Virus record (IMG/VR): IMGVR_UViG_3300030328_001660 | Location: 1 to 57,086 of that record | Direction: 5' to 3' (one strand) | Length of the DNA stretch: 57,086 nt | Origin: a virus | Lineage: Duplodnaviria; Caudoviricetes | Shown here: positions 1 through 57,086 of the stretch, in pieces | Layout: each line of letters starts with the position of its first letter | How positions within the stretch are numbered: position 1 is the stretch's first letter | Notes under the pieces: generated by a model | The model's input: only the letters and a program-made list of their open reading frames with translations | The model's database searches: none | What the model was told of the DNA's origin: nothing | Program-made: the position numbers and the translations under genes

Positions 1-54
1 GCAGCTGAAGGGTATCTTGCTGTCGATGCTGACGGTTACGCTGAGGCTTCTTGA
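1..54 (+). CDS. 3' end of upstream gene, probably major capsid protein (partial)
   Basis: Open frame AAEGYLAVDADGYAEAS-stop at the window edge. It is followed by a strong terminator and tail tube A, the T7 gp10-Tphi-gp11 arrangement. Identity is positional only. Confidence 0.5.
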   Translation, partial: AAEGYLAVDADGYAEAS

Positions 55-86
55 TATTAAAGTTTGATTGATTGATACAACTTATC

Positions 87-124
87 CCCTCCTCTGCCCT
101 AACGGGTGGAGGAGGGCTTTCTTT
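87..124 (+). terminator. Intrinsic terminator (T7 Tphi-like position)
   Basis: 13-bp stem CCCTCCTCTGCCC-TAAC-GGGTGGAGGAGGG followed by CTTTCTTT. Confidence 0.85.
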
Positions 125-142
125 ACTTACAGGAGGATCCTC

Positions 143-802
143 ATGGGAGACATTAGTAAACTAGACGCAGTAAATCATATGCTTCTGATGGCAGGAGAAT
201 CCTTGGTGTCTGATCTAGACGAAAACTCAGGACTTGACACCGAAACTTCTTTGTTTGTTCTGGATCAATTTGTCAGGGACTTTCAAATCAGGGGCATCGC
301 AAACAATAAACTTATTAAAAAAGTCACTCTAGATACTAAAGGAAAGATTGTAATAAACGCTGACGCTATATCTGCGGAGCTAATTACACACCACACTAAC
401 GACGACAACTATAATATTATTGGGGTTCTTAAGGGGACTGGGACTGATAAATACCTTTGGAATGTTACAGATCAAACTAGTGAATGGAAAGCGGATGTTG
501 AGTATCGGTATGAATTAGTTCTTTCCTTGCCTTGGGAAGACATGGATACCCCTGTTCAACGAGCAATCCTTTCTTCTGCCGCAAGGCAATACCAGTTGGT
601 TACCCAAGGTGATGGGGATGCTGATAATTATTTAGCTGAAATGGAAATGTTCTATCAGAGCAAGGGCAAGGCTGCTGATTTAGACGACAGAAGAAGAACT
701 GTGTTTACTGCCGGTAGTCCGAAGCTTCGGGCTGCTCAGCAAAGAGAAGGATTAAGTCGGTCATCTCAATCTTTAAGGTACTGGCGTACATCAAGGGGTT
801 AA
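143..802 (+). CDS. Tail tubular protein A (T7 gp11-like)
   Basis: AGGAGG RBS at 131-136 before ATG 143. N-terminal 'SKLDAVNHMLLMAGESLV' and 'LPWEDMDTPVQRAILSSAARQYQ' match gp11-family patterns. Synteny agrees. Confidence 0.85.
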   Translation: MGDISKLDAVNHMLLMAGESLVSDLDENSGLDTETSLFVLDQFVRDFQIRGIANNKLIKKVTLDTKGKIVINADAISAELITHHTNDDNYNIIGVLKGTGTDKYLWNVTDQTSEWKADVEYRYELVLSLPWEDMDTPVQRAILSSAARQYQLVTQGDGDADNYLAEMEMFYQSKGKAADLDDRRRTVFTAGSPKLRAAQQREGLSRSSQSLRYWRTSRG

Positions 803-805
803 CCT

Positions 806-3523
806 ATGGCTAGAAAAAAAAGAAGAAGAACAACTTTCTTTCCTACTAAGATACCTATTAATACATTATCTGGTGGGGTAGGTAGACAAGCTCCAAACAA
901 AAGGCTTCCTAACGAGGCGGAAAATCTAGACAATGTTTTTTGTACAACAGAACGATCTATTGATAGGCGTAACGGTTTTTCTTTGTTAGAAGGTGGCGGT
1001 AAACTTGATATAGACAATGTTAATGATACCTCTATGTGGTGGTATTGGTATAATGCTGGGGCAAACAGAAGATATTTGTTTGGTGTAGATACAAATGCTA
1101 CTACCCCCGCAGACCTATTACATGTCTTTAAAATAGATGGTGACGCTGTTACTTCCCAGATAGTTGATAACAACATTGATCAAGATATTTTCAAATACCT
1201 TACTCATGGTAGTGGCAACCCGAAAGAAAAAATTAGGGCTTGCTCGGTGGGGTCTACAGTTCTTGTATTAAATACTGAAGTAAAAGCAGGGTTTACAAGC
1301 AACGGAGAACTACTTGATGCAGCCGATGGTTCGCAAGAAAGTATGATGTATGACTTAAATGGAGTAAGAACAACCAACCCAGACCACTCGGGTCCAGAAC
1401 TTGATTATGAAACCGCAGTTTCAGTTGACGAAGGAGGCGAAGGAGAAGTTTGGACTGAGTTTTCTAACTACGTATGGGGACAAAAAGCAATAGATACTTC
1501 GGATAAGAAATCCGAATACTCAGATAACGATCCTGATCCCGATGGTCGCGACAACTTAAGGTATGGTCTTTGGCAGGTCAAAAAAGATGTGGCTGAAACT
1601 GCCCTTCCCGGCCCAAACAATAGCGAAACTACAGCTCCTAGTAGCAATACTACTGATTGGGAAAGAGTTCCTTCAGATGTAGACGGAGCAACTAACGAAG
1701 ATGTATACATGTGGACTGAGTTTATTTCTCCTGATGATTATATCTACCCAAATCCCCTAACTTTAGATTTAGGGCAGTCTGTAAGCAGGCTTAGCTCTAT
1801 TAAGTTTCCTTTAGATCAAAACGATATCGATGCCAATAACGGAGGGACAAAAGTAGAGCGAGCTTTCCAAGCGTTATATCCAAACTCAGGCAACTCTTTA
1901 GGAAAAGGCAAACTATACTATCTATCCCAAGCATATCTTTCAAGTACTCCGGGATTTTATAGGGCCGTGAGTAAAGATAGATCTCCTTACTTAGAAAAAG
2001 TAAGAACTCCAGATAAGATGAGTGTGATCGATCAGAATAGAATGCCAATGCAAATCTTCTTAGATACGGAAAACAACAGATGGTCAATTAGAAAAGTAGA
2101 CTGGAACCCACGAACAAGCGGAACATTAAACTCTAACCCCGGTCCTTCTTTCTTTAAAGATTCAAAGGGGAATGCAAGGCAGGTAGAAATCAGGGCTATT
2201 TCTTTTTATAGGGATAGACTGTTTCTTGCTACAGACGATACTCTTGTTTCATCAGAACTAGGCGACTACTCTAATTTCTTTCTAAAAGATCCCTCTAATA
2301 TTGTGTTTACTGACTGCATTGATTTGAGTGTGTCTTCTAATGTATATACTCCAATCACATTCTTAAAACCCTTTAAAGACTTTTTATTCTTAGGAACCTC
2401 TGGCGATACACAGTACGAACTAATTGGATCCGAAAATCAAATTTCTCCTTTAACGGCAGAGATTGCTCCTACATCTTTCTTCCCTATGACAGAAGACGTA
2501 GAACCAATGGTTATGAATAACAACTTATTTTTCTTTTCTAAGAAACGGCTATTTATTTACTTCCAAAGATTCGAGGCTGCGGGCCAGCAAGCATTTGAAT
2601 TATCAAGGCATGTTCCCGACTATTTGCCAGAAAGATTTTGGGACACTACAGTATCGACGGCACACAATACCGTCTTGGCTATTGCTGGGGACCAGCCCTC
2701 AAATAAAATCTTTTGCTATAGGAACCAAGTTCAAGCAGATAAGATTACACAAAATGCTTTCTTTACATTCACAATGCCAAGCGATGTTTTAATTCAATCG
2801 GTTCAAGCTGTTGAAGACGACGTTTATATTGTTGTTAAGGAAACATCCTCGCAAGTAGGAGATTTCTTTCAGGTCCAAAAGATGAGTTTCATTCCAGATC
2901 CGGTCGATACACCAAGGATTGATAGCCGAGTTCCCCTTCAATTCAGTACGGTAGAATACAATCCTACTACTAATAAAACTAGTTTTTCCTTCTCGCGGTC
3001 TGACGTTACAGTATCCGATACATCTAATATTATTGTGTTTGATGACGGATCTAGCGCAACATGTGAATTAGATACAGAGTCTTCTACTACTAACATTATT
3101 ACCTTTAATGTAACAGGTCCAATGATTGGGTACGAATCGGGGTGGTTAGGGAAGACATTTACTACAGAGATTGAACTGTCTACTATATTTGTCCGCAACC
3201 AAGAAAATAATATTATGCCCGGAACCTTAAACTTAAGGTATGGGGTTACTCGCCATAGAAATACGGGCAACTATGACGTTACTGTTTCTAGAAAAAGTAG
3301 GGATGCAGCTGTGTATAAGTTCGAGCACATTTCTTTAGGTGAATTTTCTTCAACATTAGGAGGAAATCTCTACGAAAAGGACGGGACTTTTAAGTTTCCT
3401 TTAATGGGATTTACAGACGACATTGTGGTTAAAATTAAGTCCGATTACCCAAACCCACTGAACATTACTAACATAGAAGTTGCCGGTAAATTCAAACGAG
3501 TTCCGAAATTCTTAACAACATAG
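806..3523 (+). CDS. Tail tubular protein B / nozzle (T7 gp12-like)
   Basis: 905 aa, with 'INTLSGGVGRQAPNKR', 'SNPGPSF', 'ISFYRDRLFL' and 'SRHVPDYLP' gp12-like motifs. Directly follows tail tube A. Confidence 0.88.
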   Translation: MARKKRRRTTFFPTKIPINTLSGGVGRQAPNKRLPNEAENLDNVFCTTERSIDRRNGFSLLEGGGKLDIDNVNDTSMWWYWYNAGANRRYLFGVDTNATTPADLLHVFKIDGDAVTSQIVDNNIDQDIFKYLTHGSGNPKEKIRACSVGSTVLVLNTEVKAGFTSNGELLDAADGSQESMMYDLNGVRTTNPDHSGPELDYETAVSVDEGGEGEVWTEFSNYVWGQKAIDTSDKKSEYSDNDPDPDGRDNLRYGLWQVKKDVAETALPGPNNSETTAPSSNTTDWERVPSDVDGATNEDVYMWTEFISPDDYIYPNPLTLDLGQSVSRLSSIKFPLDQNDIDANNGGTKVERAFQALYPNSGNSLGKGKLYYLSQAYLSSTPGFYRAVSKDRSPYLEKVRTPDKMSVIDQNRMPMQIFLDTENNRWSIRKVDWNPRTSGTLNSNPGPSFFKDSKGNARQVEIRAISFYRDRLFLATDDTLVSSELGDYSNFFLKDPSNIVFTDCIDLSVSSNVYTPITFLKPFKDFLFLGTSGDTQYELIGSENQISPLTAEIAPTSFFPMTEDVEPMVMNNNLFFFSKKRLFIYFQRFEAAGQQAFELSRHVPDYLPERFWDTTVSTAHNTVLAIAGDQPSNKIFCYRNQVQADKITQNAFFTFTMPSDVLIQSVQAVEDDVYIVVKETSSQVGDFFQVQKMSFIPDPVDTPRIDSRVPLQFSTVEYNPTTNKTSFSFSRSDVTVSDTSNIIVFDDGSSATCELDTESSTTNIITFNVTGPMIGYESGWLGKTFTTEIELSTIFVRNQENNIMPGTLNLRYGVTRHRNTGNYDVTVSRKSRDAAVYKFEHISLGEFSSTLGGNLYEKDGTFKFPLMGFTDDIVVKIKSDYPNPLNITNIEVAGKFKRVPKFLTT

Positions 3524-3532
3524 GAGATCCTA

Positions 3533-6500
3533 ATGGCTTCGTATTCAAACAATAAAGACAAAGTGAATTACTTAAAATTTACTGGTACAGAAATTGCAAA
3601 CAGTAATTACTCGGTTAGTATTAGCAGTTTGCTTGACTCAACTTCTGACCTAGCTTCCGCCCTTACCGATACCGATGAAATCATTGTAATCCGTCAATTC
3701 GATACAAGCAGTATTTCTCCCGATATTACTGCTGCCGAAGCTTGGTCTGCGTACACACTGCCAAACGAAACAACTAGTGGAAGTACAATGTATACTTTTG
3801 CTGACAACAATGTGACGTTTTCGCAAACAGCTTCCGACTATACATGGACAACAACAATGTCCGGAAGGGCAGCAGATGTAGTTTTGCCTTCCATTGCTTC
3901 GTCAGATACAATTTATATTTTAAAGAAAGTACATATTAACGACAACCTTGTTACATTTACTGCGGGAGCTAAGATAAGCTCTAGTAACCTCAATGTAAGT
4001 ACTCAGCAGCTTATGACAATTTCTCAAGAGTTGATGACTTACTTTAAAGAGTTTACTTTATTCAACCCCGCAATTGGTAGGCCGAATGGTTTAGTTCTTT
4101 TAAATTCTGTAGGAACAATTCCTTCTTCTTACATAGACGGGGATAGCTTATCTTTAGTAGTTGAGAACGGAATAACAGGAGCAGCTACTGTAGCTTCGCC
4201 TTTAACTTTAAACTTAGATGGCGATTCTCTTACTAAAAGCTCAAGCGGTGTCAAAGCTGATACTATTGATACCCTTAGTTCTACATCTTCTACCAAGCCA
4301 CTATCAGCTAACCAAGGAAAGGTCCTAAACGATCTTATTACTACCTTAGGATCTGGAGTTGTTTATAAAGGTGGGTTTGATGTAACGGGATCTACGGTTG
4401 TGTCTGGCACTCCTGCCGCTGGTTGGACTGTAGCTCATACAGGAACTACCGGAGCATCTCACAGTAACTGGGATGTAGATACCACTGGTGATGGTAGTGC
4501 CGATAGTGGCAATGTTACTGCTGGTGAACTTCTTAGGCACAATGGCACTAGATGGCAGACTACTGGAGCTGCCAACTCTATCCTTGCAGACGGTTCGATT
4601 GCTTTGAATACAGCCCAGAAGGCCGTAACTGCCGACGCTGACACAGGTCTTTTAACTGATGGTAATGAAAAGAAAGTAGCTACTACTGAATATGTTGAAG
4701 ATGCTATCTCAAACACCAAGCTTTCTCAGCTTGTTGATGTAGATACTAATACAGACGATGATACCTCGGCTCCGGCAGGCCAGATGCTTTTCTGGGATGC
4801 AAATAGCTGGGCTAAGGTTGATCTTAATAAGACTGACAATTTGGGTACTGATAAAATTGTCTCAACGGGAGACAGTATCAAAGCTTTAGATGATGTCTAT
4901 GATTCCATGAGTCCGGCTGATGGTCATTCTTTGACTTGGGATGCAGGAAACTCTAGGTGGACCGCTACCGGGATTGCTTCTACAAACGTAGATATTACTT
5001 CTGGTGGCGTCGGTAACGGCACGGCAGACGATGCCTCTGATGTATCAGCAGCAGTCTCAAGTGCAAACCTAGGTCACCAAAGTGTTGATGATACTTCTGA
5101 CAGCAGTGTTTTGTCAACCTTAGATTTTAGAGGGCGTAGGCATAATATCCAAAGTGCAATAGCTACCCTTAGAATTGCACACAACTATAATGTTAAAGAT
5201 GGGTCGCTGGAGTATCAGGTCAATAACTCGGGCGGCACTACAATGCTGACCACCCCCGGTTATACTGCTGTTACTCAGGCACTTTCTGCTCAGGCATATG
5301 CGGGTGATAACTATGTTGCCGTGGCCGATGCTTCTAATTTTCATGCGGGAGATTTAATTGAGATTTATGCGTCTTCTCGGAATGCAAGTGGGGGCATTGA
5401 GTATGCCTCCGGAGCTTATATCCAGTCTTCGGAAAACTCCGTGCTTCCGTTGGGGGATTCTGGACGATACGTAGCTTACGAGCTGGCGGTTGTTACTAGA
5501 GTAGATGCCACAGGTGGTGACTCCGAAGAAAGAATATACTTAGAAGAACCTTTAAGGTGTGGATACCAAGCTACTACTACCACTGTTAGTAGGTCGGGTG
5601 AATCTACCAGTACAAACGATAGAAACCAAATGCGAAACGTCACCTTTGAAAGGATGAAGTTTATTGACACTTTAGGTCGCGTTGAGTACGTTAACGATTC
5701 CGCAGAAGATACCTCTCAACCTTTAGAGTTAGACATAAATGATGAAACTGTTCACATCGATGTTACCGCAGGACATGGTATGGCTGGTGGTGGATATATG
5801 TGTTTGCAAGACTTTGACCTAACCAGTCAAATTACGGGAGGAAACACAACCCAGATTAACGGATGGAGGGCAATTACAAATGTATCCACAAATAAACTTC
5901 GGTTTGAAATGGGCGCACAATCTAATACCAACGATGATGCAGGTGGTCGAGCTGGGTATGTTATTATGTCTAAGCATAACGGTTTAGAACTTAAGTATGC
6001 ACGTAACATTGTCTTTAAGGACTGTACCTTTAGGGGCTGGAACGATGAGTTTGCCGTGAAGCTGTATAAATGCAAAGATGTTGTATTTGAAAACTGTAGA
6101 TTTGAACAATGCAGAAGGGGTGGCACAGAGGATGTTGCTGAGAGTTCAGCCCTTAAATTAGAAGCGTGTCAGGATGTTAAGATTAATAACTGTAAGTTTG
6201 TAGATTGTGGTGGTGGTATCCTCTTAGACCACGCTAACCAAACTATTACTGGAGGAAATGATCAGCTTTCTTGCAGAAACGTGTCTATTACTAACTGTGA
6301 TATTCACGCTTGTAACCCAATTTATGTTTGGCATTTCTGCGGAGGTACGCTAAGAATTGAGAATAATAGGATTACTGCCAATAGAGGTAATCCTAATAGA
6401 GTTCATCTCAGAAATTACGGGGGTATGGCCGGTCGTGATGGAGACTACCCATCGTATGCTATATTTGGGGGTGCTAATCAGTTTATTATTACTAACAACG

Positions 6501-7456
6501 ACATAGGCTCAGGTATTAGAACAAGAAAAGAATCAGGGGGAACAGAAGCTTACTCCCAAGGCTTTGGAGACTGGGATGCCTCTAAGTTCTGGGGTGTTGG
6601 GGACGGCTGGGAAAGGCATCCGGAAGTTAGTAATATGTCGAGCGACGAAAGACGGGACATATTGCCGGGGTTTGTGTACGGAGTAAACTGCTATACCGCA
6701 GTAGACCCATTTACAACTCCTTCGTTTAATATGGCATCTGCTGGCGGTCTTGAAATGAGAAGTATATTTAGCGGCAATAGTGTATACTGTATGGTAATAG
6801 CGTTTACTGCTTCTGGAGCATTTAATACAGACCTAAACCAACGTGGACACCACAATCAAAAGATTGCTTGGACAATAGACAACAATACTATTAAAGGATC
6901 TTATTACGGCATCTACTTAAAACCTAACAATGGTAATACTCTCTTCTTGAACGAAGGTACTACTATTACTAACAATAAAATTGATTTCTATTGCAGCGTT
7001 AACAAGGCACCGGGATGGGCAGCAGACGCTACAAACTATACCGCAGACTTTGGTGATTTAAATCAAACCGGAATTCGTGTTTGGCCGGGTGAAGCATTGT
7101 CAGGACAAGCCCCAGAGATAGAATATAGGGAACTAAAAATTACGGGTAATAGCTTGTGTTGTAGTGATCTAAACAGTGTATCAGATCCCGCAAGCTACTG
7201 CTTAAGATTTGGTGCGGCTGGAATTGAGACTTCTGTTAGGGGTCTTTTTGTAACCAACAACTGGTTTGAACAAGGGGCTTATGGGATTAGAATTTCAGAC
7301 GATGCGTCAGATTCAAACGAAAGTCAAATCAACTACGGAATAATTTCTAATAACTACTTTATTGGGCAGGATTACGCTTACTTCTACCAGCCTGAAAAGT
7401 TTTCTTCACAAAGCGTAAACGCACTAAACAATAATAGTGTTGCAAATATAGGATAA
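3533..7456 (+). CDS. Tail fibre / tailspike with C-terminal parallel beta-helix (pectin-lyase-like) domain
   Basis: gp17-like attachment motif 'VTFTAGAKISSSNLNVSTQQLMTISQE' and tail-repeat motif 'TSSTKPLSANQGKVL'. Beta-helix repeats NIVFKDCTF / DVVFENCRF / DVKINNCKF / NVSITNCDI / ITNNKI. Confidence 0.8.
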   Translation: MASYSNNKDKVNYLKFTGTEIANSNYSVSISSLLDSTSDLASALTDTDEIIVIRQFDTSSISPDITAAEAWSAYTLPNETTSGSTMYTFADNNVTFSQTASDYTWTTTMSGRAADVVLPSIASSDTIYILKKVHINDNLVTFTAGAKISSSNLNVSTQQLMTISQELMTYFKEFTLFNPAIGRPNGLVLLNSVGTIPSSYIDGDSLSLVVENGITGAATVASPLTLNLDGDSLTKSSSGVKADTIDTLSSTSSTKPLSANQGKVLNDLITTLGSGVVYKGGFDVTGSTVVSGTPAAGWTVAHTGTTGASHSNWDVDTTGDGSADSGNVTAGELLRHNGTRWQTTGAANSILADGSIALNTAQKAVTADADTGLLTDGNEKKVATTEYVEDAISNTKLSQLVDVDTNTDDDTSAPAGQMLFWDANSWAKVDLNKTDNLGTDKIVSTGDSIKALDDVYDSMSPADGHSLTWDAGNSRWTATGIASTNVDITSGGVGNGTADDASDVSAAVSSANLGHQSVDDTSDSSVLSTLDFRGRRHNIQSAIATLRIAHNYNVKDGSLEYQVNNSGGTTMLTTPGYTAVTQALSAQAYAGDNYVAVADASNFHAGDLIEIYASSRNASGGIEYASGAYIQSSENSVLPLGDSGRYVAYELAVVTRVDATGGDSEERIYLEEPLRCGYQATTTTVSRSGESTSTNDRNQMRNVTFERMKFIDTLGRVEYVNDSAEDTSQPLELDINDETVHIDVTAGHGMAGGGYMCLQDFDLTSQITGGNTTQINGWRAITNVSTNKLRFEMGAQSNTNDDAGGRAGYVIMSKHNGLELKYARNIVFKDCTFRGWNDEFAVKLYKCKDVVFENCRFEQCRRGGTEDVAESSALKLEACQDVKINNCKFVDCGGGILLDHANQTITGGNDQLSCRNVSITNCDIHACNPIYVWHFCGGTLRIENNRITANRGNPNRVHLRNYGGMAGRDGDYPSYAIFGGANQFIITNNDIGSGIRTRKESGGTEAYSQGFGDWDASKFWGVGDGWERHPEVSNMSSDERRDILPGFVYGVNCYTAVDPFTTPSFNMASAGGLEMRSIFSGNSVYCMVIAFTASGAFNTDLNQRGHHNQKIAWTIDNNTIKGSYYGIYLKPNNGNTLFLNEGTTITNNKIDFYCSVNKAPGWAADATNYTADFGDLNQTGIRVWPGEALSGQAPEIEYRELKITGNSLCCSDLNSVSDPASYCLRFGAAGIETSVRGLFVTNNWFEQGAYGIRISDDASDSNESQINYGIISNNYFIGQDYAYFYQPEKFSSQSVNALNNNSVANIG

Positions 7457-7461
7457 TAACC

Positions 7462-7674
7462 ATGAGTAAAATAGACAAACTAAATGAACTTTTATTAACC
7501 TGTCTTTTAGAGGATCTTAACGATCCGACTAAGTGTACACCCGGACTATATCAAGTTATTCGGGGTGTGATATCCGACAACAAAGAATCTTTAGATAATA
7601 TTCCTAAGGAAGCAGTGGAGTTTCTTGAGAATAAGTTTACTGATTCAATACCATTTAAAAAGGAGGCTATGTAA
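7462..7674 (+). CDS. Putative terminase small subunit (T7 gp18-like)
   Basis: 70 aa, 'LNELLLTCLLEDL...TPGLYQVIRGVISDN' resembles the gp18 pattern. Sits upstream of TerL. Confidence 0.6.
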   Translation: MSKIDKLNELLLTCLLEDLNDPTKCTPGLYQVIRGVISDNKESLDNIPKEAVEFLENKFTDSIPFKKEAM

Positions 7675-7790
7675 TGCCCAGTGGAAAAGGAACTTACGGA
7701 AGTAAAAGAGGAAGACCCCCAAAGAAAGATCAGGGGAAACCACAAAAGGATAAGGGTTACAAATTAATTAAAGGTAGAAAGAAAAAATGA
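7674..7790 (+). CDS. Small basic AT-hook-like protein (38 aa, not in ORF track)
   Basis: MPSGKGTYGSKRGRPPKKDQGKPQKDKGYKLIKGRKKK. AGGAGG RBS at 7661. TAATG overlap upstream and ATGA overlap with TerL. Confidence 0.8.
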   Translation: MPSGKGTYGSKRGRPPKKDQGKPQKDKGYKLIKGRKKK

Positions 7791-9484
7791 ACATACCCCC
7801 GGAAATGCTTGAAGATTTTAGGAATCATCTTTGGGCTTGTTTCAAATACTTAGGTATTGGCGAGCCTACTCCAGCACAGTATGCTATGGCAGATGCTCTT
7901 CAGAATTTTGGCAATGACATGCAGTTGCAAGCAGGTCGGGGTTTTGGTAAGTCAGTAATTACGTCGTGCTTAGCATCTTGGTTTCTTTTAAAAGAACCAA
8001 ACACAACAATCATGGTTGTATCAGCTACAAGTAACAAGGCTGCTGAGTTTATTTCTATGACTAGAAAGATCTTAGATTTAGTTCCTTACTGTAGTCACTT
8101 AAGACCGGGGGATCACACTTCGGATAATGCTTTTGCATTTAATGTAGAGTGCCGTACTAAGGTAGGGCAGGACAAATCTTGCTTTGCTCGCGGTATTACG
8201 TCTCAGTTAACGGGTTCTCACGCAGAATATGTGATTGCAGACGATGTGGAAATTGAGGGCAACTGCGAGACAGCTGCTGCCAGAGAAAAGTTAATGAACA
8301 AGGTAGGAGAGTTTGAGCAGATTCGTAATGCAGGCGGTCGGGTTATCTTTTTGGGTACGCCTCAAATTAAAGATTCTATCTACAATCAGTTAAAGTCGGG
8401 TTATAAAGTAACAAAGTTTCCCGCAGTTATGCCAGACAGATCAAATGAAGTTGAAATGGAAGACGTTAATGAGTTTCTTGTTGAGTCTGGAATGCAAGAA
8501 GGTGACGCAGTACAACCAGAAAGATTCCCTCTTGAACTCTTAATGGAAAGACAAGCTAAAATTGGACCGAAGTTATTTGCGTTGCACTATAAATTAGACA
8601 CTTCCCTTGCAGATTTCGAGAAGTTCCCCTTGAGACTTTCAGATTTAATTGTCTTAGATTTAAATCCGGGCATTTGTCCTGAAAAAATTGTATGGGCAAA
8701 CTCACAAAAGATGAAAGGTATCCCAAGCTTTGGATTAAGCGGAGATTTTGTTTATGAACCTATGTGGGTATCGAATAATTTTATCGAGTACTCCCAAAGA
8801 ATTATGACAGTAGACCCTTCGGGAAGAGGAGAGGACGAGACAGCCGTGTGTGTCGCCTCGTTTAGTAACGGGTACGTATATATCCATGAACTTATTGGGT
8901 ATCCCGGAGGTTACGAGAAAAATATTCTAACTAAAATTGCCAAACTTGCTAGAGAGTATCGAGTACAGATTGTTAAGGTTGAGTCTAACTTTGGCGACGG
9001 TATGTACTCTCAGCTGCTTATGCCAATCCTTCACAGTATTTGTGGTCCAGTAGCTATCGAGGAGTACCGAGTAAGCGGTCGCAAAGAAGCTAGAATAATT
9101 GATGCTATTGAGCCTGTAATGGCACAGCACCGATTAGTTTTTGACAGAAAAGCTATATGTCAAGAAGAAAATCAAAAACAAATTACTAGAATTTTTGACA
9201 AGAGAGGGGCATTACCAAAAGATGACCGGATAGATGTCCTCTCGGCAGCAGTTTCGCACTGGGAAGACTTCCTTAGTTTAGATGTAGATAAAGTTATAGA
9301 GCAGAATAAGGCCAAGGAGTATCAAGACATGGTAAAATCTTGGGGCGACGACGACAGAAGAGCAAACCTATTTGTAGGAGCTACCTCTGGTGCTGTCAGA
9401 CTGGTACGACCTGAGCCGAAAAAACCATACGACCAAAACAGGTCTAAATGGACAGGCTACAGGAAGGCCAGAGGCTGGCCCTAA
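7787..9484 (+). CDS. terL: Terminase large subunit (T7 gp19-like)
   Basis: Walker A 'QAGRGFGKS', 'GITSQLTGSHA..VIADDVE', 'FLGTPQ', nuclease 'VDPSGRGEDET', 'ESNFGDGM', 'DDRIDVL'. Confidence 0.95.
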   Translation: MNIPPEMLEDFRNHLWACFKYLGIGEPTPAQYAMADALQNFGNDMQLQAGRGFGKSVITSCLASWFLLKEPNTTIMVVSATSNKAAEFISMTRKILDLVPYCSHLRPGDHTSDNAFAFNVECRTKVGQDKSCFARGITSQLTGSHAEYVIADDVEIEGNCETAAAREKLMNKVGEFEQIRNAGGRVIFLGTPQIKDSIYNQLKSGYKVTKFPAVMPDRSNEVEMEDVNEFLVESGMQEGDAVQPERFPLELLMERQAKIGPKLFALHYKLDTSLADFEKFPLRLSDLIVLDLNPGICPEKIVWANSQKMKGIPSFGLSGDFVYEPMWVSNNFIEYSQRIMTVDPSGRGEDETAVCVASFSNGYVYIHELIGYPGGYEKNILTKIAKLAREYRVQIVKVESNFGDGMYSQLLMPILHSICGPVAIEEYRVSGRKEARIIDAIEPVMAQHRLVFDRKAICQEENQKQITRIFDKRGALPKDDRIDVLSAAVSHWEDFLSLDVDKVIEQNKAKEYQDMVKSWGDDDRRANLFVGATSGAVRLVRPEPKKPYDQNRSKWTGYRKARGWP

Positions 9485-9561
9485 GGGCTTTTAAAGGAAT
9501 ATAGGTACTACCCTAGCTTAATACATTCAAATGCCTCAGAGAGGCTCTTAGGAGGTTTCAC

Positions 9562-10263
9562 ATGCCATTAATTATGGGCGGTATGATGGCCGCATCAGCA
9601 ATCATGGGCGGACAGCAACAGGCCCAGCAAGCTGCTCAGCAGTATGCCCAACAGCAGTGGGCTGAGTTTAGTAAAAAAATGCAGATTCAAAAGCAGAATC
9701 GACAGATTGCTAAGAAAAATGCTATGCAGTGGCAGCAAAATAAATTTATTGCACAAGCTGCTAACAAGTCAAGGGCTGAAAGAGATTTTTATATTAGATT
9801 GAATTATAAGAATGAGACTGGAGAGTTTAGCCGAAACGTGACTGCAACCAATGATAGGTTGCTAGGGTATCTTAACGCTAAAAATGTTAAGGGCCAAACC
9901 GCAAAACAACTTATGAGACAGTCTTTAGAGTCAGCCCAAAAGGCTAGCGTGAATAAAAGACTTAATTACGAAAACCAACTTCGTTCTTCCGAGAGACAAC
10001 AACAAGCTAACTTAGCTAAAAGAAACTTTGGGTATAACGATCAGATCCAATTTATGCCGGGACTGGATATGGGAAATCAAAGCGGTAATATTATGAAGGC
10101 AGCTATTGGGCAGGGAATCCTAAGTGGAGCAATGGGTGCATACGGTGCCGCTCAAACACAAGGTCTAATGAGTGCTCAAGCTAAAGCAGCAGAAAGCCAA
10201 GCAAATGCCATGTGGTCTGCCGCAGGGTATGGTGCCGGTGGCATGGGTCCACCACGATTTTAA
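9562..10263 (+). CDS. Putative internal virion (ejection) protein, gp14-like
   Basis: Gly/Ala/Met-rich hydrophobic ends flanking a Gln-rich helical core. AGGAGG RBS. First gene of the internal-protein block. Confidence 0.6.
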   Translation: MPLIMGGMMAASAIMGGQQQAQQAAQQYAQQQWAEFSKKMQIQKQNRQIAKKNAMQWQQNKFIAQAANKSRAERDFYIRLNYKNETGEFSRNVTATNDRLLGYLNAKNVKGQTAKQLMRQSLESAQKASVNKRLNYENQLRSSERQQQANLAKRNFGYNDQIQFMPGLDMGNQSGNIMKAAIGQGILSGAMGAYGAAQTQGLMSAQAKAAESQANAMWSAAGYGAGGMGPPRF

Positions 10264-10274
10264 GGAGTTAAGCC

Positions 10275-11282
10275 ATGACTATGAATAAACTTAGGGAAAT
10301 AGCAGGGGGAACCAACCCTTCTAGCCAAAACAAAGACGACATTTATGGACAGGCCCAGATTAATAAATCAGAAGCATGGATTAAAGGTAATGAGTCTTTA
10401 GATAGCAAAACAAAATTAGAGTCTTGGAGTAAGGAATTTGGCGATTGGGGATTCACCCCGAATAATACAGAGTATTACTGGGAGACTAAGGAAAAACTAA
10501 GCCCCCTATCCCCAAACAAATTCAAAGAGTTTACAATATCTGATATACGAAACACTATTGATAAGCTTCCTACTATGGGAGACAAAGAAAATTACTTCAG
10601 AGATAACGCATCAACTTGGCCCTCTTATGTTCTAGACAAGTTAGACGGATACTTTACAAACATTAGAGGAGCCAATGCAGGACAAGAGTTAGAAAGAAAT
10701 AGATTGAGTCAAATTATGGATATGAAAAATATTATGTCTGACAAAAACTTAGCTTTGAACCCAAATGTTAGCGTTGAATCACATGCAGAAGAAATTATTA
10801 AAGCTTATGATATGGGCTACACCGGAGAAATTGATGTAGATAAAGACGGAAGAGTGTCGATCCCTCTTGACGGGAAGACAGTACCTGTGTATACTCTACC
10901 TAATCCTTCTCTTAGTATGGAAGAGGAGTTTATTTCTCGTAAGGATTTAAGTCCGGTTGTTAAATCTAGAATTAAACCTATGTTGAAGACTTCTAGACAA
11001 GAACAAAACCGAACAGAAACTAAAACAAAAAAGGCTTTGTTAAATAGAATTAAAACAGGAGAAATCCCAAGAGAATTTAGGGCTAATGTTATTATTGATG
11101 GAGTTATAGACGAGAAGGATCCTGCTGCGGAAGCTCGTAAATTTTTATTAGAGTCAATAGAACACAATGACAAGAAGGGTCTATACGCTACTTCTAAAGA
11201 AATGTTCTTAGATTACATGGAACAATACAAAGAACTAGGCAATACAGTTTTAAGGAGATTAAACGATGGTCGATATTCCTAA
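10275..11282 (+). CDS. Hypothetical protein, probably virion-associated
   Basis: 335-aa ORF with AAGGAG RBS, inside the structural operon. Confidence 0.6.
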   Translation: MTMNKLREIAGGTNPSSQNKDDIYGQAQINKSEAWIKGNESLDSKTKLESWSKEFGDWGFTPNNTEYYWETKEKLSPLSPNKFKEFTISDIRNTIDKLPTMGDKENYFRDNASTWPSYVLDKLDGYFTNIRGANAGQELERNRLSQIMDMKNIMSDKNLALNPNVSVESHAEEIIKAYDMGYTGEIDVDKDGRVSIPLDGKTVPVYTLPNPSLSMEEEFISRKDLSPVVKSRIKPMLKTSRQEQNRTETKTKKALLNRIKTGEIPREFRANVIIDGVIDEKDPAAEARKFLLESIEHNDKKGLYATSKEMFLDYMEQYKELGNTVLRRLNDGRYS

Positions 11283-11658
11283 TTACTTAAGGGAAAACAA
11301 TCAGATTCAAGGTCCAATTGAAGAGCCAGTACAAACCAGTACGGCAACCGTTGTAGAATCTCAAATGGTTTTTGGAGAATGGAATGCTAATAACCCAGCA
11401 ATGGATTACATGTATAGGGCTATCTCTGATACGTTAAAACAGGGAGCTGGGCTTGTTCAAGACATTATGCAAATTAATCATAAGAAGGCAATGCTAAAAA
11501 GAGAACTAGACTTAGCAGAAGCAAAGAAAGCGTACAAAACAACAATGGGAACGATGGGGGTTATGAATGAGATGTATAATGATCCGGGATATCTTGCTAC
11601 CTTTCGTGATATGATGTTCCAACTCGGGGGTTGGCATAGCGCGGGAGGCAACCGATAA
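11266..11658 (+). CDS. Hypothetical protein
   Basis: 130-aa ORF with AAGGAG RBS, coupled (TAATG) to the next gene. Confidence 0.6.
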   Translation: MVDIPNYLRENNQIQGPIEEPVQTSTATVVESQMVFGEWNANNPAMDYMYRAISDTLKQGAGLVQDIMQINHKKAMLKRELDLAEAKKAYKTTMGTMGVMNEMYNDPGYLATFRDMMFQLGGWHSAGGNR

Positions 11659-14600
11659 TGTCTAGTAATACACCTCGTTATGAAAACATCGACTCTTTTG
11701 ATGAGGGGTTTGATCCCCGAAGAAACTACGTAAGAAACAAATTATATGGGATGTATCGAGCAGAGAAAGATTCAGAAATTTATTACCCGCAACTTAACAA
11801 GATGGATGATGAAGAGCTTCTTTACCGATTTAATAACTTTGGAAGAAGTAAAGAAGAACAAAAAGAATCAGAAGAACTTTACTATCTTATGAGAGATGTA
11901 GCCTATCCCGCTGACAGCGGTGGCTTCGGTGGTGGTGGTGGTGAAAGCTACGGCATCAACACCGGAATGGATTTCCCAGCAGTGTATCCGGGAGAAAATC
12001 CTTTATTTAAAACTAGGGATGTTACTAGAACTCAACCCAAGATAGGGATTACTCCAGCCCAACAATATTTAGCTGTTGAGCCGAATCTTCCTTGGTGGCT
12101 AAGAAGTTACGGACTTTCGCCAGAAGGTATTGTTTCGCAACAAGCAGTTGCAGAAATAGATCTAATGGAAGAAGAGGAAGAGGATACCATCAAACAAAGA
12201 TACGCCGTTTATAGGGTTTGGCAAAACAAAGCAATGGCTCGAAAAACAATAGGATATGGTTTCGGCGGGATGTTACCTTACAACCCACAAGACTTTAAAC
12301 CACTACTAGCACAAATGGCTATCGCTTCTCAAACAGACGAACTAGACCCAAGTCAGGACATAATTTTAGCTGAGGTGGAAGAACATTCTGATCTGTATGA
12401 TAGGATGAGCGAGGAAATTAATAACCTTATTGTCGAAAACCCAGACACAGAACCTATTGCTATTGTCGGTTCGGTTTTAAAGAAATTTGCTAATGAAGAC
12501 AGAGATCGTTACGTTACCGGGGCTGAGCTAATGGATATGACAGAGGAAGAGATTGCAGCAGTAGGATCCCAACGGCCTTTAGTTTTTCCAAAGGTAGCTC
12601 CGTGGGTTACACAGGATAAAAGAAGTTATCTGTTTACTGCAATGACAGAATTTTCTAAAAAATTAGAAGCAAAGGCAGAACAGTTAAGTGCTGCCGCAGC
12701 AGAAAATACCAGAGAGGACCCTAACACTAATTCATTAGTAGAGGAAGTAAAGGCTGAAGCTTTAATGTGCGTAACCGAAACTTGCAAGGAACTAGAAGGG
12801 AAAGCAGCTGACTTTATTGACGACCTAAGAGAATCGGGATCCTATTCGGAAGAAGAGCTAAGAGTTATCGCGTCTGGTATGGTTGGTGCAGAAGTCACAC
12901 CAACGGAAAAGGGAAAAGAAAAAGACATGATTCCTATACTTGAGAGCTACGCAAGGGATAATTCTGCAATAACTGAAGATGATAATATTCTTACTATGGC
13001 TTTAAAGATGAAGAATATGGGAGATATCTTTAACTACCTTATTAAGCAATCCAAAGAAGGGATTGATATTCAGGCTGATTATGCCGAGACATTGAGAATC
13101 TTAAAAGAGAACGGAGTTCTGTTGCCCTTTGATCCTCAAGTAAGTCCCACCGAAATCTTAGAAAGAAGCCAAAGGCTATTCCACAACAATGTTATTATTC
13201 CTTTTACGGAGAGAAGAAATGCTTTTAGTACACCTGAAGGTAGATATCAGTTAGCTGCTGTCAATGTATTTAGGAGGTTTGTAGATCCTTCTATCAGTGA
13301 TTACTCTGATGTTTTAAGATACGTACAGAGTGCCGTATACGATACAGATCCAAACATGACCTTAAACAGAAAGATGGCAATTATAGAATTATATTCAAAC
13401 GGTAGATCAGCATTCAAAGCTTCTCTTAACGCAAGTAATGGAAGCTCTGCATTAAACAGTGCTCTTAGCGCAATAAACGCACCTCCGGGAGTTAACGCTA
13501 GGAAGCCGAGCCAGACACCTTTTGCTTTTACAGATTTTCCACCGTCTACCGCAAGACAGGACCCTCAAACATGGAACGAATCGGTACAAAATACTTACCA
13601 AAGATGGGTAGAAACTATTTCGGCAAGATCTTACGGACATATTAAGGATCCAAAAGAAAGAGCTAATATGGTTTCGGGACTTAAGAGTGTGATGCGAATT
13701 GAACAAAACGAACAAGGATTAGGAAGAATAGTTGTTGATTGGGAGTCTTCCGATCCCAGCACTCTAATACCTATTGCACAAACTTTACTTGATGAAATGG
13801 ACCAGTACAATGTTTCAGAAGTCCCCTCTATCTTAAGAGGACTAGGTATGCAAGTAACAGAAGGCTTGCAGTTAATGGGCGGTGAGATTGGAGAAAACGA
13901 GACAGAAAAAATGAAGAAGGTTTATAGGTCTTTATCTATACTAGGAATGATTTATAATCCTAAAAATGCTACTAAGGCGAAGGGTGTTAAAAGCATGATG
14001 GGCTGGAATCAGGGCGATTACTCTGCTTATCAAACAGCTATTACAGCCCTAAGAGCTGACAGCTCTGTTTTTTCTAATCTAGGAAACTTTTATGAGGCAG
14101 CTAGCGATAAAGAAAGAGCAGGGTTTTTGTCTGAGTTTGCAAGAGATTTTAATACGAGAAGTAGGGTTATTTTTGAAGCTTTAGCAAATAGAGCATCAGG
14201 GTCTGCTATTGGTTTGTCAGACACTAGGAGAGGACTGCTTACTAATACTATACAAACAAACAACTTTTTGTCTTCTGTATTTCCTTTAATGTCTTTTGGC
14301 AAATCTAGACATGGGCAAAGAACCTTACAGGATATGGGCGAAAAAAGTAGTGGCACTTCTTATGATGCCTTTAATGCGGAAGTTGAAGTAGGAGATGTAA
14401 AAGTAAGTGGATGGGATAAGATTCGAGCTACCCTACAAGAAGTAATGCCGGGAACACAGTTTAAAACTTTTGAATCATCTGATTTTACTAACCTTGCTAA
14501 TGAGCTTGGTGGTATCTTAGGATTAAATAAGGCAGACATGAAAACTCTAAGAGAAAGAGTAATAGAAGACGGTGAAGATTGGATTCCTTGGAACGACTCT

Positions 14601-15596
14601 GTAGAAAAAGGTAAACAAGAAGAAGTAATTAGTTATCTTCTTATACGAGAACTTTTAAATAATAACCAAATCGCAAACCAAATGCACACCTATGTACAAA
14701 ACAGGCATATCTATAGTAGTGAAGTTCCTGTAAACGCCGAAGAGTTTATGTCAGTAATTGGTTACTTTTATAAAAATAGTGGCGTAAACTTAAGCGGAGC
14801 TATTTCCTTAACCGATACTGCTGGAGTCTTTTCTTACAGTAGTCCTACTTTAGATAAAGACTTTGTTCATATGTTAGGAGAACAAGATGTTCTTGACGGG
14901 AATTTAGACGGAACTTATGAAACAGCTATGTCAGAAGCTTTAGCTCTTATTCCGTTTAAGAAAAGCCCACAAATGACAACACATCTAAAATCAACATATA
15001 TGGTAGCAGAGGGGACAGAAGCAAACGAACTTAAAGTAGAAATCGCCAAAGGTTTAGGACTAACAATTGACCAATATAATTCGCTTGTTGAAGAAACTAT
15101 AGACGCTTTAGATGAAGTATATGTCCCAAAACGTACCGCAAGCAGTCCGACCGCAGGTTCATTATCAAGAAGTTTTTTACAAAGTAAGCTAGATGGCGGG
15201 GCAACAAGAATTCAAACAGAAGGCGCATCTTTAGTAAGTACTCATTTAAAAATTATAGAGCTTATCCTTAGACAAGCTGAGGATATGGATGGTGATGACA
15301 AGGTATTAAACTTTAGTGGGCTAACATTAGATATGTTAAAAAGAAAAGAAGAGTTTAGGACTATTGGGGGTCTGTTGACATCTACATCTCTTAGTTATCC
15401 AGACTTAACACCAAGACTTTTATCCCCAACTCCTCAAACAATGTCTATAAGAACAGATGCTGGTCGAAAGCATCTTCTTGTGTTTGATATTGCGGGGTTA
15501 AAATCATCAGACGAAGCATCAATAGAAGTGGGAGGTGTTGCGCCAAGGCGTGTATCTCTACCCTTCATTACCTTTAGGGGAGCCAACCATAAATGA
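11658..15596 (+). CDS. Large putative internal virion protein
   Basis: 1312-aa ORF with GGAGG RBS, between the gp14-like gene and the giant protein. No catalytic motif recognised. Confidence 0.6.
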   Translation: MSSNTPRYENIDSFDEGFDPRRNYVRNKLYGMYRAEKDSEIYYPQLNKMDDEELLYRFNNFGRSKEEQKESEELYYLMRDVAYPADSGGFGGGGGESYGINTGMDFPAVYPGENPLFKTRDVTRTQPKIGITPAQQYLAVEPNLPWWLRSYGLSPEGIVSQQAVAEIDLMEEEEEDTIKQRYAVYRVWQNKAMARKTIGYGFGGMLPYNPQDFKPLLAQMAIASQTDELDPSQDIILAEVEEHSDLYDRMSEEINNLIVENPDTEPIAIVGSVLKKFANEDRDRYVTGAELMDMTEEEIAAVGSQRPLVFPKVAPWVTQDKRSYLFTAMTEFSKKLEAKAEQLSAAAAENTREDPNTNSLVEEVKAEALMCVTETCKELEGKAADFIDDLRESGSYSEEELRVIASGMVGAEVTPTEKGKEKDMIPILESYARDNSAITEDDNILTMALKMKNMGDIFNYLIKQSKEGIDIQADYAETLRILKENGVLLPFDPQVSPTEILERSQRLFHNNVIIPFTERRNAFSTPEGRYQLAAVNVFRRFVDPSISDYSDVLRYVQSAVYDTDPNMTLNRKMAIIELYSNGRSAFKASLNASNGSSALNSALSAINAPPGVNARKPSQTPFAFTDFPPSTARQDPQTWNESVQNTYQRWVETISARSYGHIKDPKERANMVSGLKSVMRIEQNEQGLGRIVVDWESSDPSTLIPIAQTLLDEMDQYNVSEVPSILRGLGMQVTEGLQLMGGEIGENETEKMKKVYRSLSILGMIYNPKNATKAKGVKSMMGWNQGDYSAYQTAITALRADSSVFSNLGNFYEAASDKERAGFLSEFARDFNTRSRVIFEALANRASGSAIGLSDTRRGLLTNTIQTNNFLSSVFPLMSFGKSRHGQRTLQDMGEKSSGTSYDAFNAEVEVGDVKVSGWDKIRATLQEVMPGTQFKTFESSDFTNLANELGGILGLNKADMKTLRERVIEDGEDWIPWNDSVEKGKQEEVISYLLIRELLNNNQIANQMHTYVQNRHIYSSEVPVNAEEFMSVIGYFYKNSGVNLSGAISLTDTAGVFSYSSPTLDKDFVHMLGEQDVLDGNLDGTYETAMSEALALIPFKKSPQMTTHLKSTYMVAEGTEANELKVEIAKGLGLTIDQYNSLVEETIDALDEVYVPKRTASSPTAGSLSRSFLQSKLDGGATRIQTEGASLVSTHLKIIELILRQAEDMDGDDKVLNFSGLTLDMLKRKEEFRTIGGLLTSTSLSYPDLTPRLLSPTPQTMSIRTDAGRKHLLVFDIAGLKSSDEASIEVGGVAPRRVSLPFITFRGANHK

Positions 15597-18500
15597 CCAG
15601 TCAAAACTTAAACGCATGGGCTACCAGTGATTTACCTTTTTACTTTCGTGACAATGAAGAACAGAATCAAGGCATTAGAGAATGGAGTGAGTTTACAGAA
15701 GGATTTAAAAAACTATCAGAACCTTCGATTGTCGGTGGAAGAACTCCTGACATTAGTGATTCTTGGTCTATTGATTTAGAAACTGGTGAGTTAGTTCGTG
15801 GTGTTTATGATATTACGACAGCTATGACACACGGGTCTTACTCTTCATACTATGGCGGTATGTTCGAGGATAACCAAGCTCGAAGCAAGTACTCAGCAAG
15901 AATGCAATTGGGTGCTTACAAGCATGACCTCTATAAAGGTACGGCTCTTGAGTTTAGTGAGAAGGACAAGAAACTTTTAAATCACTATGCAAGTAAAAGT
16001 GCTTGGAACTTGTCTAGATTAGGCGACCCTTTTCGTGATGAACAAGAAGAAGCAGGCGTAGACCTTTGGGATGTACCCGTATTTACAAACTTTAATGAAA
16101 CTCCCGATAACATTATGGGAAGAGACGCTCCAGAAGGATGGGATCCTCAGCAAGCGTTAGAGGTTTTAAAATTAAAAGACCCTCAAATGTATTCGGTGTA
16201 CCTAAATACTCTAGGCGGCAGAGAAAACGTAGACGACTTACTCTCCGAAACCAAAAACCCCTACGACTTTTTCTATACACTAACAAACGAAATGCAGCAA
16301 ATCGCTTATATGCGAACTCAAATGGAGTGGTGGAAAACTGCTTCAGCGAGTGAAGTCGTAACTGAATACGTATATAACTTTGTTGTCGAAGGCATTGCTA
16401 ACGATCCAGACTTTGCTGCTTCTATGGGAATTAGTTTAGGAATTAGTGCAGGTACGGCTGGAGTTGGGGCAATACCCTCTTTTATTGTTGCAGCAGCAGC
16501 CAAAGTACTAAAAACTGGAATTAATTTTGCAAAGTTCTTAAAGTGGACGGCAAGATTACAGAATAGAATGAATCAACTCCAAAGATATCTGCCAGAAAAC
16601 TTGGGTCCGACTTTGGTAAATAAAATTCCACAAGTAAAAAGCTTTGCGCAACACGGTAAGTTTGCCCAATTCTCAGTAAATAGACTAGGAGATGTAGGTG
16701 AAGGTTTAATTACTGGTGGCTTAGCTGAAATTGGAAACCAATACAGACAATTAGATGCCGGTACTTTAGATTCATTTAGTGTTACTAGAGTTATTAACGA
16801 GTCTTTAATTGAAGCGGCCTTTTCTCCTGCGGTAAACCCTGCAATCGGCGGACTATACAAGGGTATAGGGGCATTAGGTTCTTTAGGATCCAATCAAATT
16901 GCCGTGCCTTTAGCTAATGCTCTACTAGGTGAAAACTCTGTAAAGGGGATCTCTAATTTTGTAGGGAAAATAGGAAGGACTGCAAACCCGCAAGCATTAG
17001 CAGAGCGTCTTGAGCTGATTGAAATTAATACTGAGATTAGAGCAGAGCTTGAAGCATTGACTTTAGAAGGAACTGATATTGAAACGGGAGTCGAAGAAGA
17101 TACAGACCCCACTAGTCCTACCGGAGTCATTAGTGCTGTTATTGCCTCGTTGTTTGACGAAACAGGAATGAGTAAGGCAGAATTCCTAACGTCAGTAAAA
17201 GAAATCCTTACTGATTTTAGGGAACAAGCAGACAACCCAACAGATGCTCGAAGACCTAAGGAAGGCAAAGAACAAGAGGTTGTACTAGCCGAACTCGCAC
17301 AAGAGCTTGTAAACAGAAACCAAGAAGTAATCCTAGAAAGAAACGACGGGAATAAGCAAGTCTTTGCCAATATCCTAGGATGGACCAAGCAGCACATTAC
17401 TCTTGCTAAGCAAGCTGCTAAAAAAGGAATGAGCTATAAAGACTATGTAAATCAAATTATTGAAAGGGGAGAGGAATTTAACTTAGTTCCTAATGATATT
17501 AGAAAGGCTGTTGTAGAAAAATTAGGTGAGAAATTTAAAGACGCAACTACAGAAGAAAGGCTGGAGGTTGCTAAAGAAATTCTACAAGAAAGAATTCAAG
17601 AACAGAAGAAAGCAATTACCGAGTTTAATCAAAGAACCGATGAAGGAGAAGCTGAAGCCGATGCAAGAGATGAGGATATAGACGGAATCGATCCCGATCC
17701 AGCAGACCCTGCTCCAGCAGATCCAGAGCCTAAGCCCGTAGACCCAGAGAAACGAAAGGGAGATGATGACCCTAAGGATCCCGGACTTGAAGGAGGAGAA
17801 GGTGGTCCTCCAGCAAGAAAGAGATCAGAAGATCCCTTAGTTAGGCGAGAGGAACTAAAACGAAAATTAGAAAAACAGAAGAGAGAACTAGAGGCTTTAA
17901 AAAAGAAACTAGAAGATAGACTAAAGAGCGATCCAGATCCTAAAATTAAGGAGAAAGTAGAAAAGGTTCGGAGTTTAGTTCTATCTGTAGAGAAGCAACT
18001 TGAGACAGTAACAGTAGATTTAAATCAAATGCTAGCCGACCACGCTATTGATAACGCTGAACTTAAGCCTTTAGTAAATACCCTGATAGATCTTCGAGAT
18101 AGGTTACACAAGATTTCAGAAGATTTGAAAGTTGACCAAGAAGATGACAAGGGAGTAATCTGGTCTTATTTTAGGGCTAAGAGATTTGAAGCGTTGCTTA
18201 CAAAATTAAACAGGCTCTATATCGAGGAAGGAGAGGGTGGAAATGTTAAGTCAGCTGATATAAGTCCTGAACTAAGACAAACGCTTGAAGATATTAAAAA
18301 AGAATTAAAGGATGATAATTCAAAAACAGCAGATAGAATGAAGCAATACATAAACGGAGTATTAGCGGGTACAGAAAAACAAATGACTCCTAAGACGATC
18401 TCACAATACCTTGTTAGGGGTGGTCAGGTAATTAAAAGTCACATGGAGCGGCTAGAAAAAACTGACCTATACAAAGAGAACAGTGCTCTAGTTAAAGAGT

Positions 18501-21500
18501 TTAACAAAACCCTAAGGGACTATAAGAGAGTTATCGCTAATATCCAAAGGGGAGAAACCCTAAACGATATTCAGAAATTCTTCGCTATTCAATTACAACA
18601 AACTGGTGCTAGAGCACAACGAAAAGAAACGGAAGTATTTGAAGCCAAAGAAAAGCTGTTTAATGATATGATTGGAGATAAGGAAGCAGAAGGAGAAACG
18701 GTTACGGTAAACGAACTTCTTCCTGTTCTTCACCAGTTCTCTGAGTGGCGACAAAATAAAGAAGCAGTTGTAGAAGAAAACCCTGAAAAAGGTGAAAAAG
18801 AATACACAATAGAAGAAGCAAAAGAAATCTTTGGTAAGGAAGCCGCAGCCGTAAAACAAAAGATTAAAACTCTATCCATCGGAAAACTACAGAACCTTAG
18901 AGCGGGCGGGCGGTACTCTTACATTCGTGGAGATTACGAACACAACTACAATGATTCTGATGTATTGGGAACATCTTACGACCCCGAGTATGTACTAGAG
19001 AGATCAAACGAAGACGGTAAAGAACTTGATCCTGAAACTGTAGACGATACAGCAGAGATGATAGTTGAGCCAGAAGGTCTTGACGATATGAAACAAGCTG
19101 ACCTTAACAAGTTTATTGACGATGTAATGGGAGGCGAAGGAGGAAAGGGCGGAAAAAACAAGGATAAGGTTGCCCGCATTAGAGCGTGGATTGCTAATAA
19201 AAACGCCGAAGTTAAACCAAAAAGAACAGGACCAGCTTACCTTCCTTCACCAACTGTAGTTTACGAGACTCTAGATGCGGCGGATGGTTCAAGTTTATTT
19301 GAGGATTCTTTCGATGTACGAAATGCAGAAGCTCGGGAAGTTGGATTTGAAGACTATTTTCACGCTGTAAATTCCTATAATCTATATGTTATTGGGATTC
19401 ACAAAAATAAAGAAAACTTTGCAAAGGCTGCAAAAGGAATAGGAAGAAAGGAAATAAAGGAAGCGTGGGATGCACGAAGCAAACTATCGGAAAAACAAAG
19501 AGACGCAGCAAAGGCACAAAAAATAAACTTAGTAAAGCAAATGAAGAAGGAACTAAGAACTGAAGATATTGTCTTTACTAGGTCTTTGGATAAGGACGTA
19601 GAAGCTTGGATACAATTTGAAGCAGCCTTAGACATGTTAGCTACTAAGGCAGATCCTACCAAAGGAATTGCAGCTTGGAGAATTAACCAAGCAATGCCAG
19701 CTTACCTTAGAGATTACGTAGGGCTTAAACCCTATGTTGTGTTTGGTAGAGAGAATGTATTAGGGAAGTCACACTCCGCTCTAATGCCTTCTGATGTTGT
19801 AGATGTAGATATGGCATCTGCTACTGACCGACAAGTTGTCCAACATACCTTAAGGTATAGACCGGAAGAACTTTTAAATATCGCAAGAGCTTGGAAAGAA
19901 AGAGGAGTAGCTAAAATCGACGGATGGCAAAAGCAAGAACTTGCCAATGTTTTAGATACCCTAGAAGCTCAAGCAATGGATGAGTCCAACCCTAATTCAG
20001 CAGCAAACCTTTACTATACAATAGCCTTTATTGAGAGACTAGAGAGTGCGAGTGAACTTGTAAATAGAGAGCTTTTTAAAATGAGACAGGAAAAGAGAGA
20101 CGGCGGTTGGATTATGGAAGTAGACGGGGATACAGGGTTTCCTATTAAATTCACAAAGGATGAGAGCACTTGGATTGGCGATGCACGCGGACACATAAGA
20201 GATAGAATAAACTCTCTAATCGAAAGAAGGCAAACCAGATCCTTAAGGAACATCGCTGAAAAATTCGGCTTGACTCTAGAAGAACAACGAAATGAATTCC
20301 ATTTCCCAACCTATGTAATAACAGACGCAGAAGGTAATATATCTGATAATGTAGCTGACGTTATTATTGAGAGTATGAGAACTGAACTAGAAGGACTACA
20401 TGAAGGCCAACTATCTTTAACTAAGTTAGGTAACGGAGAATACGGATACGGCTCTTCTAAAAACGTAGGCTATGCTGTTGTAGATTTCTTAAGTGATAAG
20501 GAAATGCCTTCTATCCAAAGTCTTACGGCTATTACAGATAAGGATGGAAAGGTAATTCCAGCACAAGCAGACGAAGATACTGAAATTAAGGGACAGCCTA
20601 CAAATGTTCGACTTCCTATAGAAGGGGAAGTAAACCACGCTATGCCTATTCCAGCAATGAAGCTGGCAGCTTTAGTATCTAACTATAAAGCAAGAGAACG
20701 AATGAGGTTTATTCTGGGTAAGGAAAAATTTACTCCAAAGGAAAGAGAAGCCTATAAGGCGTGGGTAGAAGCTAAGTGGTCAGACATTAAATCTGAACTC
20801 AAGGATCCAGATCCTACAGGAGAGCAAGTTCCTTTTGCTGTTATTCCTCAGATTGTAGGTAACAGGTTGCACGAACAAGTAATGAAGAGATCTGAAGTGA
20901 AGGCATTTATTATGGAACTTCTTTTAGATGTGCCTCGAAATGCAGAAGGATTTATTCACGATCAGGTTACTAGAAGGCGTGGAAGTCGTTTGATGTTTAA
21001 TGAAGGAATGGAAGAAGGTATAGTCCAAGTAGTCGATAGAGATGGTAATATTGTTGATAGGGACATTAAAAACCTAGACAAAGATCAAGGCTTAATGGTT
21101 GACCTTAGTCACGGAGATCACATTCTAGTACCTTTAGGAAGAATAGGAGAAATCCTTGCAATTGAGGCAATGGGTCCAATGTTTAAGGGACTAACAAGTG
21201 TCGCTGTTGAAGAGGTAATGAAACTTAGAGATAAGAGAGAAGCTGACGGTACGGGAACATCTATAAATGATTTCCTTTCTAATGATAACTGGAGTGACCG
21301 AGTTGCTAGTGGCGTGTTTGAGATGAAACTGATGTCATTAGCAAATGACCCTAACGCTACTATTGAGGTTGACGGAAAGAAGATGACCGCCGAAGAAATT
21401 ATGAATGGAATTTTAGATGGGACTTTCAAGAGAAAGGAAAAGACTGAGCTTGACTTTTATATGCGAGGTGCGATTACTGCCGGTAGAAACAATACAGACA

Positions 21501-24500
21501 CCTCGACTCAGATTGGAAAAATCTTTGAGCTTATAAAAAAGCGAGATATTAAAACAATGGATGATATCGTTGCTTTAGAAGAGCTAGGTAAAACAGATGA
21601 AGATGCGGCTAAGGATTCACAAGAAATCGCGAAACTTAGAGGAGTTTTTAAAGTACCTATTCTAAGAAGAATTTACGGCGGCGGTCAAAAGAACTTTGAC
21701 GAAGAATTTGCGGAGGGAGGAAAGGGCTATGATGCGATGAAAGAATCAGGCATTGAGCCTAGCACTGAAAATATTGCTGCACTTAAGAAGATTCTATTTT
21801 CTAAGATAGGGGTTAGTGCCTCTAAATCTTACCTCATTGACGTAGCATTAGGAGTTGACGAAAAAACTAAAAAACTTGTACACTCTTATTTAAGGATTGA
21901 ACAGGAAAGGGACAAGCCCTTGTTAGAGGCTTGGAAAAACTTAATGGATATGGACAATAAAACATTAAGTAAGGAATTAGAAAACTCCATAACTCATATT
22001 GATTTGCTAGATAAAAAGCTGAGGCAACTATATAGGTTAGATAAATCGACAATGACATTTGAAGAATGGAAAAAAGTCAAGGGATACGACGAGAGGTTTG
22101 AGGCTGCTAAAAAATTCTTAACAGAAAAACATGAAGCGGGAGATGCAATCCATCCCGGCACTGATAACTACGCTGAGTTTAAAAGAATGGTTTCCGGCGT
22201 TGGCGGTAAACTAACGGCAGAATCTATTGGTTACTTAAGGGCATTAAACATCCTTAACTCTCAAGAATATAGAATAAATGCGGAGAGAATTAAAAACGCA
22301 GCGGAACTCTTGGGGTTAAAAGATTTTGATATAACAGATTATTTAGGGTTTGAGGCACACGCTGTATATCAAGTTATGTTACCCAGTGGAAACTCAGGAA
22401 GAACCTATAACACAAGAAACATGGGATTAGATACCTTAGGGATTTCTTTAGAAAGAGTAGCGAGAGTTTCTCAGTATACACATGAGGGCATTACTTACGA
22501 AAGCTTCTCTGACTTCCTTGAATCTGGCGCAGCACCTACAGATAAGGCAGTGCTCACCCAGCTATTTGAGGATTTCTTAGCCCAAGATAGCGACAATGCA
22601 GATGCCTTGGGGGCCTATGATCTTGCTGATCCTTTCTTAAGAGATCAAAGAGATGCGGGCAAGACAGACGAAGAGTTAGAACAAATCGTAGAAGACTTAA
22701 TGATTAAGCAAGAAATGCTTCTTTGGTCAAGCTACGATAGGCCGCCATCAAGTGTATTCCCTGACTATACAGTAGAAGATTCGGATGTTGGTTTGTTAGG
22801 AAATATCCTAAGGGAATGGTATTCTCACTCTGAAGGAAGGCATGAATCCTTACGAGATGAGATGAGAAGAGAAATGGACCATTGGAATAGGGAAGGAGAA
22901 AATAGTAAGTTCCTTGCTCTTAAAAATAAATCCGGTGGTCTAGTCAATAAGAAGGTTGTGGACGCTTCTAATGGTGCGTACCGATATACGCCATATCACG
23001 TTTCTGAAAACAACCCTACGTCAGTAATGCTTCATACAGCAGGCCAAAGGGGACCACTGGCAATGCGACCGAAGTATAAGGAATCTCAATACCATGATGT
23101 AGGTTTCTTCGGTCTACAAAAGCTTCATATCCAAGAGAGATTAGAAAGACTGCTTGGGCCTTTACACACTATTAGGCGAAACCAAAGAGAACTATCTGAC
23201 GAAGAAGTAATGGTAGGAGGAACTAATATTGGTGGGTTCTCTCCTTGGAACGCGGCTGAACTACCGCAAGTTATTCCAACTCTCCCAGCAAACATGGCTG
23301 CTGAAGTAGGAACTCCTGCTGGAGTAAGGGCAGCACAACTATATTACGAAACTCATATGTGGGCCACAGAAAGAGGATTACAAGAGCAGTTAGAAGCGGA
23401 CCCAGAAAACTTTGCAAGGTTCTACATTATTAGGGAGATTGAAAGGACAAGGCAAGACATTCACAGAAGAGTTAGAGAGGATGATGTTATAGCCGACTCT
23501 GATGTTACTGCCCATAGAAACGCTTGGGTAAGTGGACTGCATGATGTTGTCCGATACTCTCGGGATATTAAAAACCCAGAACCAAGAAGAAAGCTAAAGA
23601 TGTTCCCTGAAGGAGAACAATTCGCTGCTGTTAATCCTATTGCTGACGACTTAACTTATTATGAAAACTTAACCAGCGTCCTTTCAGAAGATAACCCAGA
23701 AGGTATCTTACTTAGGCGTAGTATCTTAGATGGTGAATTTAAGATGGGGCAAGCTCCTGACTTTAACTTAGTAATTGACTTGGATGAAGGTGCGGGGGAA
23801 ATGAATCTCTTTGAGTTTAGTGACTTAACCGAAGATGCGTGGGCAGTCCAGAACGCAGACTTTAATAAATTCTTAGCTGCCCAACTATTTACTGAAGCCA
23901 TTGGTAATGCCCTTAAAAACTATAAAGACGGTAAGTATGCAAAGTATGCTATGAGACCAGATGACTGGGAAACAGAAATTGGTGAAGGACTAACAACAGC
24001 AGAAGCTATAGCAGAAAGACAAGAGATACTACAAATGGCAAGGGAGTACGTAGCAGCTCTTCCTTCCTATACTTTGGAAGTAGGTATAGAAGAAGTACTG
24101 TACGATGACGCTAAGGGTCGAGGAAAGAAAACCAATAAATATAGGTTAGCTTTTAAACGACCTTCAGGAGAAGGGCAGGCACAAAAGGGTGTATACGGGG
24201 CTGCCGTAGGTTTTGGCATGACATTTATGACCTCTCAAAAGATTAGCGCAACAAGTGGTAAGTTCCTTCTAGGAGAAGGCGAAGCTTTAAAAATGTTTAG
24301 TATATTAGAGAACGCTCAAACAATGGAAGGGATTAACCTAAGCAATTGGCTTAACAAGGGATTAGGAATTAAAGTAGCTGCGAACGGTCAAGTAGTAAGA
24401 GCTGTACCTCTGCACGAACGTGTAGCAGACGCTTTAGGATACAGTGCTAGACCTATTAGGGATGCAGCCCTTACTAATTCTGAATCTATTAGCAGGGCTT

Positions 24501-27500
24501 CTGCTGGAGAAACAGGCTTAAGTGTAGTGCAAATGATCACGGCTGGTGAAGGGTTAAGTGTAGAAGGACGGGCAGTAACTGTTGTAGATTTAGATTACTA
24601 CGCAAGGGATGGGTCTGGTTGGGACGACGGAGACTTAGGAACAGCAACTTTTGCTTGGCTTGAGTCTTATATTAGCCCAGTTAAGAAACTAATTCGTATG
24701 ATTGATCAATCAGGGATTAATCCTGCTAGTCCTTTGACAGCAGTCAGAGGAGAACTTGTAGCATTAATAGCTGCAACAAGAGAAGGAGATGCAGCCTCGG
24801 GAATTGTTTTAAGATTGCTAGCACTTAAATTAGAAAATCCATTTTTAAGGTTAGACGGAGCAGGGCGAAAGGTAGAGATTTTCTTTAGTGAGAAAGATAG
24901 AAACGCAGAGAACTGGGGTGAATTACTACAAAGAGCAGACAGTTTAAGCACTAGTATTAAAACACAGATTTCAGACGAAGGGGTTCGCCTCAATAATGAT
25001 TTACACTATGCTGCTATGCAGTTTATCATGCTTGGAAAGACAGATATAAACAGCACGGATTTTGATACCTTAGTAGAGAACTTTAGAGAATTTTTAGGGA
25101 AGGACTTAGAGTTGACCGGGAGAAATGTAGAAGAAGAATTACAAGGAGCCTTAAGAGGGGCTGTTCTACATGGTAAAAGGGTTCCAATTACAAGCTCCGA
25201 TTCTATCTTTGCACAGGATTGGGATGAAGGTGACTTCGATTTAATGGCTGATTTTGCTTCTAACTACACAGCAGAAACACCTATTGAAAGATTGCCAGAA
25301 CAATTCAGGCCCCTATTTAAGGGACCCATATTGCAAATCGATAACCTAGTTGCAGACGGACGAATTACAAGACAAGAAGCTGTAACTATAAAGGCTATGC
25401 TATATAGAGCTTACTCTTTAAATCCAGAAATCATTCTTGGATTAACATTTGAGTCTTTGACAGAATCCATTAAGGGAGGAGCTGAAGCAGAACGAGCTGG
25501 GGATCAGTTTACAATTAGAATAGGCTCTAACTTTAGATCAGTTGCTAAGGACAATCCCCTTACAGCGATTGAAATATTTGCTCACGAAATTGCACATATC
25601 GCAAGGTTAAAATTTATTGCAGATAATTCCAACGAGTTTAACGAGCTAATGGGCCTTTATCAAAGCAAAGAAGGAAAGGTAGTACTAAAAAAAGCTGTAC
25701 TAGCTTGGCACGGGGGTGTATGGACTAAGGAAGCAAGAACAGAGTTTGAAAAATATATAGATGACCCTACTGGAGAAGAATTTATTGCTGGGTTTACGTC
25801 TTTATACTTACTTGCAGATGTAGCTCCAGTAATTAGAGACCTAAACAAAAAAGAATTAACAATCTTTGGAAAAACAGTAGCTGCTGTAAAGAGAATCTTT
25901 AGTTATATTTCTACTACTATGGGTAGGTTACAGATTGCTTTCCATACAGAAGACCCAGAGTTTAATAAGGCTATAAGAAGAATGTCTTTGAATGTATTTG
26001 GTTATGACTCAGGTACGGATGGGCATAGAAGCCAGTTTGATAGTACTGCCGTATCAGATGCTAGATTTGGTTGGGATGCAAAGCATAAGGGAAGTGTCTT
26101 ACCAAAGGTAGATGTTGAAAAGGATTTAGAAATACTAAGGCTTAATCAGAGGTACGTTGAACTGAAAGAAAGCGAAAGTAGAACAAGTGACGAAGAAACA
26201 GAATTAAATAACATTATAAATACTATGACTGAAGATCCTTATGCAAGTAGCGCGACAGGATTAACTTCGCATGGAGGAGAAGGCGGTACATTTACTAGAT
26301 GGGAATACATCACTACTTTAGACACAGTAAAAGAAAAATACGCTCCTCAGGCTAAGACTAGATCTGAATTAGAAGAGCCTAGTAGAAATCCAACGGGATC
26401 GGGAATTATTGATTTTGGTATGTTGATGGCTGAGGGTACATCCCAAGAAAAAGCAGCAGCTTTTGTTTACCTAAACGAAGCACTACTAAATACTTACGGA
26501 GAACCAGTTAGTAGAGGGCTAGGAGCAGTGGCAAACAAAATGCTTTCTAAAGGGGCAAGAGATAAGGTTATTGCAGCTTTAATTGGCAACACAGGACATG
26601 AATCAACATGGAACTCTAACTTCTTGATTCCCATAATGCTAACTACTCTCATTGATGATAACATCGCTACAGTTTCAGGATCGTTTACTAATCCAAGAGG
26701 AACTCCTTCTGTTAGAAAAATCCTAGGAGAACTAGAAAACTTTTCGGGTCAAATGAGAAGTAATAAGACAACAATAGTTAAACTGATACAAAACAAAATG
26801 ACATCCTTGTGGAAAGGAGAAGGGGTCGCTGGAAAAAAAGCTAACTTGATTTTAGAAACATTAAATATACAAGTTATTGAAAGCGTTTCACAAAGAAATG
26901 AAACTGAAGGAAAATACGAATTTGATTTATCAGAAAAAGCCATTGGTGTTGCTTTAGACGAAGACGTTAAAAAAGAAATAGCTGAACAGTTGCATGAGAT
27001 GTCTGAAGTATTTGTACAGATGGCTTTAAGAAATGTAACAAACGGTAAGGCTATTGGAGAATTTGGAGAAGGATTTACTAGCGTAGTTCCTTATAGACTA
27101 GGAACATCGCTGGATATTGAAAACATTTCCGGTGAAGCAGTCTTTGTAGATACAATGAAAGGTCTTATTTCCCAAAGACTTTTAACAAAACTAGACGAAA
27201 GTGGAATGGTTGAAGGAACTATTTTACTAGCAAACGGAACACTACCTCACTTAACAAATGACAACCAAGCTTTTAATGACCTTAAAAAACTTAAAGATAA
27301 CTTCCCATCAATATATGGATTCCTTTTAGAAAGTGCTGTAGACCAATTGGGAGGAGATAGAGATAGAGAGTTAAGGGTAAGATCTTTAGATAACAGACTA
27401 CAGAGTAAAGAATTCGATGCTTTAATTAAAATACGACATTCTTCTCTAAAGTTAATGAATCAACTAACTAAAGGTAATATTACTTTACATACTTTATTTA

Positions 27501-29887
27501 AAGATTCAGGAACTAGAAGAGAACGACAACGATTTGAAACTGAATACAAGCATATGGTTAGTGCAGCCAAAGAAAGCAGCGACAATGTAGCCAATAGATT
27601 AGAAGGGTTAACCGTTAAGAGCTACGAGGTTTCTCCCAATATAAAGGCAAGATCAACTGTTAAAGCAGGAAGAATTGCAAAATCTTTAGGAGTACCTAGA
27701 GATGCCATTACACATATATTTAGAAACTTCTTAGAACGGTCTGCGGTAGGAGCATACTACCCTAACGATAACTTTGCACTTCCAGAAGTAAATGAAACTT
27801 TGCAAGCTAATGAGCAAATGAAAAAATACTTTGTCGTAGATATTACAAGTTTGTCTGAAAACGCAAGGCACGGTCTATATAACGAAACTGCCGAAAAACT
27901 TATGATGAGAGAATTTGGAGCACACGCTACTGTTTCGCAAGTTTTAGATCTAGTAGAGTCTGTAAATACATCTTCATATGGTATTCTAGACGCAGAAGGA
28001 AATAGTTCTAGGGAGCAGACTGAAGCAATTAAGACAAGTGTAGAGGTCTTAAGAAATAAACATGACACTATTAGAAAGATAAGAAACACTAACGAACTTA
28101 AATCTACCAATATACTTGACAGTGCTGTTCCAGAGTATGGTAACGCAATTACTCGAATATCATTTGGTGGCAACTTGTTTATGGCAACCACTATTGTAGA
28201 AAATGGATTTGCTGCACTAGACGAATTACTTGGAAGAGGGAACATCACTGGTTTTGTAAGAAGTGCCTTTGCACCATTCAGTGCTATTACAAACAGAAAG
28301 GAAAGGGCTAGAGTTCTAAAGGACCACGCCTACCTTATTGATTCCATGACCCAAGGATTTTTACCTGAATTTGAAAAACCCTTTGGAGGAAGAGAAGACT
28401 CTGGGCCATTGAAATTCCTTAAAGGGTGGGGATCACAACAGATGCGATTAGCTAAGTGGCAGTTAAAAAACATTTCTGCTGCCCGTGCTGTTAACCTAAG
28501 ATCCTACATCCAATCTACACTGGAGCTAGATAAGAAGGGGAATCGACCTCTTATTCGTTTGGCTGAAATTTTAGAAAACCCCAGTGACTTTAGTGAGGTT
28601 AGTTTTAACAGGGAAATAAGTCAGTTACCAATGGATAAACAAGAGGCCGCATTAAAGGAGGCTCTTCGAGTAGCGGGCATTAGTAGTTACGCAAATCTTG
28701 GAATTATTACCTACCTTATGAAAGCAGGACTTCTTCGGACTGATAAGCTAAACATGCTTTTAGAAATGATGCCAGAAAACGGACGGTACAGTCCCTTTGA
28801 AATGAGTCACGAACTGTTCTCTAGTCACTCAGAAACTACAGATACTAAAGACTACAACGATAAGCTAGACATAATTACGGGTCTAAAAGAAGCTGAAAGA
28901 TCCTACATCGAAGAGGCTATCCTAGCTCCAAATGCTTTTGATACTCAAACTCAAGAACTAGGAACAGCCGGAGCATTGTTTGAGATCTATCGAAGATATC
29001 CAGTTCTTTTTGTTTCTCAACAGCTTATTAGAAAGTCAAGTAGGGCTAGTCCCATGAGGGCAGGAATGGGTCTAGCTAGTCTCCTCCTTCTAGATATCAT
29101 GTATATGGTAGCTTTGCAGCTAGCTGCGGGTGTAACAATGGACGAGATTATTGAAGAGTTTGAACAAAACGGATTTGCTAAAACAACAAAACTGATAGCC
29201 AGAACACCACTAATGGGACGTTATTTAGCAATGATTGCTCCGATAGCATCTTTAGGAGCTAAAGCTATTAGCGAGGGAAAAATGTTCGGTGCATTTGACT
29301 TGCAAAGAGAACTAGCAGCAAATTCAGGGTTTATTCCTTTAGCTGCTTTAGGACAAGGTTTAGGGGCTGGCATTACCGGAATACAAACTACAGGGGCTTT
29401 GATGGGCTTAAACGACATGCCAGTAGGTCAAGACATCTTAAACGCAACAAGAGTTATTCCGGGAGCAGACGCAGCTTTAAGACTTAGCGTATACTCTCTG
29501 GCCGGAGACGGAATTGAGAGAAAGGATAGGAGATCTTCCAGTAGAAGTACTAGATCAGGAGGAGTTGGAACTAATCAGGTAAGGAATGTTCACTACGGAA
29601 TGAGGCAAGACGAGGCACTAACCACTTGGGAGTACTATGCCCGTGACATGTATAAGGAAGTATTAGGAGAAGGTGTTGTCCCACAAGCAATTCAAGAATA
29701 CCACTCACAGCTTCAGCTTATGAATAGCTTAGAAAACACAATGGCCCCGCCCGCCGCACAAACACCCGCGCCGCCCGAACCCGCGCAGCCGGAGATCACT
29801 ACCTCTATTTCCAAACCCGAGAATATCGTAGAAGCAATCATAGACAGAAAGCCTGAGAAGGCACCGGAGGGTTTACTGGACTCATAG
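15593..29887 (+). CDS. Giant (4764 aa) internal virion protein with a single-subunit RNA-polymerase-like domain and a zincin HExxH motif (candidate virion RNAP / polyvalent protein)
   Basis: Motif A-like 'SDRVASG' (nt 21296) then 'ELDFY'. Motif B 'RGVFKVPILRRIYGG' (R-x3-K-x7-YG, nt 21638-21679). 'FAHEIAH...EEFIAG' (nt 25583). Gly/Ala hydrophobic segments near both ends. The ORF is certain; function is inferred. Confidence 0.6.
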   Translation: MTSQNLNAWATSDLPFYFRDNEEQNQGIREWSEFTEGFKKLSEPSIVGGRTPDISDSWSIDLETGELVRGVYDITTAMTHGSYSSYYGGMFEDNQARSKYSARMQLGAYKHDLYKGTALEFSEKDKKLLNHYASKSAWNLSRLGDPFRDEQEEAGVDLWDVPVFTNFNETPDNIMGRDAPEGWDPQQALEVLKLKDPQMYSVYLNTLGGRENVDDLLSETKNPYDFFYTLTNEMQQIAYMRTQMEWWKTASASEVVTEYVYNFVVEGIANDPDFAASMGISLGISAGTAGVGAIPSFIVAAAAKVLKTGINFAKFLKWTARLQNRMNQLQRYLPENLGPTLVNKIPQVKSFAQHGKFAQFSVNRLGDVGEGLITGGLAEIGNQYRQLDAGTLDSFSVTRVINESLIEAAFSPAVNPAIGGLYKGIGALGSLGSNQIAVPLANALLGENSVKGISNFVGKIGRTANPQALAERLELIEINTEIRAELEALTLEGTDIETGVEEDTDPTSPTGVISAVIASLFDETGMSKAEFLTSVKEILTDFREQADNPTDARRPKEGKEQEVVLAELAQELVNRNQEVILERNDGNKQVFANILGWTKQHITLAKQAAKKGMSYKDYVNQIIERGEEFNLVPNDIRKAVVEKLGEKFKDATTEERLEVAKEILQERIQEQKKAITEFNQRTDEGEAEADARDEDIDGIDPDPADPAPADPEPKPVDPEKRKGDDDPKDPGLEGGEGGPPARKRSEDPLVRREELKRKLEKQKRELEALKKKLEDRLKSDPDPKIKEKVEKVRSLVLSVEKQLETVTVDLNQMLADHAIDNAELKPLVNTLIDLRDRLHKISEDLKVDQEDDKGVIWSYFRAKRFEALLTKLNRLYIEEGEGGNVKSADISPELRQTLEDIKKELKDDNSKTADRMKQYINGVLAGTEKQMTPKTISQYLVRGGQVIKSHMERLEKTDLYKENSALVKEFNKTLRDYKRVIANIQRGETLNDIQKFFAIQLQQTGARAQRKETEVFEAKEKLFNDMIGDKEAEGETVTVNELLPVLHQFSEWRQNKEAVVEENPEKGEKEYTIEEAKEIFGKEAAAVKQKIKTLSIGKLQNLRAGGRYSYIRGDYEHNYNDSDVLGTSYDPEYVLERSNEDGKELDPETVDDTAEMIVEPEGLDDMKQADLNKFIDDVMGGEGGKGGKNKDKVARIRAWIANKNAEVKPKRTGPAYLPSPTVVYETLDAADGSSLFEDSFDVRNAEAREVGFEDYFHAVNSYNLYVIGIHKNKENFAKAAKGIGRKEIKEAWDARSKLSEKQRDAAKAQKINLVKQMKKELRTEDIVFTRSLDKDVEAWIQFEAALDMLATKADPTKGIAAWRINQAMPAYLRDYVGLKPYVVFGRENVLGKSHSALMPSDVVDVDMASATDRQVVQHTLRYRPEELLNIARAWKERGVAKIDGWQKQELANVLDTLEAQAMDESNPNSAANLYYTIAFIERLESASELVNRELFKMRQEKRDGGWIMEVDGDTGFPIKFTKDESTWIGDARGHIRDRINSLIERRQTRSLRNIAEKFGLTLEEQRNEFHFPTYVITDAEGNISDNVADVIIESMRTELEGLHEGQLSLTKLGNGEYGYGSSKNVGYAVVDFLSDKEMPSIQSLTAITDKDGKVIPAQADEDTEIKGQPTNVRLPIEGEVNHAMPIPAMKLAALVSNYKARERMRFILGKEKFTPKEREAYKAWVEAKWSDIKSELKDPDPTGEQVPFAVIPQIVGNRLHEQVMKRSEVKAFIMELLLDVPRNAEGFIHDQVTRRRGSRLMFNEGMEEGIVQVVDRDGNIVDRDIKNLDKDQGLMVDLSHGDHILVPLGRIGEILAIEAMGPMFKGLTSVAVEEVMKLRDKREADGTGTSINDFLSNDNWSDRVASGVFEMKLMSLANDPNATIEVDGKKMTAEEIMNGILDGTFKRKEKTELDFYMRGAITAGRNNTDTSTQIGKIFELIKKRDIKTMDDIVALEELGKTDEDAAKDSQEIAKLRGVFKVPILRRIYGGGQKNFDEEFAEGGKGYDAMKESGIEPSTENIAALKKILFSKIGVSASKSYLIDVALGVDEKTKKLVHSYLRIEQERDKPLLEAWKNLMDMDNKTLSKELENSITHIDLLDKKLRQLYRLDKSTMTFEEWKKVKGYDERFEAAKKFLTEKHEAGDAIHPGTDNYAEFKRMVSGVGGKLTAESIGYLRALNILNSQEYRINAERIKNAAELLGLKDFDITDYLGFEAHAVYQVMLPSGNSGRTYNTRNMGLDTLGISLERVARVSQYTHEGITYESFSDFLESGAAPTDKAVLTQLFEDFLAQDSDNADALGAYDLADPFLRDQRDAGKTDEELEQIVEDLMIKQEMLLWSSYDRPPSSVFPDYTVEDSDVGLLGNILREWYSHSEGRHESLRDEMRREMDHWNREGENSKFLALKNKSGGLVNKKVVDASNGAYRYTPYHVSENNPTSVMLHTAGQRGPLAMRPKYKESQYHDVGFFGLQKLHIQERLERLLGPLHTIRRNQRELSDEEVMVGGTNIGGFSPWNAAELPQVIPTLPANMAAEVGTPAGVRAAQLYYETHMWATERGLQEQLEADPENFARFYIIREIERTRQDIHRRVREDDVIADSDVTAHRNAWVSGLHDVVRYSRDIKNPEPRRKLKMFPEGEQFAAVNPIADDLTYYENLTSVLSEDNPEGILLRRSILDGEFKMGQAPDFNLVIDLDEGAGEMNLFEFSDLTEDAWAVQNADFNKFLAAQLFTEAIGNALKNYKDGKYAKYAMRPDDWETEIGEGLTTAEAIAERQEILQMAREYVAALPSYTLEVGIEEVLYDDAKGRGKKTNKYRLAFKRPSGEGQAQKGVYGAAVGFGMTFMTSQKISATSGKFLLGEGEALKMFSILENAQTMEGINLSNWLNKGLGIKVAANGQVVRAVPLHERVADALGYSARPIRDAALTNSESISRASAGETGLSVVQMITAGEGLSVEGRAVTVVDLDYYARDGSGWDDGDLGTATFAWLESYISPVKKLIRMIDQSGINPASPLTAVRGELVALIAATREGDAASGIVLRLLALKLENPFLRLDGAGRKVEIFFSEKDRNAENWGELLQRADSLSTSIKTQISDEGVRLNNDLHYAAMQFIMLGKTDINSTDFDTLVENFREFLGKDLELTGRNVEEELQGALRGAVLHGKRVPITSSDSIFAQDWDEGDFDLMADFASNYTAETPIERLPEQFRPLFKGPILQIDNLVADGRITRQEAVTIKAMLYRAYSLNPEIILGLTFESLTESIKGGAEAERAGDQFTIRIGSNFRSVAKDNPLTAIEIFAHEIAHIARLKFIADNSNEFNELMGLYQSKEGKVVLKKAVLAWHGGVWTKEARTEFEKYIDDPTGEEFIAGFTSLYLLADVAPVIRDLNKKELTIFGKTVAAVKRIFSYISTTMGRLQIAFHTEDPEFNKAIRRMSLNVFGYDSGTDGHRSQFDSTAVSDARFGWDAKHKGSVLPKVDVEKDLEILRLNQRYVELKESESRTSDEETELNNIINTMTEDPYASSATGLTSHGGEGGTFTRWEYITTLDTVKEKYAPQAKTRSELEEPSRNPTGSGIIDFGMLMAEGTSQEKAAAFVYLNEALLNTYGEPVSRGLGAVANKMLSKGARDKVIAALIGNTGHESTWNSNFLIPIMLTTLIDDNIATVSGSFTNPRGTPSVRKILGELENFSGQMRSNKTTIVKLIQNKMTSLWKGEGVAGKKANLILETLNIQVIESVSQRNETEGKYEFDLSEKAIGVALDEDVKKEIAEQLHEMSEVFVQMALRNVTNGKAIGEFGEGFTSVVPYRLGTSLDIENISGEAVFVDTMKGLISQRLLTKLDESGMVEGTILLANGTLPHLTNDNQAFNDLKKLKDNFPSIYGFLLESAVDQLGGDRDRELRVRSLDNRLQSKEFDALIKIRHSSLKLMNQLTKGNITLHTLFKDSGTRRERQRFETEYKHMVSAAKESSDNVANRLEGLTVKSYEVSPNIKARSTVKAGRIAKSLGVPRDAITHIFRNFLERSAVGAYYPNDNFALPEVNETLQANEQMKKYFVVDITSLSENARHGLYNETAEKLMMREFGAHATVSQVLDLVESVNTSSYGILDAEGNSSREQTEAIKTSVEVLRNKHDTIRKIRNTNELKSTNILDSAVPEYGNAITRISFGGNLFMATTIVENGFAALDELLGRGNITGFVRSAFAPFSAITNRKERARVLKDHAYLIDSMTQGFLPEFEKPFGGREDSGPLKFLKGWGSQQMRLAKWQLKNISAARAVNLRSYIQSTLELDKKGNRPLIRLAEILENPSDFSEVSFNREISQLPMDKQEAALKEALRVAGISSYANLGIITYLMKAGLLRTDKLNMLLEMMPENGRYSPFEMSHELFSSHSETTDTKDYNDKLDIITGLKEAERSYIEEAILAPNAFDTQTQELGTAGALFEIYRRYPVLFVSQQLIRKSSRASPMRAGMGLASLLLLDIMYMVALQLAAGVTMDEIIEEFEQNGFAKTTKLIARTPLMGRYLAMIAPIASLGAKAISEGKMFGAFDLQRELAANSGFIPLAALGQGLGAGITGIQTTGALMGLNDMPVGQDILNATRVIPGADAALRLSVYSLAGDGIERKDRRSSSRSTRSGGVGTNQVRNVHYGMRQDEALTTWEYYARDMYKEVLGEGVVPQAIQEYHSQLQLMNSLENTMAPPAAQTPAPPEPAQPEITTSISKPENIVEAIIDRKPEKAPEGLLDS

Positions 29888-29937
29888 ATACCCAACTAGG
29901 GTATTGACATTTTAACTGTTAAGGAGGGTTAACAGAT

Positions 29938-30198
29938 ATGGAAGCAATAGAAGGACACCTTATCGATATCGCAATGTCTGTAGTAGGTACTGCTTTATTT
30001 GCGTTAATTGGTTTTGTTTGGAAGATTAGTCACAAGGTTACTGAGCTACAGAAAAGGTTAGACAATACTGTTCAGTTAAATCAAAAAGACATTAATCAGT
30101 TAAATAAAGATATTGATATGGTAATGAGTAAGGTCGATAAACATGGTGAGTGGACTACAAATAGAATGATGTCAATTGCTAAGGAGATGCCACGATGA
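29938..30198 (+). CDS. Small membrane protein with coiled coil (holin-like candidate)
   Basis: One TM helix (IAMSVVGTALFALIGFVW) followed by a heptad region. AAGGAGG RBS. Confidence 0.5.
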   Translation: MEAIEGHLIDIAMSVVGTALFALIGFVWKISHKVTELQKRLDNTVQLNQKDINQLNKDIDMVMSKVDKHGEWTTNRMMSIAKEMPR

Positions 30199-30779
30199 TA
30201 TTTGCTACACTTTCTTTATGTCTTTTTCAAGAAGTATGCCATCCCCCTTTAATTAGTTTTGGTGTACATAGAGAAGCTTTAGATGATGGATGGACGCACT
30301 CAACTGGTGGTATGGCTTCGGACACTAGAGTAATTGAAGTGGACTATTACGATAACAGAGCTATAGCAGAAACCGAGTTTACATCGCAAGGTCAAGTAAC
30401 ACTGACAAATACTTCACATGGGTTCATGCCGGAAAACAGAAAAATAAAATATCGCCATAAGGTACAAGTCCCTAGAGGGGACTATGTGATATCACAATCG
30501 CATAGCCCTCACGATTATGAAGTGTGTGCAGCTAACGGTGAGATAACTTTCTATACCGAAAAGATCCTACCCCGACAAGATCCCTATGTACAAGAGTGGG
30601 CGTATACCGTGGAGATACAACCTTGGGGTGATCTAAATAGTGATGGTCGAATTAATGGAGGAGACTTAGGATTGTTATTCGGTGACTGGGGACTACCCGG
30701 AGATGGGGACTTGAATGAGGATGGAATTACCGATGGAGAGGATCTCGCTATTCTACTAGAGAATTGGAATGATTATTAA
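30195..30779 (+). CDS. Protein with C-terminal dockerin/EF-hand-like duplicated repeat
   Basis: 'GDLNSDGRINGGDLGLLFGDWG' and 'GDLNEDGITDGEDLAILLENW'. Short hydrophobic N-terminus. Confidence 0.75.
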   Translation: MIFATLSLCLFQEVCHPPLISFGVHREALDDGWTHSTGGMASDTRVIEVDYYDNRAIAETEFTSQGQVTLTNTSHGFMPENRKIKYRHKVQVPRGDYVISQSHSPHDYEVCAANGEITFYTEKILPRQDPYVQEWAYTVEIQPWGDLNSDGRINGGDLGLLFGDWGLPGDGDLNEDGITDGEDLAILLENWNDY

Positions 30780-30873
30780 AATCGACTAGGGGGTCGAAAA
30801 TTTATCTGGGGGCATGTACAGTAAATGGGAATCCTGTTTTCCCCCTTAACCCCTTGTTCTTGAAAGGAACAAA

Positions 30874-31212
30874 ATGAGTATTCTTATCTCAATCGTCTGG
30901 TCAATCTTTGTCATCGGAACCTTTGCCTTTGGACTGGCATGCCTCACGATCAACTTCTGGAACCGGCAGAGGGAAGAGCCGGGGGACATGAAGCAGGTCA
31001 TCTGCCAGAAGGAGTTGCCGAACGGGCTGATCGTCTGGACCAGAGAATGGAGGAACATGAACTCACCGGAGTTCGATGAGGTGTTCACGGAGCTTGACAG
31101 CAACCACGAAAACCCCACCTACATCGTACATCACAACCAAGGCAGACACGCCAACATCAAGGTACTCAACAATGCATACTCTCGACCCGAGCTTCCCTGC
31201 AAGCCTGAGTGA
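30874..31212 (+). CDS. Hypothetical membrane protein, first gene of GC-rich early region
   Basis: GAAAGGA RBS, N-terminal TM helix, GC3-rich codons. Confidence 0.7.
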   Translation: MSILISIVWSIFVIGTFAFGLACLTINFWNRQREEPGDMKQVICQKELPNGLIVWTREWRNMNSPEFDEVFTELDSNHENPTYIVHHNQGRHANIKVLNNAYSRPELPCKPE

Positions 31213-31319
31213 CACACACACCGCCTCAGCTCCCTTCACTGGGGGCATGAGGCATTCCGCAGGACTAACTTCGTCAACGTGACGAACTAACCCTGCTTAC
31301 TCTAATGGAGGGTATCCTT

Positions 31320-31709
31320 ATGGATGCTACCATTACCGTACATCGGCGTAGCATTGGTACGCCGATTGAGTTCAGGACGAACGTCCTGTTCGCGTCTTCT
31401 TTCGAGAAGGCACTTCAGGATGGCAACGGCTCGGAGCTGGAGCAGATGATCGACAAGATCAAGAAGCTTCACGACTACGTGCCGGAGACCGAAGACAGCT
31501 TCGTCTCGGAACCTCATGTTTTCAACACGATTCGTGCTGACGGACATCGATGGTACTGTGTCGCTCGTACCTGCGTCACGGCTCAGGAGTTTGAGAGTCT
31601 CAAGAGGAATCGTCTGGAAATCATGTGGGTTCCCGAACCCTACCAGACCCTCACCGACTGGACCTTGGACATCAAGGAAGCGTCTAGGGATATCAAGCTG
31701 TTCGTCTGA
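31320..31709 (+). CDS. Hypothetical early protein
   Basis: GGAGG RBS before ATG 31320 (track start 31305). Strongly GC3-biased codons. Flanked by hairpins. Confidence 0.7.
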   Translation: MDATITVHRRSIGTPIEFRTNVLFASSFEKALQDGNGSELEQMIDKIKKLHDYVPETEDSFVSEPHVFNTIRADGHRWYCVARTCVTAQEFESLKRNRLEIMWVPEPYQTLTDWTLDIKEASRDIKLFV

Positions 31710-31723
31710 ACTCACACGGAACC

Positions 31724-31916
31724 CCTCACTGTTCCCGAAAGGGAATGGTGAGGATTAGGAGCGGCTAGCCTCAAGGACGAGGTTAACCCGCAAAGAGATA
31801 CGTACTCCTCTACGCAAGGATGTGTAGTGTGGTGGAGTGAGTGTGATTCTCCCGGCCTAGTTGTATTGTTGGGCGGGAGCTAGCCTTACTGTTCCTTAAC
31901 AGGAGTAGTGAGGATT
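31724..31916 (+). repeat. Two related 13-bp hairpins (processing sites or terminators)
   Basis: CCTCACTGTTCCC-GAAA-GGGAATGGTGAGG-ATT (31724) and CCTTACTGTTCCT-TAAC-AGGAGTAGTGAGG-ATT (31884). Confidence 0.7.
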
Positions 31917-31983
31917 GGGTCTAGCGATGTGCTAGGCTCGGTCACTAATGAGTTGCCTCTTAGAGGCAGAAAGGTTCTTCAAA

Positions 31984-33807
31984 ATGAAGATCCAACTCAG
32001 TAACGGCCAGAAGGATGCAATCCGTGCAAAGACGGATTCCATTCTCCGGTCACGCTTGCGGGGATGGCTCCGCAGGTGGGGAACGTCAGAAACGGCGGTC
32101 CAACGGATGATGCAGGAAATGATCGTAGGATTGTGGATGACCTTCCACAAGGATCTCCCGAATGATCTGGTCCCCTTCAAGAAGAAGGGTGTTCAGGTCG
32201 GAGACATGACCGAGATCAGTGGTCTGCAACTGATGTCCATTCAGGCTTTCAACGTCCTTGACGACAAGCTTGCGTGGGTTGAGGCCAACAAGCATCGTTG
32301 GATTCCGGAGAAGCGTGTCATCTGGCACGCGGAACCCCCGAAGCTCGATGGGGTTTACACCCCGCGAGTTGCACGGAGAGTCGATCTCGAGGTCGGCTCC
32401 ATGAGGTCTGAGTTCATGCAGACCGTCACCAACACCCGGTATGTGGTGAACCAAGATACCCTTCGGGACATCTTGGCCTACCGGGAATCGCTGTCCAGAG
32501 AGAAGGCGAACAGCATCATGTACGAACGTGAGGCTGATGTCTTCGGTGATCTGGAGTTCAACAGCACGGGTGACATGGCTCTCTTCGAGTCTCTCTCTGG
32601 GGTCTCTGACCCCGGCTGCATCGCCTTGGATTCCCAAGACGAGGCAGGGCGTTTCTACGCCGAGTTCGGTCCCATGTACAGTCGCTTTCTCAGGGCTGCG
32701 ATGGGTCACGAATGGGAGGCACTCACCGAAGAGGGTGCGTTCATGTTTCGGAAGTACTTGGCCGACAAGTACGGAAAGAAGGATGACCTCGAGTTGGATA
32801 ACTGGTCCAAGAGCATCGATGAGAACGGGTTGCAAGTTCTCGTCAACCACCACAAGAAGGGTGCGGACATGCTGTCGGATGCCCGTGGTTGGAAGGAGTT
32901 CCGCCAGACCGGAGGCACTTGCCTCCCGGCGAAGCGGGACTACATCGCCCAAGGACTGGGAATCATCGCTGCCTTGCAGGGAGCGTCTTCGCATCGCCAA
33001 TTGGTGGACACGGCTCACCCCGACCACCGATCGGCACATGCCATCTTCTCGGATGACCTGAGAGCTATGTTCAGGTCGTTGCGTGGCTACACCGCCGAGG
33101 AACTCAAGCCCATCTCCAAGAACTGCTTGCTGCCCGGCCCCTATGGGGGCGGAAAGCTCGCCATTGCGGCGAAGCAGTCCGACATGGAATGGGATGCCGT
33201 TGCCGGTGATTGGAACTACGGCGAAGATGGTGATCGCGTTCCGGACATCCATCCCTTGTTGGAGAGCCTTCTCCCTCAGGGTGACGTTCGGGCGAAGATG
33301 GAAGCTCTTGTCAAAGAGAGCAGCAAGATGGCGAGACTCATGCACAAGCGGTTCCCCTTCCTGAAGCCCTTTCAGGAGAGGGTCGTCGCTAATTGGCACT
33401 CACACTCGGCACGGGGCGAATGTCCCATCTTCGAGTACAAGTCTGGGTATCGCCTTCCGGCGGCACCCATTCGGATGAACAAGAAGTGGACCACTCACAT
33501 CAGGGGCTACAAGGTCCTTGCTGATGGTTCCAAGATTCGTCCGGGTGTCACCGTCTTCAAGCATGATCTTAACGAAGACGGGACGGACTGGATGGCGAAG
33601 AGTGCGTTCAGGCGTGACTCTGATATCGTCTGCCACACCGGCTTGATGCTGGCAGAAGCAGGCGTGAAGAATCAGGATCACGTTCACGACATGCACCGAG
33701 TGGGATGGAACCACGTCACCCTCCTCGACCGGGTTTCGGTTGAGGCGTACAACGTGGTCTGTGGGACCGACCTTCCCGCAGATGCCAAGCTTCTCGCATC
33801 TGACTAA
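31984..33807 (+). CDS. Divergent, short single-subunit (T7/Pol A fold) RNA-polymerase-like protein
   Basis: Motifs in the correct order: DEAGRFY (nt 32638), motif A 'DYIAQGLGIIAAL' (32938), motif B 'KPISKNCLLPGPYGG' (33106), 'AFRRDSDIV', motif C 'VHDMH' (33682). GAAAGG RBS before ATG 31984 (track start 31948). Confidence 0.75.
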   Translation: MKIQLSNGQKDAIRAKTDSILRSRLRGWLRRWGTSETAVQRMMQEMIVGLWMTFHKDLPNDLVPFKKKGVQVGDMTEISGLQLMSIQAFNVLDDKLAWVEANKHRWIPEKRVIWHAEPPKLDGVYTPRVARRVDLEVGSMRSEFMQTVTNTRYVVNQDTLRDILAYRESLSREKANSIMYEREADVFGDLEFNSTGDMALFESLSGVSDPGCIALDSQDEAGRFYAEFGPMYSRFLRAAMGHEWEALTEEGAFMFRKYLADKYGKKDDLELDNWSKSIDENGLQVLVNHHKKGADMLSDARGWKEFRQTGGTCLPAKRDYIAQGLGIIAALQGASSHRQLVDTAHPDHRSAHAIFSDDLRAMFRSLRGYTAEELKPISKNCLLPGPYGGGKLAIAAKQSDMEWDAVAGDWNYGEDGDRVPDIHPLLESLLPQGDVRAKMEALVKESSKMARLMHKRFPFLKPFQERVVANWHSHSARGECPIFEYKSGYRLPAAPIRMNKKWTTHIRGYKVLADGSKIRPGVTVFKHDLNEDGTDWMAKSAFRRDSDIVCHTGLMLAEAGVKNQDHVHDMHRVGWNHVTLLDRVSVEAYNVVCGTDLPADAKLLASD

Positions 33808-33829
33808 TCCTTCTGGCTAACCAACCGAT

Positions 33830-33862
33830 CTCCCCTGCCCTAACGGGTGGGGGAGTTTCTTT
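33830..33862 (+). terminator. Intrinsic terminator after the second RNAP gene
   Basis: CTCCCCTGCCC-TAAC-GGGTGGGGGAG followed by TTTCTTT. Confidence 0.85.
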
Positions 33863-34195
33863 CACAACGGGGGATACGCTAAATCGATTGCCTTAGCAAT
33901 CAGAGTGTGTATTATCTTTGTCCCGGTCCGGGTACGTCCCCGCGTATGTATGGTGGTGGTGATCCGGACGACCCCTGCGCTCGGCCCCTCAAAGCCGGGG
34001 CCGAGAAACTCTAAGCAGTGAACGCCGAGCACTAGGCGTTAAAAGTGGGTGTAATAGTAGGTTGTATCCACATACCTAGGTTTGTCCCTAGGTTTTGAGA
34101 TTTTTATGGGTGTGTGGGTGGGTAGTCACATACCTGACTGATAACTAGGCTTGTACACCTTAGGTCAGTCCTTAGGTCTACCCCGGAGATGATCA

Positions 34196-34450
34196 ATGAC
34201 CACCATTATCATCAAGAAGAAGAAGGCCCGCAAGGGTCCACCTGCGGACGATGCTCCTGTTACTGAGAAGGTTGCATACTGGGACGAGCGTTTCAGGCAG
34301 TGCTATGGCACTGAAGTTGCAGTCTCAGAAGGCACAGCCAAGGAGCAGCAGCGTTGGCCGGACCACAAGCGAGCCGAGATCGACCAGATGTGCAAGGAAT
34401 TGGACATCCAACACCACGATGAGGATGGAAACGTACTCACGCTGGCGTAG
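34196..34450 (+). CDS. Hypothetical protein
   Basis: GGAG RBS, 84 aa, Lys-rich N-terminus, GC3-biased codons. Confidence 0.65.
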   Translation: MTTIIIKKKKARKGPPADDAPVTEKVAYWDERFRQCYGTEVAVSEGTAKEQQRWPDHKRAEIDQMCKELDIQHHDEDGNVLTLA

Positions 34451-34560
34451 GGTAACCTGCGTCATCGAGGGTCTGCTCTTTTCTCACCAAGCCCTGAGAG
34501 GCTCTCACGTAGCTTCTCAGGGCATTCGCTCTTTCTCTCGGGCCTCGGTATACCTATGGT

Positions 34561-34815
34561 ATGCCGGGGCCTTTACACAAGCACAGGGAGCCACACATGT
34601 GGGAATTCTTTTGTAATGCAGAAGGCGAAGTCTGGGTGGCATACTGTCACGATACTTACACAGCACACGTTTTGCTGGATGAGCGTCGTGGGTTGTATGA
34701 CCCTGACCCAAAGATCCCTCAGCATGTCATCGAGGCATGGAGGACTTGCCGTGAACTCGGCTACTCCTCGGGTCTGCAAACGGAGAACTGCGGAGGTGCG
34801 TTCATCAATGATTGA
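34561..34815 (+). CDS. Hypothetical protein
   Basis: 84-aa ORF whose stop overlaps the start of the sigma-like gene. The true start may be the internal Met after GGGAG. Confidence 0.5.
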   Translation: MPGPLHKHREPHMWEFFCNAEGEVWVAYCHDTYTAHVLLDERRGLYDPDPKIPQHVIEAWRTCRELGYSSGLQTENCGGAFIND

Positions 34816-35293
34816 AGAGAACGATCTCCGGATTGCGAGGTGGAGATTATCCCGTAAGGGTTGTCCTCAGGATTTACTGGAGGACTATATCAACACTGCC
34901 GTTGTTTGTTTGTTAGAACAAGAGGAAGTAATTGAGGGTAAGCTAGGCATAGGTAATTGGTTGGGTCGTGTGGCCTTTTACAAATGGGTAGATGACCGCA
35001 AGAAACTATCCTTCAGGAAAACCAGAGGTTGGCCGAAGGACAATGAGGGAGAAGACTCAGAATTTCAGGGGGATCACATCCCTCCAGATCAGTTAGTGTT
35101 AGACAGGGAAGAAGCTGACCTTCAGGAGAAACATGTGATGAATCTCATCCATGAAGGGACGGTCATGCAGCAAGACGTAGCACATCTTGTGGCACGCTCT
35201 CCTCTGAAGAAGGGCAGAAAGGTTGCAGCAATAGTTAGAGGTGTCTCTTACCAAGCTACTGCTGTCGCCCTGAATTCCTACCGCAAAAGATAA
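34808..35293 (+). CDS. ECF (sigma-70 group 4)-like sigma factor
   Basis: GGAGGT RBS. Region 2-like 'DLLEDYINTAVVCLL...NWLGRVAFYKWVDDRKK' and region 4-like 'QQDVAHLV...KVAAIVRGVSYQATAVALNSYRKR'. 161 aa from ATG 34808. Confidence 0.6.
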   Translation: MIEENDLRIARWRLSRKGCPQDLLEDYINTAVVCLLEQEEVIEGKLGIGNWLGRVAFYKWVDDRKKLSFRKTRGWPKDNEGEDSEFQGDHIPPDQLVLDREEADLQEKHVMNLIHEGTVMQQDVAHLVARSPLKKGRKVAAIVRGVSYQATAVALNSYRKR

Positions 35294-35929
35294 CAAATAT
35301 TTCCACTCTAGATCAAGGGTGGAAGGGGTAGCCTAACAAGACTTTATCTTAGGTCTAAGGCATCACTCAAAGGGGTAGCACCTTGTACCAGAGCCAATCG
35401 GTGAGGTACAGCCCGACGCAGGGCTACGAGTGGGTACGAAGTAGAGTATCAACGAACTTGATAAGATCTCGAAAAGTTCTGGGTAACACAAGAAGTCCCA
35501 GCCCCACACTAAACACGCGGCTAGGTCATCACCGGAGACTATGGGTCACGCCATAGTTCTCCTATGGTGGTGATCTCAGCTAGAACGCACCATCACCTGA
35601 GCATGTGGTGTAATAAACTGCTTCACTTGTCTATCGCATTGCTCTGGACAAATGACTCGTTTGGGCGAGCCTAAATAGTTCTTAAGCCCAAAGCGGGCTA
35701 CAGCTTAGACAATACTCTGGTTGTAGCCGTGAAATCCTTCTAGTGTTAGTAGCGTACCCGTGAAAGCACCCAAAGGTGTACATGAAACATACTGGGAAGT
35801 ATCGGTTCAAGTCCGATCATCGGAGATATCCGACACAGATCCTAGGTAGGGCCTGAGAAGGGCCTGTAGTGTAATCGGCAGCACGCCCGTATGTTCTTGT
35901 GCTTAATAACCCAACATGAAAGGTAAGTA
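35294..35929 (+). ncRNA. Candidate large structured non-coding RNA region
   Basis: No + strand ORF of 60 aa or more over ~640 nt. Continuous stem-loops, an H-type pseudoknot and tRNA-like arms. Confidence 0.45.
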
Positions 35930-36373
35930 ATGGGAAACATCTTTGATGATCTCAATGCAGACGATCAGTTTATTGAAGCTGATGTAAGAGATGAGGTTAC
36001 TAACGAACCCATCAATACTGACATTGACTTTTGTAGTTTGGTTGTTAGTGAATACGCCAATAAAGTATCTCTCCATATTGAAAACGATATGGGTATACCT
36101 GATCCAGTTGGCTTGTTCCTTCCAGAAAACAAGGTTGATATCCAAGAAGCGATCAATCAAACGCTTAAGGATCACCCCGGCATTTGGATTAGGTGGGAAC
36201 ACGGCTCGTTTAAGGGTGTTCACTTCCAAATCAGACGAGGCAATGGGGTAAAGGAACGATTCTTTAGGACTGACACTAAGGGTGCATTTGCTCGGCGTAA
36301 AATCTACGCCCAGAGAAATCCTGATAGTGTTGTGAGTTTCACTATGTTCCCTGAAGAATCACAAACATTTTGA
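35930..36373 (+). CDS. Hypothetical protein
   Basis: GAAAGGT RBS, 147 aa. Confidence 0.7.
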   Translation: MGNIFDDLNADDQFIEADVRDEVTNEPINTDIDFCSLVVSEYANKVSLHIENDMGIPDPVGLFLPENKVDIQEAINQTLKDHPGIWIRWEHGSFKGVHFQIRRGNGVKERFFRTDTKGAFARRKIYAQRNPDSVVSFTMFPEESQTF

Positions 36374-36465
36374 CTATAGTGCTAACCGTGACAGCAAGGT
36401 AAGTGTGAAGAGGCACGGATGAGGTCGGCTGGAACCAAGAGTAGAAATGCCAGTCATCTATTATT

Positions 36466-36660
36466 ATGAAAGAACTACCACTAAGAATACTGTCATTGCT
36501 TATTGTATTAGTTTTGTGGGCAGCATTTGTCTGCTTCTCATGGCTGGTACTAAGCTTGCTTTTTTACGCACAACAATCGTGCGGAACTTGGACACTGGCT
36601 ATTATTATAGGCAGCGTATATACTTTATCAATCATCTTTAAGATGTGGAAGGAACACTAA
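36466..36660 (+). CDS. Small membrane protein
   Basis: Two hydrophobic segments; TAATG coupling to the next gene. Confidence 0.55.
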   Translation: MKELPLRILSLLIVLVLWAAFVCFSWLVLSLLFYAQQSCGTWTLAIIIGSVYTLSIIFKMWKEH

Positions 36661-36944
36661 TGGTTAAAGAATTTATTCATAAAGGGAAGACAATTAAGGT
36701 CAACCCTAATGTAAGGAACTGTTATGAGGATCCTTCTGGTCTTAATACTATTCAACGGCTGCACCTTAAGGGGGAGCTGGATGTATACGCACCCATCGTA
36801 GCATACGATGAACGCTGGTCAACAAAGATGAAGAAGAATGGGTACTGGGAAGACTTCGAGTCAGCCTCTCCTATTCCTAATACTAAGAGACGCAACGATC
36901 TTCCTCCTATTTATTTGCAATGGAAAGATGCTGCAAAGTCTTGA
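36660..36944 (+). CDS. Hypothetical protein
   Basis: GAAGGA RBS before ATG 36660. Confidence 0.6.
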   Translation: MVKEFIHKGKTIKVNPNVRNCYEDPSGLNTIQRLHLKGELDVYAPIVAYDERWSTKMKKNGYWEDFESASPIPNTKRRNDLPPIYLQWKDAAKS

Positions 36945-37079
36945 GTCAGTATTACAAGAAGCTAGCAAAAGTAGCTAAGGAAAAGAACTGGTCTCATCGT
37001 AAGCTCGGTGAGTTTATTAAAAAGAATAAGGGCAAACCGCCCTCAATTGCACTAAAGAATTTAGAAAAGGAATCTTAAT

Positions 37080-37607
37080 ATGGGTATGGATGTATCAGGG
37101 ATTAACCCTACTGTAGTTGGCACTGAACCTAAGTGGCCTGAGAACTTCCGAGATCTCTCGGACGCAGAGCAGGACGCATGGTACGAAGCCAAGAACAAGT
37201 TCTATGAGAACAACCCCGGCGTTTACTTTCGAGCAAACTGCTGGTCATGGCGACCTATCATGGAAGCCATGTGGGAAAGCGGAGCTTGTTACGAACTCGA
37301 AGATAAAGAATGGGAGCACATGTCCTTCAACGACGGGGCTGGTGCAAAGAATCAAGAAACTTGTGACCGAATGGTTTCCAAGCTTAAGATTTGGCTGAGT
37401 GAACAGCAATGGGACAACAATAACCAATGGACTCCCGCTGCTTTTGATACGGATGACATGCAGATTGATATGAACGGTACGTTTATTAATAAGGAAAAGG
37501 CACTGGAAGAAAACATTGCGACCAGATCGCCTTATTCTGTACACAAGGAACATCTTGAAGAGTGGATTACTTTCCTTGAACATTGCGGAGGATTTGAAGT
37601 ATGGTAG
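37080..37607 (+). CDS. Hypothetical phage protein
   Basis: AAAGGA RBS, 175 aa, 'PGVYFRANCWSWRPI...FLEHCGGFEVW'. Confidence 0.7.
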   Translation: MGMDVSGINPTVVGTEPKWPENFRDLSDAEQDAWYEAKNKFYENNPGVYFRANCWSWRPIMEAMWESGACYELEDKEWEHMSFNDGAGAKNQETCDRMVSKLKIWLSEQQWDNNNQWTPAAFDTDDMQIDMNGTFINKEKALEENIATRSPYSVHKEHLEEWITFLEHCGGFEVW

Positions 37608-37861
37608 AAGAAACAAAATATTGTCGTAGAGAATGTATCCGATTTCCTTCAGGGACTTATTACCTAGTGTCTCGGGTAGAACTACCCGGTACATACGACG
37701 ACTGGGAGACTATGATCTTCCCTGCAAATGAAAAGGGGGAAGTGATTAGCTGGCTAGAGGAGTACTGTCATCGTGGATACGAACCAATTATCGACACTGT
37801 TATCAAGTTCGCAGAAACAAGAGGACTTGAGCTTTCCGATGTGGAAGGTGACTTGGATTGA
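37601..37861 (+). CDS. Hypothetical protein
   Basis: GGAGG RBS, 86 aa. Confidence 0.6.
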   Translation: MVEETKYCRRECIRFPSGTYYLVSRVELPGTYDDWETMIFPANEKGEVISWLEEYCHRGYEPIIDTVIKFAETRGLELSDVEGDLD

Positions 37862-38081
37862 TGCCCAAACTTTGGGTGATTCAACTTGGTCTGATTTAGA
37901 AGAAATGAAGGAGGAAGCCTTGACAACCCCTCCTACTATTCATACAATAGGTTATGTATTGTGTAACTGCGATACTCACATCGCACTAACAGAAACAATT
38001 GGCCCAGAAGAATGTGGTCATGTAACTAAAATACCGAAAGGAATGATCGTTGAAGATTACGAACTGTCACCCAACGGATAA
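37839..38081 (+). CDS. Hypothetical phage protein (VxWxDA type)
   Basis: 'KVTWIDA...TIGYV...IPKGMI' pattern seen in small phage proteins. Start uncertain. Confidence 0.6.
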   Translation: MWKVTWIDAQTLGDSTWSDLEEMKEEALTTPPTIHTIGYVLCNCDTHIALTETIGPEECGHVTKIPKGMIVEDYELSPNG

Positions 38082-38451
38082 GTATAGGTATGAACTTAAG
38101 AGCACGCAGTATAGATACTCGGACGGAGACTATATCCTTACTGTTGAAGCTTGCGACGGAGATCTTGAAGTTGCCCATGAGTATGAAGATGAGAAAGTTT
38201 ACCTTGAGGAAAACAATATTGATTTCTGGGTAGGTGCTGTACTCTTTTGGTACGACGCTGACTTGCCAACGACCAAGTTCTTTGGCCCGCAGGTTGATGC
38301 AGTTGCACGGCTGTCACATTACTTGGGCTATGTCCCTGACGAAGAAACTATTAAGACTTACGCTGTTCCTAATAAAGAGGAGTACTATTCTTATAGTGAG
38401 ATGATTGCAAAGCTTGAAGAAGACAACCGAACCGAGGCAGTATATGATTAA
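38050..38451 (+). CDS. Hypothetical protein
   Basis: 133-aa acidic ORF with TTG start after AAAGGA. Confidence 0.55.
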   Translation: MKITNCHPTDKYRYELKSTQYRYSDGDYILTVEACDGDLEVAHEYEDEKVYLEENNIDFWVGAVLFWYDADLPTTKFFGPQVDAVARLSHYLGYVPDEETIKTYAVPNKEEYYSYSEMIAKLEEDNRTEAVYD

Positions 38452-39112
38452 GATTACAGATGGCTGGTCTGTTAATGAGATAGAACCAGTACAGTATGTT
38501 GATAAGATGGGTTCAGATCAAGAGGTATGTAATGCAGCTAGAGTTTCTTTCGATAAGAACGCTAGTAACTATACCGACGAAGAGAACACTAAGCTTATTA
38601 ATTATCTGCATAAGAATGATCATTGGTCTCCGTTCTCCCATTGTTATATGAAGTTTAGATTTAATGCTCCTATGTTTATTGCCCGCCAATTCCAGAAACA
38701 TGTTGTTGGTTTCGCTTGGAATGAAGTATCACGTAGGTATGTGAGCAATCCTCCTATGTTCTTTGTTCCTAAGTCTTGGCGTAAGCGTCCTCCTAATATG
38801 AAGCAGGGTTCTATTCTTAAGGGGCAAGTGCCTCTTAAAGGAGAGATACTAAACAATTATGTAGGCCAAATGCAAGAACATGCTAGAGATTACAAGCATA
38901 TGCTGGAACAAGGTATATGTCCTGAGCAAGCAAGAATGTGTATGCCTCAAAGTATGATGACGCAATGGATTTGGTCAGGTAGTGTTGCTGCTTGGGCTAG
39001 GTTTATTAACCTGAGGTCTGATAGCCACGCTCAAATTGAGTGCCATCAGTACGCAGCAGCTGTTAAGGTTTATCTTGAGTCGCACTTTCCTGAATGTGCG
39101 AAGGTTCTTTAA
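38444..39112 (+). CDS. thyX: Flavin-dependent thymidylate synthase
   Basis: 'NAARVSF', 'HWSPFSH', 'IARQFQKH', 'NEVSRRY', 'PEQARMCMP', 'LRSDSHAQIE'. Start at ATG 38444 after GAGG. Confidence 0.93.
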   Translation: MIKITDGWSVNEIEPVQYVDKMGSDQEVCNAARVSFDKNASNYTDEENTKLINYLHKNDHWSPFSHCYMKFRFNAPMFIARQFQKHVVGFAWNEVSRRYVSNPPMFFVPKSWRKRPPNMKQGSILKGQVPLKGEILNNYVGQMQEHARDYKHMLEQGICPEQARMCMPQSMMTQWIWSGSVAAWARFINLRSDSHAQIECHQYAAAVKVYLESHFPECAKVL

Positions 39113-39691
39113 ATGAAAATGAGAAAGTATGAGTTCCAATTAAGAAGTCTTTTAGAAATAGCTGACAAAATTAATTTAAATAGTAATAGTTCTATGGTTG
39201 AAGTAGGTTGCTACCGTGGCGAAAGCACAAGCATGTGGGCTTCGTTTAATGGTACAGTTTATGCTGTTGATTCTTGGAGAAAAGGGACCGCATTTAATAT
39301 TTGTGATCCCAAGGGATTGTGGCAACGACTAAAGTCTTCTTACCGACAAATCTCTATCAAAGATCTGCTTTGTATTAACTATAAGGTAGAGAAAGATTTT
39401 GATTTGATGGCTGAACAATATGATAACATCAAAAAAATTAAATTAAATAGTAAAGAAGCATCAGATATATTTGGAAAAGAAAGTGTAGACTTTGTTTATC
39501 TGGATGCGATGCACGACTACGACAACGTGAAGGCGGACATTAAAACTTGGCTGCCAAAGATTGTAAATGATGGATGGATAGGTGGTCACGACTATCACCA
39601 GTCTTGGCCCGGCGTAATAGAAGCTGTGGATGAGAAGTTTGGTAAGCCTGATTATTTATTTGAAGATACTAGTTGGTTAAAGAAACTTTAA
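39113..39691 (+). CDS. Class I SAM-dependent methyltransferase (Methyltransf_24-like)
   Basis: 'VEVGCYRGEST', 'YAVDSW', 'DFVYLDAMHDYDNVKADI', 'GWIGGHDY'. Confidence 0.85.
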   Translation: MKMRKYEFQLRSLLEIADKINLNSNSSMVEVGCYRGESTSMWASFNGTVYAVDSWRKGTAFNICDPKGLWQRLKSSYRQISIKDLLCINYKVEKDFDLMAEQYDNIKKIKLNSKEASDIFGKESVDFVYLDAMHDYDNVKADIKTWLPKIVNDGWIGGHDYHQSWPGVIEAVDEKFGKPDYLFEDTSWLKKL

Positions 39692-39697
39692 TACTTA

Positions 39698-39770
39698 GCC
39701 TCTATAGCTCAGTCGGTAGAGCATCGGCCTTTTAAGCCGCTGGTCGCTGGTTCGAGTCCAGCTGGAGGCA
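39698..39770 (+). tRNA. tRNA-Lys(UUU)
   Basis: Acceptor GCCTCTA/TGGAGGC, loop CT-TTT-AA, T-loop TTCGAGT. No encoded CCA. Confidence 0.95.
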
Positions 39771-39772
39771 TC

Positions 39773-39846
39773 GGGCCGGTAGCTTAGCGGTCTAAAGCTA
39801 TCGACTCATAATCGATTGATCGTCGGTTCAAATCCGACCCGGCCCA
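39773..39846 (+). tRNA. tRNA(CAU), probably Ile2 (lysidine type), otherwise elongator Met
   Basis: Acceptor GGGCCGG/CCGGCCC, anticodon arm ATCGA-CTCATAA-TCGAT. Lacks the initiator 3xG-C pairs. Confidence 0.9.
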
Positions 39847-39860
39847 TTGGAGAAAATAAA

Positions 39861-40097
39861 ATGCCTAAGTTTGAATACACTTTTGATATCGAAGAAACGA
39901 CTATCAGACGATGTGAAATTGAAGTAGAAGCGGAGACATTAGAAGCAGCAATGGCTGCCGTAGAAGAGCAAGGTCCTTGGGATTGGGAAGTCCACTATGG
40001 CAAGGAACTTTGGTACGAATGCGATGAAACCTTGGACAATGATCCAAAGAATCCTGAACACTGGGATAAAATATATGAGGAACTTACTGATGTATGA
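39861..40097 (+). CDS. Small acidic hypothetical protein
   Basis: GGAG RBS before ATG 39861; the track start lies within a tRNA. Confidence 0.65.
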   Translation: MPKFEYTFDIEETTIRRCEIEVEAETLEAAMAAVEEQGPWDWEVHYGKELWYECDETLDNDPKNPEHWDKIYEELTDV

Positions 40098-40251
40098 TGA
40101 ATCTTGGGAGGATGATTGGTCTGTTGACATGGCAATTGAAGAATGGCAAATAGAAAAGGATAGAAGGCAGGAAGCTAATTATAATAACCACGCTTGGCGG
40201 AGGGGATATCGTGTGCCAGAAGAAGGAACAGATAATATTCGAGAAGCTTGA
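40090..40251 (+). CDS. Small hypothetical protein
   Basis: GAGGA RBS, overlaps the previous stop. Confidence 0.45.
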   Translation: MYDESWEDDWSVDMAIEEWQIEKDRRQEANYNNHAWRRGYRVPEEGTDNIREA

Positions 40252-40294
40252 AGCTGAAATGAGAACAAACGACGAACATCAAAAGGATGACGCT

Positions 40295-40368
40295 GCCCCG
40301 GTAGCTCAGCTGGATAGAGCAGCTGACTTCTAATCAGCAGGTCGCAGGTTCGAGTCCTGCTCGGGGTG
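40295..40368 (+). tRNA. tRNA-Arg(UCU)
   Basis: Acceptor GCCCCGG/TCGGGGT, anticodon arm GCTGA-CTTCTAA-TCAGC, T arm GCAGG-TTCGAGT-CCTGC. Confidence 0.95.
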
Positions 40369-40370
40369 TT

Positions 40371-40730
40371 ATGAAACTAGAAAAATATATTGATATTGCA
40401 ATGCCTATGGCAGTACAGAGTACAAGGAAAAAGAAACATGTATCTTTAATTATCAGAAAAGGAGAGCTTGTTTCTTTTGGTGTGAACAAAATGAAGACAC
40501 ACCCCCTTGCAAAACGGTACGGTTACAGGTATAATGAAGTACATTCAGAGCTTGATGCTCTATTGAAATACAAAGGACCTAAGGATAAGTTGGTGCTTTT
40601 AAACTTTAGGTTTAATCGGTTTGGTGAAATGCGGATGAGTAAGCCGTGCAAATTATGTATGCCGTGGTGTTCTGCGGTGTTTGATAAGATCATTTATTCT
40701 ACTACCAATGGAATGGTGACTGAACATTAG
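40371..40730 (+). CDS. Zn-dependent cytidine/deoxycytidylate deaminase-fold protein
   Basis: 'VHSELDAL' (HxE) and 'SKPCKLC' (PCxxC). Confidence 0.8.
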   Translation: MKLEKYIDIAMPMAVQSTRKKKHVSLIIRKGELVSFGVNKMKTHPLAKRYGYRYNEVHSELDALLKYKGPKDKLVLLNFRFNRFGEMRMSKPCKLCMPWCSAVFDKIIYSTTNGMVTEH

Positions 40731-40813
40731 GCTCTGTGGCGGAATTGGCATACGCATTAGACTTAAAATCTAACGCCCGAAAGGGATTGAGGGTTCGAGT
40801 CCCTCCGGAGCTA
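40730..40813 (+). tRNA. tRNA-Leu(UAA)
   Basis: Acceptor GGCTCTG/CGGAGCT, anticodon arm TTAGA-CTTAAAA-TCTAA, long variable arm CCC-GAAA-GGG. Confidence 0.95.
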
Positions 40814-40815
40814 TT

Positions 40816-40968
40816 ATGAAATACGCACTGTGGTGCTTAGCCACCAATGGATGGGTCATAGAAGATAACAATCAAGTCGTAACGTACAACTCTGTGGCAG
40901 CAGCCAAGAGGGATTTAAAAGAAAACTTTATTCACCAAGGCTACGAAATAAAAGAGTATAAAGAGTAG
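40816..40968 (+). CDS. Small hypothetical protein (50 aa, not in ORF track)
   Basis: MKYALWCLATNGWVIEDNNQ...EIKEYKE. The GGAG in the tRNA-Leu 3' acceptor strand is positioned as an RBS. Confidence 0.5.
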   Translation: MKYALWCLATNGWVIEDNNQVVTYNSVAAAKRDLKENFIHQGYEIKEYKE

Positions 40969-40989
40969 TCTCAACTTAAAGGAAATATC

Positions 40990-41181
40990 ATGGGTAAGTT
41001 TAAGAACATGGCTTATGGTTGCTGGGAAGAGTGGACTAGCAACAAGACTAATCCGGACTGGGAACAGATCGGAAAGAATAACGGTGTTAGTGCAAAGGCA
41101 GCTAAAGAATATGCCTTGGGATGGGAAGAAGAAATGACCCGGCAAGATCTAGAGGATCGAGAACCGGAGTGGATTGGGTAA
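40990..41181 (+). CDS. Hypothetical protein
   Basis: AAAGGA RBS, 63 aa. Confidence 0.6.
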   Translation: MGKFKNMAYGCWEEWTSNKTNPDWEQIGKNNGVSAKAAKEYALGWEEEMTRQDLEDREPEWIG

Positions 41182-41372
41182 TGGCTCACGGAAAAAAGCG
41201 AAGGCAAGAGGTATCTAAAAAAGATGAAAGGCCCAAGCGAAAACAAACTGAAGAGAAAGGTAGGCAAACAATTAAAGCTAGGTTACGTAATCTAGACAAT
41301 GATAATTGGGAGATGGTGTCAGAGAAATTCATGAAAGGAAACAAACATGAGTCACGAAATGATGGAGAATGA
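41181..41372 (+). CDS. Small basic hypothetical protein
   Basis: TAATG coupling at 41181, Lys/Arg-rich. Confidence 0.5.
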   Translation: MAHGKKRRQEVSKKDERPKRKQTEEKGRQTIKARLRNLDNDNWEMVSEKFMKGNKHESRNDGE

Positions 41373-42330
41373 TTCGGCAGTTTACTTTAAGAACCCAGCA
41401 TGGCATGGGCTTGGTAAGACTGTTGAGAACGCAATTAATGTAGACGAAGCAATGAAGATGGCTGAGCTTAACTGGGAAGTTGATAAGTGGCCGCTGTTTA
41501 CACTTGATGGTGTCCAAGCACACGATTACCGTGGTGTAATGCGTACTGATACAAGAGAAATTATTGGTGTAGTTTCTCCTCGGTATCAGCCGGTTCAAAA
41601 CTGGGAGGCATTCAACCTCGCTAAGTACTTTGGTAGTGACGTTAAGGTTGAGTCAGCTGGCTCTATTCGTAATGGTCGCAATGTTTATCTTCTTCTTAGG
41701 GGAGAGACATTTGACGCAGTGCCAAACGATACGGTACATAAGTACATGGCTTTGTTCTGGGGCCACGATGGTACTGCTTCTCTAACTGTACTGCCTACTT
41801 CTGTTCGGGTTGTTTGCAAGAACACCTTGGCTATGGTCATGGGTCAGGCTAGAGGTACAAGCAACAAGATTTCCATTAGTCATAGTGGAGACATCATGGA
41901 GAAGATGCGTGCTGCTGAAGAAGCAGTAAAGAAGTTCAAGGAAACTGGTAAGATGTTCGAGGAAAAGGTCAAGTACATGGCTAGTTCCAATCCACAAAGA
42001 GAACACATTAGCAGGTTCTTCTTGAATGTGTACGCCCAACTCAATAAGGTTGCGGTTGTACATAACCCAACTTCCGAAAAGGAAGAAGAGATTTACACAA
42101 AGGCTTTGACCACTGTAAGCAAGTGGACTGAGACCTTTGAGCTTGAGTCTCAAGAACTGGGTAACTGGAGTTACTGGACCGCTGCTAACGCAGTAACCAA
42201 TGATATCCAGCATCGAGTTGCTGCAAGAGGAAAGAAAAAGTCCCCCGCTTCTTCCGCTTACAGCAATCTAATCGGGCAGAACGCTACCAATACCAATAAG
42301 GTATTTGATATCGCAATGGCCGAAGTCTGA
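41347..42330 (+). CDS. DUF932-family phage/plasmid protein
   Basis: 'PAWHGLG', 'GVVSPRYQPVQN', 'ESAGSIRNG', 'HDGT', 'VRVVCKNTL' family motifs. Confidence 0.85.
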   Translation: MSHEMMENDSAVYFKNPAWHGLGKTVENAINVDEAMKMAELNWEVDKWPLFTLDGVQAHDYRGVMRTDTREIIGVVSPRYQPVQNWEAFNLAKYFGSDVKVESAGSIRNGRNVYLLLRGETFDAVPNDTVHKYMALFWGHDGTASLTVLPTSVRVVCKNTLAMVMGQARGTSNKISISHSGDIMEKMRAAEEAVKKFKETGKMFEEKVKYMASSNPQREHISRFFLNVYAQLNKVAVVHNPTSEKEEEIYTKALTTVSKWTETFELESQELGNWSYWTAANAVTNDIQHRVAARGKKKSPASSAYSNLIGQNATNTNKVFDIAMAEV

Positions 42331-42399
42331 TCAGACTAGGGATCCCCTCTGGCTAGGCTTAGCGGCCTACCAGAGGGGCCATCCCACATTGGAGATCGC

Positions 42400-42687
42400 A
42401 TGATGCAGAAACACGATCAATTAGGTGGTGGTAATTGGAATGCCCATAAGCCACGGGTATGGAAAAAATTAAGAGAGAAGCATAGGAAACATGCAGCATC
42501 AGGCCGGTCCGGTCCATCAATGCCTGAAGGGCATATACCGCACGGTGGTGCAGGTAAAGGTGACATGAATAGAGTTGTTAACCAAACCAAATATTCTTTA
42601 GGTTTAGATCTTATCCGAATCGCCAAAGAAAAAGGTAAGGATTCTAAGGAATATAAAGAAGCCCTTGAGGCTTGGAGGAACGCTTGA
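42400..42687 (+). CDS. Hypothetical protein
   Basis: GGAG RBS, 'GAGKGDMNR' motif. Confidence 0.6.
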   Translation: MMQKHDQLGGGNWNAHKPRVWKKLREKHRKHAASGRSGPSMPEGHIPHGGAGKGDMNRVVNQTKYSLGLDLIRIAKEKGKDSKEYKEALEAWRNA

Positions 42688-45128
42688 TCTGGCATACGCT
42701 TTCTGAAGAAGAAAAAGATATTCGAGTTAATTCTCAATTAGCTTTTGAAGAAAAGATGTTAGACTACGGTAGAGAAAAATACTGGCGAGAATATAATCGG
42801 TCCCCAGATGAGGGCATACCGGAACAAGAGCTGATAGATACTTCCGTTAAAGAACTAACTGAACTCTATCAAGACTGGATAGACAAAGTATGTAGCTCAC
42901 CTCGCTGTCCCAAGTGGATCTATCCTCTAATAGAATTAGGTGCTAAGAAAATGGCTGACGTTACGTTACGTTCTGTCATTAGGAATTGGTTTTCTAGTTC
43001 TTATTGGGGGTACAACTGGCAATCAAATCAAATAGTTCCTCCATTAGCCCAGAGTGTCTCTAGTCAGATAGCTCAAGACGCATTGGACATTATAAATTTT
43101 CAACGGGCTAAAGATAACAACAGAGAAGACTGGCTAAAGCAATCTAAGTTTGTAAAGAACTGGACCACAAAAAGATGCAAGGCTTTTTCGCAGAAGCTAG
43201 AAGAAAATACTGAGATATCTTTAAAAAACAAACGTGACTTCGGTCACAATATGTTGCGCATAGCTGCCTCGTCTAATGTAATTCGGCTAGTGACGCACAA
43301 AACAAAGAGAGGAAACCTTTACCGAAACTTATTAACGGTAGAGTTCCATCCCTCTGTGTTAAAAGAACTGCACAACAGACATGAGTTTCTTCAGAACAGT
43401 GCTCTAATCTATAGACCTATGATCTCAAGGCCAGTAAGCCATACAAAAGAATACTCAGGCGGGTATATTACTTCGTCAATTAGAAAACCTGTAGTTCAAA
43501 GATACAAATCAAATTTCTTTAGCGATCATACAATTAAACAAAAGTTTTCAGAGCCTTCCAAGGTTGTGCTTGATGGTTTAAATACCATGATGGATACAGA
43601 GTGGTGCGTCAATGAGAAAACTTATGATGTAATGAAGAATTTGTTTGAGAATAATACAGGGCTAGCTAACTTACCTTACTATTCTTTTGAAGAGTTCATG
43701 TATAACGAGCCGTACCCTAAAGACGGAACTAAAGAAGAGAAGGCTATATGGTGTCAGAAGAAAGAAGAAGCTTGGGGTAAGTGGTATAAACAAGAACAAT
43801 CAAGAGGTAGAATGCTGGTTAGATTACAGCTAGCAAAAGATTTAATAGAGTGTGGTTGGTTCTACCATGTCTATACTTGTGACTTCCGTGGCCGTGCTTA
43901 TACAACCTGCGAATTGCTTTCTCCCCAGTCATCTGATACAGACAGAGGATTGATAAAGTTAAAGAACAAAAGAAAGTTAACAGAACGAGGTAGGTACTGG
44001 CAGAAGATTAACTTAGCTAACCTTTTTGATCAAGACAAAATTACTTTTGAAGAAAGAGTGCAGTGGGTAGAGGATAACTGGGATATGTTTGTGCGTATTT
44101 CAAAGGACCCTTATAGTAATAAGGAGTGGATTGATGAAGCCCCAAAGAAAAACAAATCTTTTCAGAGACTATCAGCAATCTTCGACATTACTAGGACTGA
44201 TGGCTATAGTGATATACCTATTAACGTCGATGGTAAATGCAATGGCAATCAGCATTGGTCTGCTATTATGGGAGATAGTAGCATTGCCAAATTAACAGGA
44301 GTCATCCCCTCAGATACTCCGCTTGATTTGTATCAGCATGTTGCGGATAGCACTACCACTCACTGTAAGAAGTTTATAGAAGAAAACTCTTGGTACAAAA
44401 AGTTCCTTAAGTATTGGACAGGAAGAATAGAACGCAAGGTAACTAAGCGTAGTACAATGTGCGAGCCTTATGGCATAACCTTCTACGGAATACAAAGATA
44501 TATAAAAGAAGAAGGACACCTTGACTGGGTGCCAAGAGAACAACGAGGCGGTGCTATAGTTGAGCTTGCCCGTGCTATAAAAGCAAGCCTAGATATATCC
44601 TTGGGAGAACCAAATAAAGGCAAACAATATCTTAAGGATATAGTAGAGGAAGCAAACAAGGTTAATGTACACGTTACTTGGACGACCCCAAGCGGATTCA
44701 AGGTAGTACATTACTATAACAAGCAACAAAAGAAAAGATCTTTAGCTGCTTTGTTTAATAAAAAAGAGTTAGTCTTTTACGTAAGAACAAAAGATGTTAA
44801 CCCTAGAGAAGCTTTGCAAGCTATCTCTCCTAATTTTATACACAGTTTAGATGCTGCTCATATGTTTTTAACTATCGACATGATCAGTAAGTTGTATGGG
44901 ATTATAGATTTGTGCATGATACACGACTCTTACGGTTGTCATGCTAACGATATGGATATTATGAGAGACTGTCTTCGTCATACATTTGTAGATATTCACG
45001 CAGAGAATCAACTGGAAAACTTTAAGATCCAACTTGAAAATCAGTTGGGAATTAGCTTGCCTTCTGTTCCAGAACGTGGTAAACTAGATATAGGTTCAGT
45101 CTTAAGTTCAGAATACTTTTTTGCGTGA
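42672..45128 (+). CDS. T7-type single-subunit DNA-directed RNA polymerase (canonical)
   Basis: 'DFRGRAY', motif A 'DGKCNGNQHWSA', motif B 'RKVTKRSTMCEPYG', 'PNFIHSLDAAH', motif C 'IHDSYG'. 818 aa, TTG start. Confidence 0.96.
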   Translation: MEERLIWHTLSEEEKDIRVNSQLAFEEKMLDYGREKYWREYNRSPDEGIPEQELIDTSVKELTELYQDWIDKVCSSPRCPKWIYPLIELGAKKMADVTLRSVIRNWFSSSYWGYNWQSNQIVPPLAQSVSSQIAQDALDIINFQRAKDNNREDWLKQSKFVKNWTTKRCKAFSQKLEENTEISLKNKRDFGHNMLRIAASSNVIRLVTHKTKRGNLYRNLLTVEFHPSVLKELHNRHEFLQNSALIYRPMISRPVSHTKEYSGGYITSSIRKPVVQRYKSNFFSDHTIKQKFSEPSKVVLDGLNTMMDTEWCVNEKTYDVMKNLFENNTGLANLPYYSFEEFMYNEPYPKDGTKEEKAIWCQKKEEAWGKWYKQEQSRGRMLVRLQLAKDLIECGWFYHVYTCDFRGRAYTTCELLSPQSSDTDRGLIKLKNKRKLTERGRYWQKINLANLFDQDKITFEERVQWVEDNWDMFVRISKDPYSNKEWIDEAPKKNKSFQRLSAIFDITRTDGYSDIPINVDGKCNGNQHWSAIMGDSSIAKLTGVIPSDTPLDLYQHVADSTTTHCKKFIEENSWYKKFLKYWTGRIERKVTKRSTMCEPYGITFYGIQRYIKEEGHLDWVPREQRGGAIVELARAIKASLDISLGEPNKGKQYLKDIVEEANKVNVHVTWTTPSGFKVVHYYNKQQKKRSLAALFNKKELVFYVRTKDVNPREALQAISPNFIHSLDAAHMFLTIDMISKLYGIIDLCMIHDSYGCHANDMDIMRDCLRHTFVDIHAENQLENFKIQLENQLGISLPSVPERGKLDIGSVLSSEYFFA

Positions 45129-45135
45129 GGTAACT

Positions 45136-45363
45136 ATGTTACAAATTGGAATAGAAAGTGAGGCAGACATGGATTTTGCAATTCAACACACTGTCAAGGT
45201 AGCAAAGTCAGACAAGCTAGTAACTAAAAGCTTGACTGTATCTTTCAACAGCGAGGGAATGATGGATATCTTTATGAATAATTTGTTTACGGTTTTTGAA
45301 AAAGAAAACATTCCCGATGATAGCGGGCTACACTTACATTTAATATTACCGGAGGATTGTTAA
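45136..45363 (+). CDS. Hypothetical protein
   Basis: GAGGT RBS before ATG 45136. Confidence 0.6.
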   Translation: MLQIGIESEADMDFAIQHTVKVAKSDKLVTKSLTVSFNSEGMMDIFMNNLFTVFEKENIPDDSGLHLHLILPEDC

Positions 45364-46028
45364 TGAGTAGGGTATTGGTTATTGGTGACTTACATCTTCC
45401 TGCTGAACGTCCAGACTATTTAGACTTCTGCAAAAAGATTAAGAAGAAATACAAAACAGACTCGGTTGTTTTTATTGGTGATGTTATAGATCACCATAGC
45501 ATATCGTTTCACAACAAACATCCCGAAGAAGACTCAGCTGTAGCAGAGTATCACAGGGTTCAAAAGGCATTAAAGAATTGGAAGAAAGCTTTTCCAATAG
45601 CGAAGGTTTGCATAGGCAACCATGACGAAAGAATCCAAAGGCTAAGTGCTAGCGTTGGTATACCTTCTATGTATATGAAACCTTACAAGGAAATATACAG
45701 CACACCGGGATGGGAGTGGGACTATACACATATAGTGGAAGATGTCATGTACACACACGGCACTGGAAACTCTTCCTCGGCTATTGTGCCTGCTTTAAAT
45801 ACAGCTAAGGCGGCAATGGTAAGTGTTGTTAGTGGTCACATTCACTCGGCTGCTGCAATTGCGTGGGCTAAGGGACCGAACAACTCAAAGATTTTTGGAT
45901 TTAATGTACCTTGTGGGGTTGACGAGTCCCACAAAATGATGTATTATGGTAAGAACTTCCTACGTAAGCCAGTCAACGGGGCTGGAGTAGTAATAGATGG
46001 ACATCCTTTTATGGAGATTATGGATTAA
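45363..46028 (+). CDS. Calcineurin-like metallophosphoesterase
   Basis: GDLH, GDVID, GNHD, HG and GHIH motifs in order. Confidence 0.9.
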   Translation: MSRVLVIGDLHLPAERPDYLDFCKKIKKKYKTDSVVFIGDVIDHHSISFHNKHPEEDSAVAEYHRVQKALKNWKKAFPIAKVCIGNHDERIQRLSASVGIPSMYMKPYKEIYSTPGWEWDYTHIVEDVMYTHGTGNSSSAIVPALNTAKAAMVSVVSGHIHSAAAIAWAKGPNNSKIFGFNVPCGVDESHKMMYYGKNFLRKPVNGAGVVIDGHPFMEIMD

Positions 46029-46210
46029 TGGAAACAGTAGAGCAACCAACAGAGAGTGAAGATCGAATTTGGGTTCCTTATGAAGAGCTAAAGAAGTATT
46101 TAGAATCATTAGGAGCAACCCTTAGACAAATGTCAGATAGTATTGAAATGTCTTTGGGTATGATTGAAGAGAACGCGAGAAGTTTAAATGATAACAAAGG
46201 AGATAACTAA
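46028..46210 (+). CDS. Hypothetical protein
   Basis: 60 aa, TAATG-coupled on both sides. Confidence 0.6.
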   Translation: METVEQPTESEDRIWVPYEELKKYLESLGATLRQMSDSIEMSLGMIEENARSLNDNKGDN

Positions 46211-46737
46211 TGGATAAGATTCCAGCATTTACAACTGAAACTGTTAACGTGGTTTGGTCACACCTTCATGCACCTGACGATAAGTTTGGTGAAGATTCGG
46301 CTAACCACAACATTACCATTGAAGTCGATGATGACCTTGCCGCTGTCCTAGACGGGATTAAGGCCAAGGCAAATGCGACAAAGATCAATGGTATGCGTGT
46401 CGATGATGAAGGTCGAAACCTTCTTAAGGTAAAGTCAAAGGCATTCGTTAAGAAGAATGTACACACTTTCCCTTGTCGTGACGCAGAGACCAAGCGAACT
46501 GATGCCGTACCTTTTGGCGGCGACACGGTTCGGCTTCGTCTGTCGCCTGCTGTTCTAAGCAGAGACAACTCTCTCAGTTTTTACTTGAATGGTTGTCAGA
46601 TTATCACCAAGGAAGTGCGTGATACTGGCGGCTTTGAAGCGACTGATGGGTTCAGCGGCGGGGATTATATCCCTCCAACTGAACAGCCTGTCACCAGTGG
46701 TGGAGATGGTGAAGGAAATTCGGACATTCCCTTCTAA
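46210..46737 (+). CDS. Single-stranded DNA-binding protein (T7 gp2.5-like)
   Basis: 'HLHAPDDKFG', 'LSFYLNGCQII', acidic tail ending DIPF. Replication-module position. Confidence 0.8.
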   Translation: MDKIPAFTTETVNVVWSHLHAPDDKFGEDSANHNITIEVDDDLAAVLDGIKAKANATKINGMRVDDEGRNLLKVKSKAFVKKNVHTFPCRDAETKRTDAVPFGGDTVRLRLSPAVLSRDNSLSFYLNGCQIITKEVRDTGGFEATDGFSGGDYIPPTEQPVTSGGDGEGNSDIPF

Positions 46738-47114
46738 TGCCCGAGTGGTTGTTCCCCATTAGTCCGGTCGCAGCAAGTAGGCCCCGTGTTTCACGGCGCG
46801 GGGCTTACTTCGCTGGTCCGTACAAAAAATTTAGGACAGAGATGAGGTCTCTAGTTCCTATCGTTCTTGGAGAAAGCTGGGTTCCTTTGGAAGGTAGCTT
46901 GAAAGTTGATCTAGAGTTTTACGTAAAGCAGCCAAAGACAACTAAACTTCCTCAACCCAGAGCTGACATAGACAACTACATTAAATCTATTTTTGATTGT
47001 TGTAACCAAAAACTTTGGATAGACGATGCTCAAATACATTCAGTGTACGCGACAAAACAATGGGCCTCCAAAGGAAAGGACGGCTACTTTATCATAGGAG
47101 TAGATAAGCTATGA
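46737..47114 (+). CDS. rusA: RusA-family Holliday junction resolvase
   Basis: 'PVAASRPRV', 'ADIDNYIKSIFD', 'WIDDAQI'. Confidence 0.88.
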   Translation: MPEWLFPISPVAASRPRVSRRGAYFAGPYKKFRTEMRSLVPIVLGESWVPLEGSLKVDLEFYVKQPKTTKLPQPRADIDNYIKSIFDCCNQKLWIDDAQIHSVYATKQWASKGKDGYFIIGVDKL

Positions 47115-47488
47115 GATATTTACTAGCCTTCTTATTACTAGCGGGATGTCAGACTATCCCAAAAGTACCGGGCAGTACAGAAATCCTGACGACTGCGTTG
47201 AATCAAGAGTCTTCCTCTTGCAATCCAATGCTGGGACTATTAGGAGGGGTGTGCTGTTTGGGTGGCATGATCATGCTAGTTGTGTCGAGAGGACAAATGG
47301 GTTGGAGACCCCTTATCGGCGGGATTGTATTCATCCTAATCAATTATGCCCTAGCAATGTATGCACACTGGTTCTTTATTCCAGTAGCAATATCCACGGG
47401 AGTGATTGGCTTGGCTTATACCACCCGAATAGTTATCAAAATTCTAAAGAACAAAGAACTAAAGGAGTTAAAACTATGGAACTCTTAA
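47111..47488 (+). CDS. Predicted lipoprotein with additional TM helices
   Basis: Lipobox 'LLLAGC' followed by about three hydrophobic segments. Confidence 0.65.
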   Translation: MRYLLAFLLLAGCQTIPKVPGSTEILTTALNQESSSCNPMLGLLGGVCCLGGMIMLVVSRGQMGWRPLIGGIVFILINYALAMYAHWFFIPVAISTGVIGLAYTTRIVIKILKNKELKELKLWNS

Positions 47489-47604
47489 CAGCAAACATTC
47501 TGGGTACAATCTTTTATACCCTCGTAGTCTTCGGACTTGGTGCTCTTAGTGGCAAGAAGATTTGGTATTGGGTAAGAGCATTCTTCCCTTGGAATAGAAA
47601 GTAG
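47476..47604 (+). CDS. Small membrane protein
   Basis: AAGGAG RBS before ATG 47476; one TM helix and a basic tail. Confidence 0.6.
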   Translation: MELLTANILGTIFYTLVVFGLGALSGKKIWYWVRAFFPWNRK

Positions 47605-47609
47605 AACAA

Positions 47610-49328
47610 ATGGCAAAGATGATTTCGAGAGAACAGTGTCCCTCCTGTGCTAAACGCGGGAGGGATACTTCTTGTGACAACCTAGTAGTATTCGAGAATA
47701 ACACTTCTCATTGTTTTAGTTGCGGATATCATAAAGGAGATTCAAATATGCAGGAAACACGCAGCGTAAGTTCAGCTAATACTTCCCCCAACTTTGTTGA
47801 CGGTAAGGTAGAAGCTTTGGGAGATAGAAAGCTAACCGAAAAGACGGCAAGGTTTTATAATTACCAAGTAATTCATAAGTCAGGAGAAAGAGTAGAGATT
47901 GCTTCGTTTTATAGGGAAGGTTCGGTTGTCGGACAAAAACTTCGTGGCCCTAACAAAGCTTTTCAATGGAGAGGAGAGGCCAGTAAGTCTCAACTCTGGG
48001 GCCAACATCTTTGGAAATCCAAGGGAGGCAAGCGTCTTGTTATTACTGAAGGCGAGATTGACTGTATGTCTGTGGCTCAGCTACTTGATTGTAAGTGGCC
48101 GGTCGTATCCTTACCAAACGGTGCAGCGGGTGCTGCTCGATCCATTAAGGATAACCTTGAATTTGTTACTAGCTATGATGAAGTTGTTCTTATGTTTGAT
48201 ATGGATGAAGCAGGACAAGATGCAGTTAAGGCCGTAGCTGATCTACTTCCTCCGGGCAAATGCAAGGTTGCTACGCTTCCTTACAAGGACCCAAACGAGT
48301 GTCTTCTAAAGGGTCAGGGCAAGGCTATTGTCCAAGCCATGTGGGAAGCCACGCTTTATTCACCAGACGAAATTGTCCATGTCTCTAATATCCAGAACGA
48401 TAATAACATGGATGACGTTCGTGTCTACCCATTCCCGTTTGATGGACTATCAGAGTTCCTTCTCGGGCAAAGGTCTGGCGAGATTACCTTATGGGCCTCA
48501 GGTACTGGGTCAGGTAAGTCTACCCTTCTTCGGGAAGTTATTTACCACCACCTAGACGAAGGCCGAAGCGTTGGTGCTATTATGCTTGAGGAATCTCCTC
48601 AGGAAACTATCGATGACATCGTTTCTCTTATGCTTAACAAGCCAGTAAGGGCAATCAGGGCAAAGAAGATGATGAATAAACTCCGAGAAGAATTAGGTAA
48701 GGAACCTATTGACATCTCTGTTATTGATGACCTTACTGATGAGGAGTATGCAGAAGCTAGAAAGCAACTGGCTGGCACAAACTTATACATTTATGATCAC
48801 CTTGGAAACAGCGGACTTCAAAATCTGTGTGCTCGTATTGAGTTCATGGCCGTATCTCTCGGTGTAGATGTTATCGTGCTTGACCACATTACCGCCGCAG
48901 CAGCTGGCCTACTGACTACGGACAATGACTTTGAAGGAGGTAGCTCAGAAAGACTTCTTATTGACAATATTATGAAGGAACTCAGAGCACTCGTATCTAG
49001 AACAGGAGTTAGAATTGATGTCGTATCTCAACTTAAGAAGACGCAAAAGGCTTACGAAGAAGGAGACCGAATCACTCTACAAGACCTTCGTGGTTCTGGC
49101 TCTCTCGCTTCAGTGCCTAACACTGTTATTGCTTTGGAACGAGATAGACAAAATCCAGACAATCGTATTGCGAACACTACAATTGTTAGAGTCCTAAAGA
49201 ACAGGCTTACTGGCAAGTCTGGTATTGCTTCTTGTCTATACTATGACCACGGAACTGGCCGTATGCAAGAGCTTGACTTCGGGATTGATGACGAAGGTAA
49301 TGTCATAAACGATTGGGATGAAGTATGA
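47610..49328 (+). CDS. DNA primase-helicase (T7 gp4-like)
   Basis: Zn finger CPSC...CFSC, TOPRIM 'ITEGEIDC' and 'FDMDEAG', Walker A 'GTGSGKST', 'LDHIT', 'DLRGSGSL', 'LKNRLTG'. Confidence 0.96.
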   Translation: MAKMISREQCPSCAKRGRDTSCDNLVVFENNTSHCFSCGYHKGDSNMQETRSVSSANTSPNFVDGKVEALGDRKLTEKTARFYNYQVIHKSGERVEIASFYREGSVVGQKLRGPNKAFQWRGEASKSQLWGQHLWKSKGGKRLVITEGEIDCMSVAQLLDCKWPVVSLPNGAAGAARSIKDNLEFVTSYDEVVLMFDMDEAGQDAVKAVADLLPPGKCKVATLPYKDPNECLLKGQGKAIVQAMWEATLYSPDEIVHVSNIQNDNNMDDVRVYPFPFDGLSEFLLGQRSGEITLWASGTGSGKSTLLREVIYHHLDEGRSVGAIMLEESPQETIDDIVSLMLNKPVRAIRAKKMMNKLREELGKEPIDISVIDDLTDEEYAEARKQLAGTNLYIYDHLGNSGLQNLCARIEFMAVSLGVDVIVLDHITAAAAGLLTTDNDFEGGSSERLLIDNIMKELRALVSRTGVRIDVVSQLKKTQKAYEEGDRITLQDLRGSGSLASVPNTVIALERDRQNPDNRIANTTIVRVLKNRLTGKSGIASCLYYDHGTGRMQELDFGIDDEGNVINDWDEV

Positions 49329-49969
49329 TTGCAGTAGTGGGCGGTGGCCGTTGCGGTAGTAGCCTAATGATGCAGACTCTGAGCCTGCTGGGTGTCCCCT
49401 TATTGGGGAACCCGGCGGCTCGGACGACGCATCAACTGTGGCAAGCTTACCAAGAAAACTCCGGGGAAATTTTAAATGATCTCCCGATGTCTAAGAATCC
49501 CAAAGGCTACTATGAAATATCATTAAATAAAATAGATGAAATCGTTACCGGGAAAGATAAGAATCTTTATGAAGGTGAAGCCGTTAAGTTTACAACCCCA
49601 GATATCATCGACATTGATCCTGAAAAAATTGAATCAGTTATTTATTGCCGACGCAGAAACATTAGGAAAGCCGCAAAAAGCATGGCCTTACTTGCTCGCC
49701 AAGATTATGAGTACGGTAGAGACAACGACCTAAAGTTTTGTTTCTCTTCTATATACCCTGCGTTCAAAATAAAAGATTGGGAGAAACATATGATCTTATT
49801 TAACGAACGAGTAACAGACTGGCTAAGCAAAATCAAAAAACCCTTTGTTGAAATTTGGTTTGAGGATATGACAAGAAATCCCGAACCAATTATACAACAC
49901 CTTGGGGACTTTTTAAATTTAGATAACCCCGACATATCAGAAGCCCTGAAGAACGTGGAAAAAAGATGA
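49325..49969 (+). CDS. Sulfotransferase-like P-loop protein
   Basis: PAPS-binding-like 'GGGRCGSSLMMQTL', 'NPKGYYE' and 'FEDMTRNPEPIIQHLGDFL'. Confidence 0.7.
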   Translation: MIAVVGGGRCGSSLMMQTLSLLGVPLLGNPAARTTHQLWQAYQENSGEILNDLPMSKNPKGYYEISLNKIDEIVTGKDKNLYEGEAVKFTTPDIIDIDPEKIESVIYCRRRNIRKAAKSMALLARQDYEYGRDNDLKFCFSSIYPAFKIKDWEKHMILFNERVTDWLSKIKKPFVEIWFEDMTRNPEPIIQHLGDFLNLDNPDISEALKNVEKR

Positions 49970-51669
49970 GACTTGTTTTCGACATTGAAGCAAATGGACT
50001 ATCAGAAGTAACTTTAGTTGGACCAAAGAAAAAGATTAGCCCCGAGGCAGATACTATTTGGTGTTTGTGTGTTATTGATATAGACACAGGCAAAGAATAC
50101 TCTTATGGTCCGGGCGAAATCTCGGAGGGAGTAAAGCTCCTTAACAAGGCAACGCTTTTGATTGGGCATAATATTATTGGCTATGATATTCCTATGCTTG
50201 AAAGAGTTCACGGTAAGATCTCAGACTGTAAAATCTTTGATACACTGATTGCATCCCGACTTAAGTATCCCGACAGAGATAACCACCCCTTCGGTGGTAA
50301 CTCTCTTAGGAGTTGGGGTATTCATCTTGGTTGCTTTAAGGATGATTACGATAAAGGCTTTGACTCTTATTGCAAAGAGATGTTATCTTATTGTAAACAA
50401 GACGTAGAAGTAACGCTAAGAGTTTACGAAGCACTAAAGAATGTAGAAGAAGAAATGTCCTTGCCCTTTGCTATTGAGCACGCTATCGCAAAGATCATTG
50501 CAGAACAAACCGATAACGGCATGGGCTTTGATTTGCAAGGTGCTCACGACTTAGAGCAAGAACTTATTATGGAGAGGGTTACTATTGAAGATGAGTTCAA
50601 TACTTTGTTTCCTCCGATAGTAGAAAAAAGATTTCACAAAACAACAGGCAAGCCTCTGAAGGATAAGATAACATACTTCAACCCCGGATCTAGAAAGATG
50701 ATCGCTGAAAGACTTGGGGAAAAGTATGGGTGGATTCCTCCCAAGACAGACAAAGGAAATGCAAAAGTAGACGAGGCTGTTCTGAAAGAATTAAAGTATC
50801 CAGAAGCAGAAAAACTAATTGAGTATTTCTATATTATTAAGCTGCTTGGTTTCATTCGAGACTGGATTACTCGGGCAGTAAACAGCCGGGATGGTAGGAT
50901 TCATTGTAGTATTAATACTCAGGGTGCTGTATCAGGTCGTATGACTTGCAGCCAGCCAAATCTACAACAAGTCTCAAGTGATCCAAGAGCACGCAGTCTA
51001 TTCAAACCAAGGGATGGCTGGGTTCAAGTTGGTATTGATGCCTCTGGGTTAGAAGCTAGGCTGCTTGCCAGCCGTATGGCTAAATATGATGATGGTTCCT
51101 TTGGTGAGGTAGTTCTCAACGGTGACATCCACTCAGCAAACCAAGAAGCCGCTGGATTACCAACAAGAGATTCAGCAAAGACCTTCTTCTTCGCCCTTAT
51201 TTATGGGGCAGGGGACGGTAAGATAGGTAGTATTGTAGGTAAGGGCGCAAAAGCGGGTAAGGAAGTAAAAGAAACCTTCTTCAAGAAGATGCCAGCATTA
51301 AAGAAAGTACTTGACAATTGTCATTTCCAGATTGCAAAGAAAGGTACTGTCACTCTCCTCGATAATAGAGAAGTGCCTTGCCGTGCCAAGCATAAGGCAC
51401 TCAATGTCCAGATCCAAGGCGATGGTGCTATCCTTATGAAGGTAGCCCAAGCAATTTTCAGAAAGAAACTAGAAGCCAAGTATCCTGAGCAGTACTCATT
51501 TATGATGACAGTCCATGATGAATGGCAAGTAGAATGTGACCCTGTAATTGCAGAAGATGTTGGTGCGCTGGGGTGCAAATCCATTGAAGAAGCAGCAGTG
51601 TTTTTAAATTGTAGAATTAAAATGGAAGGGAATGCAATCATTGGTTTTAATTGGAAGGAATGCCATTGA
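49966..51669 (+). CDS. DNA polymerase, family A (T7 gp5-like)
   Basis: Exo 'FDIEANG' and 'GHNIIGYD', 'SGRMTCSQPNLQQV', motif A 'DASGLEAR', motif B 'RDSAKTFFFALIYG', motif C 'VHDEWQ'. Confidence 0.96.
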   Translation: MRLVFDIEANGLSEVTLVGPKKKISPEADTIWCLCVIDIDTGKEYSYGPGEISEGVKLLNKATLLIGHNIIGYDIPMLERVHGKISDCKIFDTLIASRLKYPDRDNHPFGGNSLRSWGIHLGCFKDDYDKGFDSYCKEMLSYCKQDVEVTLRVYEALKNVEEEMSLPFAIEHAIAKIIAEQTDNGMGFDLQGAHDLEQELIMERVTIEDEFNTLFPPIVEKRFHKTTGKPLKDKITYFNPGSRKMIAERLGEKYGWIPPKTDKGNAKVDEAVLKELKYPEAEKLIEYFYIIKLLGFIRDWITRAVNSRDGRIHCSINTQGAVSGRMTCSQPNLQQVSSDPRARSLFKPRDGWVQVGIDASGLEARLLASRMAKYDDGSFGEVVLNGDIHSANQEAAGLPTRDSAKTFFFALIYGAGDGKIGSIVGKGAKAGKEVKETFFKKMPALKKVLDNCHFQIAKKGTVTLLDNREVPCRAKHKALNVQIQGDGAILMKVAQAIFRKKLEAKYPEQYSFMMTVHDEWQVECDPVIAEDVGALGCKSIEEAAVFLNCRIKMEGNAIIGFNWKECH

Positions 51670-52187
51670 AATCTAATGTGTCTGTTTGTTTTTACTCACG
51701 GGATATCTTTGAAAAAGAAAGAATAATACAGTGGCTTGCGTCCACAGACGTAATACATTGTGGTATAATGATTACCCATGAGGACTTGAGTATTGTTTTA
51801 GCTTCTGATAAAAGTCATAACGCAAAGTTTGTAGACAGCAGTGCCTTTCACAGAAGAATGATGAAACCAAAATACATTATTGATTTGGGTGAACACGATG
51901 TTTCCATAAAGCAGTTAGAAAACTTTATGGGAAGGACGTACATAGGTGAAGCTAGGTCTTTAACTTTTTGGTGGTTTGTAGGTAGGTATTTATTTCCTAA
52001 CTATCTCCCTAAAACATGTGCGTTGTTAACCTCACAAATGCTGAGGATATGTGGAATACAAGTTAAGGATCATGTAGGTCCTCATACATTACTAAAGGAA
52101 TTACAAGATGCAACTAATAATAATCGGAGGCCAAGCAGGAGTGGGGAAGACAACCCTAGCTCATCTAATAGCGGAACAAGCGTTTGA
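51651..52187 (+). CDS. Hypothetical protein, possibly permuted papain-like (NlpC/P60, YiiX-type) enzyme
   Basis: N-terminal 'IHCGIMI' and C-terminal 'TCALLTSQML..G' fit a His-before-Cys arrangement. Confidence 0.45.
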   Translation: MEGMPLKSNVSVCFYSRDIFEKERIIQWLASTDVIHCGIMITHEDLSIVLASDKSHNAKFVDSSAFHRRMMKPKYIIDLGEHDVSIKQLENFMGRTYIGEARSLTFWWFVGRYLFPNYLPKTCALLTSQMLRICGIQVKDHVGPHTLLKELQDATNNNRRPSRSGEDNPSSSNSGTSV

Positions 52188-52827
52188 GTTAGGCTTTATT
52201 CCTGTTGTTAGTTCTTTTGCTGGTGCTCTTAAAAAAGCTGCGGCAGAAGCCGGTTGCTCTAAAGAAGAAAAGCCAGAAGAGTACAGAAAGTTTTGTCAAA
52301 CTCATGGAGCAGAAAAGAGAAAAGAAAATCCAGACCATTGGGTAGAGGTCTTTAATGAGTCGTTAAATAAAATAGTCGCAAAAGAAAAAAGAGACCTTAA
52401 CAATAACGAGCGGTACTGGGAGCGTTGTGTAATTGTGGATGACTGTCGATATCCTAATGAGGTCCGCTATGCTATGAAGAAAAAAGCAACAACTTTGTTT
52501 TTAATGTACGGTGATAGGCCCAACCCAAATAGAAATAAGGACTGGACTAAGCACGAATCAGAAGATCTTGCTAATGCAATTTGTAAAAACCCAGACTTAT
52601 TCGGTGACGCTTTCCAGTATTTTATATACAACGATATGTCTCTTAGGGATTTAAAAGAAAAGGTAGATCTTAGTAGCCCCTTTTGGTGCGGAGTCCAAGC
52701 TGATCCAGATGCTCCTCAAAAACTAAAGCAAATTTCTAGATGTATATCTGAGCTTATTGATTTGCTTTTACTAAACGCCCTAGAACAAGACGACAATGAT
52801 TACGATTTTAAGGAAGGTTCAGACTAA
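52108..52827 (+). CDS. Deoxynucleoside monophosphate kinase-like P-loop protein
   Basis: 'GGQAGVGKTT', 'SFAGALK', 'IVDDCRYPNE', 'HESE'. Confidence 0.8.
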   Translation: MQLIIIGGQAGVGKTTLAHLIAEQAFELGFIPVVSSFAGALKKAAAEAGCSKEEKPEEYRKFCQTHGAEKRKENPDHWVEVFNESLNKIVAKEKRDLNNNERYWERCVIVDDCRYPNEVRYAMKKKATTLFLMYGDRPNPNRNKDWTKHESEDLANAICKNPDLFGDAFQYFIYNDMSLRDLKEKVDLSSPFWCGVQADPDAPQKLKQISRCISELIDLLLLNALEQDDNDYDFKEGSD

Positions 52828-53060
52828 TGAATATCACAAGTCACTACGACCCCTATGGTCCGTACACTCTTTCTCAAGGCCGAGCTTATATCAAACACAA
52901 CTATGTTCCTTTTGATTTAGGTAGCCTTGAATTAGAAGAAGTCATTAAAAATAAAATGAAGGTGTTAGCAGAAGACTTAACCAAATGGGAAGAGCTTTTA
53001 AAAGAGAACACGAAAAGGATGAAAAAGCATGTGCCACCAGCCGCAGAAATCGCCATCTAA
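52827..53060 (+). CDS. Hypothetical protein
   Basis: 77 aa, TAATG-coupled. Confidence 0.5.
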   Translation: MNITSHYDPYGPYTLSQGRAYIKHNYVPFDLGSLELEEVIKNKMKVLAEDLTKWEELLKENTKRMKKHVPPAAEIAI

Positions 53061-53784
53061 TTCAGCTATTCTTGATGGAGATATCCTTGCGTATCACACC
53101 GCTTTTTGGGCTGAGTCAAACAACCCCTCTGAGTATCCCAAAAAACTTAAGGAGTTAATTAAAAAGTGGACTCCTAAAGGTGTAGATACAATTAGAATTG
53201 CCTTGTCGTGTAGTCGAGAAGATAATTTTAGAAGAACTGAATGGCCTAACTATAAAATAAATAGGACAGACATGTATGTGCCGGAGTATTTAGGGGATAT
53301 TAAAGATTATATTCAGCATAATTATTTTGTAGAGACCTTGGATACACTAGAAGCCGATGATATTATGGGCATTAATGCACTAGAAAGCATTGCAGTTACC
53401 ATAGACAAGGACCTAAGAGGCGTGGCAGGCTGGCATTTTAATCCGGACAAAGAAAAGAAACCCAGATTCGTTACAGAAGAAGAAGCGTATAGGTTTTTCT
53501 GTAAGCAATGGATGATGGGAGATGCTACTGATTGTATCCCCGGTCTTTGGCGGGTTGGTCCTAAGAAGGCCGACAAATTTCTCGATGAATGGGAAACAGA
53601 TGAGTGGGAAGAGAGAATTTTAGAGCTATATAATACCGAAAAATACCAACTAAAAGATACTTGCGGGCTGTCGCCTGAAGAAGTAGCTATAGCAATGGCA
53701 CGGTGCGTAAAAATTTTAGATCATACTGGATATGATTACGAAACCTTTCAACACATTCTTTGGAACCCTAAAAGTGGGTCATAA
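53029..53784 (+). CDS. 5'-3' exonuclease (T7 gp6-like)
   Basis: 'LDGDILAY', 'NFRR...YKINR', 'LEADDIMG', 'IDKDL', 'GDATDCIPGL..VGPKKA'. Confidence 0.92.
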   Translation: MCHQPQKSPSNSAILDGDILAYHTAFWAESNNPSEYPKKLKELIKKWTPKGVDTIRIALSCSREDNFRRTEWPNYKINRTDMYVPEYLGDIKDYIQHNYFVETLDTLEADDIMGINALESIAVTIDKDLRGVAGWHFNPDKEKKPRFVTEEEAYRFFCKQWMMGDATDCIPGLWRVGPKKADKFLDEWETDEWEERILELYNTEKYQLKDTCGLSPEEVAIAMARCVKILDHTGYDYETFQHILWNPKSGS

Positions 53785-53804
53785 AGACCAGACGGAGTTT
53801 ATAA

Positions 53805-55721
53805 ATGGATAACTTTCAACAGTTTATTGTTACCAGCAAGTATTGCCGGTGGATAGAAGAGGAGAACAGACGAGAGACTTGGGACGAATGTGTTGACAGA
53901 TACTTCGATTATATGATCAGTAGAACTAATGCCTCAACTAACGCTAAGTTAATGTCAGCTTTCCTTAGGGCAAAGGAAATGGTATTAGATAGAGAAATCT
54001 TCCCCTCCATGAGAGGGCTTATGACCGCAGGTCCTGCTGCTGATATTGACGATACTTGTTTGTATAACTGTTCTTATGTAGGAATTAATCGAGTGCGGGC
54101 ATTTAGTGATGTGATGTATATCCTTTGCTGCGGCACCGGGGTTGGCTTCTCTTGTGAGTCTGAGGAGATTAATAATCTTCCTGTAATTCCTGAGGACATT
54201 GAGCGTAAAGAACTAGAAGTTATTCAGGTTCCTGATAGTAGGGTTGGCTGGGCTGATTCTTTCAAGAAACTGTTGAACTGCCTATATGATGGGGTCCACC
54301 CCACATGGGACACCAGCCTAATCAGGCCGTCAGGTGCTAGGCTTAAGACATTTGGCGGGCGTGCGTCTGGTCCAGAGCCTTTGGAGAGACTGTTTAGGTA
54401 CGTAGTAAATGTGTTTAACAAGGCTAAGGGGCGAAAGCTCAGCAGCCTAGAGGTCCATGATATTGTTTGCTTAACTGGAGAGATCGTTATCGCAGGAGCT
54501 GTAAGGCGTTCTGCTTTGATTTCTCTTTCGGATTTGCATGACGATGAGATGGCAAAGGCAAAGTCTGGGCCTTGGTGGGAAACCAGCGGGCATCGTAGCC
54601 TAGCAAATAACTCGGCTGTCTACGAATCCAAACCTACTATGGGAACTTTCTTAAAGGAATGGTCTACGATTTTTGATTCTAGATCGGGAGAAAGGGGTAT
54701 CTGTAATCGAGAGTCCCTTAAATATCTTGCTTCTAGGATTGGTCGAGACGACAACCATAGGTTTGGCACCAACCCTTGCAGCGAAATTATTCTCAGGCCA
54801 AATCAATTCTGCAATCTAACAGAAGTTGTTATTCGTCCTGAAGATACGGAAGAAACCTTGACAGAGAAGGTGAAGTATGCTACATTCTTGGGTACTGTAC
54901 AATCTTCTTGCACTAATTTTACTTACCTCGATGAAGAGTGGAAGAATAATTGTGAAGAAGAAAGACTTCTTGGTGTATCCTTTACGGGGATATACGATAA
55001 CAAACTAATGTCAGGTCAGCTTGGAATGCCCAAGCTAAGGTGGGCTTTGAAAAGTTTAAGAGACACATCACAACTAGAGAACTACAAATGGGCAAAGCAC
55101 TTAGGAATTAACCGAAGCTTAGCAGTAACTTGCTGTAAGCCAAGCGGCACTACAAGTTGTGTAGCTGGTACATCTTCTGGTCTACATCCTAGGTATAGCG
55201 ATTTTTATATTCGTCGTGTTCGTATAGATGTCAAAGATCCTATCTGTCAGTTTATGATTGACCGGGGATTTAAGGCAGAGAAGTGTACTGTTCGTCCAGA
55301 CACTACGGTTGTATTTGCTTTTCCAATGATGTCCCCAAAAGATTCTATTGTCCAAAAAGATTTGTGTCCTATTGATCACTTAGATCTTTGGTTAGAGTAC
55401 CAAACTAACTGGTGTGATCACAAGCCATCTGTAACTATCTCTTACTCAGACGATAAGTTTATGGCTATTGGTGATTGGGTATGGAAGAATTGGAATATGG
55501 TTTCTGGGATTTCATTCCTACCGTATAACGACCACATCTATGAGCAAGCACCATTTGAACCCATAGACGCAAGAACATATAACCTAATGAAAGCCGACAT
55601 GCCCAAAGGCGTGGACTGGTCTGAGCTTTCTAATTACGAAACAGAAGACAACACATCCCAAGAAAAAACACTGGCTTGTTCTGGTGGCTCTTGTGAGGTT
55701 GTTGATCTAATAAAGGAGTAA
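53805..55721 (+). CDS. nrdJ: Class II (adenosylcobalamin-dependent) ribonucleotide reductase
   Basis: 'PSMRGLMTAG', 'YNCSY', 'LKTFGGRASGPEPL', 'VRRSALISL', 'GTNPCSEI', 'KPSGTTS', C-terminal 'ACSGGSCE'. No beta-subunit gene seen. Confidence 0.9.
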   Translation: MDNFQQFIVTSKYCRWIEEENRRETWDECVDRYFDYMISRTNASTNAKLMSAFLRAKEMVLDREIFPSMRGLMTAGPAADIDDTCLYNCSYVGINRVRAFSDVMYILCCGTGVGFSCESEEINNLPVIPEDIERKELEVIQVPDSRVGWADSFKKLLNCLYDGVHPTWDTSLIRPSGARLKTFGGRASGPEPLERLFRYVVNVFNKAKGRKLSSLEVHDIVCLTGEIVIAGAVRRSALISLSDLHDDEMAKAKSGPWWETSGHRSLANNSAVYESKPTMGTFLKEWSTIFDSRSGERGICNRESLKYLASRIGRDDNHRFGTNPCSEIILRPNQFCNLTEVVIRPEDTEETLTEKVKYATFLGTVQSSCTNFTYLDEEWKNNCEEERLLGVSFTGIYDNKLMSGQLGMPKLRWALKSLRDTSQLENYKWAKHLGINRSLAVTCCKPSGTTSCVAGTSSGLHPRYSDFYIRRVRIDVKDPICQFMIDRGFKAEKCTVRPDTTVVFAFPMMSPKDSIVQKDLCPIDHLDLWLEYQTNWCDHKPSVTISYSDDKFMAIGDWVWKNWNMVSGISFLPYNDHIYEQAPFEPIDARTYNLMKADMPKGVDWSELSNYETEDNTSQEKTLACSGGSCEVVDLIKE

Positions 55722-55723
55722 GC

Positions 55724-55963
55724 ATGAGCTTATCTGCACACAACTTAGAAACTGTATATCGAAAGATGAAACTTCGTAGCAATATTATGCCCGCTGAGAT
55801 TATTCTTGTAGTAAAGGATTACATGGTACGCATCGAAGCTCTAGAAGAACAACTAAAGAAAATGCAGGAGGATTGCAATGCCTGTCGAACCGGAATGGAA
55901 GAGACTCCCAAGACTGGACGTAGAACTGGTGGAGTTTCTAAGAAAAAAGTATCCTCCGATTGA
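55724..55963 (+). CDS. Hypothetical coiled-coil protein
   Basis: AAGGAG RBS, 79 aa. Confidence 0.6.
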   Translation: MSLSAHNLETVYRKMKLRSNIMPAEIILVVKDYMVRIEALEEQLKKMQEDCNACRTGMEETPKTGRRTGGVSKKKVSSD

Positions 55964-56078
55964 GTTTAAAAACCAAGACAAGGAAGACTTCTTAAAACAA
56001 GCTATGATGCAAGCCGGTGCTGCTGAGGTTATTGCAAGTATTTCTCGTATTATAGACCTTCAAAATAAAAAGGGGTGA
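55878..56078 (+). CDS. Hypothetical protein
   Basis: AGGAGG RBS, 'ELVEFLRKKYPP...AGAAEVI'; resembles small genes preceding podophage head modules. Confidence 0.6.
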   Translation: MPVEPEWKRLPRLDVELVEFLRKKYPPIEFKNQDKEDFLKQAMMQAGAAEVIASISRIIDLQNKKG

Positions 56079-56081
56079 TCC

Positions 56082-57020
56082 ATGACCGCAGGACAATACG
56101 TAGACGCAGCCACTAACTATAAAAAAACTAGGGGCATTGCTTCTAATAACCATAGGAATGAGTACATTGGATCATTCGAGGTTAGGAAGGATGCAAGGAC
56201 AGAGCTTTGGTATCTTAAGGTTAACGAAGATCGTCTTATTGGTACAAAGTTTCCTACTCAGAAGGAAGCTCTTGCTGTCCTGCATGGTCTGTTTACTGGC
56301 ATGGATGCAAAGAAGGATGGCATGAACGCTATTATTAACCGCATGGTTTCTCAGGGCCGTGGTATTATTGACGCTGACAAGGCAACCCAGACTCTTGTTC
56401 TTAGGTTTGGTAATGATACTAGTAATGGATTCCAAGAAGGGGGCAAAGCCTATTCAAGCACAGGAGATAATATTCTTTCTCCTACGCACGACGGAACAAC
56501 CATAGCCGACTCGGGAACTACGGACTGGTGGACATCAGGTGGAAATAAACTTAGATTGTTTGCTGGTAACTATATGCAAACGGTAGGGCCACTTGGAAGT
56601 GCAACATCTGTAGTCCAGAATGGTTCTGATGATATTTATAAAATGTCTGGAGGTACTTCCGCTGAAAATAAGACTGCTAATGGATTATATTTTGCTAAGT
56701 TTACTGCTACTGCTACTGCAACGGTGCGGCGAGATGGAGAAAGTTCTTTCGCTGCAATCCCAAGCAACGGAGCTACTCACGACGGGAATGCACCGCAATC
56801 TAACAGCGGACAAAGCTCGTTAGATCTTACAAAGGGTGGTACTGGGATTGGTGGAAGTGCGCAATCATTTTATATAAACTCTGATTTGAACTTTACTAGC
56901 GATAATACTTATGGCTTTGGAACTTATGTTTCTGCCGGTGGTTCGGCGTTATCGTGGATGGATCTTAATAACGATTATGATGATGACTTTGAATTAACTA
57001 TAGTTGTAACGGAGCTTTAG
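56082..57020 (+). CDS. Hypothetical protein, Gly/Ser/Thr-rich C-terminal half (possibly structural)
   Basis: 312-aa ORF with AAGGGG RBS. Confidence 0.6.
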   Translation: MTAGQYVDAATNYKKTRGIASNNHRNEYIGSFEVRKDARTELWYLKVNEDRLIGTKFPTQKEALAVLHGLFTGMDAKKDGMNAIINRMVSQGRGIIDADKATQTLVLRFGNDTSNGFQEGGKAYSSTGDNILSPTHDGTTIADSGTTDWWTSGGNKLRLFAGNYMQTVGPLGSATSVVQNGSDDIYKMSGGTSAENKTANGLYFAKFTATATATVRRDGESSFAAIPSNGATHDGNAPQSNSGQSSLDLTKGGTGIGGSAQSFYINSDLNFTSDNTYGFGTYVSAGGSALSWMDLNNDYDDDFELTIVVTEL

Positions 57021-57086
57021 TATGACTGGTCAGTTTAACGCAGCCGATAACAAACAAAGCAGAGGTATTTCTTCTGGCCTAGCCCG

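What the first reader, a model, noticed from the sequence alone, without database searches (positions are those of the whole stretch)
15593..45128. One T7-like genome with up to three single-subunit RNA polymerases plus a sigma factor: a candidate new transcription cascade
Seen: a canonical T7-type RNAP (42672-45128); a second ~607-aa protein with the ordered RNAP motif set (31984-33807); RNAP motif A/B-like sequences in the 4764-aa virion protein; and an ECF-sigma-like ORF (34808-35293). Known: T7-like phages typically have one RNAP, while N4 uses an injected ~3500-aa virion RNAP, a small RNAP II and then host RNAP. Inference: this phage may place an N4-like relay (injected enzyme, early RNAP, sigma/middle, canonical RNAP) on a T7-type backbone, and gene order along the presumed entry direction fits this. 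I know of no described phage with this combination, but cannot confirm novelty without a search.
Basis: partly seen in the sequence, partly recalled or inferred. Interest (0 to 1): 0.95.

Follow-up and report, generated by a model that had tools for sequence, protein, structure and literature searches.

The report
T7-like phage with two RNA polymerases
This marine T7-like phage encodes its normal RNA polymerase plus a second, compact and very divergent one in a GC-rich early gene island, an arrangement already reported for its phage group in 2025, while the proposed third polymerase and sigma factor remain unproven.

Summary
The window is one IMG/VR record of a marine T7-like podophage.

- **Canonical RNAP:** the 818-aa enzyme at 42672-45128 is confirmed (Pfam RNA_pol E=3e-81).
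- **Second RNAP:** the 607-aa protein at 31984-33807 is a real but very divergent single-subunit RNAP. It has no Pfam or PHROG hit. Its family profile hits mitochondrial, N4 RNAP II and T7 RNAPs (E=1e-8 to 2e-4). Its model (pLDDT 88) matches only ssRNAPs (E~1e-12), and all catalytic motifs are conserved.
- **Clade-wide:** 13 of 13 related loci with at least 8 kb upstream of the canonical RNAP carry a second RNAP.
- **Early island:** it lies in a GC-rich island that avoids the codons read by the phage's four tRNAs.
- **Giant protein:** the 4764-aa protein has a conserved N4-like motif A/DxY/B pattern. Support is weak and one-directional, and the fold failed.
- **Sigma-like ORF:** an orphan with no sigma HMM hit and only two weak leads.
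- **Prior art:** two RNAPs plus a giant protein were published for marine Autographiviridae group AG-10.1 (PMC12361551).

This is a new member of a known kind.

The parts
42672..45128 (+). Canonical T7-type single-subunit RNA polymerase, 818 aa
   Evidence: Pfam PF00940 E=3.4e-81 and phrog_414 E=2.3e-156. All four motifs are present. It is 50-85% identical in 80 related viral loci. The best cultured-phage match is only 26.7% identical.
31984..33807 (+). Second, compact (607 aa), highly divergent single-subunit RNA polymerase ('p619')
   Evidence: No Pfam, PHROG or single-sequence PDB hit. The 21-sequence family profile hits mitochondrial RNAP (1.3e-8), N4 RNAP II 6dt7_B (1.9e-7) and T7 RNAP (2e-4). 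hhalign against the 818-aa RNAP gives 95.4%. The AF2 model has pLDDT 88.4. Foldseek top hits are all ssRNAPs, E~1e-12. D319, Y387, D545, H568 and D569 are nearly invariant.
30874..34450 (+). GC-rich, codon-adapted island of four genes (30874-31212, 31305-31709, p619, 34196-34450) at the late/early junction
   Evidence: GC3 is 0.67-0.73 against 0.29-0.40 in most other genes. AAA+AGA+TTA+ATA make up 0-0.018 of codons against about 0.04-0.15 elsewhere. GC3 steps from 0.32 to 0.73 across the 95-nt spacer 30780-30873. An independent metagenome contig spans 29157-36515.
15593..29887 (+). Giant 4764-aa protein with late-type codon usage; presumed ejected internal virion protein
   Evidence: One open frame. 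Homologues of 4559 and 5825 aa, and partial ones, occur in related contigs. GC3 is 0.30, like structural genes. No family hit.
21296..21682 (+). Giant protein aa 1902-2030: conserved 'DRxxSGxxE', then 52 aa to 'DFY', then 66 aa to 'RxxFKxPxxRxxYxG', resembling N4 vRNAP motif A / DxY / motif B
   Evidence: These residues are invariant in the 7-sequence alignment A5. N4 spacing is 51 and 60 aa. hhalign against a 9-sequence vRNAP profile is in register on DxY and motif B, score 38.3, probability 7%. Nulls score 16-28. The N4 A-to-B HMM ranks 5 of 7 giants on top of 645 ORFs. The reciprocal search fails.
25583..25597 (+). HExxH (HEIAH, aa 3331-3335) in the giant protein: zincin-like metallopeptidase motif
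   Evidence: H3331, E3332 and H3335 are invariant in the 3-sequence alignment A3. There is no Pfam hit, so the assignment is by motif only.
34808..35293 (+). 161-aa orphan ORF with weak ECF-sigma-like features
   Evidence: No Pfam, NCBIfam or PHROG hit. Sigma70_r2 and r4_2 HMMs find nothing in the window at E<=10. The only hit among 5.8 billion proteins is itself. No homologue among 2855 ORFs of 80 related loci. Atlas look-alikes score 0.95-0.96 and include Sigma70_r2 and r4_2 clusters. The top 2 of 3 PDB hits are sigma factors, E=0.26-0.28.
33830..33855 (+). GC-rich hairpin plus T-run, 23 nt after the p619 stop: terminator-like
   Evidence: 11-bp stem with 8 GC pairs, followed by TTTCTTTC. 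In relative G001 the stem is conserved and the loop differs. A near-identical copy lies at 89-114 (family D16).
31723..31753 (+). 31-nt hairpin, perfectly conserved between the window and G001, upstream of p619
   Evidence: Alignment A6. An exact 28-nt core occurs only in the G001-derived loci L003 and L009 among 33 loci. Function unknown.
31930..31942 (+). Conserved box TGCTAGGYTCGGT about 40 nt upstream of the p619 start codon
   Evidence: Conserved between the window and G001, although the p619 proteins are only 36% identical. Single exact copy in the window.
34042..34060 (+). Conserved non-coding box AAAGTGGGTGTAAKAGTAG downstream of the p619 terminator
   Evidence: Alignment A7. Single copy in the window. 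A promoter role is speculation.
39698..40813 (+). Four tRNA genes: Lys-UUU, Met/Ile2-CAU, Arg-UCU, Leu-UAA
   Evidence: ARAGORN and Rfam tRNA at 57.6-73.7 bits. They decode the A/U-ending codons that the island avoids.

Best explanation
The window is an uncultured marine T7-like podophage of the large-genome, AG-10.1-type lineage. It uses two phage-encoded single-subunit RNA polymerases in sequence.

The compact 607-aa enzyme (31984-33807) sits in a four-gene, GC-rich island directly after the last late gene. The island's codon usage avoids AAA, AGA, TTA and ATA, so it can be translated with host tRNAs alone before the phage's own tRNAs (39.7-40.8 kb) are made.

I propose this order of events:
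1. The island is the first DNA to be expressed. What expresses it is unidentified: host RNAP or an injected activity.
2. The compact RNAP then reads its own promoters to express the remaining early genes, the tRNAs and the canonical 818-aa RNAP.
3. The canonical enzyme transcribes the replication and late genes, including the giant 4764-aa protein.

Shown: both proteins are ssRNAP homologues with intact catalytic residues. The pair is conserved across the clade. The composition and codon step is real, and a conserved terminator follows the compact RNAP gene.

Inferred: the timing, the division of labour and the promoters.
For: Canonical RNAP.

Compact RNAP:
- The family profile hits solved ssRNAPs (E=1.3e-8 mitochondrial, 1.9e-7 N4 RNAP II, 2e-4 T7).
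- hhalign to the window's own RNAP gives 95.4%.
- The family connects to N4-like vRNAPs at 76% probability.
- The model has pLDDT 88.4 and pTM 0.88.
- Foldseek gives 149 hits at E<=0.001, and all listed top hits are mitochondrial or T7 RNAPs.
- DxxGRxY, the motif A Asp, motif B K/Y and the motif C HD are conserved in 21 family members.

Co-occurrence:
- 4 of 5 related records have a match to the p619-family profile, and 3 of 5 have the canonical RNAP. The records without a match are short fragments.
- 13 of 13 loci with at least 8 kb upstream of the canonical RNAP have a second RNAP 4.2-8.8 kb upstream on the same strand. For loci with 5-8 kb upstream the count is 4 of 11.

Early island:
- Island GC3 is 0.67 against 0.32-0.41 elsewhere. 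AAA is 0.08 of Lys codons against 0.38-0.57 elsewhere.
- The second-RNAP gene is more GC-rich than its locus in 17 of 17 loci, and by at least 0.04 in 15 of 17. Values are 0.525-0.58 against 0.39-0.41 in L003, L004 and L005.
- The terminator is conserved.
- The island is contiguous in an independent assembly.
Against: - No repeated phage-promoter family could be found, so nothing shows that the two enzymes read different promoter sets.
- Sigma-70-like sites are not enriched in 29.8-43 kb: 18 found against 17.6 expected. What transcribes the island first is therefore unknown.
- No RNA data exist for this DNA, so timing is untested.
- The compact RNAP has K where T7 has R627. This comparison is recalled. 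Activity is untested.
- GC-richness could also reflect acquisition from a GC-rich source. Du et al. suggest horizontal transfer. Against recent transfer, the bias persists in lineages where the protein has diverged to 36% identity.
Confidence: 0.6

Rival explanations
1. N4-like three-polymerase relay. The giant 4764-aa protein is packaged and injected, and carries an extremely divergent N4-vRNAP-like polymerase module (about aa 1900-2350). This module transcribes the GC-rich island from the incoming DNA. The compact RNAP and then the canonical RNAP follow.
For: - 'DRxxSGxxE', 'DFY' and 'RxxFKxPxxRxxYxG' are invariant in 7 homologues at 24-52% identity.
- Their spacing is 52 and 66 aa, against 51 and 60 aa in N4.
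- hhalign against a 9-sequence vRNAP profile aligns DxY and motif B in register with score 38.3. Eight windows along the giant score 17.4-28.1 and two reversed nulls score 16.2-17.2.
- The N4 A-to-B HMM ranks 5 of 7 giant ORFs as the top 5 of 645 ORFs, E=1.5e-4 to 0.16.
- Du et al. report Pfam RNA_pol in four AG-10.1 giant proteins.
- The giant has late-gene codon usage.
- No enriched host-type promoters lie upstream of the island.
Against: - hhalign probability is only 7%. The same method gives 76% for the compact RNAP family against vRNAPs.
- The reciprocal HMM search does not retrieve vRNAPs: the best is E=0.11, and E=3.1 for the A-to-B model.
- There is no PHROG, Pfam or PDB sequence hit for any piece. 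Three relatives' giants have no RNA_pol hit.
- No conserved TxxGR could be identified, and no convincing motif C Asp. The 'DLSHGD' and 'YHD' aspartates are not conserved.
- A lone motif B arises in 153 of 2000 shuffles.
Confidence: 0.2
2. The compact RNAP is not a stage in a cascade. It could be an accessory or alternative enzyme, for example a back-up that escapes host inhibitors of the canonical RNAP, a replication-priming polymerase, or a horizontally acquired, partly redundant gene.
For: - It evolves much faster than its neighbours. It is 36% identical between the window and G001, where the canonical RNAP is 80% and the adjacent ORF 89%. That pattern fits conflict or gene swapping.
- Du et al. 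infer horizontal transfer.
- No distinct promoter classes were found.
Against: - It is present in 13 of 13 loci with enough upstream sequence, always on the same strand and upstream of the canonical RNAP.
- The catalytic residues are conserved.
- The GC and codon bias is conserved.
- It has a dedicated terminator.

All of this points to a fixed, core role early in infection.
Confidence: 0.15
3. The 161-aa ORF (34808-35293) is an ECF-type sigma factor that redirects host RNA polymerase to a subset of phage promoters. This would add a host-RNAP stage between the two phage polymerases.
For: - Atlas feature look-alikes score 0.95-0.96. Six of the 30 are in clusters that carry Sigma70_r4_2 (52% and 17% of members) or Sigma70_r2 (75%), with 167-176 shared features.
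- The top 2 of 3 PDB phmmer hits are sigma factors, aligning 'GNWLGRVAFYKWV' with region 2 (E=0.26-0.28).
Against: - No Pfam or NCBIfam hit at E<=1.
- Sigma70_r2 and r4_2 HMMs find nothing in the window at E<=10.
- It is an orphan among 5.8 billion proteins.
- There is no homologue in G003 or G004, nor in 2855 ORFs of 80 related loci.
- The positional analogues are unrelated.
- Its composition (GC3 0.48, close to its GC of 0.47) does not match the adapted island. It may not even be a real gene.
Confidence: 0.1

Closest known systems
Marine Autographiviridae group AG-10.1 (Du et al. 2025, Commun Biol 8:1240, PMC12361551; sections 17 and 18 read in full)
   Same: - Large genome.
- A 3274-5566-aa protein gene (here 4764 aa).
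- An additional RNAP of roughly 650 aa (here 607 aa) downstream of the giant gene and upstream of the ~800-aa typical RNAP, among small unknown genes.
- Marine origin.
   Different: - The paper reports the absence of an SSB gene. The window has a weak gp2.5-like hit (phrog_112, E=5e-8).
- I did not test the phylogenomic placement. The paper's member list is in supplements that I could not see.
- The passages I read do not mention the GC and codon island, the tRNA match, the terminator, the N4-like motif pattern or a sigma-like ORF.
Escherichia phage N4 (Schitoviridae): injected 3500-aa vRNAP, then heterodimeric T7-like RNAP II, then host RNAP (scheme recalled; gene table seen)
   Same: - A giant protein gene beside smaller structural genes.
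- More than one ssRNAP-type enzyme in one podophage.
- The compact RNAP family profile hits N4 RNAP II (6dt7_B, E=1.9e-7) and N4-like vRNAPs (76%).
- The giant shows an N4-like A/DxY/B pattern.
   Different: - The backbone is T7-like, with all genes on one strand.
- The second RNAP is one 607-aa chain, not two subunits.
- A full-length 818-aa T7-type RNAP is present.
- Homology of the giant to vRNAP is not established.
Phage T7 and classical Autographiviridae: one ~880-aa RNAP, with early genes read by host RNAP (recalled)
   Same: Tail tube A and B, terminase, primase-helicase, DNA polymerase, exonuclease and RNAP modules in T7-like order on one strand. The canonical RNAP has all T7 motifs.
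   Different: - Two RNAPs.
- No gp14-16-like genes between tail tube B and the tail spike. Instead, unknown proteins of 233, 335, 130, 1312 and 4764 aa follow the terminase.
- The canonical RNAP is at most 26.7% identical to any cultured phage RNAP.
Mitochondrial RNA polymerases (POLRMT, Rpo41), which depend on initiation factors
   Same: These are the best sequence-profile and fold matches of the compact RNAP.
   Different: They have about 1000-1200 residues with long N-terminal extensions. The compact enzyme has about 230 residues before DxxGR, against about 400 in the window's canonical RNAP. No factor is known here.

Membership tests
T7-type single-subunit RNAP (Pfam PF00940): 818-aa protein | Pfam RNA_pol above the gathering score | tested here: met
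   273.8 bits against a cut-off of 22, E=3.4e-81. phrog_414 E=2.3e-156 over residues 19-818.
T7-type single-subunit RNAP: 818-aa protein | Ordered T/DxxGR, motif A Asp, motif B RxxxKx7YG and motif C HD (motif definitions recalled) | tested here: met
   DFRGR at 404, DGKCNG at 520, RKVTKRSTMCEPYG at 588 and IHDSYG at 751.
T7-type single-subunit RNAP: 607-aa protein (p619) | Pfam RNA_pol above the gathering score | tested here: not met
   0 families at E<=1. Among 21 family members, 3 give a weak RNA_pol match, best E=8.1e-4.
T7-type single-subunit RNAP: 607-aa protein (p619) | Profile-level homology to solved ssRNAPs | tested here: met
   The family profile hits 17 PDB sequences, all ssRNAPs: mitochondrial 1.3e-8, N4 RNAP2 1.9e-7, T7 2e-4. 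hhalign to the 818-aa RNAP is 95.4%. In distant clade members the second RNAP also matches the canonical-RNAP HMM, down to E=3.7e-66.
T7-type single-subunit RNAP: 607-aa protein (p619) | ssRNAP fold | tested here: met
   AF2 pLDDT 88.4, pTM 0.88. Foldseek top hits are mitochondrial and T7 RNAPs, E=1.5e-12 to 7e-9, probability 1.00, about 500-800 aligned columns.
T7-type single-subunit RNAP: 607-aa protein (p619) | Catalytic Asp of motifs A and C, and Lys/Tyr of motif B, conserved | tested here: met
   D319, Y387, H568 and D569 are at least 90% conserved in 21 sequences, and K379 is mostly conserved. They are invariant in the 3 closest sequences.
T7-type single-subunit RNAP: 607-aa protein (p619) | DNA-dependent RNA synthesis from specific promoters | not testable with these tools
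   Needs an in vitro transcription assay.
N4-like virion RNAP: giant protein centre | Sequence-profile match to the vRNAP family | tested here: not met
   No PHROG hit below E=0.06 for 5 overlapping pieces. No PDB hit at E<=10. hhalign to a 9-sequence vRNAP profile gives probability 7%. The reciprocal HMM finds no vRNAP below E=0.1.
N4-like virion RNAP: giant protein centre | Motif B RxxxKx7YG | tested here: met
   RGVFKVPILRRIYG at aa 2016-2029. R, K, P, R and Y are invariant in 7 homologues. It aligns on N4 motif B.
N4-like virion RNAP: giant protein centre | Motif A Asp and the DxY block at N4-like spacing | tested here: inconclusive
   D1902, S1906, G1907, E1910, D1954 and Y1956 are invariant. 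The spacing is 52 and 66 aa, against 51 and 60 in N4. Only DxY and motif B fall inside the hhalign alignment.
N4-like virion RNAP: giant protein centre | TxxGR motif and motif C catalytic Asp | tested here: not met
   No conserved TxxGR upstream. The candidates 'DLSHGD' and 'YHD' are not conserved in the 7-sequence alignment. 'LGxYDxxD' (D2343, D2346) is only a guess.
N4-like virion RNAP: giant protein centre | Palm/fingers fold | tested here: inconclusive
   The model has pLDDT 47 and pTM 0.26. Foldseek gives 0 of 36 hits at E<=0.001 and no polymerase. A poor model cannot decide.
ECF sigma factor: 161-aa ORF | Sigma70 region 2 and region 4 domains detectable | tested here: not met
   No Pfam or NCBIfam hit at E<=1. 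PF04542 and PF08281 find nothing in the window at E<=10, while they do match the control genomes.
ECF sigma factor: 161-aa ORF | Any independent similarity to sigma factors | tested here: inconclusive
   Atlas features score 0.95-0.96 to clusters that carry Sigma70_r2 or r4_2. PDB phmmer's top 2 hits are sigma factors at E=0.26-0.28.
AG-10.1 marine Autographiviridae (Du et al. 2025) | Giant 3274-5566-aa gene, plus an additional ~650-aa RNAP between it and the typical RNAP | tested here: met
   4764-aa gene at 15593-29887, 607-aa RNAP at 31984-33807 and 818-aa RNAP at 42672-45128.
AG-10.1 marine Autographiviridae (Du et al. 2025) | No SSB gene; placement in the core-gene phylogeny | tested here: inconclusive
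   There is a weak gp2.5-like hit at 46210-46737 (phrog_112, E=5.3e-8).

The most novel reading that the evidence does not exclude
The giant 4764-aa protein is an injected enzyme with an N4-vRNAP-like polymerase module so diverged that only the motif A / DxY / motif B core is recognisable. This widespread marine Autographiviridae clade would then run a three-ssRNAP relay: an injected giant, a compact codon-adapted early RNAP and the canonical late RNAP. That would be an N4-type strategy evolved or retained on a T7-type backbone, and would link the two podophage transcription paradigms.
Probability: 0.2. Interest if true: 0.8.

Novelty: new member of a known kind. Interest (0 to 1): 0.45.

Why it matters
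T7-like phages are the textbook case of one phage RNAP taking over from host RNAP. A globally distributed marine clade that always carries a second, compact ssRNAP raises the question of how two related enzymes divide a 60-70 kb genome between them.

The 607-aa enzyme is about 25% shorter than T7-type RNAPs. It belongs to a family unknown to Pfam and PHROGs and absent from 50,697 cultured-phage records, tested with three queries. That makes it a candidate orthogonal or compact polymerase for in vitro transcription.

The match between the island's codon usage and the phage tRNA set offers a simple, testable model of translational timing. The genome architecture itself is already in print (PMC12361551), so the value here lies in the structural confirmation, the clade-wide count and the mechanistic leads, not in discovery.

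Tried and rejected
- **Single-sequence searches with the 607-aa protein** found nothing in Pfam, PHROGs, NCBIfam, PDB or cultured phages. Only family profiles and the fold worked.
- **A viral-contig scan with the single protein** found no relative.
- **Giant protein.** Single-sequence hhalign to N4 was uninformative, because the positive control (T7-type against N4) also failed. Atlas look-alikes of the centre scored 0.76, which is uninformative. The AF2 model was poor and its Foldseek hits meaningless. Pfam on three relatives' giants gave only a sub-threshold PD-(D/E)XK hit.
- **Promoter discovery.** Direct-repeat families, 14-mer and 18-mer searches of intergenic and upstream regions, and the 'AACTAAAGGAGTTA' candidate all failed. 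That candidate gave 15 matches against 11 expected, has no extended conservation and looks SD-like. The boxes conserved with G001 are single-copy.
- **Sigma-70-like promoters** are not enriched.
- **No exact terminal repeat** of 20-2000 nt was found at the window ends.
- **No RNA holder listed.** The look-up of sequencing runs found only DNA runs, so expression could not be examined.
- **Chimerism of the GC-rich island** was considered and rejected. An independent contig spans it and relatives share the layout.
- **Positional analogues of the sigma-like ORF** in G002/G003 and G004 are unrelated to it.
- **Literature.** Four searches found only PMC12361551 describing this architecture, and no biochemical follow-up. 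PMC11705849 and PMC3821669 (passages read) concern N4-like or other podophages. The Kazmierczak 2002 paper on N4 vRNAP motifs is not held, so those motif definitions are recalled and checked against my own 9-sequence alignment.
- **Supplements of PMC12361551** (member lists, and which giants carry RNA_pol) were closed and could bear on membership.

Full report
**What the window is.** The 57,086-bp window is a whole IMG/VR virus record. It is linear and estimated at 85% complete. All long ORFs lie on the + strand.

PHROG and Pfam scans give this T7-like podophage layout:
- tail tube A and B (68-3523)
- a tail-spike-like protein (3533-7456)
- large terminase (7787-9484)
- five proteins with no family match, of 233, 335, 130, 1312 and 4764 aa (9562-29887)
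- small early genes
- ThyX and a methyltransferase
- four tRNAs
- an RNAP (42672-45128)
- phosphoesterase, a weak gp2.5-like protein, primase-helicase, DNA polymerase, kinase, exonuclease and ribonucleotide reductase

The head genes are missing from the record. The RNAP is at most 26.7% identical to any RNAP in 50,697 cultured-phage records. Public runs that hold the DNA are marine metagenomes.

**The canonical RNAP is confirmed.** It scores 273.8 bits against Pfam RNA_pol and has all four ordered motifs.

**The second RNAP is real.** The 607-aa protein (31984-33807; its homologues start at this ATG) has no hit in Pfam, PHROGs, NCBIfam, PDB sequences or cultured phages.

An exhaustive HMMER search of 1.8 billion representatives found 20 relatives at E<=0.001, nearly all of 500-640 aa. 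In their alignment these blocks are conserved: DxxGRxY, 'DAxASGxGH', 'Kx5PxxYGGG' and 'IHDA'. D319, Y387, D545, H568 and D569 are at least 90% conserved.

The family profile hits 17 PDB sequences, all single-subunit RNAPs: mitochondrial 1.3e-8, N4 RNAP II 1.9e-7 and T7 2e-4. The alignments pass through the DxxGR, motif A and motif C blocks. hhalign against the window's own 818-aa RNAP gives 95.4%. An AlphaFold2 model built on this alignment has pLDDT 88.4 and pTM 0.88. Its Foldseek hits are mitochondrial and T7 RNAPs at E~1e-12. It is an ssRNAP homologue with an intact active-site signature and a shortened N-terminal region.

**The pair is a clade feature.**
- Of five related viral records reached through the giant protein, 4 match the p619-family profile. 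The fifth is a 16.8-kb fragment.
- 3 of those 5 have the canonical RNAP.
- Using an alignment of canonical RNAPs I fetched 80 related loci; 158 relatives were detected.
- All 13 loci with at least 8 kb upstream of the canonical RNAP have a second RNAP 4.2-8.8 kb upstream on the same strand.
- 4 of the 11 loci with 5-8 kb upstream do as well.
- The other 56 loci have less than 5 kb of upstream sequence, and none of them shows a hit.
- In the more distant lineages the second RNAP is also recognised by the canonical-RNAP HMM (E=1e-9 to 4e-66). The compact family therefore grades into ordinary T7-type RNAPs.
- It evolves fast. It is 36% identical between the window and G001, where the canonical RNAP is 80% and the neighbouring ORF 89%.

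**A codon-adapted early island.**
- GC jumps from about 0.40 to 0.57 around this gene.
- Per gene, GC3 is 0.32 for 30195-30779 and 0.73 for 30874-31212.
- Four genes (30874-34450) have GC3 of 0.67-0.73. AAA+AGA+TTA+ATA make up only 0-0.018 of their codons, against 0.116 in the giant and 0.131 in the canonical RNAP (grouped figures).
- Those four codons are the ones read by the phage tRNAs Lys-UUU, Arg-UCU and Leu-UAA, and by the CAU tRNA if it is an Ile2 type.
- The second-RNAP gene is more GC-rich than its locus in 17 of 17 related loci.
- An independent metagenome contig spans 29157-36515 with 5 substitutions and no gaps, so the island is not a chimera.
- A strong hairpin plus T-run follows the gene. 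G001 keeps its stem but has a different loop.

My inference is that these genes are expressed first, with host tRNAs only. This takes up an unchecked first-reader note (e1-6328438), which I tested here.

**What I could not find.** There is no repeated promoter family and no enrichment of sigma-70-like sites. Footprinting against G001 gave single-copy conserved boxes at 31723-31753, 31930-31942 and 34042-34060. These are candidates for regulatory elements and nothing more. No RNA run holds this DNA.

**The giant protein.** It has homologues of 4559 and 5825 aa, the latter with PF18760, and several partial ones.

In a 7-sequence alignment of its centre (24-52% identity), these residues are invariant: D1902, S1906, G1907 and E1910 ('DRxxSGxxE'); D1954 and Y1956 ('DFY'); and R2016, K2020, P2022, R2025 and Y2028. 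The spacing is 52 and 66 aa. In N4 vRNAP the spacing from D559 to the DLY block to K670 is 51 and 60 aa.

Evidence for an N4-like module:
- Against a profile of nine Schitoviridae vRNAP domains, hhalign aligns the DxY and motif B blocks in register, with score 38.3, E=0.005 and probability 7%.
- Eight other windows along the giant score 17.4-28.1, and two reversed nulls score 16.2 and 17.2.
- An N4-family motif A-to-B HMM ranks five of the seven giant ORFs as the top five of 645 six-frame ORFs (E=1.5e-4 to 0.16).

Evidence against:
- The reciprocal HMM does not retrieve vRNAPs.
- No PHROG, Pfam or PDB sequence hit exists.
- TxxGR and a motif C Asp are not identifiable.
- The same hhalign set-up gives 76% for the compact RNAP family against vRNAPs, so the method can see distant ssRNAPs.
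- A lone motif B occurs in 153 of 2000 shuffles.
- The AF2 model is unusable, with pLDDT 47.

I rate an RNAP module at about 0.2. Du et al. report Pfam RNA_pol in four AG-10.1 giant proteins, which keeps this reading alive. That the giant is packaged is inferred from its late-type codon usage and its position after the terminase among unknown, probably structural, genes.

**The sigma-like ORF.** The evidence against it is stronger:
- It has no hit in Pfam or NCBIfam.
- Sigma70_r2 and r4_2 HMMs find nothing in the window even at E<=10.
- It is an orphan in 5.8 billion proteins.
- It is absent from relatives.
- Its composition is not that of the island.

Two weak leads point the other way. Atlas feature look-alikes score 0.95-0.96 and include Sigma70_r2 and r4_2 clusters. 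The top two PDB hits are sigma factors at E~0.27. It is not a conserved part of the system.

**Prior art and verdict.** Du et al. 2025 (PMC12361551; abstract and sections 17-18 read) describe AG-10.1:
- It has large genomes.
- Every member has a 3274-5566-aa gene.
- 23 members have an additional ~650-aa RNAP downstream of that gene and upstream of the typical RNAP.
- The authors suggest that different RNAPs transcribe different genes.

Four literature searches found no other description and no experiments.

The window is a new member of that kind. This work adds the following:
- fold-level proof for the compact RNAP
- the 13-of-13 count
- the codon and tRNA island
- conserved non-coding elements
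- a quantified, still weak case for an N4-like module in the giant protein

Noticed in passing
window 35655-35711 (+): Pistol self-cleaving ribozyme (RF02679) match at 37.3 bits (gathering score 34.5, E=6.5e-4). It lies inside the 640-nt gene-free gap 35294-35930.
   Followed up: no
window 89-114 and 33830-33855: Near-identical GC-rich hairpins (24 of 26 nt). One lies after the compact RNAP gene and one before tail tube A, that is, after the missing head genes. They may be the same terminator type used twice.
   Followed up: partly
window 25583-25597 (giant aa 3331-3335): An HExxH motif invariant in three giant homologues, with no Pfam hit. It may be a zincin-like peptidase module, as in polyvalent phage proteins; that comparison is recalled.
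   Followed up: no
P0010 / L004:7685-25159 and L020: Relatives' giant proteins carry different accessory modules. The 5825-aa homologue has PF18760. L020 has a PD-(D/E)XK nuclease hit just below threshold, 21.6 bits against 22. The giants look modular.
   Followed up: no
window 30195-30779: The last late-type gene before the GC step has a weak, sub-threshold dockerin-type match (E=0.0017, 19 bits against 22.9) at its C-terminus.
   Followed up: no
window 3533-15596: No gp14-16-like internal core genes lie between tail tube B and the tail spike. Instead, five proteins with no family match follow the terminase: 233, 335, 130, 1312 and 4764 aa. This suggests a relocated ejection-protein module.
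   Followed up: partly
L058, L061 (G004), L003 (G001): Several long contigs of the clade start or end inside the second-RNAP gene or within 600 nt after it. This could mark the physical genome end or an assembly-breaking hypervariable spot.
   Followed up: no
window 38405-39691 and 53805-55721: Auxiliary nucleotide-metabolism genes: ThyX (E=9e-43), a methyltransferase (E=9e-16) and a ribonucleotide reductase (phrog_367, E=1e-172).
   Followed up: no

What the first reader, a model, noticed from the sequence alone, without database searches (positions are those of the whole stretch)
20900..22500. RNA-polymerase-like domain buried in the 4764-aa virion protein
Seen: 'NWSDRVASGVFEM' (D at aa ~1902; compare T7 DGSCSG and N4 vRNAP DGVTNG), then 'ELDFY' (compare T7 QDIY), then an exact R-x3-K-x7-YG motif B 'RGVFKVPILRRIYGG' at aa ~2016. 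I see no clear motif C downstream. The best IHD ('EGFIHDQVTRRRGSRLMF', aa ~1789) lies upstream of motif A, roughly where DxRGR would sit. It could be a degenerate DxRGR, a permuted motif C, or the domain may be inactive or completed in trans. Inference: an injected virion RNAP, or a motor that pulls DNA in.
Basis: partly seen in the sequence, partly recalled or inferred. Interest (0 to 1): 0.88.

Follow-up and report, generated by a model that had tools for sequence, protein, structure and literature searches.

The report
Giant cysteine-free phage ejection protein
A 4764-residue, cysteine-free protein of an uncultured marine T7-like phage carries a strictly conserved stretch that resembles one active-site helix of phage RNA polymerases, but neither profile comparison nor predicted fold shows that it is a polymerase.

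Summary
The motifs exist exactly where reported, inside ORF 15593-29887 (4764 aa). They are conserved in a family of 4.5-5.6 k-aa metagenomic proteins: D1790 30/30, D1902 28/28, R2016 and K2020 28/28, Y2028 28/29 rows.

Only the motif-B-like segment (aa 2012-2036) stands out statistically. It scores 26.0 against a merged T7+N4 RNAP profile, versus 13.1±1.7 for column-shuffled blocks and 20.4 for the next real block. It lies on a confidently predicted long helix.

The other membership tests fail:
- PF00940 hits only the phage's separate 818-aa RNAP.
- HHalign gives E 0.07-0.19, while an N4-vs-T7 control gives 1.4e-5.
- Motif A, DxY and motif C blocks find nothing.
- No invariant Asp follows motif B, and no conserved T/DxxGR exists.
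- Two AlphaFold models are almost all helical, and Foldseek finds no polymerase.

The protein has 0 Cys, like N4 gp50 and T7 gp15/gp16, which supports an ejected virion protein.

Verdict: a new giant ejection-protein family with a conserved, enzyme-like core. The RNAP reading is unproven, at about 25%.

The parts
15593..29887 (+). Giant ORF, 4764 aa, 0 Cys; candidate ejected internal-virion protein
   Evidence: ORF and translation. No Pfam, PHROG or PDB-sequence match. Family of 4.5-5.6 k-aa homologues. Cys count.
20390..23692 (+). Central conserved core, aa 1600-2700, mostly helical; contains all the flagged motifs
   Evidence: Alignments. AlphaFold2 pLDDT 70.9, pTM 0.60. No fold match.
20954..20968 (+). 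FIHDQ, aa 1788-1792; D1790 invariant, H1789 variable; resembles motif C but lies upstream of the other motifs
   Evidence: D 30/30 and H 17/30. The T7-like profile's best local hit for this window is T7 806-814, E 0.16-0.21, not significant. The motif C block finds nothing.
21293..21313 (+). SDRVASG, aa 1901-1907; D1902 invariant at the start of a predicted helix; the D-x3-S-G pattern resembles motif A
   Evidence: D 28/28, S1906 26/28, G1907 22/28. Preceding residues are polar. pLDDT about 54. The motif A block finds nothing.
21452..21460 (+). D1954-F-Y, a D-x-Y resembling T7 QDIY and N4 NDLY
   Evidence: D 17/18. Aligned to T7 D569 and N4 D610 in non-significant HHalign alignments. The block alone finds nothing.
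21638..21682 (+). R2016-x3-K2020-x7-Y2028-G-G, the motif-B/O-helix-like segment; the only robust RNAP-like signal
   Evidence: R, K 28/28 and Y 28/29. HHalign places it on T7 R627/K631/Y639 and N4 R666/K670/Y678. Score 26.0 vs shuffled 13.1±1.7 (0 of 25 reach it). Top of 72 template blocks (next 20.4). Top of 236 query windows. Predicted helix aa 2003-2027, pLDDT >90.
25583..25597 (+). HEIAH zincin motif in the same protein
   Evidence: Position. H3331, E3332, H3335 and E3396 are each identical in at least 16 of 17 full-length homologues.
16436..16510 (+). Hydrophobic Gly/Ala-rich segment, aa 282-306
   Evidence: Kyte-Doolittle 19-residue mean >=1.5.
29072..29128 (+). Strongly hydrophobic C-terminal segment, aa 4494-4512
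   Evidence: Kyte-Doolittle mean 1.96. T7 gp16-like proteins are reported to have C-terminal membrane helices (PMC8954989, passages read).
11658..15596 (+). Upstream 1312-aa ORF, Cys-poor (2 Cys); possible second internal-virion protein
   Evidence: No family match.
42672..45128 (+). The phage's ordinary T7-type RNA polymerase, 818 aa (context only)
   Evidence: PF00940 E 3.4e-81. phrog_414. It is the only PF00940 match in the record.

Best explanation
The flagged stretch belongs to a roughly 1100-residue, family-wide conserved and mainly alpha-helical core of a cysteine-free giant protein. That protein is packaged in the capsid of an uncultured marine T7-supergroup podophage and ejected through the tail at infection. 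It is the counterpart, by position and composition, of T7 gp15/gp16 and N4 gp50.

The core carries an invariant polar constellation: D1790, D1902, D1954, R2016, K2020 and Y2028. I read this as a ligand-handling site, with a basic helix that grips phosphate (nucleotide or nucleic-acid backbone) next to acidic, probably metal-binding, residues. It would act on the cytoplasmic side once the protein has crossed the envelope, during genome entry or early take-over.

It resembles T7/N4 RNA polymerases only in the motif-B/O-helix segment. It is not a demonstrable member of that family.

Shown: the motifs, their conservation, the helix prediction, the lack of Cys and the gene context. Inferred: packaging, ejection, ligand binding and catalysis.
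For: **Conservation of polar residues across homologues of 23-60% identity.**
- Counts.
- The whole protein is evenly conserved.

**The motif-B-like segment is beyond chance.**
-.
- It sits on a helix with pLDDT >90.

**Ejection-protein signature.**
- 0 Cys in 4764 aa, against 156 of 11135 (1.40%) in the other 26 ORFs of the window. Arithmetic gives roughly 1e-29 for that by chance.
- 13 of 17 distinct full-length homologues also have 0 Cys; the others have 1-7.
- N4 gp50, T7 gp16 and T7 gp15 have 0 Cys. All 10 of 10 N4-like vRNAP segments have 0 Cys.
- Hydrophobic segments lie at aa 282-306 and aa 4494-4512.
- The gene lies in a late module with T7-like tail tube A/B, a fibre/spike and the large terminase.

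**Related nucleic-acid cargo in relatives.**
- Two homologues, P0004 and P0024, carry an inserted RNase-H-superfamily (exonuclease-like) domain, PF13482, at 31.1 and 22.8 bits against a cut-off of 22.
- Podophage internal virion proteins are known to host cytoplasm-directed domains, N4 vRNAP included (PMC4819975, abstract and one passage read).
Against: - No similarity to N4 gp50 or to T7 gp14, gp15 or gp16 by profile-sequence HHalign (best E 0.09-0.6). The virion and ejection role therefore rests on context and composition only.
- No ligand or activity can be named. Pfam, PHROGs, PDB sequences, the ESM Atlas and Foldseek all gave nothing.
- The regions around D1790 and D1902 are modelled with pLDDT about 40-55. 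I had no coordinates, so I could not check whether these residues lie close together.
Confidence: 0.45

Rival explanations
1. The region is a true but extremely diverged, possibly rearranged, pol-I-type single-subunit RNA polymerase. It would be an N4-style virion RNAP that is injected and transcribes early genes. D1902 or D1790 would be the catalytic aspartates, and R2016/K2020/Y2028 would form the O-helix.
For: **Motif B.**
- It matches in register with T7 R627/K631/Y639 and N4 R666/K670/Y678.
- It shares K-x-P with N4-like (KNP) and some T7-like (KRP) enzymes.
- It is far above the nulls.

**Other collinear features.**
- D-x3-[SN]-G and D-x-Y occur between two invariant Asp residues and motif B. 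The spacing is 52 and 62 aa, against 51 and 56 in N4.
- The composite pattern occurs in 2 of 20000 shuffles.

**Profile signal.**
- A merged N4+T7 profile raises the regional score to 36.4, E 0.0084, aligning aa 1756-2036 with N4 377-686.

**Composition and size.**
- The protein is Cys-free like all N4-type vRNAPs examined.
- Relatives lie on contigs of 63-71 kb.
Against: **Sequence and profile tests.**
- PF00940 does not hit the ORF even at E<=10.
- HHalign gives E 0.19 vs T7-like and 0.068 vs N4-like profiles, while the N4-vs-T7 control gives E 1.4e-5 with all six catalytic residues in register.
- With the separate T7-like and N4-like profiles, the motif-B windows score like 4-5 unrelated windows.

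**Individual motifs.**
- Motif A, DxY and motif C blocks find nothing.
- The merged-profile alignment puts motif A on IEVDG (D1927), which many family members lack.
- There is no conserved T/DxxGR arginine.
- There is no invariant Asp after motif B.
- G2029 is present in only 12 of 29 rows.

**Motif order.**
- Other weak block hits imply an order that is not a circular permutation (vi, then B, then i, then ii). They are no better than an off-region hit of 20.4.

**Fold.**
- Two AlphaFold2 models lack a palm sheet, and Foldseek finds no polymerase.

**Biological context.**
- The phage already encodes a complete T7-type RNAP.
- The early-region hairpins look like RNA structures (about 13-bp stems, one GAAA loop), not N4-type promoter hairpins.
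Confidence: 0.25
2. The region is purely architectural. It would be part of the helical trans-envelope conduit or core stack, doing the work of T7 gp15/gp16, and the invariant residues would serve folding, oligomer contacts or gating rather than catalysis.
For: - Both models are almost entirely helical, with pTM 0.56-0.60.
- The best non-significant BFVD matches are tape-measure-like helical proteins.
- Conservation is even along the whole 4764 aa rather than peaking here.
- T7 gp15 and gp16 are helical tunnel formers (PMC8954989, passages read).
Against: - Many of the invariant positions in aa 1600-2700 are charged or polar: D1631, R1703, D1790, E1858, D1902, S1906, D1954, R2016, K2020, Y2028, N2219, R2270, R2288, E2427 and E2472. 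That is unusual for a scaffold at 23-30% identity.
- The motif-B likeness would then be coincidence, at about 2 in 20000 for the composite pattern.
- There is no similarity to T7 gp15 or gp16.
Confidence: 0.2
3. The motifs are chance look-alikes in an unconstrained stretch, and the finding is not a real feature.
For: - Motif B alone arises in 8.6% of shuffles (1715 of 20000).
That ORF has no Pfam or PF00940 match, and HHalign as a single sequence gave nothing significant.
Against: - The residues are invariant in 28-30 rows down to about 23% identity.
- The ORF is intact and conserved in length in at least 17 distinct full-length homologues.
Confidence: 0.02

Closest known systems
Phage N4 gp50 virion RNA polymerase (Schitoviridae; 3500 aa, central 1106-aa mini-vRNAP)
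   Same: - Giant protein of a podophage, and Cys-free.
- A central domain of about 1100 aa flanked by long N- and C-terminal regions.
- Motif-B segment R-G-x-x-K-x-P-x5-Y-G: 7 of 14 residues identical between the window and N4.
- A D-x-Y about 55-60 aa upstream of motif B.
   Different: - No significant profile similarity: E 0.068 for the core, and best E 0.28 for the full-length comparison.
- No conserved T/DxxGR and no motif C after motif B. The motif-A context differs.
- No polymerase fold found.
- The window's protein is 1264 aa longer.
- The host phage has T7-type replication and morphogenesis genes and an intact single-chain T7-type RNAP.
T7 gp16 / gp15 internal core (ejection) proteins
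   Same: - Late-module position in a T7-like phage.
- Cys-free.
- Helical, with a hydrophobic segment near the C-terminus (PMC8954989 passages).
   Different: - No sequence similarity.
- 4764 aa, against a reported range of 609-1337 aa for gp16-like proteins (PMC8954989).
- No lytic transglycosylase domain. There is only a sub-threshold Phage_lysozyme2 hit, E 0.061.
- The gene lies after the terminase gene, not between tail tube B and the fibre.
T7-type single-subunit RNA polymerases (Pfam PF00940)
   Same: R-x3-K-x7-Y on a helix; D-x3-[SN]-G; D-x-Y; an h-I-H-D string.
   Different: - PF00940 does not match.
- The IHD string lies upstream of the other motifs, not downstream.
- No palm sheet is predicted.
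- The window's own PF00940 RNAP has 14 Cys, and the giant protein has 0.
Podophage internal virion proteins that host cargo domains (IVP-D family sensu Hardies et al. 2016, PMC4819975)
   Same: The concept fits: a large ejected protein with embedded enzymatic modules. Here those are an invariant HExxH, and in two relatives an RNase-H-superfamily insert.
   Different: Membership of the IVP-D family could not be shown. I compared only against T7 gp16 and N4 gp50 single sequences. The authors' HMMs were not available.

Membership tests
T7/N4-type single-subunit RNA polymerase (pol-I-like right hand) | Significant sequence or profile similarity to the family | tested here: not met
   - PF00940 matches only the 818-aa RNAP at E<=10.
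- HHalign gives E 0.19 (T7-like, 6 rows) and 0.068 (N4-like, 10 rows), against 1.4e-5 for the control.
- The merged profile gives E 0.0084, probability 4.7%.
T7/N4-type single-subunit RNA polymerase (pol-I-like right hand) | Motif B: R-x3-K-x7-Y-G on the O-helix | tested here: met
   - R and K 28/28, Y 28/29, but G only 12/29.
- In register with T7 and N4 residues.
- Score 26.0 vs null 13.1±1.7.
- Predicted helix aa 2003-2027 with pLDDT >90.
T7/N4-type single-subunit RNA polymerase (pol-I-like right hand) | Motif A: catalytic Asp at the end of a hydrophobic palm strand (h-x-h-x-h-D-G-x-x-[SN]-G) | tested here: inconclusive
   - D1902 28/28, and D-x3-S-G is present.
- The seven residues before it are mostly polar in all rows.
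- The profile block finds nothing.
- pLDDT is about 54.
T7/N4-type single-subunit RNA polymerase (pol-I-like right hand) | Motif C: second catalytic Asp (h-h-H-D) downstream of motif B | tested here: not met
   - No Asp present in at least 16 of 18 rows between aa 2031 and 2700; the next are D2756 and D3472.
- The only h-h-H-D string is FIHDQ at aa 1787, upstream.
- The motif C block finds nothing.
T7/N4-type single-subunit RNA polymerase (pol-I-like right hand) | T/DxxGR motif with invariant Arg upstream of motif A | tested here: not met
   - The stretch after D1790 (VTRRRGS in the window) varies: RVAKGVP, TAAKTDR, SVSQNNP and others.
- The best block hit is downstream, at aa 2276-2292, score 18.4, reached by 1 of 25 shuffles.
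T7/N4-type single-subunit RNA polymerase (pol-I-like right hand) | Right-hand fold with a palm beta-sheet | tested here: inconclusive
   - Two AlphaFold2 models (pLDDT 70.9 and 69.5) are almost all helical.
- Foldseek found no polymerase in PDB or BFVD.
- The segments holding D1790 and D1902 have pLDDT about 40-55, and no coordinates were available to me.
Ejected internal-virion proteins of podophages (T7 gp14-16, N4 gp50 class) | Gene in the late/morphogenesis module | tested here: met
   Tail tube A and B, fibre/spike and the large terminase lie upstream on the same strand.
Ejected internal-virion proteins of podophages (T7 gp14-16, N4 gp50 class) | Cysteine depletion (an empirical signature seen here in the reference proteins, not a published definition that I know of) | tested here: met
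   - 0 of 4764, against 1.40% in the other ORFs.
- N4 gp50 0 of 3500, T7 gp16 0, gp15 0, gp14 1.
- 10/10 N4-like vRNAP segments have 0 Cys.
Ejected internal-virion proteins of podophages (T7 gp14-16, N4 gp50 class) | Sequence similarity to a known internal virion protein | tested here: not met
   HHalign of the 17-row full-length profile against N4 gp50 and T7 gp14, gp15 and gp16 gives best E 0.089-0.62.
Ejected internal-virion proteins of podophages (T7 gp14-16, N4 gp50 class) | Presence in virions and release on infection | not testable with these tools
   The phage is uncultured. The record is an IMG/VR contig, estimated 85% complete.

The most novel reading that the evidence does not exclude
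A T7-supergroup phage lineage packages and injects a 4.7-k-aa protein whose core is a rearranged pol-I-type polymerase. The motif-C-like FIHDQ would lie upstream of motif A/B, or the second Asp would be supplied from elsewhere. That would make it a second, independent lineage of virion RNA polymerases. It would link the T7 and N4 infection strategies and would be the first pol-I-type enzyme with a non-canonical motif order.
Probability: 0.2. Interest if true: 0.85.

Novelty: new variant of a known kind. Interest (0 to 1): 0.55.

Why it matters
**If the core is a polymerase.** Injected RNA polymerases would not be confined to N4-like and crAss-like phages. The pol-I active site would also tolerate a rearranged motif order.

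**If it is not.** The family is still about 3.6 times longer than the largest gp16-like ejection proteins listed in a 2022 review (609-1337 aa, PMC8954989). It is conserved along its whole length, and it carries an invariant zincin motif plus an unassigned, enzyme-like 1100-aa core. That makes it a concrete target for working out what podophages deliver into cells besides DNA.

**The cysteine signature.** Zero Cys is shared by this family, N4-type vRNAPs and T7 gp15/gp16. It could serve as a simple compositional screen for ejected proteins in metagenomic phages.

Tried and rejected
**Searches of the giant ORF and its core that found nothing useful**
- Pfam and PHROGs on the whole ORF gave nothing above threshold.
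- phmmer and a 5-row profile against PDB sequences gave nothing.
- tblastn of aa 1601-2700 against 50,697 phage records gave no match.
- Two ESM Atlas queries gave no usable hit.
- Earlier findings looked up by sequence gave nothing.

**Structure and profile tests**
- Foldseek on both models showed no polymerase and no match at E<=0.001.
- HHalign of the giant family against N4 gp50 and T7 gp14-16 gave nothing.
- HHalign of the 1312-aa neighbour against N4 gp50, T7 gp15 and gp16 also gave nothing.

**Permutation idea**
- I considered FIHDQ as motif C, plus weak hits to the ALN..W.IN, GR..NPQ and PNFxHS blocks.
- I rejected this as evidence. The implied order is not a circular permutation, and tiling all 72 template blocks gave an equally good hit outside the region (20.4 at aa 3263-3280).

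**Other candidate motifs**
- IEVDG (D1927) as motif A: rejected, because many family members lack it.
- VVDLD at aa 2997-3001: the Asp residues are present in only 13/17 and 9/17 rows.
- KIDG at aa 1441: the Lys is not conserved.
- The Walker-A-like string at aa 1994 lies in a variable linker.

**Early-region hairpins as N4-type promoters**
- Rejected by eye. They have long stems and one GAAA loop, and they sit after gene ends.

**Positive control with the 619-aa ORF**
- It was uninformative. As a single sequence it gave E 0.15-0.29.

**Literature**
- Three searches found no description of this protein family or of cysteine-free ejection proteins.
- The 2022 ejection-protein review contains no 'cysteine' or 'disulfide'.
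- Supplements were not opened.

**Family size in IMG/VR**
- The search for related loci found only 2 relatives there.

Full report
**Observation**

The window holds one + strand ORF at 15593-29887 encoding 4764 aa.
- FIHDQ at aa 1788-1792.
- NWSDRVASG with D1902.
- ELDFY at aa 1952-1956.
- RGVFKVPILRRIYGG at aa 2016-2030.

T7 has DGSCSG and QDIY, and N4 has DGVTNG.

R-x3-K-x7-[YF]-G alone is weak evidence, since it occurs in 1715 of 20000 residue shuffles of the protein. The collinear composite (D-x3-[SND]-G, then D-x-Y, then motif B) occurs in 2 of 20000. I set the spacing ranges after seeing the sequences, so that figure is optimistic.

**Homologues and conservation**

No phage record in the 50,697-record collection matches aa 1601-2700. 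The metagenomic protein sets hold a family:
- 3 close full-length relatives of 35-53% identity, on contigs of 63-71 kb.
- 53 representatives at E<=0.001, many of them 4.6-5.6 k aa and the rest fragments.
- No source gives these proteins an informative name.

In a 34-row alignment, counting the rows that cover each column:
- D1790 is present in 30/30 rows, D1902 in 28/28, R2016 and K2020 in 28/28, and Y2028 in 28/29.
- S1906 is present in 26/28 and G1907 in 22/28.
- H1789 is present in only 17/30 and G2029 in only 12/29.
- D1954 is present in 17/18.
- L019 and L020 may duplicate P0006 and P0003.

No Asp is conserved between aa 2031 and 2700.

**What the protein is**

The record is an IMG/VR contig, estimated 85% complete. 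Its other genes are of T7 type:
- Tail tube A and B, and a fibre/spike with a T7 fibre N-domain.
- A large terminase about 40% identical to those of marine T7-like pelagi-, roseo- and cyanopodophages.
- A gp4-type primase-helicase and a family A DNA polymerase.
- An 818-aa PF00940 RNA polymerase.

The giant ORF closes the late gene block, after a 1312-aa ORF. It has no Pfam, PHROG or PDB-sequence match. Conservation is even along its whole length. An HExxH...E zincin motif is invariant. Hydrophobic segments lie at aa 282-306 and aa 4494-4512.

The most telling feature is cysteine content.
- The ORF has no cysteine in 4764 residues. The other 26 ORFs of the window hold 156 Cys in 11135 residues, or 1.40%.
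- 13 of 17 distinct full-length homologues also have none.
- N4 gp50 (3500 aa), T7 gp16 and T7 gp15 have none. All 10 N4-like vRNAP segments I fetched have none.
- Six T7-like RNAPs made in the cytoplasm have 7-14 each.

I take this as good compositional evidence that the protein is packaged and ejected.

**Is the core an RNA polymerase? Sequence tests**

PF00940, searched over the six frames of the record at E<=10, hits only the 818-aa gene.

I built three profiles: 10 N4-like vRNAP domains, 6 T7-like RNAPs and 18 giant-family cores.
- Positive control: N4-like versus T7-like gives probability 80% and E 1.4e-5. R424/D559/R666/K670/Y678/D951 of N4 align with R425/D537/R627/K631/Y639/D812 of T7.
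- The giant core gives E 0.19 against T7-like and 0.068 against N4-like.
- Those weak alignments still put R2016/K2020/Y2028 exactly on the motif B residues of both families, and D1954 on T7 D569 and N4 D610.
- A merged N4+T7 profile raises the regional score to 36.4, E 0.0084.

Internal controls show which part of this signal is real.
- With the merged profile, the motif-B windows are the top 2 of 51 windows of 180 aa. They score 27.7 and 27.4, against a mean of 16.0, sd 2.7 and maximum 25.4 for the rest.
- They are also the top of 236 windows of 60 aa, at 27.4 against a mean of 12.6 and sd 2.8, with the next at 20.4.
- The motif B block, searched against the whole 4764-column family profile, lands on aa 2012-2036 with score 26.0. 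Twenty-five column shuffles give 13.1±1.7 with a maximum of 16.2.
- Blocks for motif A, D-x-Y and motif C find nothing.
- Three further conserved blocks hit aa 2215-2236, 2276-2292 and 1746-1761. Tiling all 72 template blocks produced an equally good hit outside the region (20.4 at aa 3263-3280). Only motif B is therefore an outlier.
- The order those weak hits imply is not a circular permutation.

**Structure**

The first AlphaFold2 model covered aa 1600-2700 with 53 rows. It reached pLDDT 70.9 and pTM 0.60.
- It is almost entirely helical.
- Motif B lies in a long helix (aa 2003-2027, pLDDT >90) that ends at Y2028, as an O-helix would.
- D1790 and D1902 sit in stretches of pLDDT about 40-55, with only two-residue strands nearby.

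The second model covered aa 1685-2135 with 34 rows. It reached pLDDT 69.5 and gave the same picture.

Foldseek found no match at E<=0.001 in any search:
- First model against PDB: 0 of 21 listed matches, best E 3.4.
- First model against BFVD: 0 of 71, best E 0.023, mostly tape-measure-like helical proteins.
- Second model against PDB: 0 of 42, best E 0.98, helical bundles.
- T7 and N4 polymerases did not appear.

I had no coordinates to measure which acidic residue neighbours D1902.

**Motif by motif**

- Motif B is convincing in sequence and predicted context, and it shares K-x-P with N4-like and some T7-like enzymes.
- The 'motif A' Asp has the D-x3-S-G pattern. It follows a polar loop rather than an alternating hydrophobic strand.
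- FIHDQ looks like motif C (h-I-H-D) and has an invariant Asp, but it lies 226 residues upstream of motif B.
- No second conserved Asp follows motif B.

**Interpretation**

My best reading (0.45) is that this is a new family of giant, cysteine-free ejection proteins.
- Its conserved helical core holds a ligand-handling site: a basic helix plus invariant acidic residues.
- The site would act on nucleotides or nucleic acid at the cytoplasmic face after ejection.
- The core is related to T7/N4 RNAPs only distantly or by convergence.
- Two relatives carry an RNase-H-superfamily insert in a later part of the protein. This fits a nucleic-acid-directed cargo.

A real, rearranged virion RNAP remains possible (0.25). 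The motif B signal and the composite pattern are hard to dismiss. A purely architectural role is the third option (0.20). Pure chance is excluded by conservation.

**Comparison and novelty**

The closest known systems are N4 gp50 and T7 gp15/gp16. Membership of either family fails the sequence tests. The protein is 3.6 times the size of the largest gp16-like protein in a 2022 review (PMC8954989, passages read).

Internal virion proteins are known to host cytoplasm-directed domains, N4 vRNAP among them (PMC4819975, abstract and one passage read). For N4 gp50 I also read the abstract of PMC13492108.

I therefore rate this a new variant of a known kind. I found no paper describing the family in three full-text searches.

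**Limits**

- The family alignment is shallow, at about 25-30 rows.
- Supplements were not read.
- The HHalign nulls are small, with 25 shuffles per block.

Noticed in passing
window 15593-29887; also 9562-10263, 10275-11282, 11658-15596: The giant ORF has 0 Cys in 4764 aa. The two small ORFs upstream have 0 Cys (233 and 335 aa) and the 1312-aa ORF has 2, against 1.40% overall in the other ORFs. N4 gp50, 10/10 N4-like vRNAP segments and T7 gp15/gp16 are also Cys-free, while T7-like RNAPs have 7-14. This could be a general signature of ejected proteins. The 2022 review does not mention it.
   Followed up: partly
window 25583-25597 (aa 3331-3335), with E3396: The HEIAH zincin motif, together with a downstream Glu, is identical in at least 16 of 17 full-length homologues. 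No Pfam peptidase family matches.
   Followed up: partly
homologues P0004 (insert, 234-aa stretch scanned) and P0024 aa 3013-3115; absent from the window: Two family members carry an inserted RNase-H-superfamily, exonuclease-like domain: PF13482 at 31.1 and 22.8 bits against a cut-off of 22. In P0004 the insert lies upstream of the zincin motif. Five other homologues scanned have no Pfam hit. P0004 also has a second insert, at roughly its aa 1290-1420, which I did not scan.
   Followed up: partly
It has no Pfam match and no PF00940 match at E<=10. As a single sequence, HHalign against T7-like and N4-like profiles gives E 0.15-0.29. It does contain DEAGRFY and KPISKNCLLPGPYG strings.
   Followed up: partly
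window 31223-31253, 31721-31755, 31883-31916: Long intergenic hairpins lie after early gene ends. Two share sequence and end in GTGAGGATT, and one has a GAAA loop. By eye they look like RNA-level structures rather than N4-type DNA hairpin promoters.
   Followed up: partly
window 24581-24595 (aa 2997-3001): VVDLD follows a hydrophobic strand-like stretch. The first Asp is present in 13/17 rows and the second in 9/17, so it is not an invariant DxD.
   Followed up: yes
window 30001-36000: GC content rises to 0.47-0.57 at 30-36 kb, against about 0.37-0.44 elsewhere. This coincides with the small early-looking ORFs that follow the late block.
   Followed up: no
window 30195-30779: The 194-aa ORF after the giant gene has a sub-threshold Dockerin_1 hit: E 0.0017, 19 bits against a cut-off of 22.9.
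   Followed up: no
window 1-802 and the whole record: The record starts at tail tube A. No portal or major capsid gene was recognised among the 20 ORFs scanned with PHROGs. This fits the 85% completeness estimate.
   Followed up: no

Follow-up and report, generated by a model that had tools for sequence, protein, structure and literature searches.

A manA-like RNA, a predicted pistol ribozyme and a tRNA-like domain between two genes of an uncultured phage

Between the early genes of phage T7, intergenic RNase III hairpins are the sites at which the polycistronic message is cut, leaving structured ends. Pistol was reportedly described as a self-cleaving ribozyme class by Weinberg and co-workers in 2015, and pistols often sit in phages. 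Both pistol, found in 2015, and manA, an RNA class found in 2010, are still without a known biological role. According to Harris et al. (2015, PMC4604425), the pistol cleavage dinucleotide is variable in identity and strictly conserved in length. The only permuted tRNA mimics described to date are bacterial Y RNAs associated with Ro; the candidate reported here is found in phages without Ro. YrlA, one of these Y RNAs, is encoded within about 4 kb of a Ro60/Rsr (TROVE) gene on the same strand, and the motif GNCGAAN0-1G near the 5' end of Y RNAs is the presumed Rsr site, according to Chen et al. (2014, PMC4201824).

We analyzed a stretch of 57,086 nucleotides of an uncultured phage (the window), in which a sequence-only reading had picked out positions 35294-35929 as a candidate for one new large noncoding RNA. 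Instead, we find a mosaic of modules. These modules are conserved with compensatory changes, both in the window and in three other uncultured phage contigs (L003, L015 and L029), and the ribozyme among them scores above Rfam's curated threshold; placed in the middle of the proposed single RNA, this pistol should cut it in two. The region is probably best described as a series of structured RNA modules, independent of one another, which an uncultured marine T7-like phage carries on its + strand early transcript. Their order would be a manA-class RNA (D1), lineage-specific hairpins, pistol, a stem (S0) and a tRNA-like domain (D3) that reaches up to the ribosome-binding site (RBS) of the next gene (Table 1).

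Table 1. Features in and around the RNA region (window positions)
Feature	Position	Strand	Remark
Terminator-like hairpin	33830-33855		nearest such site outside region
Promoter-like site	33888-33915		nearest outside region
D1, putative divergent manA-class RNA	35301-35510	+	fold, nhmmer, covariation
D1 P1, 5' hairpin	35301-35324	+	TTCCACTCT 35301-35309 / AGGGTGGAA 35316-35324; loop GAUCA
D1 closing helix	35325-35328/about 35504-35507	+	GGGG/CCCC
Lineage-specific spacer	35513-35650	+	~25-bp hairpin and second hairpin
Long, nearly perfect hairpin	about 35517-35588	+	about 25 bp; spacer fold
Small hairpin	35590-35612	+	CCAUCACC-UGAGCAU-GUGGUG; single-copy in window
Pistol self-cleaving ribozyme (RF02679), predicted	35655-35734	+	37.3 bits; gathering score 34.5
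Pistol P1	35656-35659/35666-35669	+	
Pistol pseudoknot	35660-35665/35687-35692	+	CGTTTGGGC/GCCCAAAGCG
Pistol P2	35679-35681/35731-35733	+	
Pistol P3	35696-35704/35720-35728	+	GCTACAGC/GTTGTAGC
Predicted cleavage site	G35729/U35730	+	two-nucleotide junction between P3 and P2 3' strands
S0 stem	35736-35777	+	CCUU 35736-35739 / AAGG 35773-35776; RNAalifold n=4, fold
D3, predicted circularly permuted tRNA-like domain	35778-35902	+	covariation; ends 27 nt before start codon
D3 lower stem	35778-35781/35899-35902	+	
D3 'anticodon-stem' S1	35786-35796/35886-35895	+	then 4-nt variable region
D3 T-arm	35801-35817	+	loop UUCAAGU
D3 hairpin H2	35820-35833	+	contains TCGGA/TCCGA
D3 hairpin H3	35850-35864	+	
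D3 U8-A9 equivalents	35867-35868	+	
D3 D-arm	35869-35884	+	loop AAUCGGCA
D3 G26 equivalent	35885	+	
RBS (AAAGG) and ATG (35930) of conserved 147-aa ORF	35918-35932	+	27 nt past D3
Terminator-like site	36993-37012		nearest outside region

Coding capacity, folding and setting of the region

The longest open reading frame in 35294-35929 on either strand has 57 aa and a TTG start (ORF listing), which bears out the earlier claim that the region is gene-free. Small conserved ORFs as an explanation were rejected on account of this 57-aa maximum, and they are contradicted by indels of 1 nt and 4 nt and by paired substitutions in the alignments; the region is non-coding. Its surroundings were said to be tightly packed with genes, which does not hold throughout: the genome is not gene-tight everywhere, and its GC-rich island contains two further intergenic stretches, which are strongly folded as well.

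On the + strand, the whole region folded at -219.5 kcal/mol compared to -185.2 +/- 7.0 kcal/mol for 20 dinucleotide shuffles, none of which was as good (z -4.90), whereas the minus strand gave a z of only -1.60. Both the structure and the preference for the + strand noted before are thereby upheld. The stems listed in the sequence-only reading are all present where it had placed them, and its GTACC/GGTAC, AGCCC/GGGCT, TATCAA/TTGATA and CTGGG/CCCAG hairpins all form in the minimum-energy fold of 35300-35512. Folding was also strong in D1 (35300-35512; z -4.67) and in the spacer between D1 and pistol (z -4.47), with 0 of 200 shuffles as good in either case. For 35730-35904, z was only -1.55 and 15 of 200 shuffles folded as well, so that this part draws its support from sequence comparison and not from folding energy.

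The gene order, with an RNAP-like gene followed by small ORFs, the RNA region and early genes, is common to the window, L003 and L015, while the contig of L029 is cut inside D1. The flanking proteins of these phages are only 34-63% identical. ORFs homologous to the 147-aa ORF follow the RNA in L003 and L029, and a different gene follows it in L015, so that no specific gene is tied to D3. An ECF-sigma-like gene lies upstream of the RNA region, which is situated at the edge of the GC-rich island. Compared with T7, the contig has a circularly permuted gene order; the region lies between the structural and the early/RNAP modules. A scan of the stretch found no promoter-like or terminator-like site inside the region. 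A repeated promoter motif was also considered and rejected: 7 copies of CCTAGGT were counted where 6.4 were expected, and the 21-mer CCATCACC... is single-copy. By blastn, neither the region nor the RNA cluster of another phage contig, L039, matched the cultured-phage collection. Flanking proteins used as single queries had no relatives in the viral-contig collection; the A3 flanking-protein profile retrieved only the contig of L029 again from the viral contigs, and the A1 profile retrieved nothing from viral or genome contigs.

The ends and early promoters of T7-like genomes lie between the structural and the early/RNAP modules. The position of the region, together with the edge of the GC-rich island, would therefore suit a DNA-level element (a genome end, packaging site, origin or promoter cluster) in which RNA structure is incidental. 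However, the folding is strand-asymmetric, G-U pairs and compensatory changes are what RNA helices would show, a curated ribozyme match lies inside the region, no promoter-like motif proved to be repeated and the promoter scan found none there. We regard such an element as extremely improbable.

D1, the spacer hairpins and the pistol ribozyme

As a single-sequence nhmmer query, the window's D1 retrieved six other phage loci (E 1e-6 to 2.5e-11). The full Rfam manA model (RF01745) scored 37.8-45.7 bits in five of these six, and manA was the best Rfam family in nine D1-related loci (21-46 bits); its gathering score of 55.2 was reached by no member of this D1 subgroup, and the window's own D1 gave no match to manA at E<=10. 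The relatives align to the manA model over its full length (1-192), and the manA architecture of 5' hairpin, closing helix, P2, multibranch and 3' hairpin with a GGUA-rich loop is present in the window, where the closing helix encloses P2/P2a, a three-hairpin multibranch and a terminal hairpin with a GGGUAA loop. RNAalifold of seven D1 sequences (L058, L039 and L003 left out) gave 43 pairs, 17 of them with compensatory change. L003 is out of register in the MAFFT alignments of D1 and D3 and was excluded from both pair counts. As read from the alignment, the closing helix occurs as GGGG/CCCC, GUGG/CCAC, GCCG/CGGC, GACCG/CGGUC, GAGGG/CCCUC and GAUGG/CCAUC. At the same place, L039 carries a bona fide manA RNA (79 bits) that has no sequence-level match to D1. 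Judged by homology and fold, D1 appears to be a divergent manA-class RNA that scores below threshold on Rfam. It occurs with neither pistol nor D3 in L054, L056, L067, L069 and L086, upstream of a gene by about 240 nt in L056 and about 210 nt in L054; in the window, about 420 nt, ribozyme included, lie between D1 and the 147-aa ORF.

The spacer downstream of D1 contains the long hairpin previously placed at ~35520-35580, which we recovered with slightly wider limits (Table 1). The alignments show no counterpart of this hairpin in L003, L015 or L029; it is possibly an RNase III-type processing or stability hairpin, a reading suggested by analogy to the T7 early region. An exact 21-nt copy of the small hairpin that follows was found in L056 (2946-2966), there upstream of D1; its presence on the other side of D1 argues that modules have been shuffled between phages. 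Spacers between modules cannot be aligned; they differ in sequence and range from about 70 to 210 nt in length, and no conserved inter-module pairing was seen. Because the spacer is conserved in neither length nor sequence, gating of pistol by D1 as a riboswitch-controlled ribozyme is unlikely.

The pistol model RF02679 scored 37.3 bits in the window, 39.3 in L003, 51.7 in L015 and 46.0 in L029, so that all four copies exceed the gathering score. Three stems and a pseudoknot of the P1 loop with the P2-P3 junction can all be drawn. The pairing of CGTTTGGGC with GCCCAAAGCG had been seen before as one stem among others; the pairing itself stands, but it is the pistol pseudoknot rather than an ordinary stem. 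Across the four sequences, 98.9% of the cells of 22 pairs are paired, seven of the nine P3 pairs show compensatory change, and the covariation score was reached by 0 of 500 shuffles. P1, the pseudoknot and P2 are invariant in these sequences, so that covariation speaks neither for nor against them. The junction is 2 nt long in all four: the window and L015 have GU, L003 and L029 have AU. P2 has three Watson-Crick pairs and a G.A mismatch; because it has only these three, the predicted activity is not assured and could be weak.

The region had been judged unassignable to any RNA family. This held for GOLLD, ROOL and the other large-RNA families of Rfam, which gave no match at gathering thresholds in the whole window or at E<=10 in 35100-36100, but not for the pistol match or the manA-class D1. 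That the ~640 nt nevertheless form a single folded unit, the founder of a new GOLLD/ROOL-like family, would agree with the continuous structure (whole-stretch z -4.9), with the D1-pistol-D3 order kept in the window, L003 and L015, and with some long-range pairs across modules in the minimum-energy fold. This reading is improbable, given a self-cleaving ribozyme inside, a D1 that stands alone in at least five other phage contigs, spacers that vary in length and sequence, the missing conserved pairing between modules, the lack of a GOLLD or ROOL match and a 3' third that is apparently permuted tRNA-like.

S0 and the tRNA-like domain D3

Directly after the P2 3' strand of pistol, the S0 stem closes around two blocks that are conserved and unpaired, AGUAGCGUA and CCGUGAAAG. 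Its pairs, as read from the alignment, are CCUU/AAGG in the window and L015, CCUAUC/GGUAGG in L029 and CCUACC/GGUGGG in L003.

For D3, 28 pairs were counted in the window, L029 and L015, with 98.8% of cells paired and 12 pairs compensatory; 0 of 500 shuffles reached this number and slid controls gave 0-3, although three sequences hold few independent events. With D3, compensatory changes accompany conservation in all three alignments (pistol, D1 and D3), as the sequence-only reading had proposed to check. Signatures of tRNA were read from the alignments in all four copies: the T-loop UUCRANU, the G53-C61 closing pair, U8 followed by a purine, the D-loop GG and a variable region of 4-5 nt. In the single-sequence minimum-energy fold, the T-arm strands are paired otherwise. 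The L003 copy reached only 14.1 bits on the D3 model (E 0.21, filters off). ARAGORN and Rfam RF00005 called no tRNA gene at D3 in the window or its homologues (0/4 copies), and the alignment of D3 to RF00005 was local, confined to the T-arm (16 bits). A genuine permuted tRNA gene that matures through a circle was rejected, as D3 is without a tRNA-type acceptor stem and anticodon loop. Since it has no anticodon and no free acceptor end, D3 is not expected to act in decoding.

When scanned against YrlA (RF02553), the L015 copy showed the identical order of elements at 16.9 bits (E 0.45), with the gathering score at 69; the window and L003 gave no match at E<=10. We therefore interpret D3, from its covariation and signatures, as a probable circularly permuted tRNA mimic with YrlA topology. 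It is not a member of YrlA: a Ro/TROVE gene, the GNCGAA motif and a threshold score are all missing.

D3-like folds were found in L039-L042 (34.8 and 22 bits), where they adjoin manA and a mini tmRNA-type tRNA-like domain; ARAGORN called no tRNA gene at these places. Matches to D3 elsewhere are weak (22-35 bits, with model E-values that are roughly calibrated). A joint pistol-D3 pattern hit 61 loci in genome contigs, and none of the 61 matched the D1, D2+D3 or D3 profiles; they are therefore chance matches. A T-arm-then-D-arm pattern hit at least 117 stretches in viral contigs; in the 80 loci taken from these, the D3 model gave 36 matches at E<=1. Thirteen matches were inspected, namely the full-length ones among the best 19 of 36; 11 of these were tandem ARAGORN tRNA genes and only L162 4409-4501 and L235 1834-1960 had no tRNA overlap. 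This search of viral contigs yielded no secure new D3 members among the matches listed.

The same tandem-tRNA matches would suit a D3 that is a functionless remnant in decay, made up of the 3' half of one tRNA gene and the 5' half of its neighbour; only pistol and D1 would then be functional. Four tRNA genes (ARAGORN) lie 4 kb downstream in the same phage, and the folding energy of D3 is unremarkable, both of which would fit such decay. However, compensatory changes (5 of 14 pairs) maintain S1 and the lower stem, whose pairs would then join two different tRNAs, L003 keeps the stem with different sequence, no copy is called as a tRNA, and the fold is kept in phages whose flanking proteins have diverged widely. 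A remnant is very improbable.

It is possible, if rather unlikely, that D3, perhaps together with D1, acts in trans as a small RNA of its own and titrates or recruits a host tRNA-binding protein. The pistol cut would make its 5' end and a host nuclease would trim its 3' end; candidate targets are a modification enzyme, RNase P, a tRNA-directed defence nuclease or a Ro-like protein, by comparison with YrlA, which tethers Rsr to effectors. The YrlA topology with its tRNA elbow signatures and the long, Y RNA-like terminal stem speak for this alternative, as do L015, with its other gene after D3, and L039, in which no ORF separates manA from the D3-like and further tRNA-like modules that adjoin it head to tail. 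Against it, a TROVE (PF05731)/Ro gene was found in 0 of 6 phage records, in a search whose positive controls gave matches, and the GNCGAA Rsr-site motif in 0 of 4 D3 copies (regular expression, cleavage site to next start codon). Furthermore, no terminator or second ribozyme sets a 3' end, and D3 stops 27 nt before a start codon.

Proposed processing and comparison with known systems

Cleavage by the ribozyme most likely divides the early transcript and leaves a tRNA-like leader with a 5'-OH on the downstream message. The pistol core would fold during transcription and cut between G35729 and U35730. The upstream RNA would then carry the ECF-sigma-like message, D1 and the ribozyme body, with a structured 3' end and a 2',3'-cyclic phosphate, while the downstream RNA would begin 5'-OH-UGAAAUCC... 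as the 3-bp P2 falls apart. This new 5' end is predicted to fold into S0 and an L-shaped tRNA mimic, which may protect the mRNA of the 147-aa gene against decay that depends on the 5' end, bind a host factor that recognizes the tRNA elbow, or both; the protective role of the leader we purely infer. The ribozyme would thus take on, unaided by the host, the task of the RNase III hairpins between T7 early genes; the equivalent place in related phages would be occupied by a tRNA-like RNase P site.

A broader proposal, which we consider unlikely, is that manA-class RNAs and Ro-independent permuted tRNA mimics form a toolkit of trans-acting early ncRNAs in marine T7-like phages, excised by a built-in pistol or, in sister phages, at a tRNA-like RNase P site. 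If so, manA RNAs would not be riboswitches for the next gene but would partner tRNA mimics against a host tRNA-handling or RNA-repair/decay pathway, and pistol ribozymes would naturally serve to form the 5' ends of such RNAs.

We found no description of this arrangement in the main texts of the literature searched. Four divergent phage contigs have kept pistol and a manA-class RNA next to each other, and the predicted pistol cut would create the 5' end of a third element, D3; two orphan RNA classes thereby gain a concrete setting for tests. Compared with other pistols (RF02679), the ribozyme shares P1, the P1-loop pseudoknot, P2, P3, the two-nucleotide junction and the phage location. It differs in the make-up of P2, with its three Watson-Crick pairs and G.A mismatch, in a long P3 of 9-13 bp, in a 5' neighbour of the manA class and in a 3' product that would be a conserved stem with a permuted tRNA mimic instead of a bare message.

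D1 resembles manA, as described by Weinberg et al. (2010, PMC2864571), in the hairpin/helix/multibranch layout with a GGGUAA-loop terminal hairpin and in its marine and viral source. In contrast to manA, which is found in T4-like cyanophages, D1 occurs in T7-like podophages and does not directly precede a metabolic gene, as about 420 nt with ribozyme and tRNA mimic come before the ORF. D3 likewise resembles YrlA (Chen et al., 2014, PMC4201824; Wang et al., 2018, 10.1101/312249): a terminal stem replaces the anticodon stem, variable region, T-arm, closed acceptor-side element and D-arm follow in order, and U8, the D-loop GG and the T-loop UUCRA are kept. Unlike YrlA, D3 is found in phages without a Ro/Rsr gene or GNCGAA motif, its acceptor side consists of two hairpins and the conserved single strand GAUCCUAGGUAG rather than one stem-loop, and it is fused to a ribozyme and an mRNA.

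The Theta (HDV-like) ribozymes next to phage tRNAs, reported by Kienbeck et al. (2024, PMC10879173), also place a small ribozyme beside a tRNA-shaped RNA with a presumed role in end formation, but belong to another ribozyme class, whereas the ribozyme here lies 5' of a permuted tRNA mimic. GOLLD and ROOL are similarly long, gene-free and highly structured RNAs of phages that carry tRNA genes; the present region differs from them in having no match to these Rfam families, in being modular and in its predicted internal cleavage. Finally, the T7 RNase III hairpins provide the same kind of intergenic structured site in the early polycistronic transcript of a T7-type phage, whereas the predicted self-cut here would give a 2',3'-cyclic phosphate and a 5'-OH. 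The arrangement in the window also suggests that the processing of T7-type early transcripts can fall to ribozymes in place of host RNase III or RNase P.

Genomic setting of the folded region

The 57,086-bp IMG/VR virus record (estimated completeness 85%) carries all its genes on the + strand, and its PHROGs matches comprised terminase, tail proteins, primase/helicase, family-A DNA polymerase, ribonucleotide reductase and a T7-type RNA polymerase only ~26-27% identical to its counterparts in cultured Autographiviridae. This gene content and the divergence of the polymerase place the phage in a deep, uncultured marine T7-like lineage. A single 4764-aa ORF (15593-29887, +) was noted in the structural module of this ~57-kb genome. 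A GC-rich island (30.85-35.9 kb; GC 0.51-0.58 versus ~0.40 elsewhere in the window) separates the structural from the early/RNAP genes and holds the RNA region at its right edge. The block is syntenic in two other phage contigs, L003 and L015, and the gene order is common to all three.

Several other features of the island (30850-35930) were recorded; besides the RNA region it contains an RNAP-like gene, small ORFs and an ECF-sigma-like gene. The RNAP-like gene, a 619-aa ORF, had no match in Pfam or PHROGs, and a search of 5.8 billion proteins gave it just two relatives (63% and 34% identity). On feature score (0.93) and structure (TM 0.66 to PF00940 clusters), the ESM Atlas groups this ORF with single-subunit (T7-type) RNA polymerases, so that the phage would encode, in addition to its 818-aa RNAP, a very divergent mini-RNAP. 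A profile of 12 relatives of the 161-aa gene matched ECF sigma factors of the PDB, SigL as well as CnrH, the latter full-length at E 3.4e-4. Two ORF-poor intergenic stretches (31710-31947 and 33808-34195, +) gave folding z-scores of -6.30 and -4.47 versus shuffles; the former contains two near-identical 13-bp hairpins of the type CUCACUGUUCC...GGAAUGGUGAG, and the L003 counterparts of both stretches appeared similar by eye.

The sequence-only reading had proposed 35294-35929 as one gene-free large ncRNA of ~640 nt. All stems it named were found in place, and the longest ORF within the region was 57 aa, with a TTG start. The + strand folded at -219.5 kcal/mol (z -4.90; none of 20 dinucleotide shuffles as good), compared to z -1.60 for the minus strand. 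Separately, 35300-35512 and 35513-35650 reached z -4.67 and -4.47 (0/200 shuffles as good for each), and 35730-35904 only -1.55 (15/200). A gene-free structured region is thus confirmed, with the caveat that its 3' part is thermodynamically ordinary.

Features of the RNA region and its neighbourhood in the window
Feature	Position	Strand	Remarks
619-aa ORF	31948-33807	+	607 aa from second Met
Terminator-like hairpin	33830-33855		after 619-aa gene
Promoter-like site	33888-33915		
Small MWEFF... ORF	~34597-34815		conserved in L003
Upstream gene of RNA region	34808-35293	+	161 aa; true gene, not the 245-aa ORF
~25-bp hairpin	35517-35588		between D1 and ribozyme; absent from the other contigs
Pistol ribozyme	35655-35711		Rfam match, 37.3 bits vs gathering score 34.5
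Pistol P3	35696-35704/35720-35728		direct reading; then junction G35729-U35730, then P2 3' strand GAA(A)
S0 short stem	35736-35739/35773-35776		directly follows P2 3' strand
D3 lower stem	35778-35781/35899-35902		part of long terminal stem
D3 S1	35786-35796/35886-35895		part of long terminal stem
D3 5-bp stem	35801-35817		7-nt loop UUCAAGU
D3 hairpins H2 and H3			linked by conserved strand GAUCCUAGGUAG
D3 dinucleotide UA			between H3 and 4-bp stem
D3 4-bp stem	35869-35884		loop AAUCGGCA; one G after
Terminator-like site	36993-37012		next after the promoter-like site
T7-type RNA polymerase	42672-45128	+	PHROGs; 818 aa

The Pistol ribozyme and the manA-class RNA

The only Rfam families to reach gathering thresholds in the whole window were tRNA, with four copies at 39.7-40.8 kb, and the Pistol ribozyme, with one. 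The region that had been left without a family holds a known ribozyme above its gathering score, and a permissive search of 35100-36100 gave no further credible family.

Proteins flanking the RNA region were rare. A profile of relatives of the 619-aa ORF led to a metagenome contig, L003, and to its identical TARA counterpart, L002. When viral contigs were scanned with a degenerate pistol-core pattern, 29 loci were obtained; two share sequence 3' of the ribozyme with the window, namely L015, rated a complete record (82 kb), and L029, which its contig end truncates. Another 22 loci of related phages came from the profile of a downstream early-gene protein, and a pattern scan for D1, the manA-like RNA at 35301-35510, added 42.

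The Rfam model alignment cuts P3 of the window ribozyme short, and P3 was read directly from the sequence. Rfam scores in L003, L015 and L029 were 39.3, 51.7 and 46.0 bits. When the structure that we wrote (P1, pseudoknot, P2 and P3) was counted over the four-sequence alignment, 98.9% of cells were paired; both sides had changed in 7 of the 9 P3 pairs, and P1, the pseudoknot and P2 did not vary. Controls slid by 1-3 columns gave 0-2 pairs with both-side changes. All four sequences have a cleavage junction of 2 nt (GU or AU), in agreement with the account of Harris et al. 2015 (PMC4604425) that the dinucleotide varies and its length is strictly conserved. The weak point of the window ribozyme is P2, which consists of no more than three Watson-Crick pairs and a G.A mismatch.

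Window D1 itself had no Rfam manA match in the permissive search; its counterparts in L003 and L015 matched the whole manA model at 31.3 and 37.8 bits, versus a gathering score of 55.2. With nhmmer, D1 was found full-length in L054, L056, L067, L069 and L086 and partially in L058 and L081, and window D1 as sole query reached six of the D1 loci (E 1e-6 to 2.5e-11). For the loci found with nhmmer the best Rfam family was again manA (25-46 bits), with no match at E<=0.5 for L054. RNAalifold predicted 43 pairs from seven D1 sequences, 17 of them with compensatory change, and by our reading the closing helix occurs in six covarying versions among ten sequences. Thus, the covarying fold and the best family of the relatives identify D1 as a genuinely structured RNA with the architecture of manA, below the curated threshold. 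Neither pistol nor D3, the domain at 35778-35902, was found near any of the five extra full-length loci, so that D1 stands as a module of its own.

The spacer between D1 and ribozyme ranges from ~70 nt (L015, L029) to ~210 nt (L003). The window's spacer further contains a small hairpin; L056 carries an identical copy of its 21-nt core, on the opposite side of D1. These differences in length and content, with hairpins either lineage-specific or relocated, speak against the single integrated fold of the original proposal, and also against an allosteric link between D1 and the ribozyme.

Three observations concern other contigs. In L054 (2745-2775) and L056 (3297-3330, 3340-3375), a small recurring motif, GCAGGG(A/G)UGCG(A/U)CUGCU..AAUCAACGCAUA, occupies the place of the window's pistol and D3; its loop can pair with a downstream ACGCAU (H-type pseudoknot), and no Rfam match was reported. 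L054 also has a gene similar to the 161-aa ECF-sigma-like gene after D1 (2921-3526). An unrelated 130-kb phage contig (L014, 13112-13377, -) carries a pistol and, ~160 nt downstream, a stretch matching the 3' portion of the D1 profile (E 5e-5).

A permuted tRNA-like domain

The short stem S0 was kept with compensatory differences across the four sequences, by our reading. Inside the terminal stem of D3 come, from 5' to 3', a 4-nt variable region, a T-arm-like stem, H2, H3, UA, a D-arm-like stem and one G; this is the order expected if a tRNA were cut open in its anticodon loop and its acceptor end were closed, and D3 accordingly reads as a circularly permuted tRNA mimic. Equivalents of the T-loop, D-loop, U8 and position 26 are present in all four copies. 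Over 28 pairs that we specified in the window, L029 and L015 (L003 was omitted, MAFFT having placed it out of register), 98.8% were paired and 12 showed compensatory changes, as against none of 500 shuffles as high and 0-3 in slid controls. These counts support the D3 fold. Read by hand, L003 has the same helices with different sequences, and scores only 14.1 bits on the D3 model.

Among 90 sources, full-length matches to the D3 covariance model occurred in L039-L042 (34.8 bits, E ~1e-5; and 22 bits), L047 (22.3) and L045 (22.0), all loci from the early-gene profile search; ARAGORN called no tRNA at these places. L039 has a bona fide manA (79 bits), with a D3-like fold directly after it and then a miniature tmRNA-type tRNA-like domain (1620-1701; 51 bits vs gathering score 47), in which 14 nt replace the 306-nt body. 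In L045, a D3-like fold lies 5' of a weak manA match (21.3 bits). From these arrangements, manA-class RNAs and tRNA-shaped modules recur together, in varied orders, in early regions across this group of phages.

The L039 kilobase with these three elements (1313-2290; also L040-L042) is ORF-free; a second permuted tRNA-like fold (2055-2180) and an additional T-arm-like hairpin near 2250 were also seen there. In a final pattern scan, for a T-arm followed by a D-arm, 11 of 13 inspected matches to the D3 model were tandem tRNA genes, so weak matches need a tRNA-gene check. Matches off called tRNA genes were L162 4409-4501, L235 1834-1960 and L237 3290-3357 (in the last, only the second half is free of a called tRNA gene). 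Each has a T-arm-like hairpin and then UA-GUGU...GCAC within a terminal stem; all three may be additional permuted tRNA mimics, from unrelated phages.

Early transcript and relation to known systems

No sigma-70-like promoter or intrinsic-terminator-like site was found inside the RNA region, the nearest such sites lie outside it, and the 3' end of D3 is 27 nt upstream of the ATG at 35930. Most simply, then, the modules are parts of one early transcript. With module identities, module conservation and the ribozyme match demonstrated, co-transcriptional cleavage is predicted at 35729/35730. The upstream product, D1 plus ribozyme, would end in a 2',3'-cyclic phosphate, and the downstream product, S0 plus D3 plus mRNA, would begin with a 5'-OH. 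A tRNA-shaped 5' end may stabilise the message, bind a tRNA-elbow-recognising host factor, or do both. The main rival to D3 as a 5' end of the message is that it is set free as a tRNA-mimic sRNA.

In the literature searched, we found neither a conserved manA-pistol-permuted-tRNA arrangement nor a Ro-independent YrlA-type mimic in T7-like phages. According to Chen et al. 2014 and a preprint by Wang et al. 2018, YrlA RNAs are circularly permuted tRNAs with closed acceptor stems. D3 shares this stem order and closed acceptor end, and cmscan aligned L015 D3 to Rfam YrlA (RF02553) with the same stem assignment (16.9 bits, E 0.45 in a 241-nt search). However, membership in YrlA was rejected: a TROVE gene was found in none of the six phage records searched, the GNCGAA motif in none of the four D3 copies, and the score is far under 69 bits. 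Every module belongs to or resembles a known class. For the predicted ribozyme cut within an early transcript, the RNase III sites of T7 provide an analogue.

Follow-up and report, generated by a model that had tools for sequence, protein, structure and literature searches.

A module with a putative second RNA polymerase avoids the codons served by phage tRNAs in a marine T7-like podovirus

Introduction

In classical work on T4, early and late genes reportedly differ in codon usage, and the phage tRNAs are said to serve the late genes. Early and late phage genes have been found to differ in codon usage (Mioduser et al. 2017, PMC5683454), and phage tRNAs serve late genes in Shigella phage Sf14 (Ross and Doore 2025, PMC12482277). 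T4-like cyanomyoviruses have low-GC genomes and carry tRNAs for AT-rich codons, whereas T7-like cyanopodoviruses instead adjust their GC content to that of the host (Limor-Waisberg et al. 2011, PMC3152331). In the transcription cascade of N4, early genes encode a small T7-like RNA polymerase, RNAPII (PMC4496689; PDB 6dt7). Codon compensation by phage tRNAs and early/late differences in codon usage are both established ideas.

Here we describe a 57,086-nt stretch of DNA (the window), which covers the greater part of the genome, about 65 kb in total, of a marine T7-like podovirus. Like the T4-like cyanomyoviruses, this phage is AT-rich and has its own tRNAs for codons that GC-rich hosts, presumably including its own, use little, a pattern read as compensation in the cyanophages (PMC3152331). 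In contrast to the cyanopodoviruses as described there, it is T7-like yet uses the tRNA strategy, and, unlike in the cyanomyoviruses, one internal module is written in host-type codons. As in the early/late systems cited above, gene classes differ in synonymous codons and the tRNAs fit the late or structural genes best, although timing was measured in those systems and here we infer it. The contrast is far larger than in those systems as their cited accounts describe them (GC3 0.71 versus about 0.33, and 9.5 versus 105 per 1000 for AAA, AGA, TTA and ATA together, hereafter the four codons). Unlike theirs, it is confined to one 3.6-kb module and co-varies with tRNA gain and loss across the clade.

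Like N4, the phage appears to encode a small extra polymerase (RNAP2) apart from its main one, which suggests a possible transcription cascade. N4 RNAPII is a heterodimer (PDB 6dt7), whereas RNAP2 of this clade is predicted to be a single chain of 590-710 aa. Unlike N4 as documented in PMC4496689, the phage also has a canonical 818-aa T7-type RNAP, and no virion RNAP domain was detected in its 4764-aa protein. In a limited literature search we found no description of a second, rapidly diverging RNAP in a purged module of a T7-like phage.

Results

Genome and relatives

The genome shares with T7-type (Autographiviridae-like) podoviruses genes on one strand, an RNAP, a primase-helicase, a family A DNA polymerase, an exonuclease, tail tube and nozzle proteins, a terminase of the T7 type and a capsid gene followed by a terminator. 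Identity to T7-type isolates is at most 27% for the RNAP and 41% for the primase, too distant for the nearest isolates to name a host. The window and its relatives also differ from T7-type podoviruses in having an ORF of 4200-5600 aa, two RNAPs and tRNAs. The giant ORF of the window has no Pfam family, and its solved-structure matches are at chance level. Related complete records are 63-70 kb long; a profile search of genome contigs with the primase alignment returned no relative.

Our gene set consists of 51 ORFs on the + strand, the longest non-overlapping ones, our own picks rather than those of a gene caller, and a few short ORFs may be spurious. Most are AT-rich at third codon positions (the bulk genes); a block of four GC3-rich genes lies at 30874-34450 (Table 1). 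Related records are numbered G1 to G13, and related loci carry L-numbers (for example L014 and L052).

Table 1. Features of the window discussed in the text (four codons: AAA, AGA, TTA and ATA pooled)
Feature	Position	Strand	Basis or remarks
First block gene, 112 aa, hydrophobic N-terminus	30874..31212	+	GC3 0.74; four codons 2/111
Block gene, 134 aa	31305..31709	+	GC3 0.68; four codons 0
RNAP2 (predicted), 619 aa	31948..33807	+	GC3 0.71; four codons 11 per 1000
Strong hairpin terminator at the end of the RNAP2 unit (stem of 11 pairs followed by a T-run)	33830..33855	+	
Block gene, 84 aa	34196..34450	+	GC3 0.66; four codons 0
Transitional gene, 245 aa	34556..35293	+	GC3 0.51; four codons 86 per 1000
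Non-coding gap, 636 nt	35294..35929	+	Between the block and the next genes
Nine genes from the gap to the tRNAs	35930..39691	+	Pfam; intermediate codon use
ThyX	38405..39112	+	Pfam
Methyltransferase directly upstream of the tRNAs	39113..39691	+	Pfam; four codons 131 per 1000
tRNA-Lys(UUU)	39698..39770	+	ARAGORN; Rfam 73.7 bits; reads AAA (and AAG)
tRNA with anticodon CAU	39773..39846	+	ARAGORN (label Met); Rfam 72.2 bits; probably Ile2 reading ATA
tRNA-Arg(UCU)	40294..40369	+	ARAGORN; Rfam 67.2 bits; reads AGA
119-aa ORF between the Arg and Leu tRNAs	40371..40730	+	Weak dCMP deaminase likeness, PHROG 174, E = 3.5e-4
tRNA-Leu(UAA)	40730..40813	+	ARAGORN; Rfam 57.6 bits; reads TTA (and TTG)
DUF932 gene after the tRNAs	41347..42330	+	Four codons 15 per 1000
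Canonical T7-type RNAP, 818 aa	42672..45128	+	PF00940, E = 3.4e-81; four codons 131 per 1000
175-aa ORF	46210..46737	+	Four codons 6 per 1000, lowest outside the block
Primase-helicase	47610..49328	+	Pfam; four codons 40 per 1000

The tRNA cluster

ARAGORN found all four tRNAs of the first-pass annotation in their proposed places at 39698-40813, and all four lie well above the Rfam RF00005 cut-off (57.6-73.7 bits against 29). Among the 12 related records scanned (G1-G12), tRNA-Arg(UCU) and tRNA-Leu(UAA) each occur in eight, and tRNA-Lys(UUU) is found in the window, G1 and G4 only. The ORF between the Arg and Leu tRNAs has orthologs in the same place in G1 and G4 (82-83% identical).

The cluster was also said to stand just before the RNAP gene; 1.86 kb and four ORFs separate the last tRNA from the RNAP start. 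This placement is not conserved: the tRNAs lie upstream of the RNAP in the window, G1, G4 and G11/G12, but between the RNAP and the primase in G2, G3, G5, G6 and G8.

The CAU tRNA is probably a lysidine-type tRNA-Ile2 reading ATA, the assignment we favour. A tRNA-Ile2 has a CAU anticodon, and a non-initiator tRNA has positions 1 and 72 paired and lacks a run of three G-C pairs at the base of its anticodon stem. Here the acceptor stem (GGGCCGG/CCGGCCC) is paired throughout and the anticodon stem (AUCGA/UCGAU) has two G-C pairs; by these features the tRNA is predicted not to be an initiator. ARAGORN gives it the label Met, as it does E. coli ileX. All 12 best matches listed for E. coli are annotated tRNA-Ile, with CAT as the anticodon in both of those inspected. 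Aligned globally, the tRNA is identical to ileX at 54/74 and to metT at 53/74 positions, with alignment scores of 33 versus 19. Among 40 matches listed in phage records, 21 are labelled Ile, 10 Met and 2 Lys, and 7 carry no label. Indirect support comes from the ATA counts in the blocks of relatives (below) and from the L052/L054 lineage, where a tRNA-Ile(UAU) accompanies the Leu and Arg tRNAs and the CAU tRNA is missing; on comparison, the tRNA-Ile(UAU) genes of G4 and L052/L054 were ruled out as point mutants of CAU tRNAs.

Codon use in the block and in the rest of the genome

The block (945 codons, GC3 0.66-0.74) nearly lacks the four codons: AAA makes up 2/60 of Lys, AGA 6/65 of Arg, TTA 1/78 of Leu and ATA 0/49 of Ile codons. 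In 37 bulk genes (15771 codons) the counts are 541/1041, 381/831, 430/1286 and 205/936, or family fractions of 0.52, 0.46, 0.33 and 0.22 (Fisher's test, block versus bulk, p = 1e-15, 1e-9, 4e-12 and 1e-5, in the same order). The bulk frequencies are 34.3 per 1000 for AAA, 27.3 for TTA, 24.2 for AGA and 13.0 for ATA, and the cognate codons are thus common in the phage's own genes, as codon compensation requires. The first-pass annotation had held that the tRNA set matches the codons avoided by the genes at 30.9-34.5 kb, with few TTA and ATA there, and the per-gene counts and GC3 values that it proposed as a check bear this out. The preferences it listed for these genes were largely right (AAG 0.97, ATC 0.76, and CTC/CTG together with TTG), except that Arg is written with AGG (0.22) as well as CGN.

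Split boxes have six A-ending codons. Those four for which the phage has a tRNA make up at most 0.09 of their families in the block, and GAA (0.38) and CAA (0.31), which have none, are tolerated. CTA, ACA, CCA and GTA are as depleted in the block as the four codons, yet also lack a phage tRNA. Relative synonymous codon usage (RSCU) of the block is similar to that of wholly GC-rich related podoviruses (Spearman 0.54-0.77) and opposed to that of the phage's own bulk genes (-0.46). In those GC-rich relatives, which serve, like the block itself, as a proxy for host habits, the family fractions are 0.04-0.12 for AAA, 0.04-0.17 for AGA, 0-0.04 for TTA and 0.02-0.05 for ATA.

Outside the block codon use is graded and gene-specific. 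The four codons together reach 9.5 per 1000 in the block, 86 in the transitional gene, 51.5 in the nine genes between block and tRNAs (AAA 26/84, AGA 16/52, TTA 10/77, ATA 11/74), 86.7 in the 25 genes after the tRNAs and 105.4 in the 12 structural genes; single genes range from 6 to 183 after the cluster and from 11 to 131 before it. Composition changes near 34.5-35.3 kb, and this boundary precedes the tRNAs by 4.4 kb. A codon switch at the tRNA cluster, as had been suggested, is therefore contradicted, not least by the codon-rich methyltransferase just upstream of it. The four codons are abundant in the structural genes, as claimed for structural and replication genes, but scarce in the DUF932 gene, the 175-aa ORF and, less so, the primase-helicase (Table 1). 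These purged genes downstream of the tRNAs, together with the codon-rich methyltransferase upstream, imply that timing relative to the cluster is not the whole story.

The block genes and RNAP2

The block follows the giant gene. Its 112-aa protein has no Pfam or PHROG family. The 134-aa protein has an 88.8% identical ortholog in G4 with GC3 0.69. The 619-aa protein is, judging from sequence profiles, a diverged second single-subunit RNA polymerase. On its own it has no Pfam match at E <= 0.01, falling short of the PF00940 cut-off, and no PHROG, but its positional counterpart in G9 clears the PF00940 threshold with 169.8 bits. A profile of eight RNAP2 of the window's type aligned with a profile built from nine canonical RNAPs (hhalign, 96.8%, E = 2.7e-10, 432 columns), which indicates homology at the profile level, and with RNAP2 of G8, G9 and G7 at 98.1%. 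The only solved-structure sequence match of the profile is the N4 RNAPII chain 6dt7_B (E = 1e-3), and a D...GL stretch resembling motif A falls within that alignment, as does an HD motif. D307 and H580-D581, which we take to correspond to polymerase motifs A and C, are invariant across four sequences. An AlphaFold2 model from a four-row alignment was unusable (mean pLDDT 36.3).

RNAP2 evolves fast: between the window and G4 it is 35% identical, compared with 53-89% for flanking genes and 80-91% for core genes. The block has no DNA or protein match among phage isolates, and for RNAP2 a large protein database yielded only three protein clusters. A hairpin follows RNAP2 in the window, G4, G5, G6, G2 and G11, read by eye. 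That of the window is 92% identical to a hairpin at 89-114; we dropped the two as a conserved pair, the likeness being confined to the window and G4.

Flanking regions and genome ends

The 636-nt gap contains a Pistol ribozyme match (35655-35711) and a T-arm-like hairpin near 35800-35825; the G4 contig lacks it. In relatives, depletion of the four codons in the genes between block and tRNAs is weak and variable (44-132 per 1000 in G4). In G1, G2, G4, G6 and G10 the contig is interrupted after the block, before the next genes begin. The virion DNA may end there, which would make the block the right-hand terminus. If the terminal repeat lies in the gap, the block would enter last, not first, in a genome of T7 type. 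An exact terminal overlap was sought in the window, G1 and G2 and none was found, and G4, G6 and G10 showed no start-end similarity. G5, G7 and G8 have overlaps of 141, 127 and 99 nt, respectively. These are typical assembler k-mer sizes, and the overlaps may be closure overlaps of circular assembly graphs.

Searches for promoters were uninformative or negative. Between 29.5 and 43 kb we found 18 sigma-70-type promoters against 18.7 expected from shuffles, no 14-mer (<=3 mismatches) is shared by four or more of the window's 17 intergenic stretches, and 16-mers upstream of the capsid gene (G4, G5, G6, G2 and G7) recur only at scattered coding places. A repeat search across the whole window gave no promoter-like family.

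Conservation of the block and co-variation with tRNA carriage

The codon partition is conserved. A block with raised GC3 and RNAP2 occupies the same place in G2, G4, G5, G6, G8, G11 and L014, in which RNAP2 is 19-63% identical or undetectable by blastp. At that distance synonymous sites must be saturated, implying that the GC3 bias is being maintained.

The partition also co-varies with tRNA carriage. Across nine genomes, which are kin to one another and include two without tRNAs, the number of tRNAs correlates with the GC3 of RNAP2 (rho 0.91) and inversely with its use of the four codons (rho -0.87). This set excludes G1, G3 and G10 (contigs without the block), G12 (G11 lineage) and G13 (a GC-rich outgroup). 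RNAP2 of the two tRNA-less genomes, G7 and G9, has AAA 34/78 and ATA 30/69, compared with 46/387 and 18/338 in the seven that bear tRNAs. AAA makes up 2/107 in the blocks of tRNA-Lys carriers versus 44/280 in carriers of other tRNAs only (p = 4e-5), and ATA 10/271 in carriers of the CAU tRNA versus 8/67 in G11, which has Arg and Leu tRNAs only (p = 0.013). The link between tRNA carriage and purge is thus codon-specific. The translational-switch reading of the first-pass annotation accordingly survives in part: the purge matches the tRNAs and co-varies with them codon by codon in relatives, but no switch lies at the cluster and the position of the cluster is not conserved.

The same trend extends to genes outside the block. 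We compared 10 tRNA-bearing with 7 tRNA-less lineages, hand-chosen from the window and 80 loci after dropping near-duplicates, loci too short upstream of the primase for ruling out tRNAs, and the GC-rich or distant loci L057-L062, L070 and L075-L094. Use of the four codons is lower in the tRNA-bearing lineages for the primase (p = 0.001; median 42 versus 87 per 1000), the 175-aa ORF (p = 0.001; 22 versus 62, with ranges that do not overlap) and DUF932 (p = 0.008; 24 versus 58), and does not differ for the canonical RNAP (p = 0.087). A fragment left out of the test, L055, agrees with the trend (three tRNAs; primase 16 and 175-aa ORF 17 per 1000). G10 and L038 extend just 6.3-6.8 kb upstream of the primase, and an upstream tRNA cluster of the window's type is possible there. 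On the primase tree the tRNA label needs six changes, at least four of them forced by well-supported branches, and sister contrasts are provided by G8/G9 and G11/(G10, L037, L025).

Discussion

On balance we lean towards the reading in which the block is written in host-type codons and is made first, without phage tRNAs, and the tRNAs serve the AT-rich bulk genes in a host with GC-rich codon habits. The A-ending codons AAA, AGA, TTA and ATA are readable only by dedicated tRNAs and would be poorly served in such a host; the four phage tRNAs supply decoders for AAA, AGA, TTA and probably ATA. The module after the giant virion-protein gene (a putative membrane protein, the 134-aa protein, RNAP2, the terminator and the 84-aa protein) uses host-type codons almost throughout and would be translatable by host tRNAs alone, most likely because it is made before the phage tRNAs accumulate. 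RNAP2 would then help to start the later programme, resembling N4, in which early genes encode RNAPII. Points against this reading include the contig breaks beside the block, the depletion of codons for which the phage has no tRNA, and AAA at 0.40-0.49 in the giant gene of G2, G5 and G6, none of which has a tRNA-Lys.

A wider proposal is tentative, and we hold it possible rather than probable. It states that this marine T7-like clade (60-70 kb, two single-subunit RNAPs) runs a codon-partitioned start-up, in which a fast-evolving RNAP2 'boot' module in host-type codons needs no phage tRNA and the rest of the genome, in cheap AT-rich codons, depends on phage tRNAs. Each gain or loss of a tRNA would be mirrored by purge or relaxation of its codon; the module would be an internal record of the host tRNA pool, and tRNA acquisition a route between AT-rich and GC-rich hosts.

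Selection for translation efficiency independent of timing could also have purged genes that need fast or accurate synthesis, with the tRNAs softening the cost in bulk genes and the block being the most strongly selected part rather than the earliest. The DUF932 gene, the ORF at 46210-46737 and the primase, all after the tRNAs, are purged too and remain so in tRNA-bearing relatives, and the capsid-position gene is low in every lineage, tRNA-less ones included (33, 18 and 36 per 1000 in G7, G9 and G10). We nevertheless consider this explanation unlikely, in that a polymerase and small proteins, with no expected higher need for expression, are purged more than the capsid (in G4, 3-8 per 1000 in the block versus 21 in the capsid-position gene, with GC3 of 0.69-0.81 versus 0.36). 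The block alone also shifts from T-ending to C/G-ending codons, and its raised intergenic GC would be left unexplained.

That raised intergenic GC (0.52-0.56 over four stretches, 823 nt, versus mostly 0.36-0.47 elsewhere) means that codon choice does not account for the whole signal, some of which is regional. It would fit selection on DNA or transcription, in which the block is host-like in GC as the part read by host RNA polymerase, for example by evading putative silencers of AT-rich DNA or restriction; the loss of A-ending codons would then mostly be a side effect, and the phage would have acquired its tRNAs independently, in answer to the same GC-rich host. The block is indeed a discrete unit closed by a strong terminator, and its GC3 falls towards the bulk value in tRNA-less lineages. 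However, its GC3 of 0.71 is far above its intergenic GC of about 0.53, and GC1 and GC2 are like those of the rest of the genome. A3 (0.10) is also about half of T3 (0.19) in the block, but its intergenic DNA has A and T in roughly equal amounts. Because of wobble, one tRNA can serve both NNT and NNC codons, so this asymmetry fits selection at the level of tRNAs. With the purge also following the identities of the carried tRNAs codon by codon, we regard DNA-level selection as rather doubtful.

The tRNAs could instead replace host tRNAs lost during infection, through anticodon nucleases or host shut-off, and be unrelated to the composition of the block. tRNA-Lys(UUU) and tRNA-Arg are known targets of anticodon nucleases, which would fit the set carried here. 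The anticodon loop of the phage tRNA-Lys, CUUUUAA, presumably ordinary for a tRNA-Lys, shows no unusual change. For phage Sf14 an 'all-destructive' model is favoured in the published account (PMC12482277). Replacement predicts neither the avoidance of these codons in the block nor codon-specific co-variation, and appears improbable.

Finally, it is very improbable that the block is a recent GC-rich import, a chimera, or the outcome of GC-biased repair where recombination is frequent, with a coincidental tRNA match, even though RNAP2 is a hot spot of diversity, without homologs among phage isolates and with so few clusters in the large protein database. Both junctions are spanned by contigs of two studies: run X2, which belongs to another study, has a single 7359-nt contig that covers 29157-36515 and differs at 5 positions, and a 15530-nt contig of run X1 covers 28500-39304. 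This largely refutes an assembly chimera. A recent import is largely refuted by the same place and raised GC3 being kept where RNAP2 has strongly diverged, and neither the A3/T3 asymmetry nor the tRNA co-variation is expected from import or biased repair.

Returning to the host-codon module, which would be made ahead of the phage tRNAs, the phage adds an unusually sharp partition inside one genome (GC3 0.71 versus about 0.33, and 9.5 versus about 100 per 1000 for the four codons) to the established ideas. It further adds a natural series for comparison, with tRNA carriage changing in step with the purge of each cognate codon, which supports a functional link better than one genome alone could. 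A third addition is that the purged module of this T7-like phage appears to encode a second RNA polymerase that diverges rapidly. Should the module prove to be immediate-early, host codon preferences could be read from it, which would help host prediction for uncultured phages, and the clade would also be a good system in which to test tRNA gain as an enabler of host shifts.

A GC-rich block that avoids four codons

Along the window, whose overall GC is about 0.40, the GC profile rises to 0.54-0.57 in a single island at 31-35 kb. The four ORFs of this block have GC3 values of 0.66-0.74, in the order GC3 > GC1 > GC2, and the remaining ORFs retained as genes lie at 0.27-0.51. The first-pass annotation had proposed that the genes at 30.9-34.5 kb avoid AAA, AGA, TTA and ATA, the codons cognate to the phage tRNAs (ATA if the CAU tRNA is Ile2), and per-gene counts and GC3 bear this out. 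Its list of preferred codons (AAG, CTC/CTG, ATC, CGN) also stands, except that arginine is not encoded by CGN alone, as AGG makes up 0.22 of Arg codons.

Use of the four codons within their families in the block and in the bulk genes of the window
Codon	Block (4 genes)	Bulk (37 genes)	Fisher p
AAA	2/60	541/1041	1e-15
AGA	6/65	381/831	1e-9
TTA	1/78	430/1286	4e-12
ATA	0/49	205/936	1e-5

Intergenic DNA of the block is itself at 0.52-0.56 GC, and thus part of the GC excess is regional. Against a purely regional cause, however, block GC3 lies much above intergenic GC. In the block A3 (0.10) reaches roughly half the T3 value (0.19), and does so in coding positions only.

An assembly artefact is ruled out by contigs bridging both block junctions in two marine metagenome runs: one 15530-nt contig spans 28500-39304 in X1, and one 7359-nt contig from an independent study (X2) spans 29157-36515 with five differences. 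Recent import is ruled out by a raised-GC3 block at the same place in highly diverged relatives. IMG/VR holds 397 primase relatives, of which we retrieved 80, with whole records for twelve. In these relatives the raised-GC3 block, with an ORF of 590-710 aa, always follows the giant ORF (4764 aa in the window). The block ORFs of the relatives are 19-63% identical to that of the window or fall below blastp detection, and since synonymous sites cannot retain an inherited bias at such divergence, the GC3 bias must be maintained.

tRNA sets and GC3 of the block ORF and the giant ORF in the window and related records
Genome	tRNA set	Block ORF GC3	Giant ORF GC3
Window, G1	Lys, CAU, Arg, Leu		
G4	Lys, CAU, Arg, Leu, Ile(UAU)	0.81	0.22
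G5	CAU, Arg, Leu	0.67	0.34
G2	CAU, Arg, Leu	0.58	0.31
G6	CAU, Arg, Leu	0.56	0.30
G8	CAU, Arg, Leu	0.45	0.27
G3	CAU, Arg, Leu		
G11	Arg, Leu	0.49	0.30
G12	Arg, Leu		
G7, G9	none		
L014		0.70	outside the contig

A putative second RNA polymerase in the block

The block encodes a 619-aa protein (here RNAP2) that matches no Pfam and no PHROG family and only three protein clusters in a large protein database. A profile of four homologs matches one solved structure, the N4 phage RNAPII (6dt7_B, E = 1e-3), in an alignment that covers a D...GL stretch and an HD motif. The ORF at the same position in G9 passes PF00940 (169.8 bits), and those of G8 and G9 align with the canonical RNAP at 25% identity in blastp. 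In profile-profile comparisons the window-type proteins match canonical RNAPs (96.8%, E = 2.7e-10, 432 columns) and the G8/G9/G7 type (98.1%). The N4, PF00940, blastp and profile-profile matches thus mark the protein as a strongly diverged homolog of single-subunit RNA polymerases, a putative second one in this genome. A fold model was unusable (pLDDT 36).

The RNAP2 gene is a diversity hot spot, with neighbouring core genes 50-90% identical. RNAP2 evolves fast: the window and G4 share 35% identity in this protein and 80-91% in core genes, and the window copy is 63% identical to that of L014 and undetectable by blastp in G5, G6, G7, G8, G9 and G11. An 11-pair hairpin with a T-run lies 3' of the gene, with comparable hairpins in five other genomes (sequences read by eye), so RNAP2 forms a discrete unit. 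This terminator hairpin is 92% identical to one 3' of the capsid-position gene; the likeness is common to the window and G4 and absent in more distant relatives.

The phage tRNAs fit the avoided codons

ARAGORN and Rfam agree on the four tRNAs reported by the first-pass annotation, namely Lys(UUU), CAU, Arg(UCU) and Leu(UAA). Ordered by how far use per 1000 codons falls from bulk to block, their cognate codons take places 1, 2, 6 and 9 of the 14 A-ending codons compared, and so are not just the top four. The fit to the tRNA set is exact within ATA and the split-box codons ending in A (AAA, GAA, CAA, TTA, AGA, ATA), those needing a dedicated tRNA, a class picked post hoc with the data already seen. 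The four tRNA-matched codons make up at most 0.09 of their families in the block; GAA (0.38) and CAA (0.31) are tolerated, and neither has a phage tRNA. The chance of exactly these four out of six is 1 in 15, given the post hoc class.

Wholly GC-rich related podoviruses have a similar pattern, with AAA at 0.04-0.12, AGA at 0.04-0.17, TTA at 0-0.04 and ATA at 0.02-0.05, and with GAA at 0.17-0.34 and CAA at 0.17-0.26. Their RSCU correlates with that of the block (0.54-0.77) and runs opposite to that of the window's bulk genes. In its codon use the block thus resembles a GC-rich genome. Eight related loci (L057-L062, L070, L075) with primases 54-63% identical have GC3 of 0.62-0.83 throughout, and their primase genes contain the four codons at 2-8 per 1000; no tRNA was found within the sequence stretches covered. 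GC-rich as well as AT-rich genomes thus occur in the wider group.

The CAU tRNA is probably Ile2. It is not an initiator, as its acceptor stem is fully paired, and the 'Met' label from ARAGORN carries no weight because E. coli ileX receives the same label. All 12 of the best E. coli matches listed are annotated tRNA-Ile (with a CAT anticodon in both inspected). Overall identity is 54/74 to ileX and 53/74 to metT, and the labels in the 40 phage records listed are mixed, with 21 Ile and 10 Met among them. It carries C4:G69, C5:G68, U12:A23, C29:G41, A37 and A38, which match the E. coli determinants of TilS and IleRS recognition. The comparison of ATA use across lineages points to Ile2, as does the L052/L054 lineage, which carries Leu(UAA), Arg(UCU) and Ile(UAU) and no CAU tRNA. 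In G4, Ile(UAU) adjoins the CAU tRNA; the UAU tRNAs of G4 and L052/L054 show no sequence relationship to the CAU tRNAs.

tRNA carriage and codon use vary together across the clade

Across nine genomes, tRNA number correlates with the GC3 of RNAP2 (rho 0.91) and inversely with its use of the four codons (rho -0.87); the giant ORF uses them similarly in all genomes (107-141 per 1000). The link is codon-specific. AAA in the block falls to 2/107 in carriers of the Lys tRNA, against 44/280 where only other tRNAs are carried (p = 4e-5); the tRNA-less G7 and G9 stand at 34/78. For ATA the counts are 10/271 in carriers of the CAU tRNA against 8/67 in G11 (p = 0.013), with 30/69 for the two tRNA-less genomes.

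Other genes were compared between 10 tRNA-bearing and 7 tRNA-less lineages, hand-picked in small and related samples. Three follow the trend of the block, with median use per 1000 of 42 against 87 in the primase (p = 0.001), 22 against 62 in a 175-aa ORF (p = 0.001) and 24 against 58 in DUF932 (p = 0.008); the canonical RNAP has 111 against 124 (p = 0.087). The tRNA label requires six changes on the primase tree, of which well-supported branches force at least four, and the sister contrasts G8/G9 and G11/(G10, L037, L025) run in the expected direction. The signal thus recurs although the samples are small, related and chosen by hand. We consider it likely that the tRNAs and the codon partition are functionally linked.

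Genome layout, genome ends and timing

The window (57086 bases) is the entire virus record, present in marine metagenome runs, with every long ORF on the + strand and Pfam annotation of a T7-type podovirus. Isolated phages are distant from it (RNAP at most 27%, primase at most 41% identical).

Features of the window and of related records
Feature	Coordinates	Strand	Basis or remark
Tail tube	68-802	+	Pfam
Terminator hairpin	89-114	+	3' of capsid-position gene
Nozzle	806-3523	+	Pfam
Tail fibre	3533-7456	+	Pfam
T7-type terminase	7787-9484	+	Pfam
Giant ORF	15593-29887	+	
Block	30874-34450		four ORFs
RNAP2	31948-33807	+	
Terminator hairpin	33830-33855	+	3' of RNAP2
Non-coding gap	35294-35929		636 nt
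Pistol ribozyme match	35655-35711	+	RF02679
T-arm-like hairpin	~35800-35825	+	GGTTCAAGTCC loop
ThyX	38405-39112	+	Pfam
Methyltransferase, SAM-dependent domain	39113-39691	+	Pfam
tRNA cluster	39698-40813		ARAGORN, Rfam
dCMP-deaminase-like ORF	40371-40730		weak
Canonical single-subunit RNA polymerase	42672-45128	+	PF00940, E = 3.4e-81
Primase-helicase	47610-49328	+	Pfam
Family A DNA polymerase	49966-51669	+	Pfam
Exonuclease-like protein		+	Pfam
Ribonucleotide reductase	53805-55721	+	Pfam
G4 tRNAs	2478-4335		oriented record
G4 capsid-upstream stretch	27320-27494		joined, oriented record
G5 capsid-upstream stretch	55460-55646		joined, oriented record
G6 capsid-upstream stretch	25259-25445		joined, oriented record
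G2 capsid-upstream stretch	28255-28441		joined, oriented record

The record is incomplete at its ends (1-135, 57021-57086). Its first ~50 bases look like the 3' end of the capsid-position gene, and it misses about 9 kb of genes that relatives carry between their counterparts of its last gene and its first; these genes occupy the portal/capsid position of T7-type phages. The true tail-tube start is probably 3' of the first terminator hairpin, because the listed TTG start precedes it. The relatives, but not the window, have a non-coding stretch of ~180 nt 5' of the capsid gene with clade-conserved blocks (for example GGACTCC..GGAA.AATCC and AATAGTTTTA), which suggests a structured leader or promoter region. 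The giant ORF matches no Pfam family and gives no meaningful hit among solved structures; relatives have ORFs of 3803-5564 codons at its position, only 21-47% identical where detectable, and the 1312-aa ORF directly upstream is likewise without assignment. Grouped around the tRNAs are ThyX, the methyltransferase and the deaminase-like ORF (two copies in G4), which could form a nucleotide-modification or dTMP-supply module.

The first-pass annotation placed the tRNAs just before the canonical RNAP and let them license the AT-rich late genes. This position does not hold across the clade, as five relatives have their tRNAs downstream of the RNAP, before the primase. Nor does codon use change at the tRNA cluster: the nine genes between block and tRNAs are intermediate (51.5 per 1000 for the four codons). 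The methyltransferase adjoining the tRNAs uses them at 131 per 1000, several genes 3' of the tRNAs at as little as 6-40, and G4 genes upstream of the tRNAs at 44-132. No promoter family emerged from sequence searches, and no RNA run was among those listed for the phage.

The genome ends bear on the timing. In each of G1, G2, G4, G6 and G10 the contig has one of its ends between the block and the genes that follow. The first 1006 bases of G2 (1-1006), which include a T-arm-like element and a partial tRNA-like sequence, recur near its end (68878-69778) at 95-99% identity with indels; a terminal repeat, differing strains or a real duplication may account for this. A T7-type genome is expected to have its terminal repeat in a long non-coding stretch where assemblies break, and the window has such a non-coding gap between the block and the next genes, absent from its close relative G4. 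If the terminal repeat lies there, the block would be at the right end, the last to enter under T7-type entry. The circular order of block, gap, small genes, tRNAs and RNAP is compatible with either an early or a right-end block. A temporal switch, with the block predicted to be early, is tentative, and we lean slightly against it; the combined explanation has a slight preference.

The gap also contains a match to the Pistol ribozyme (37.3 bits against a cut-off of 34.5, full model covered), 220 nt upstream of the next gene; the stretch is 75% conserved in G1 (contig positions 72-394). A hairpin resembling a tRNA T-arm follows it; its stem differences between the window and G1 are paired changes, a similar element occurs at the G2 start, and no Rfam family matched it at E <= 0.1. 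The hairpin may belong to a larger RNA structure within the gap.

Relation to known systems

According to PMC3152331, tRNAs of marine T4-like cyanophages compensate for AT-rich codons in GC-rich hosts, whereas T7-like cyanopodoviruses match host GC instead; the present phage, though T7-like, follows the tRNA strategy. Codon differences between early and late genes, and the use of phage tRNAs by late genes, are already described in PMC5683454 and PMC12482277. A limited literature search (titles and abstract starts) for a phage with two single-subunit polymerases yielded N4 and N4-like phages, RNAP screening and unrelated plant work, and no such clade. What the present case adds is a T7-like tRNA strategy combined with one host-coded module encoding the putative second RNA polymerase, and the clade-wide co-variation of each tRNA with its codon.
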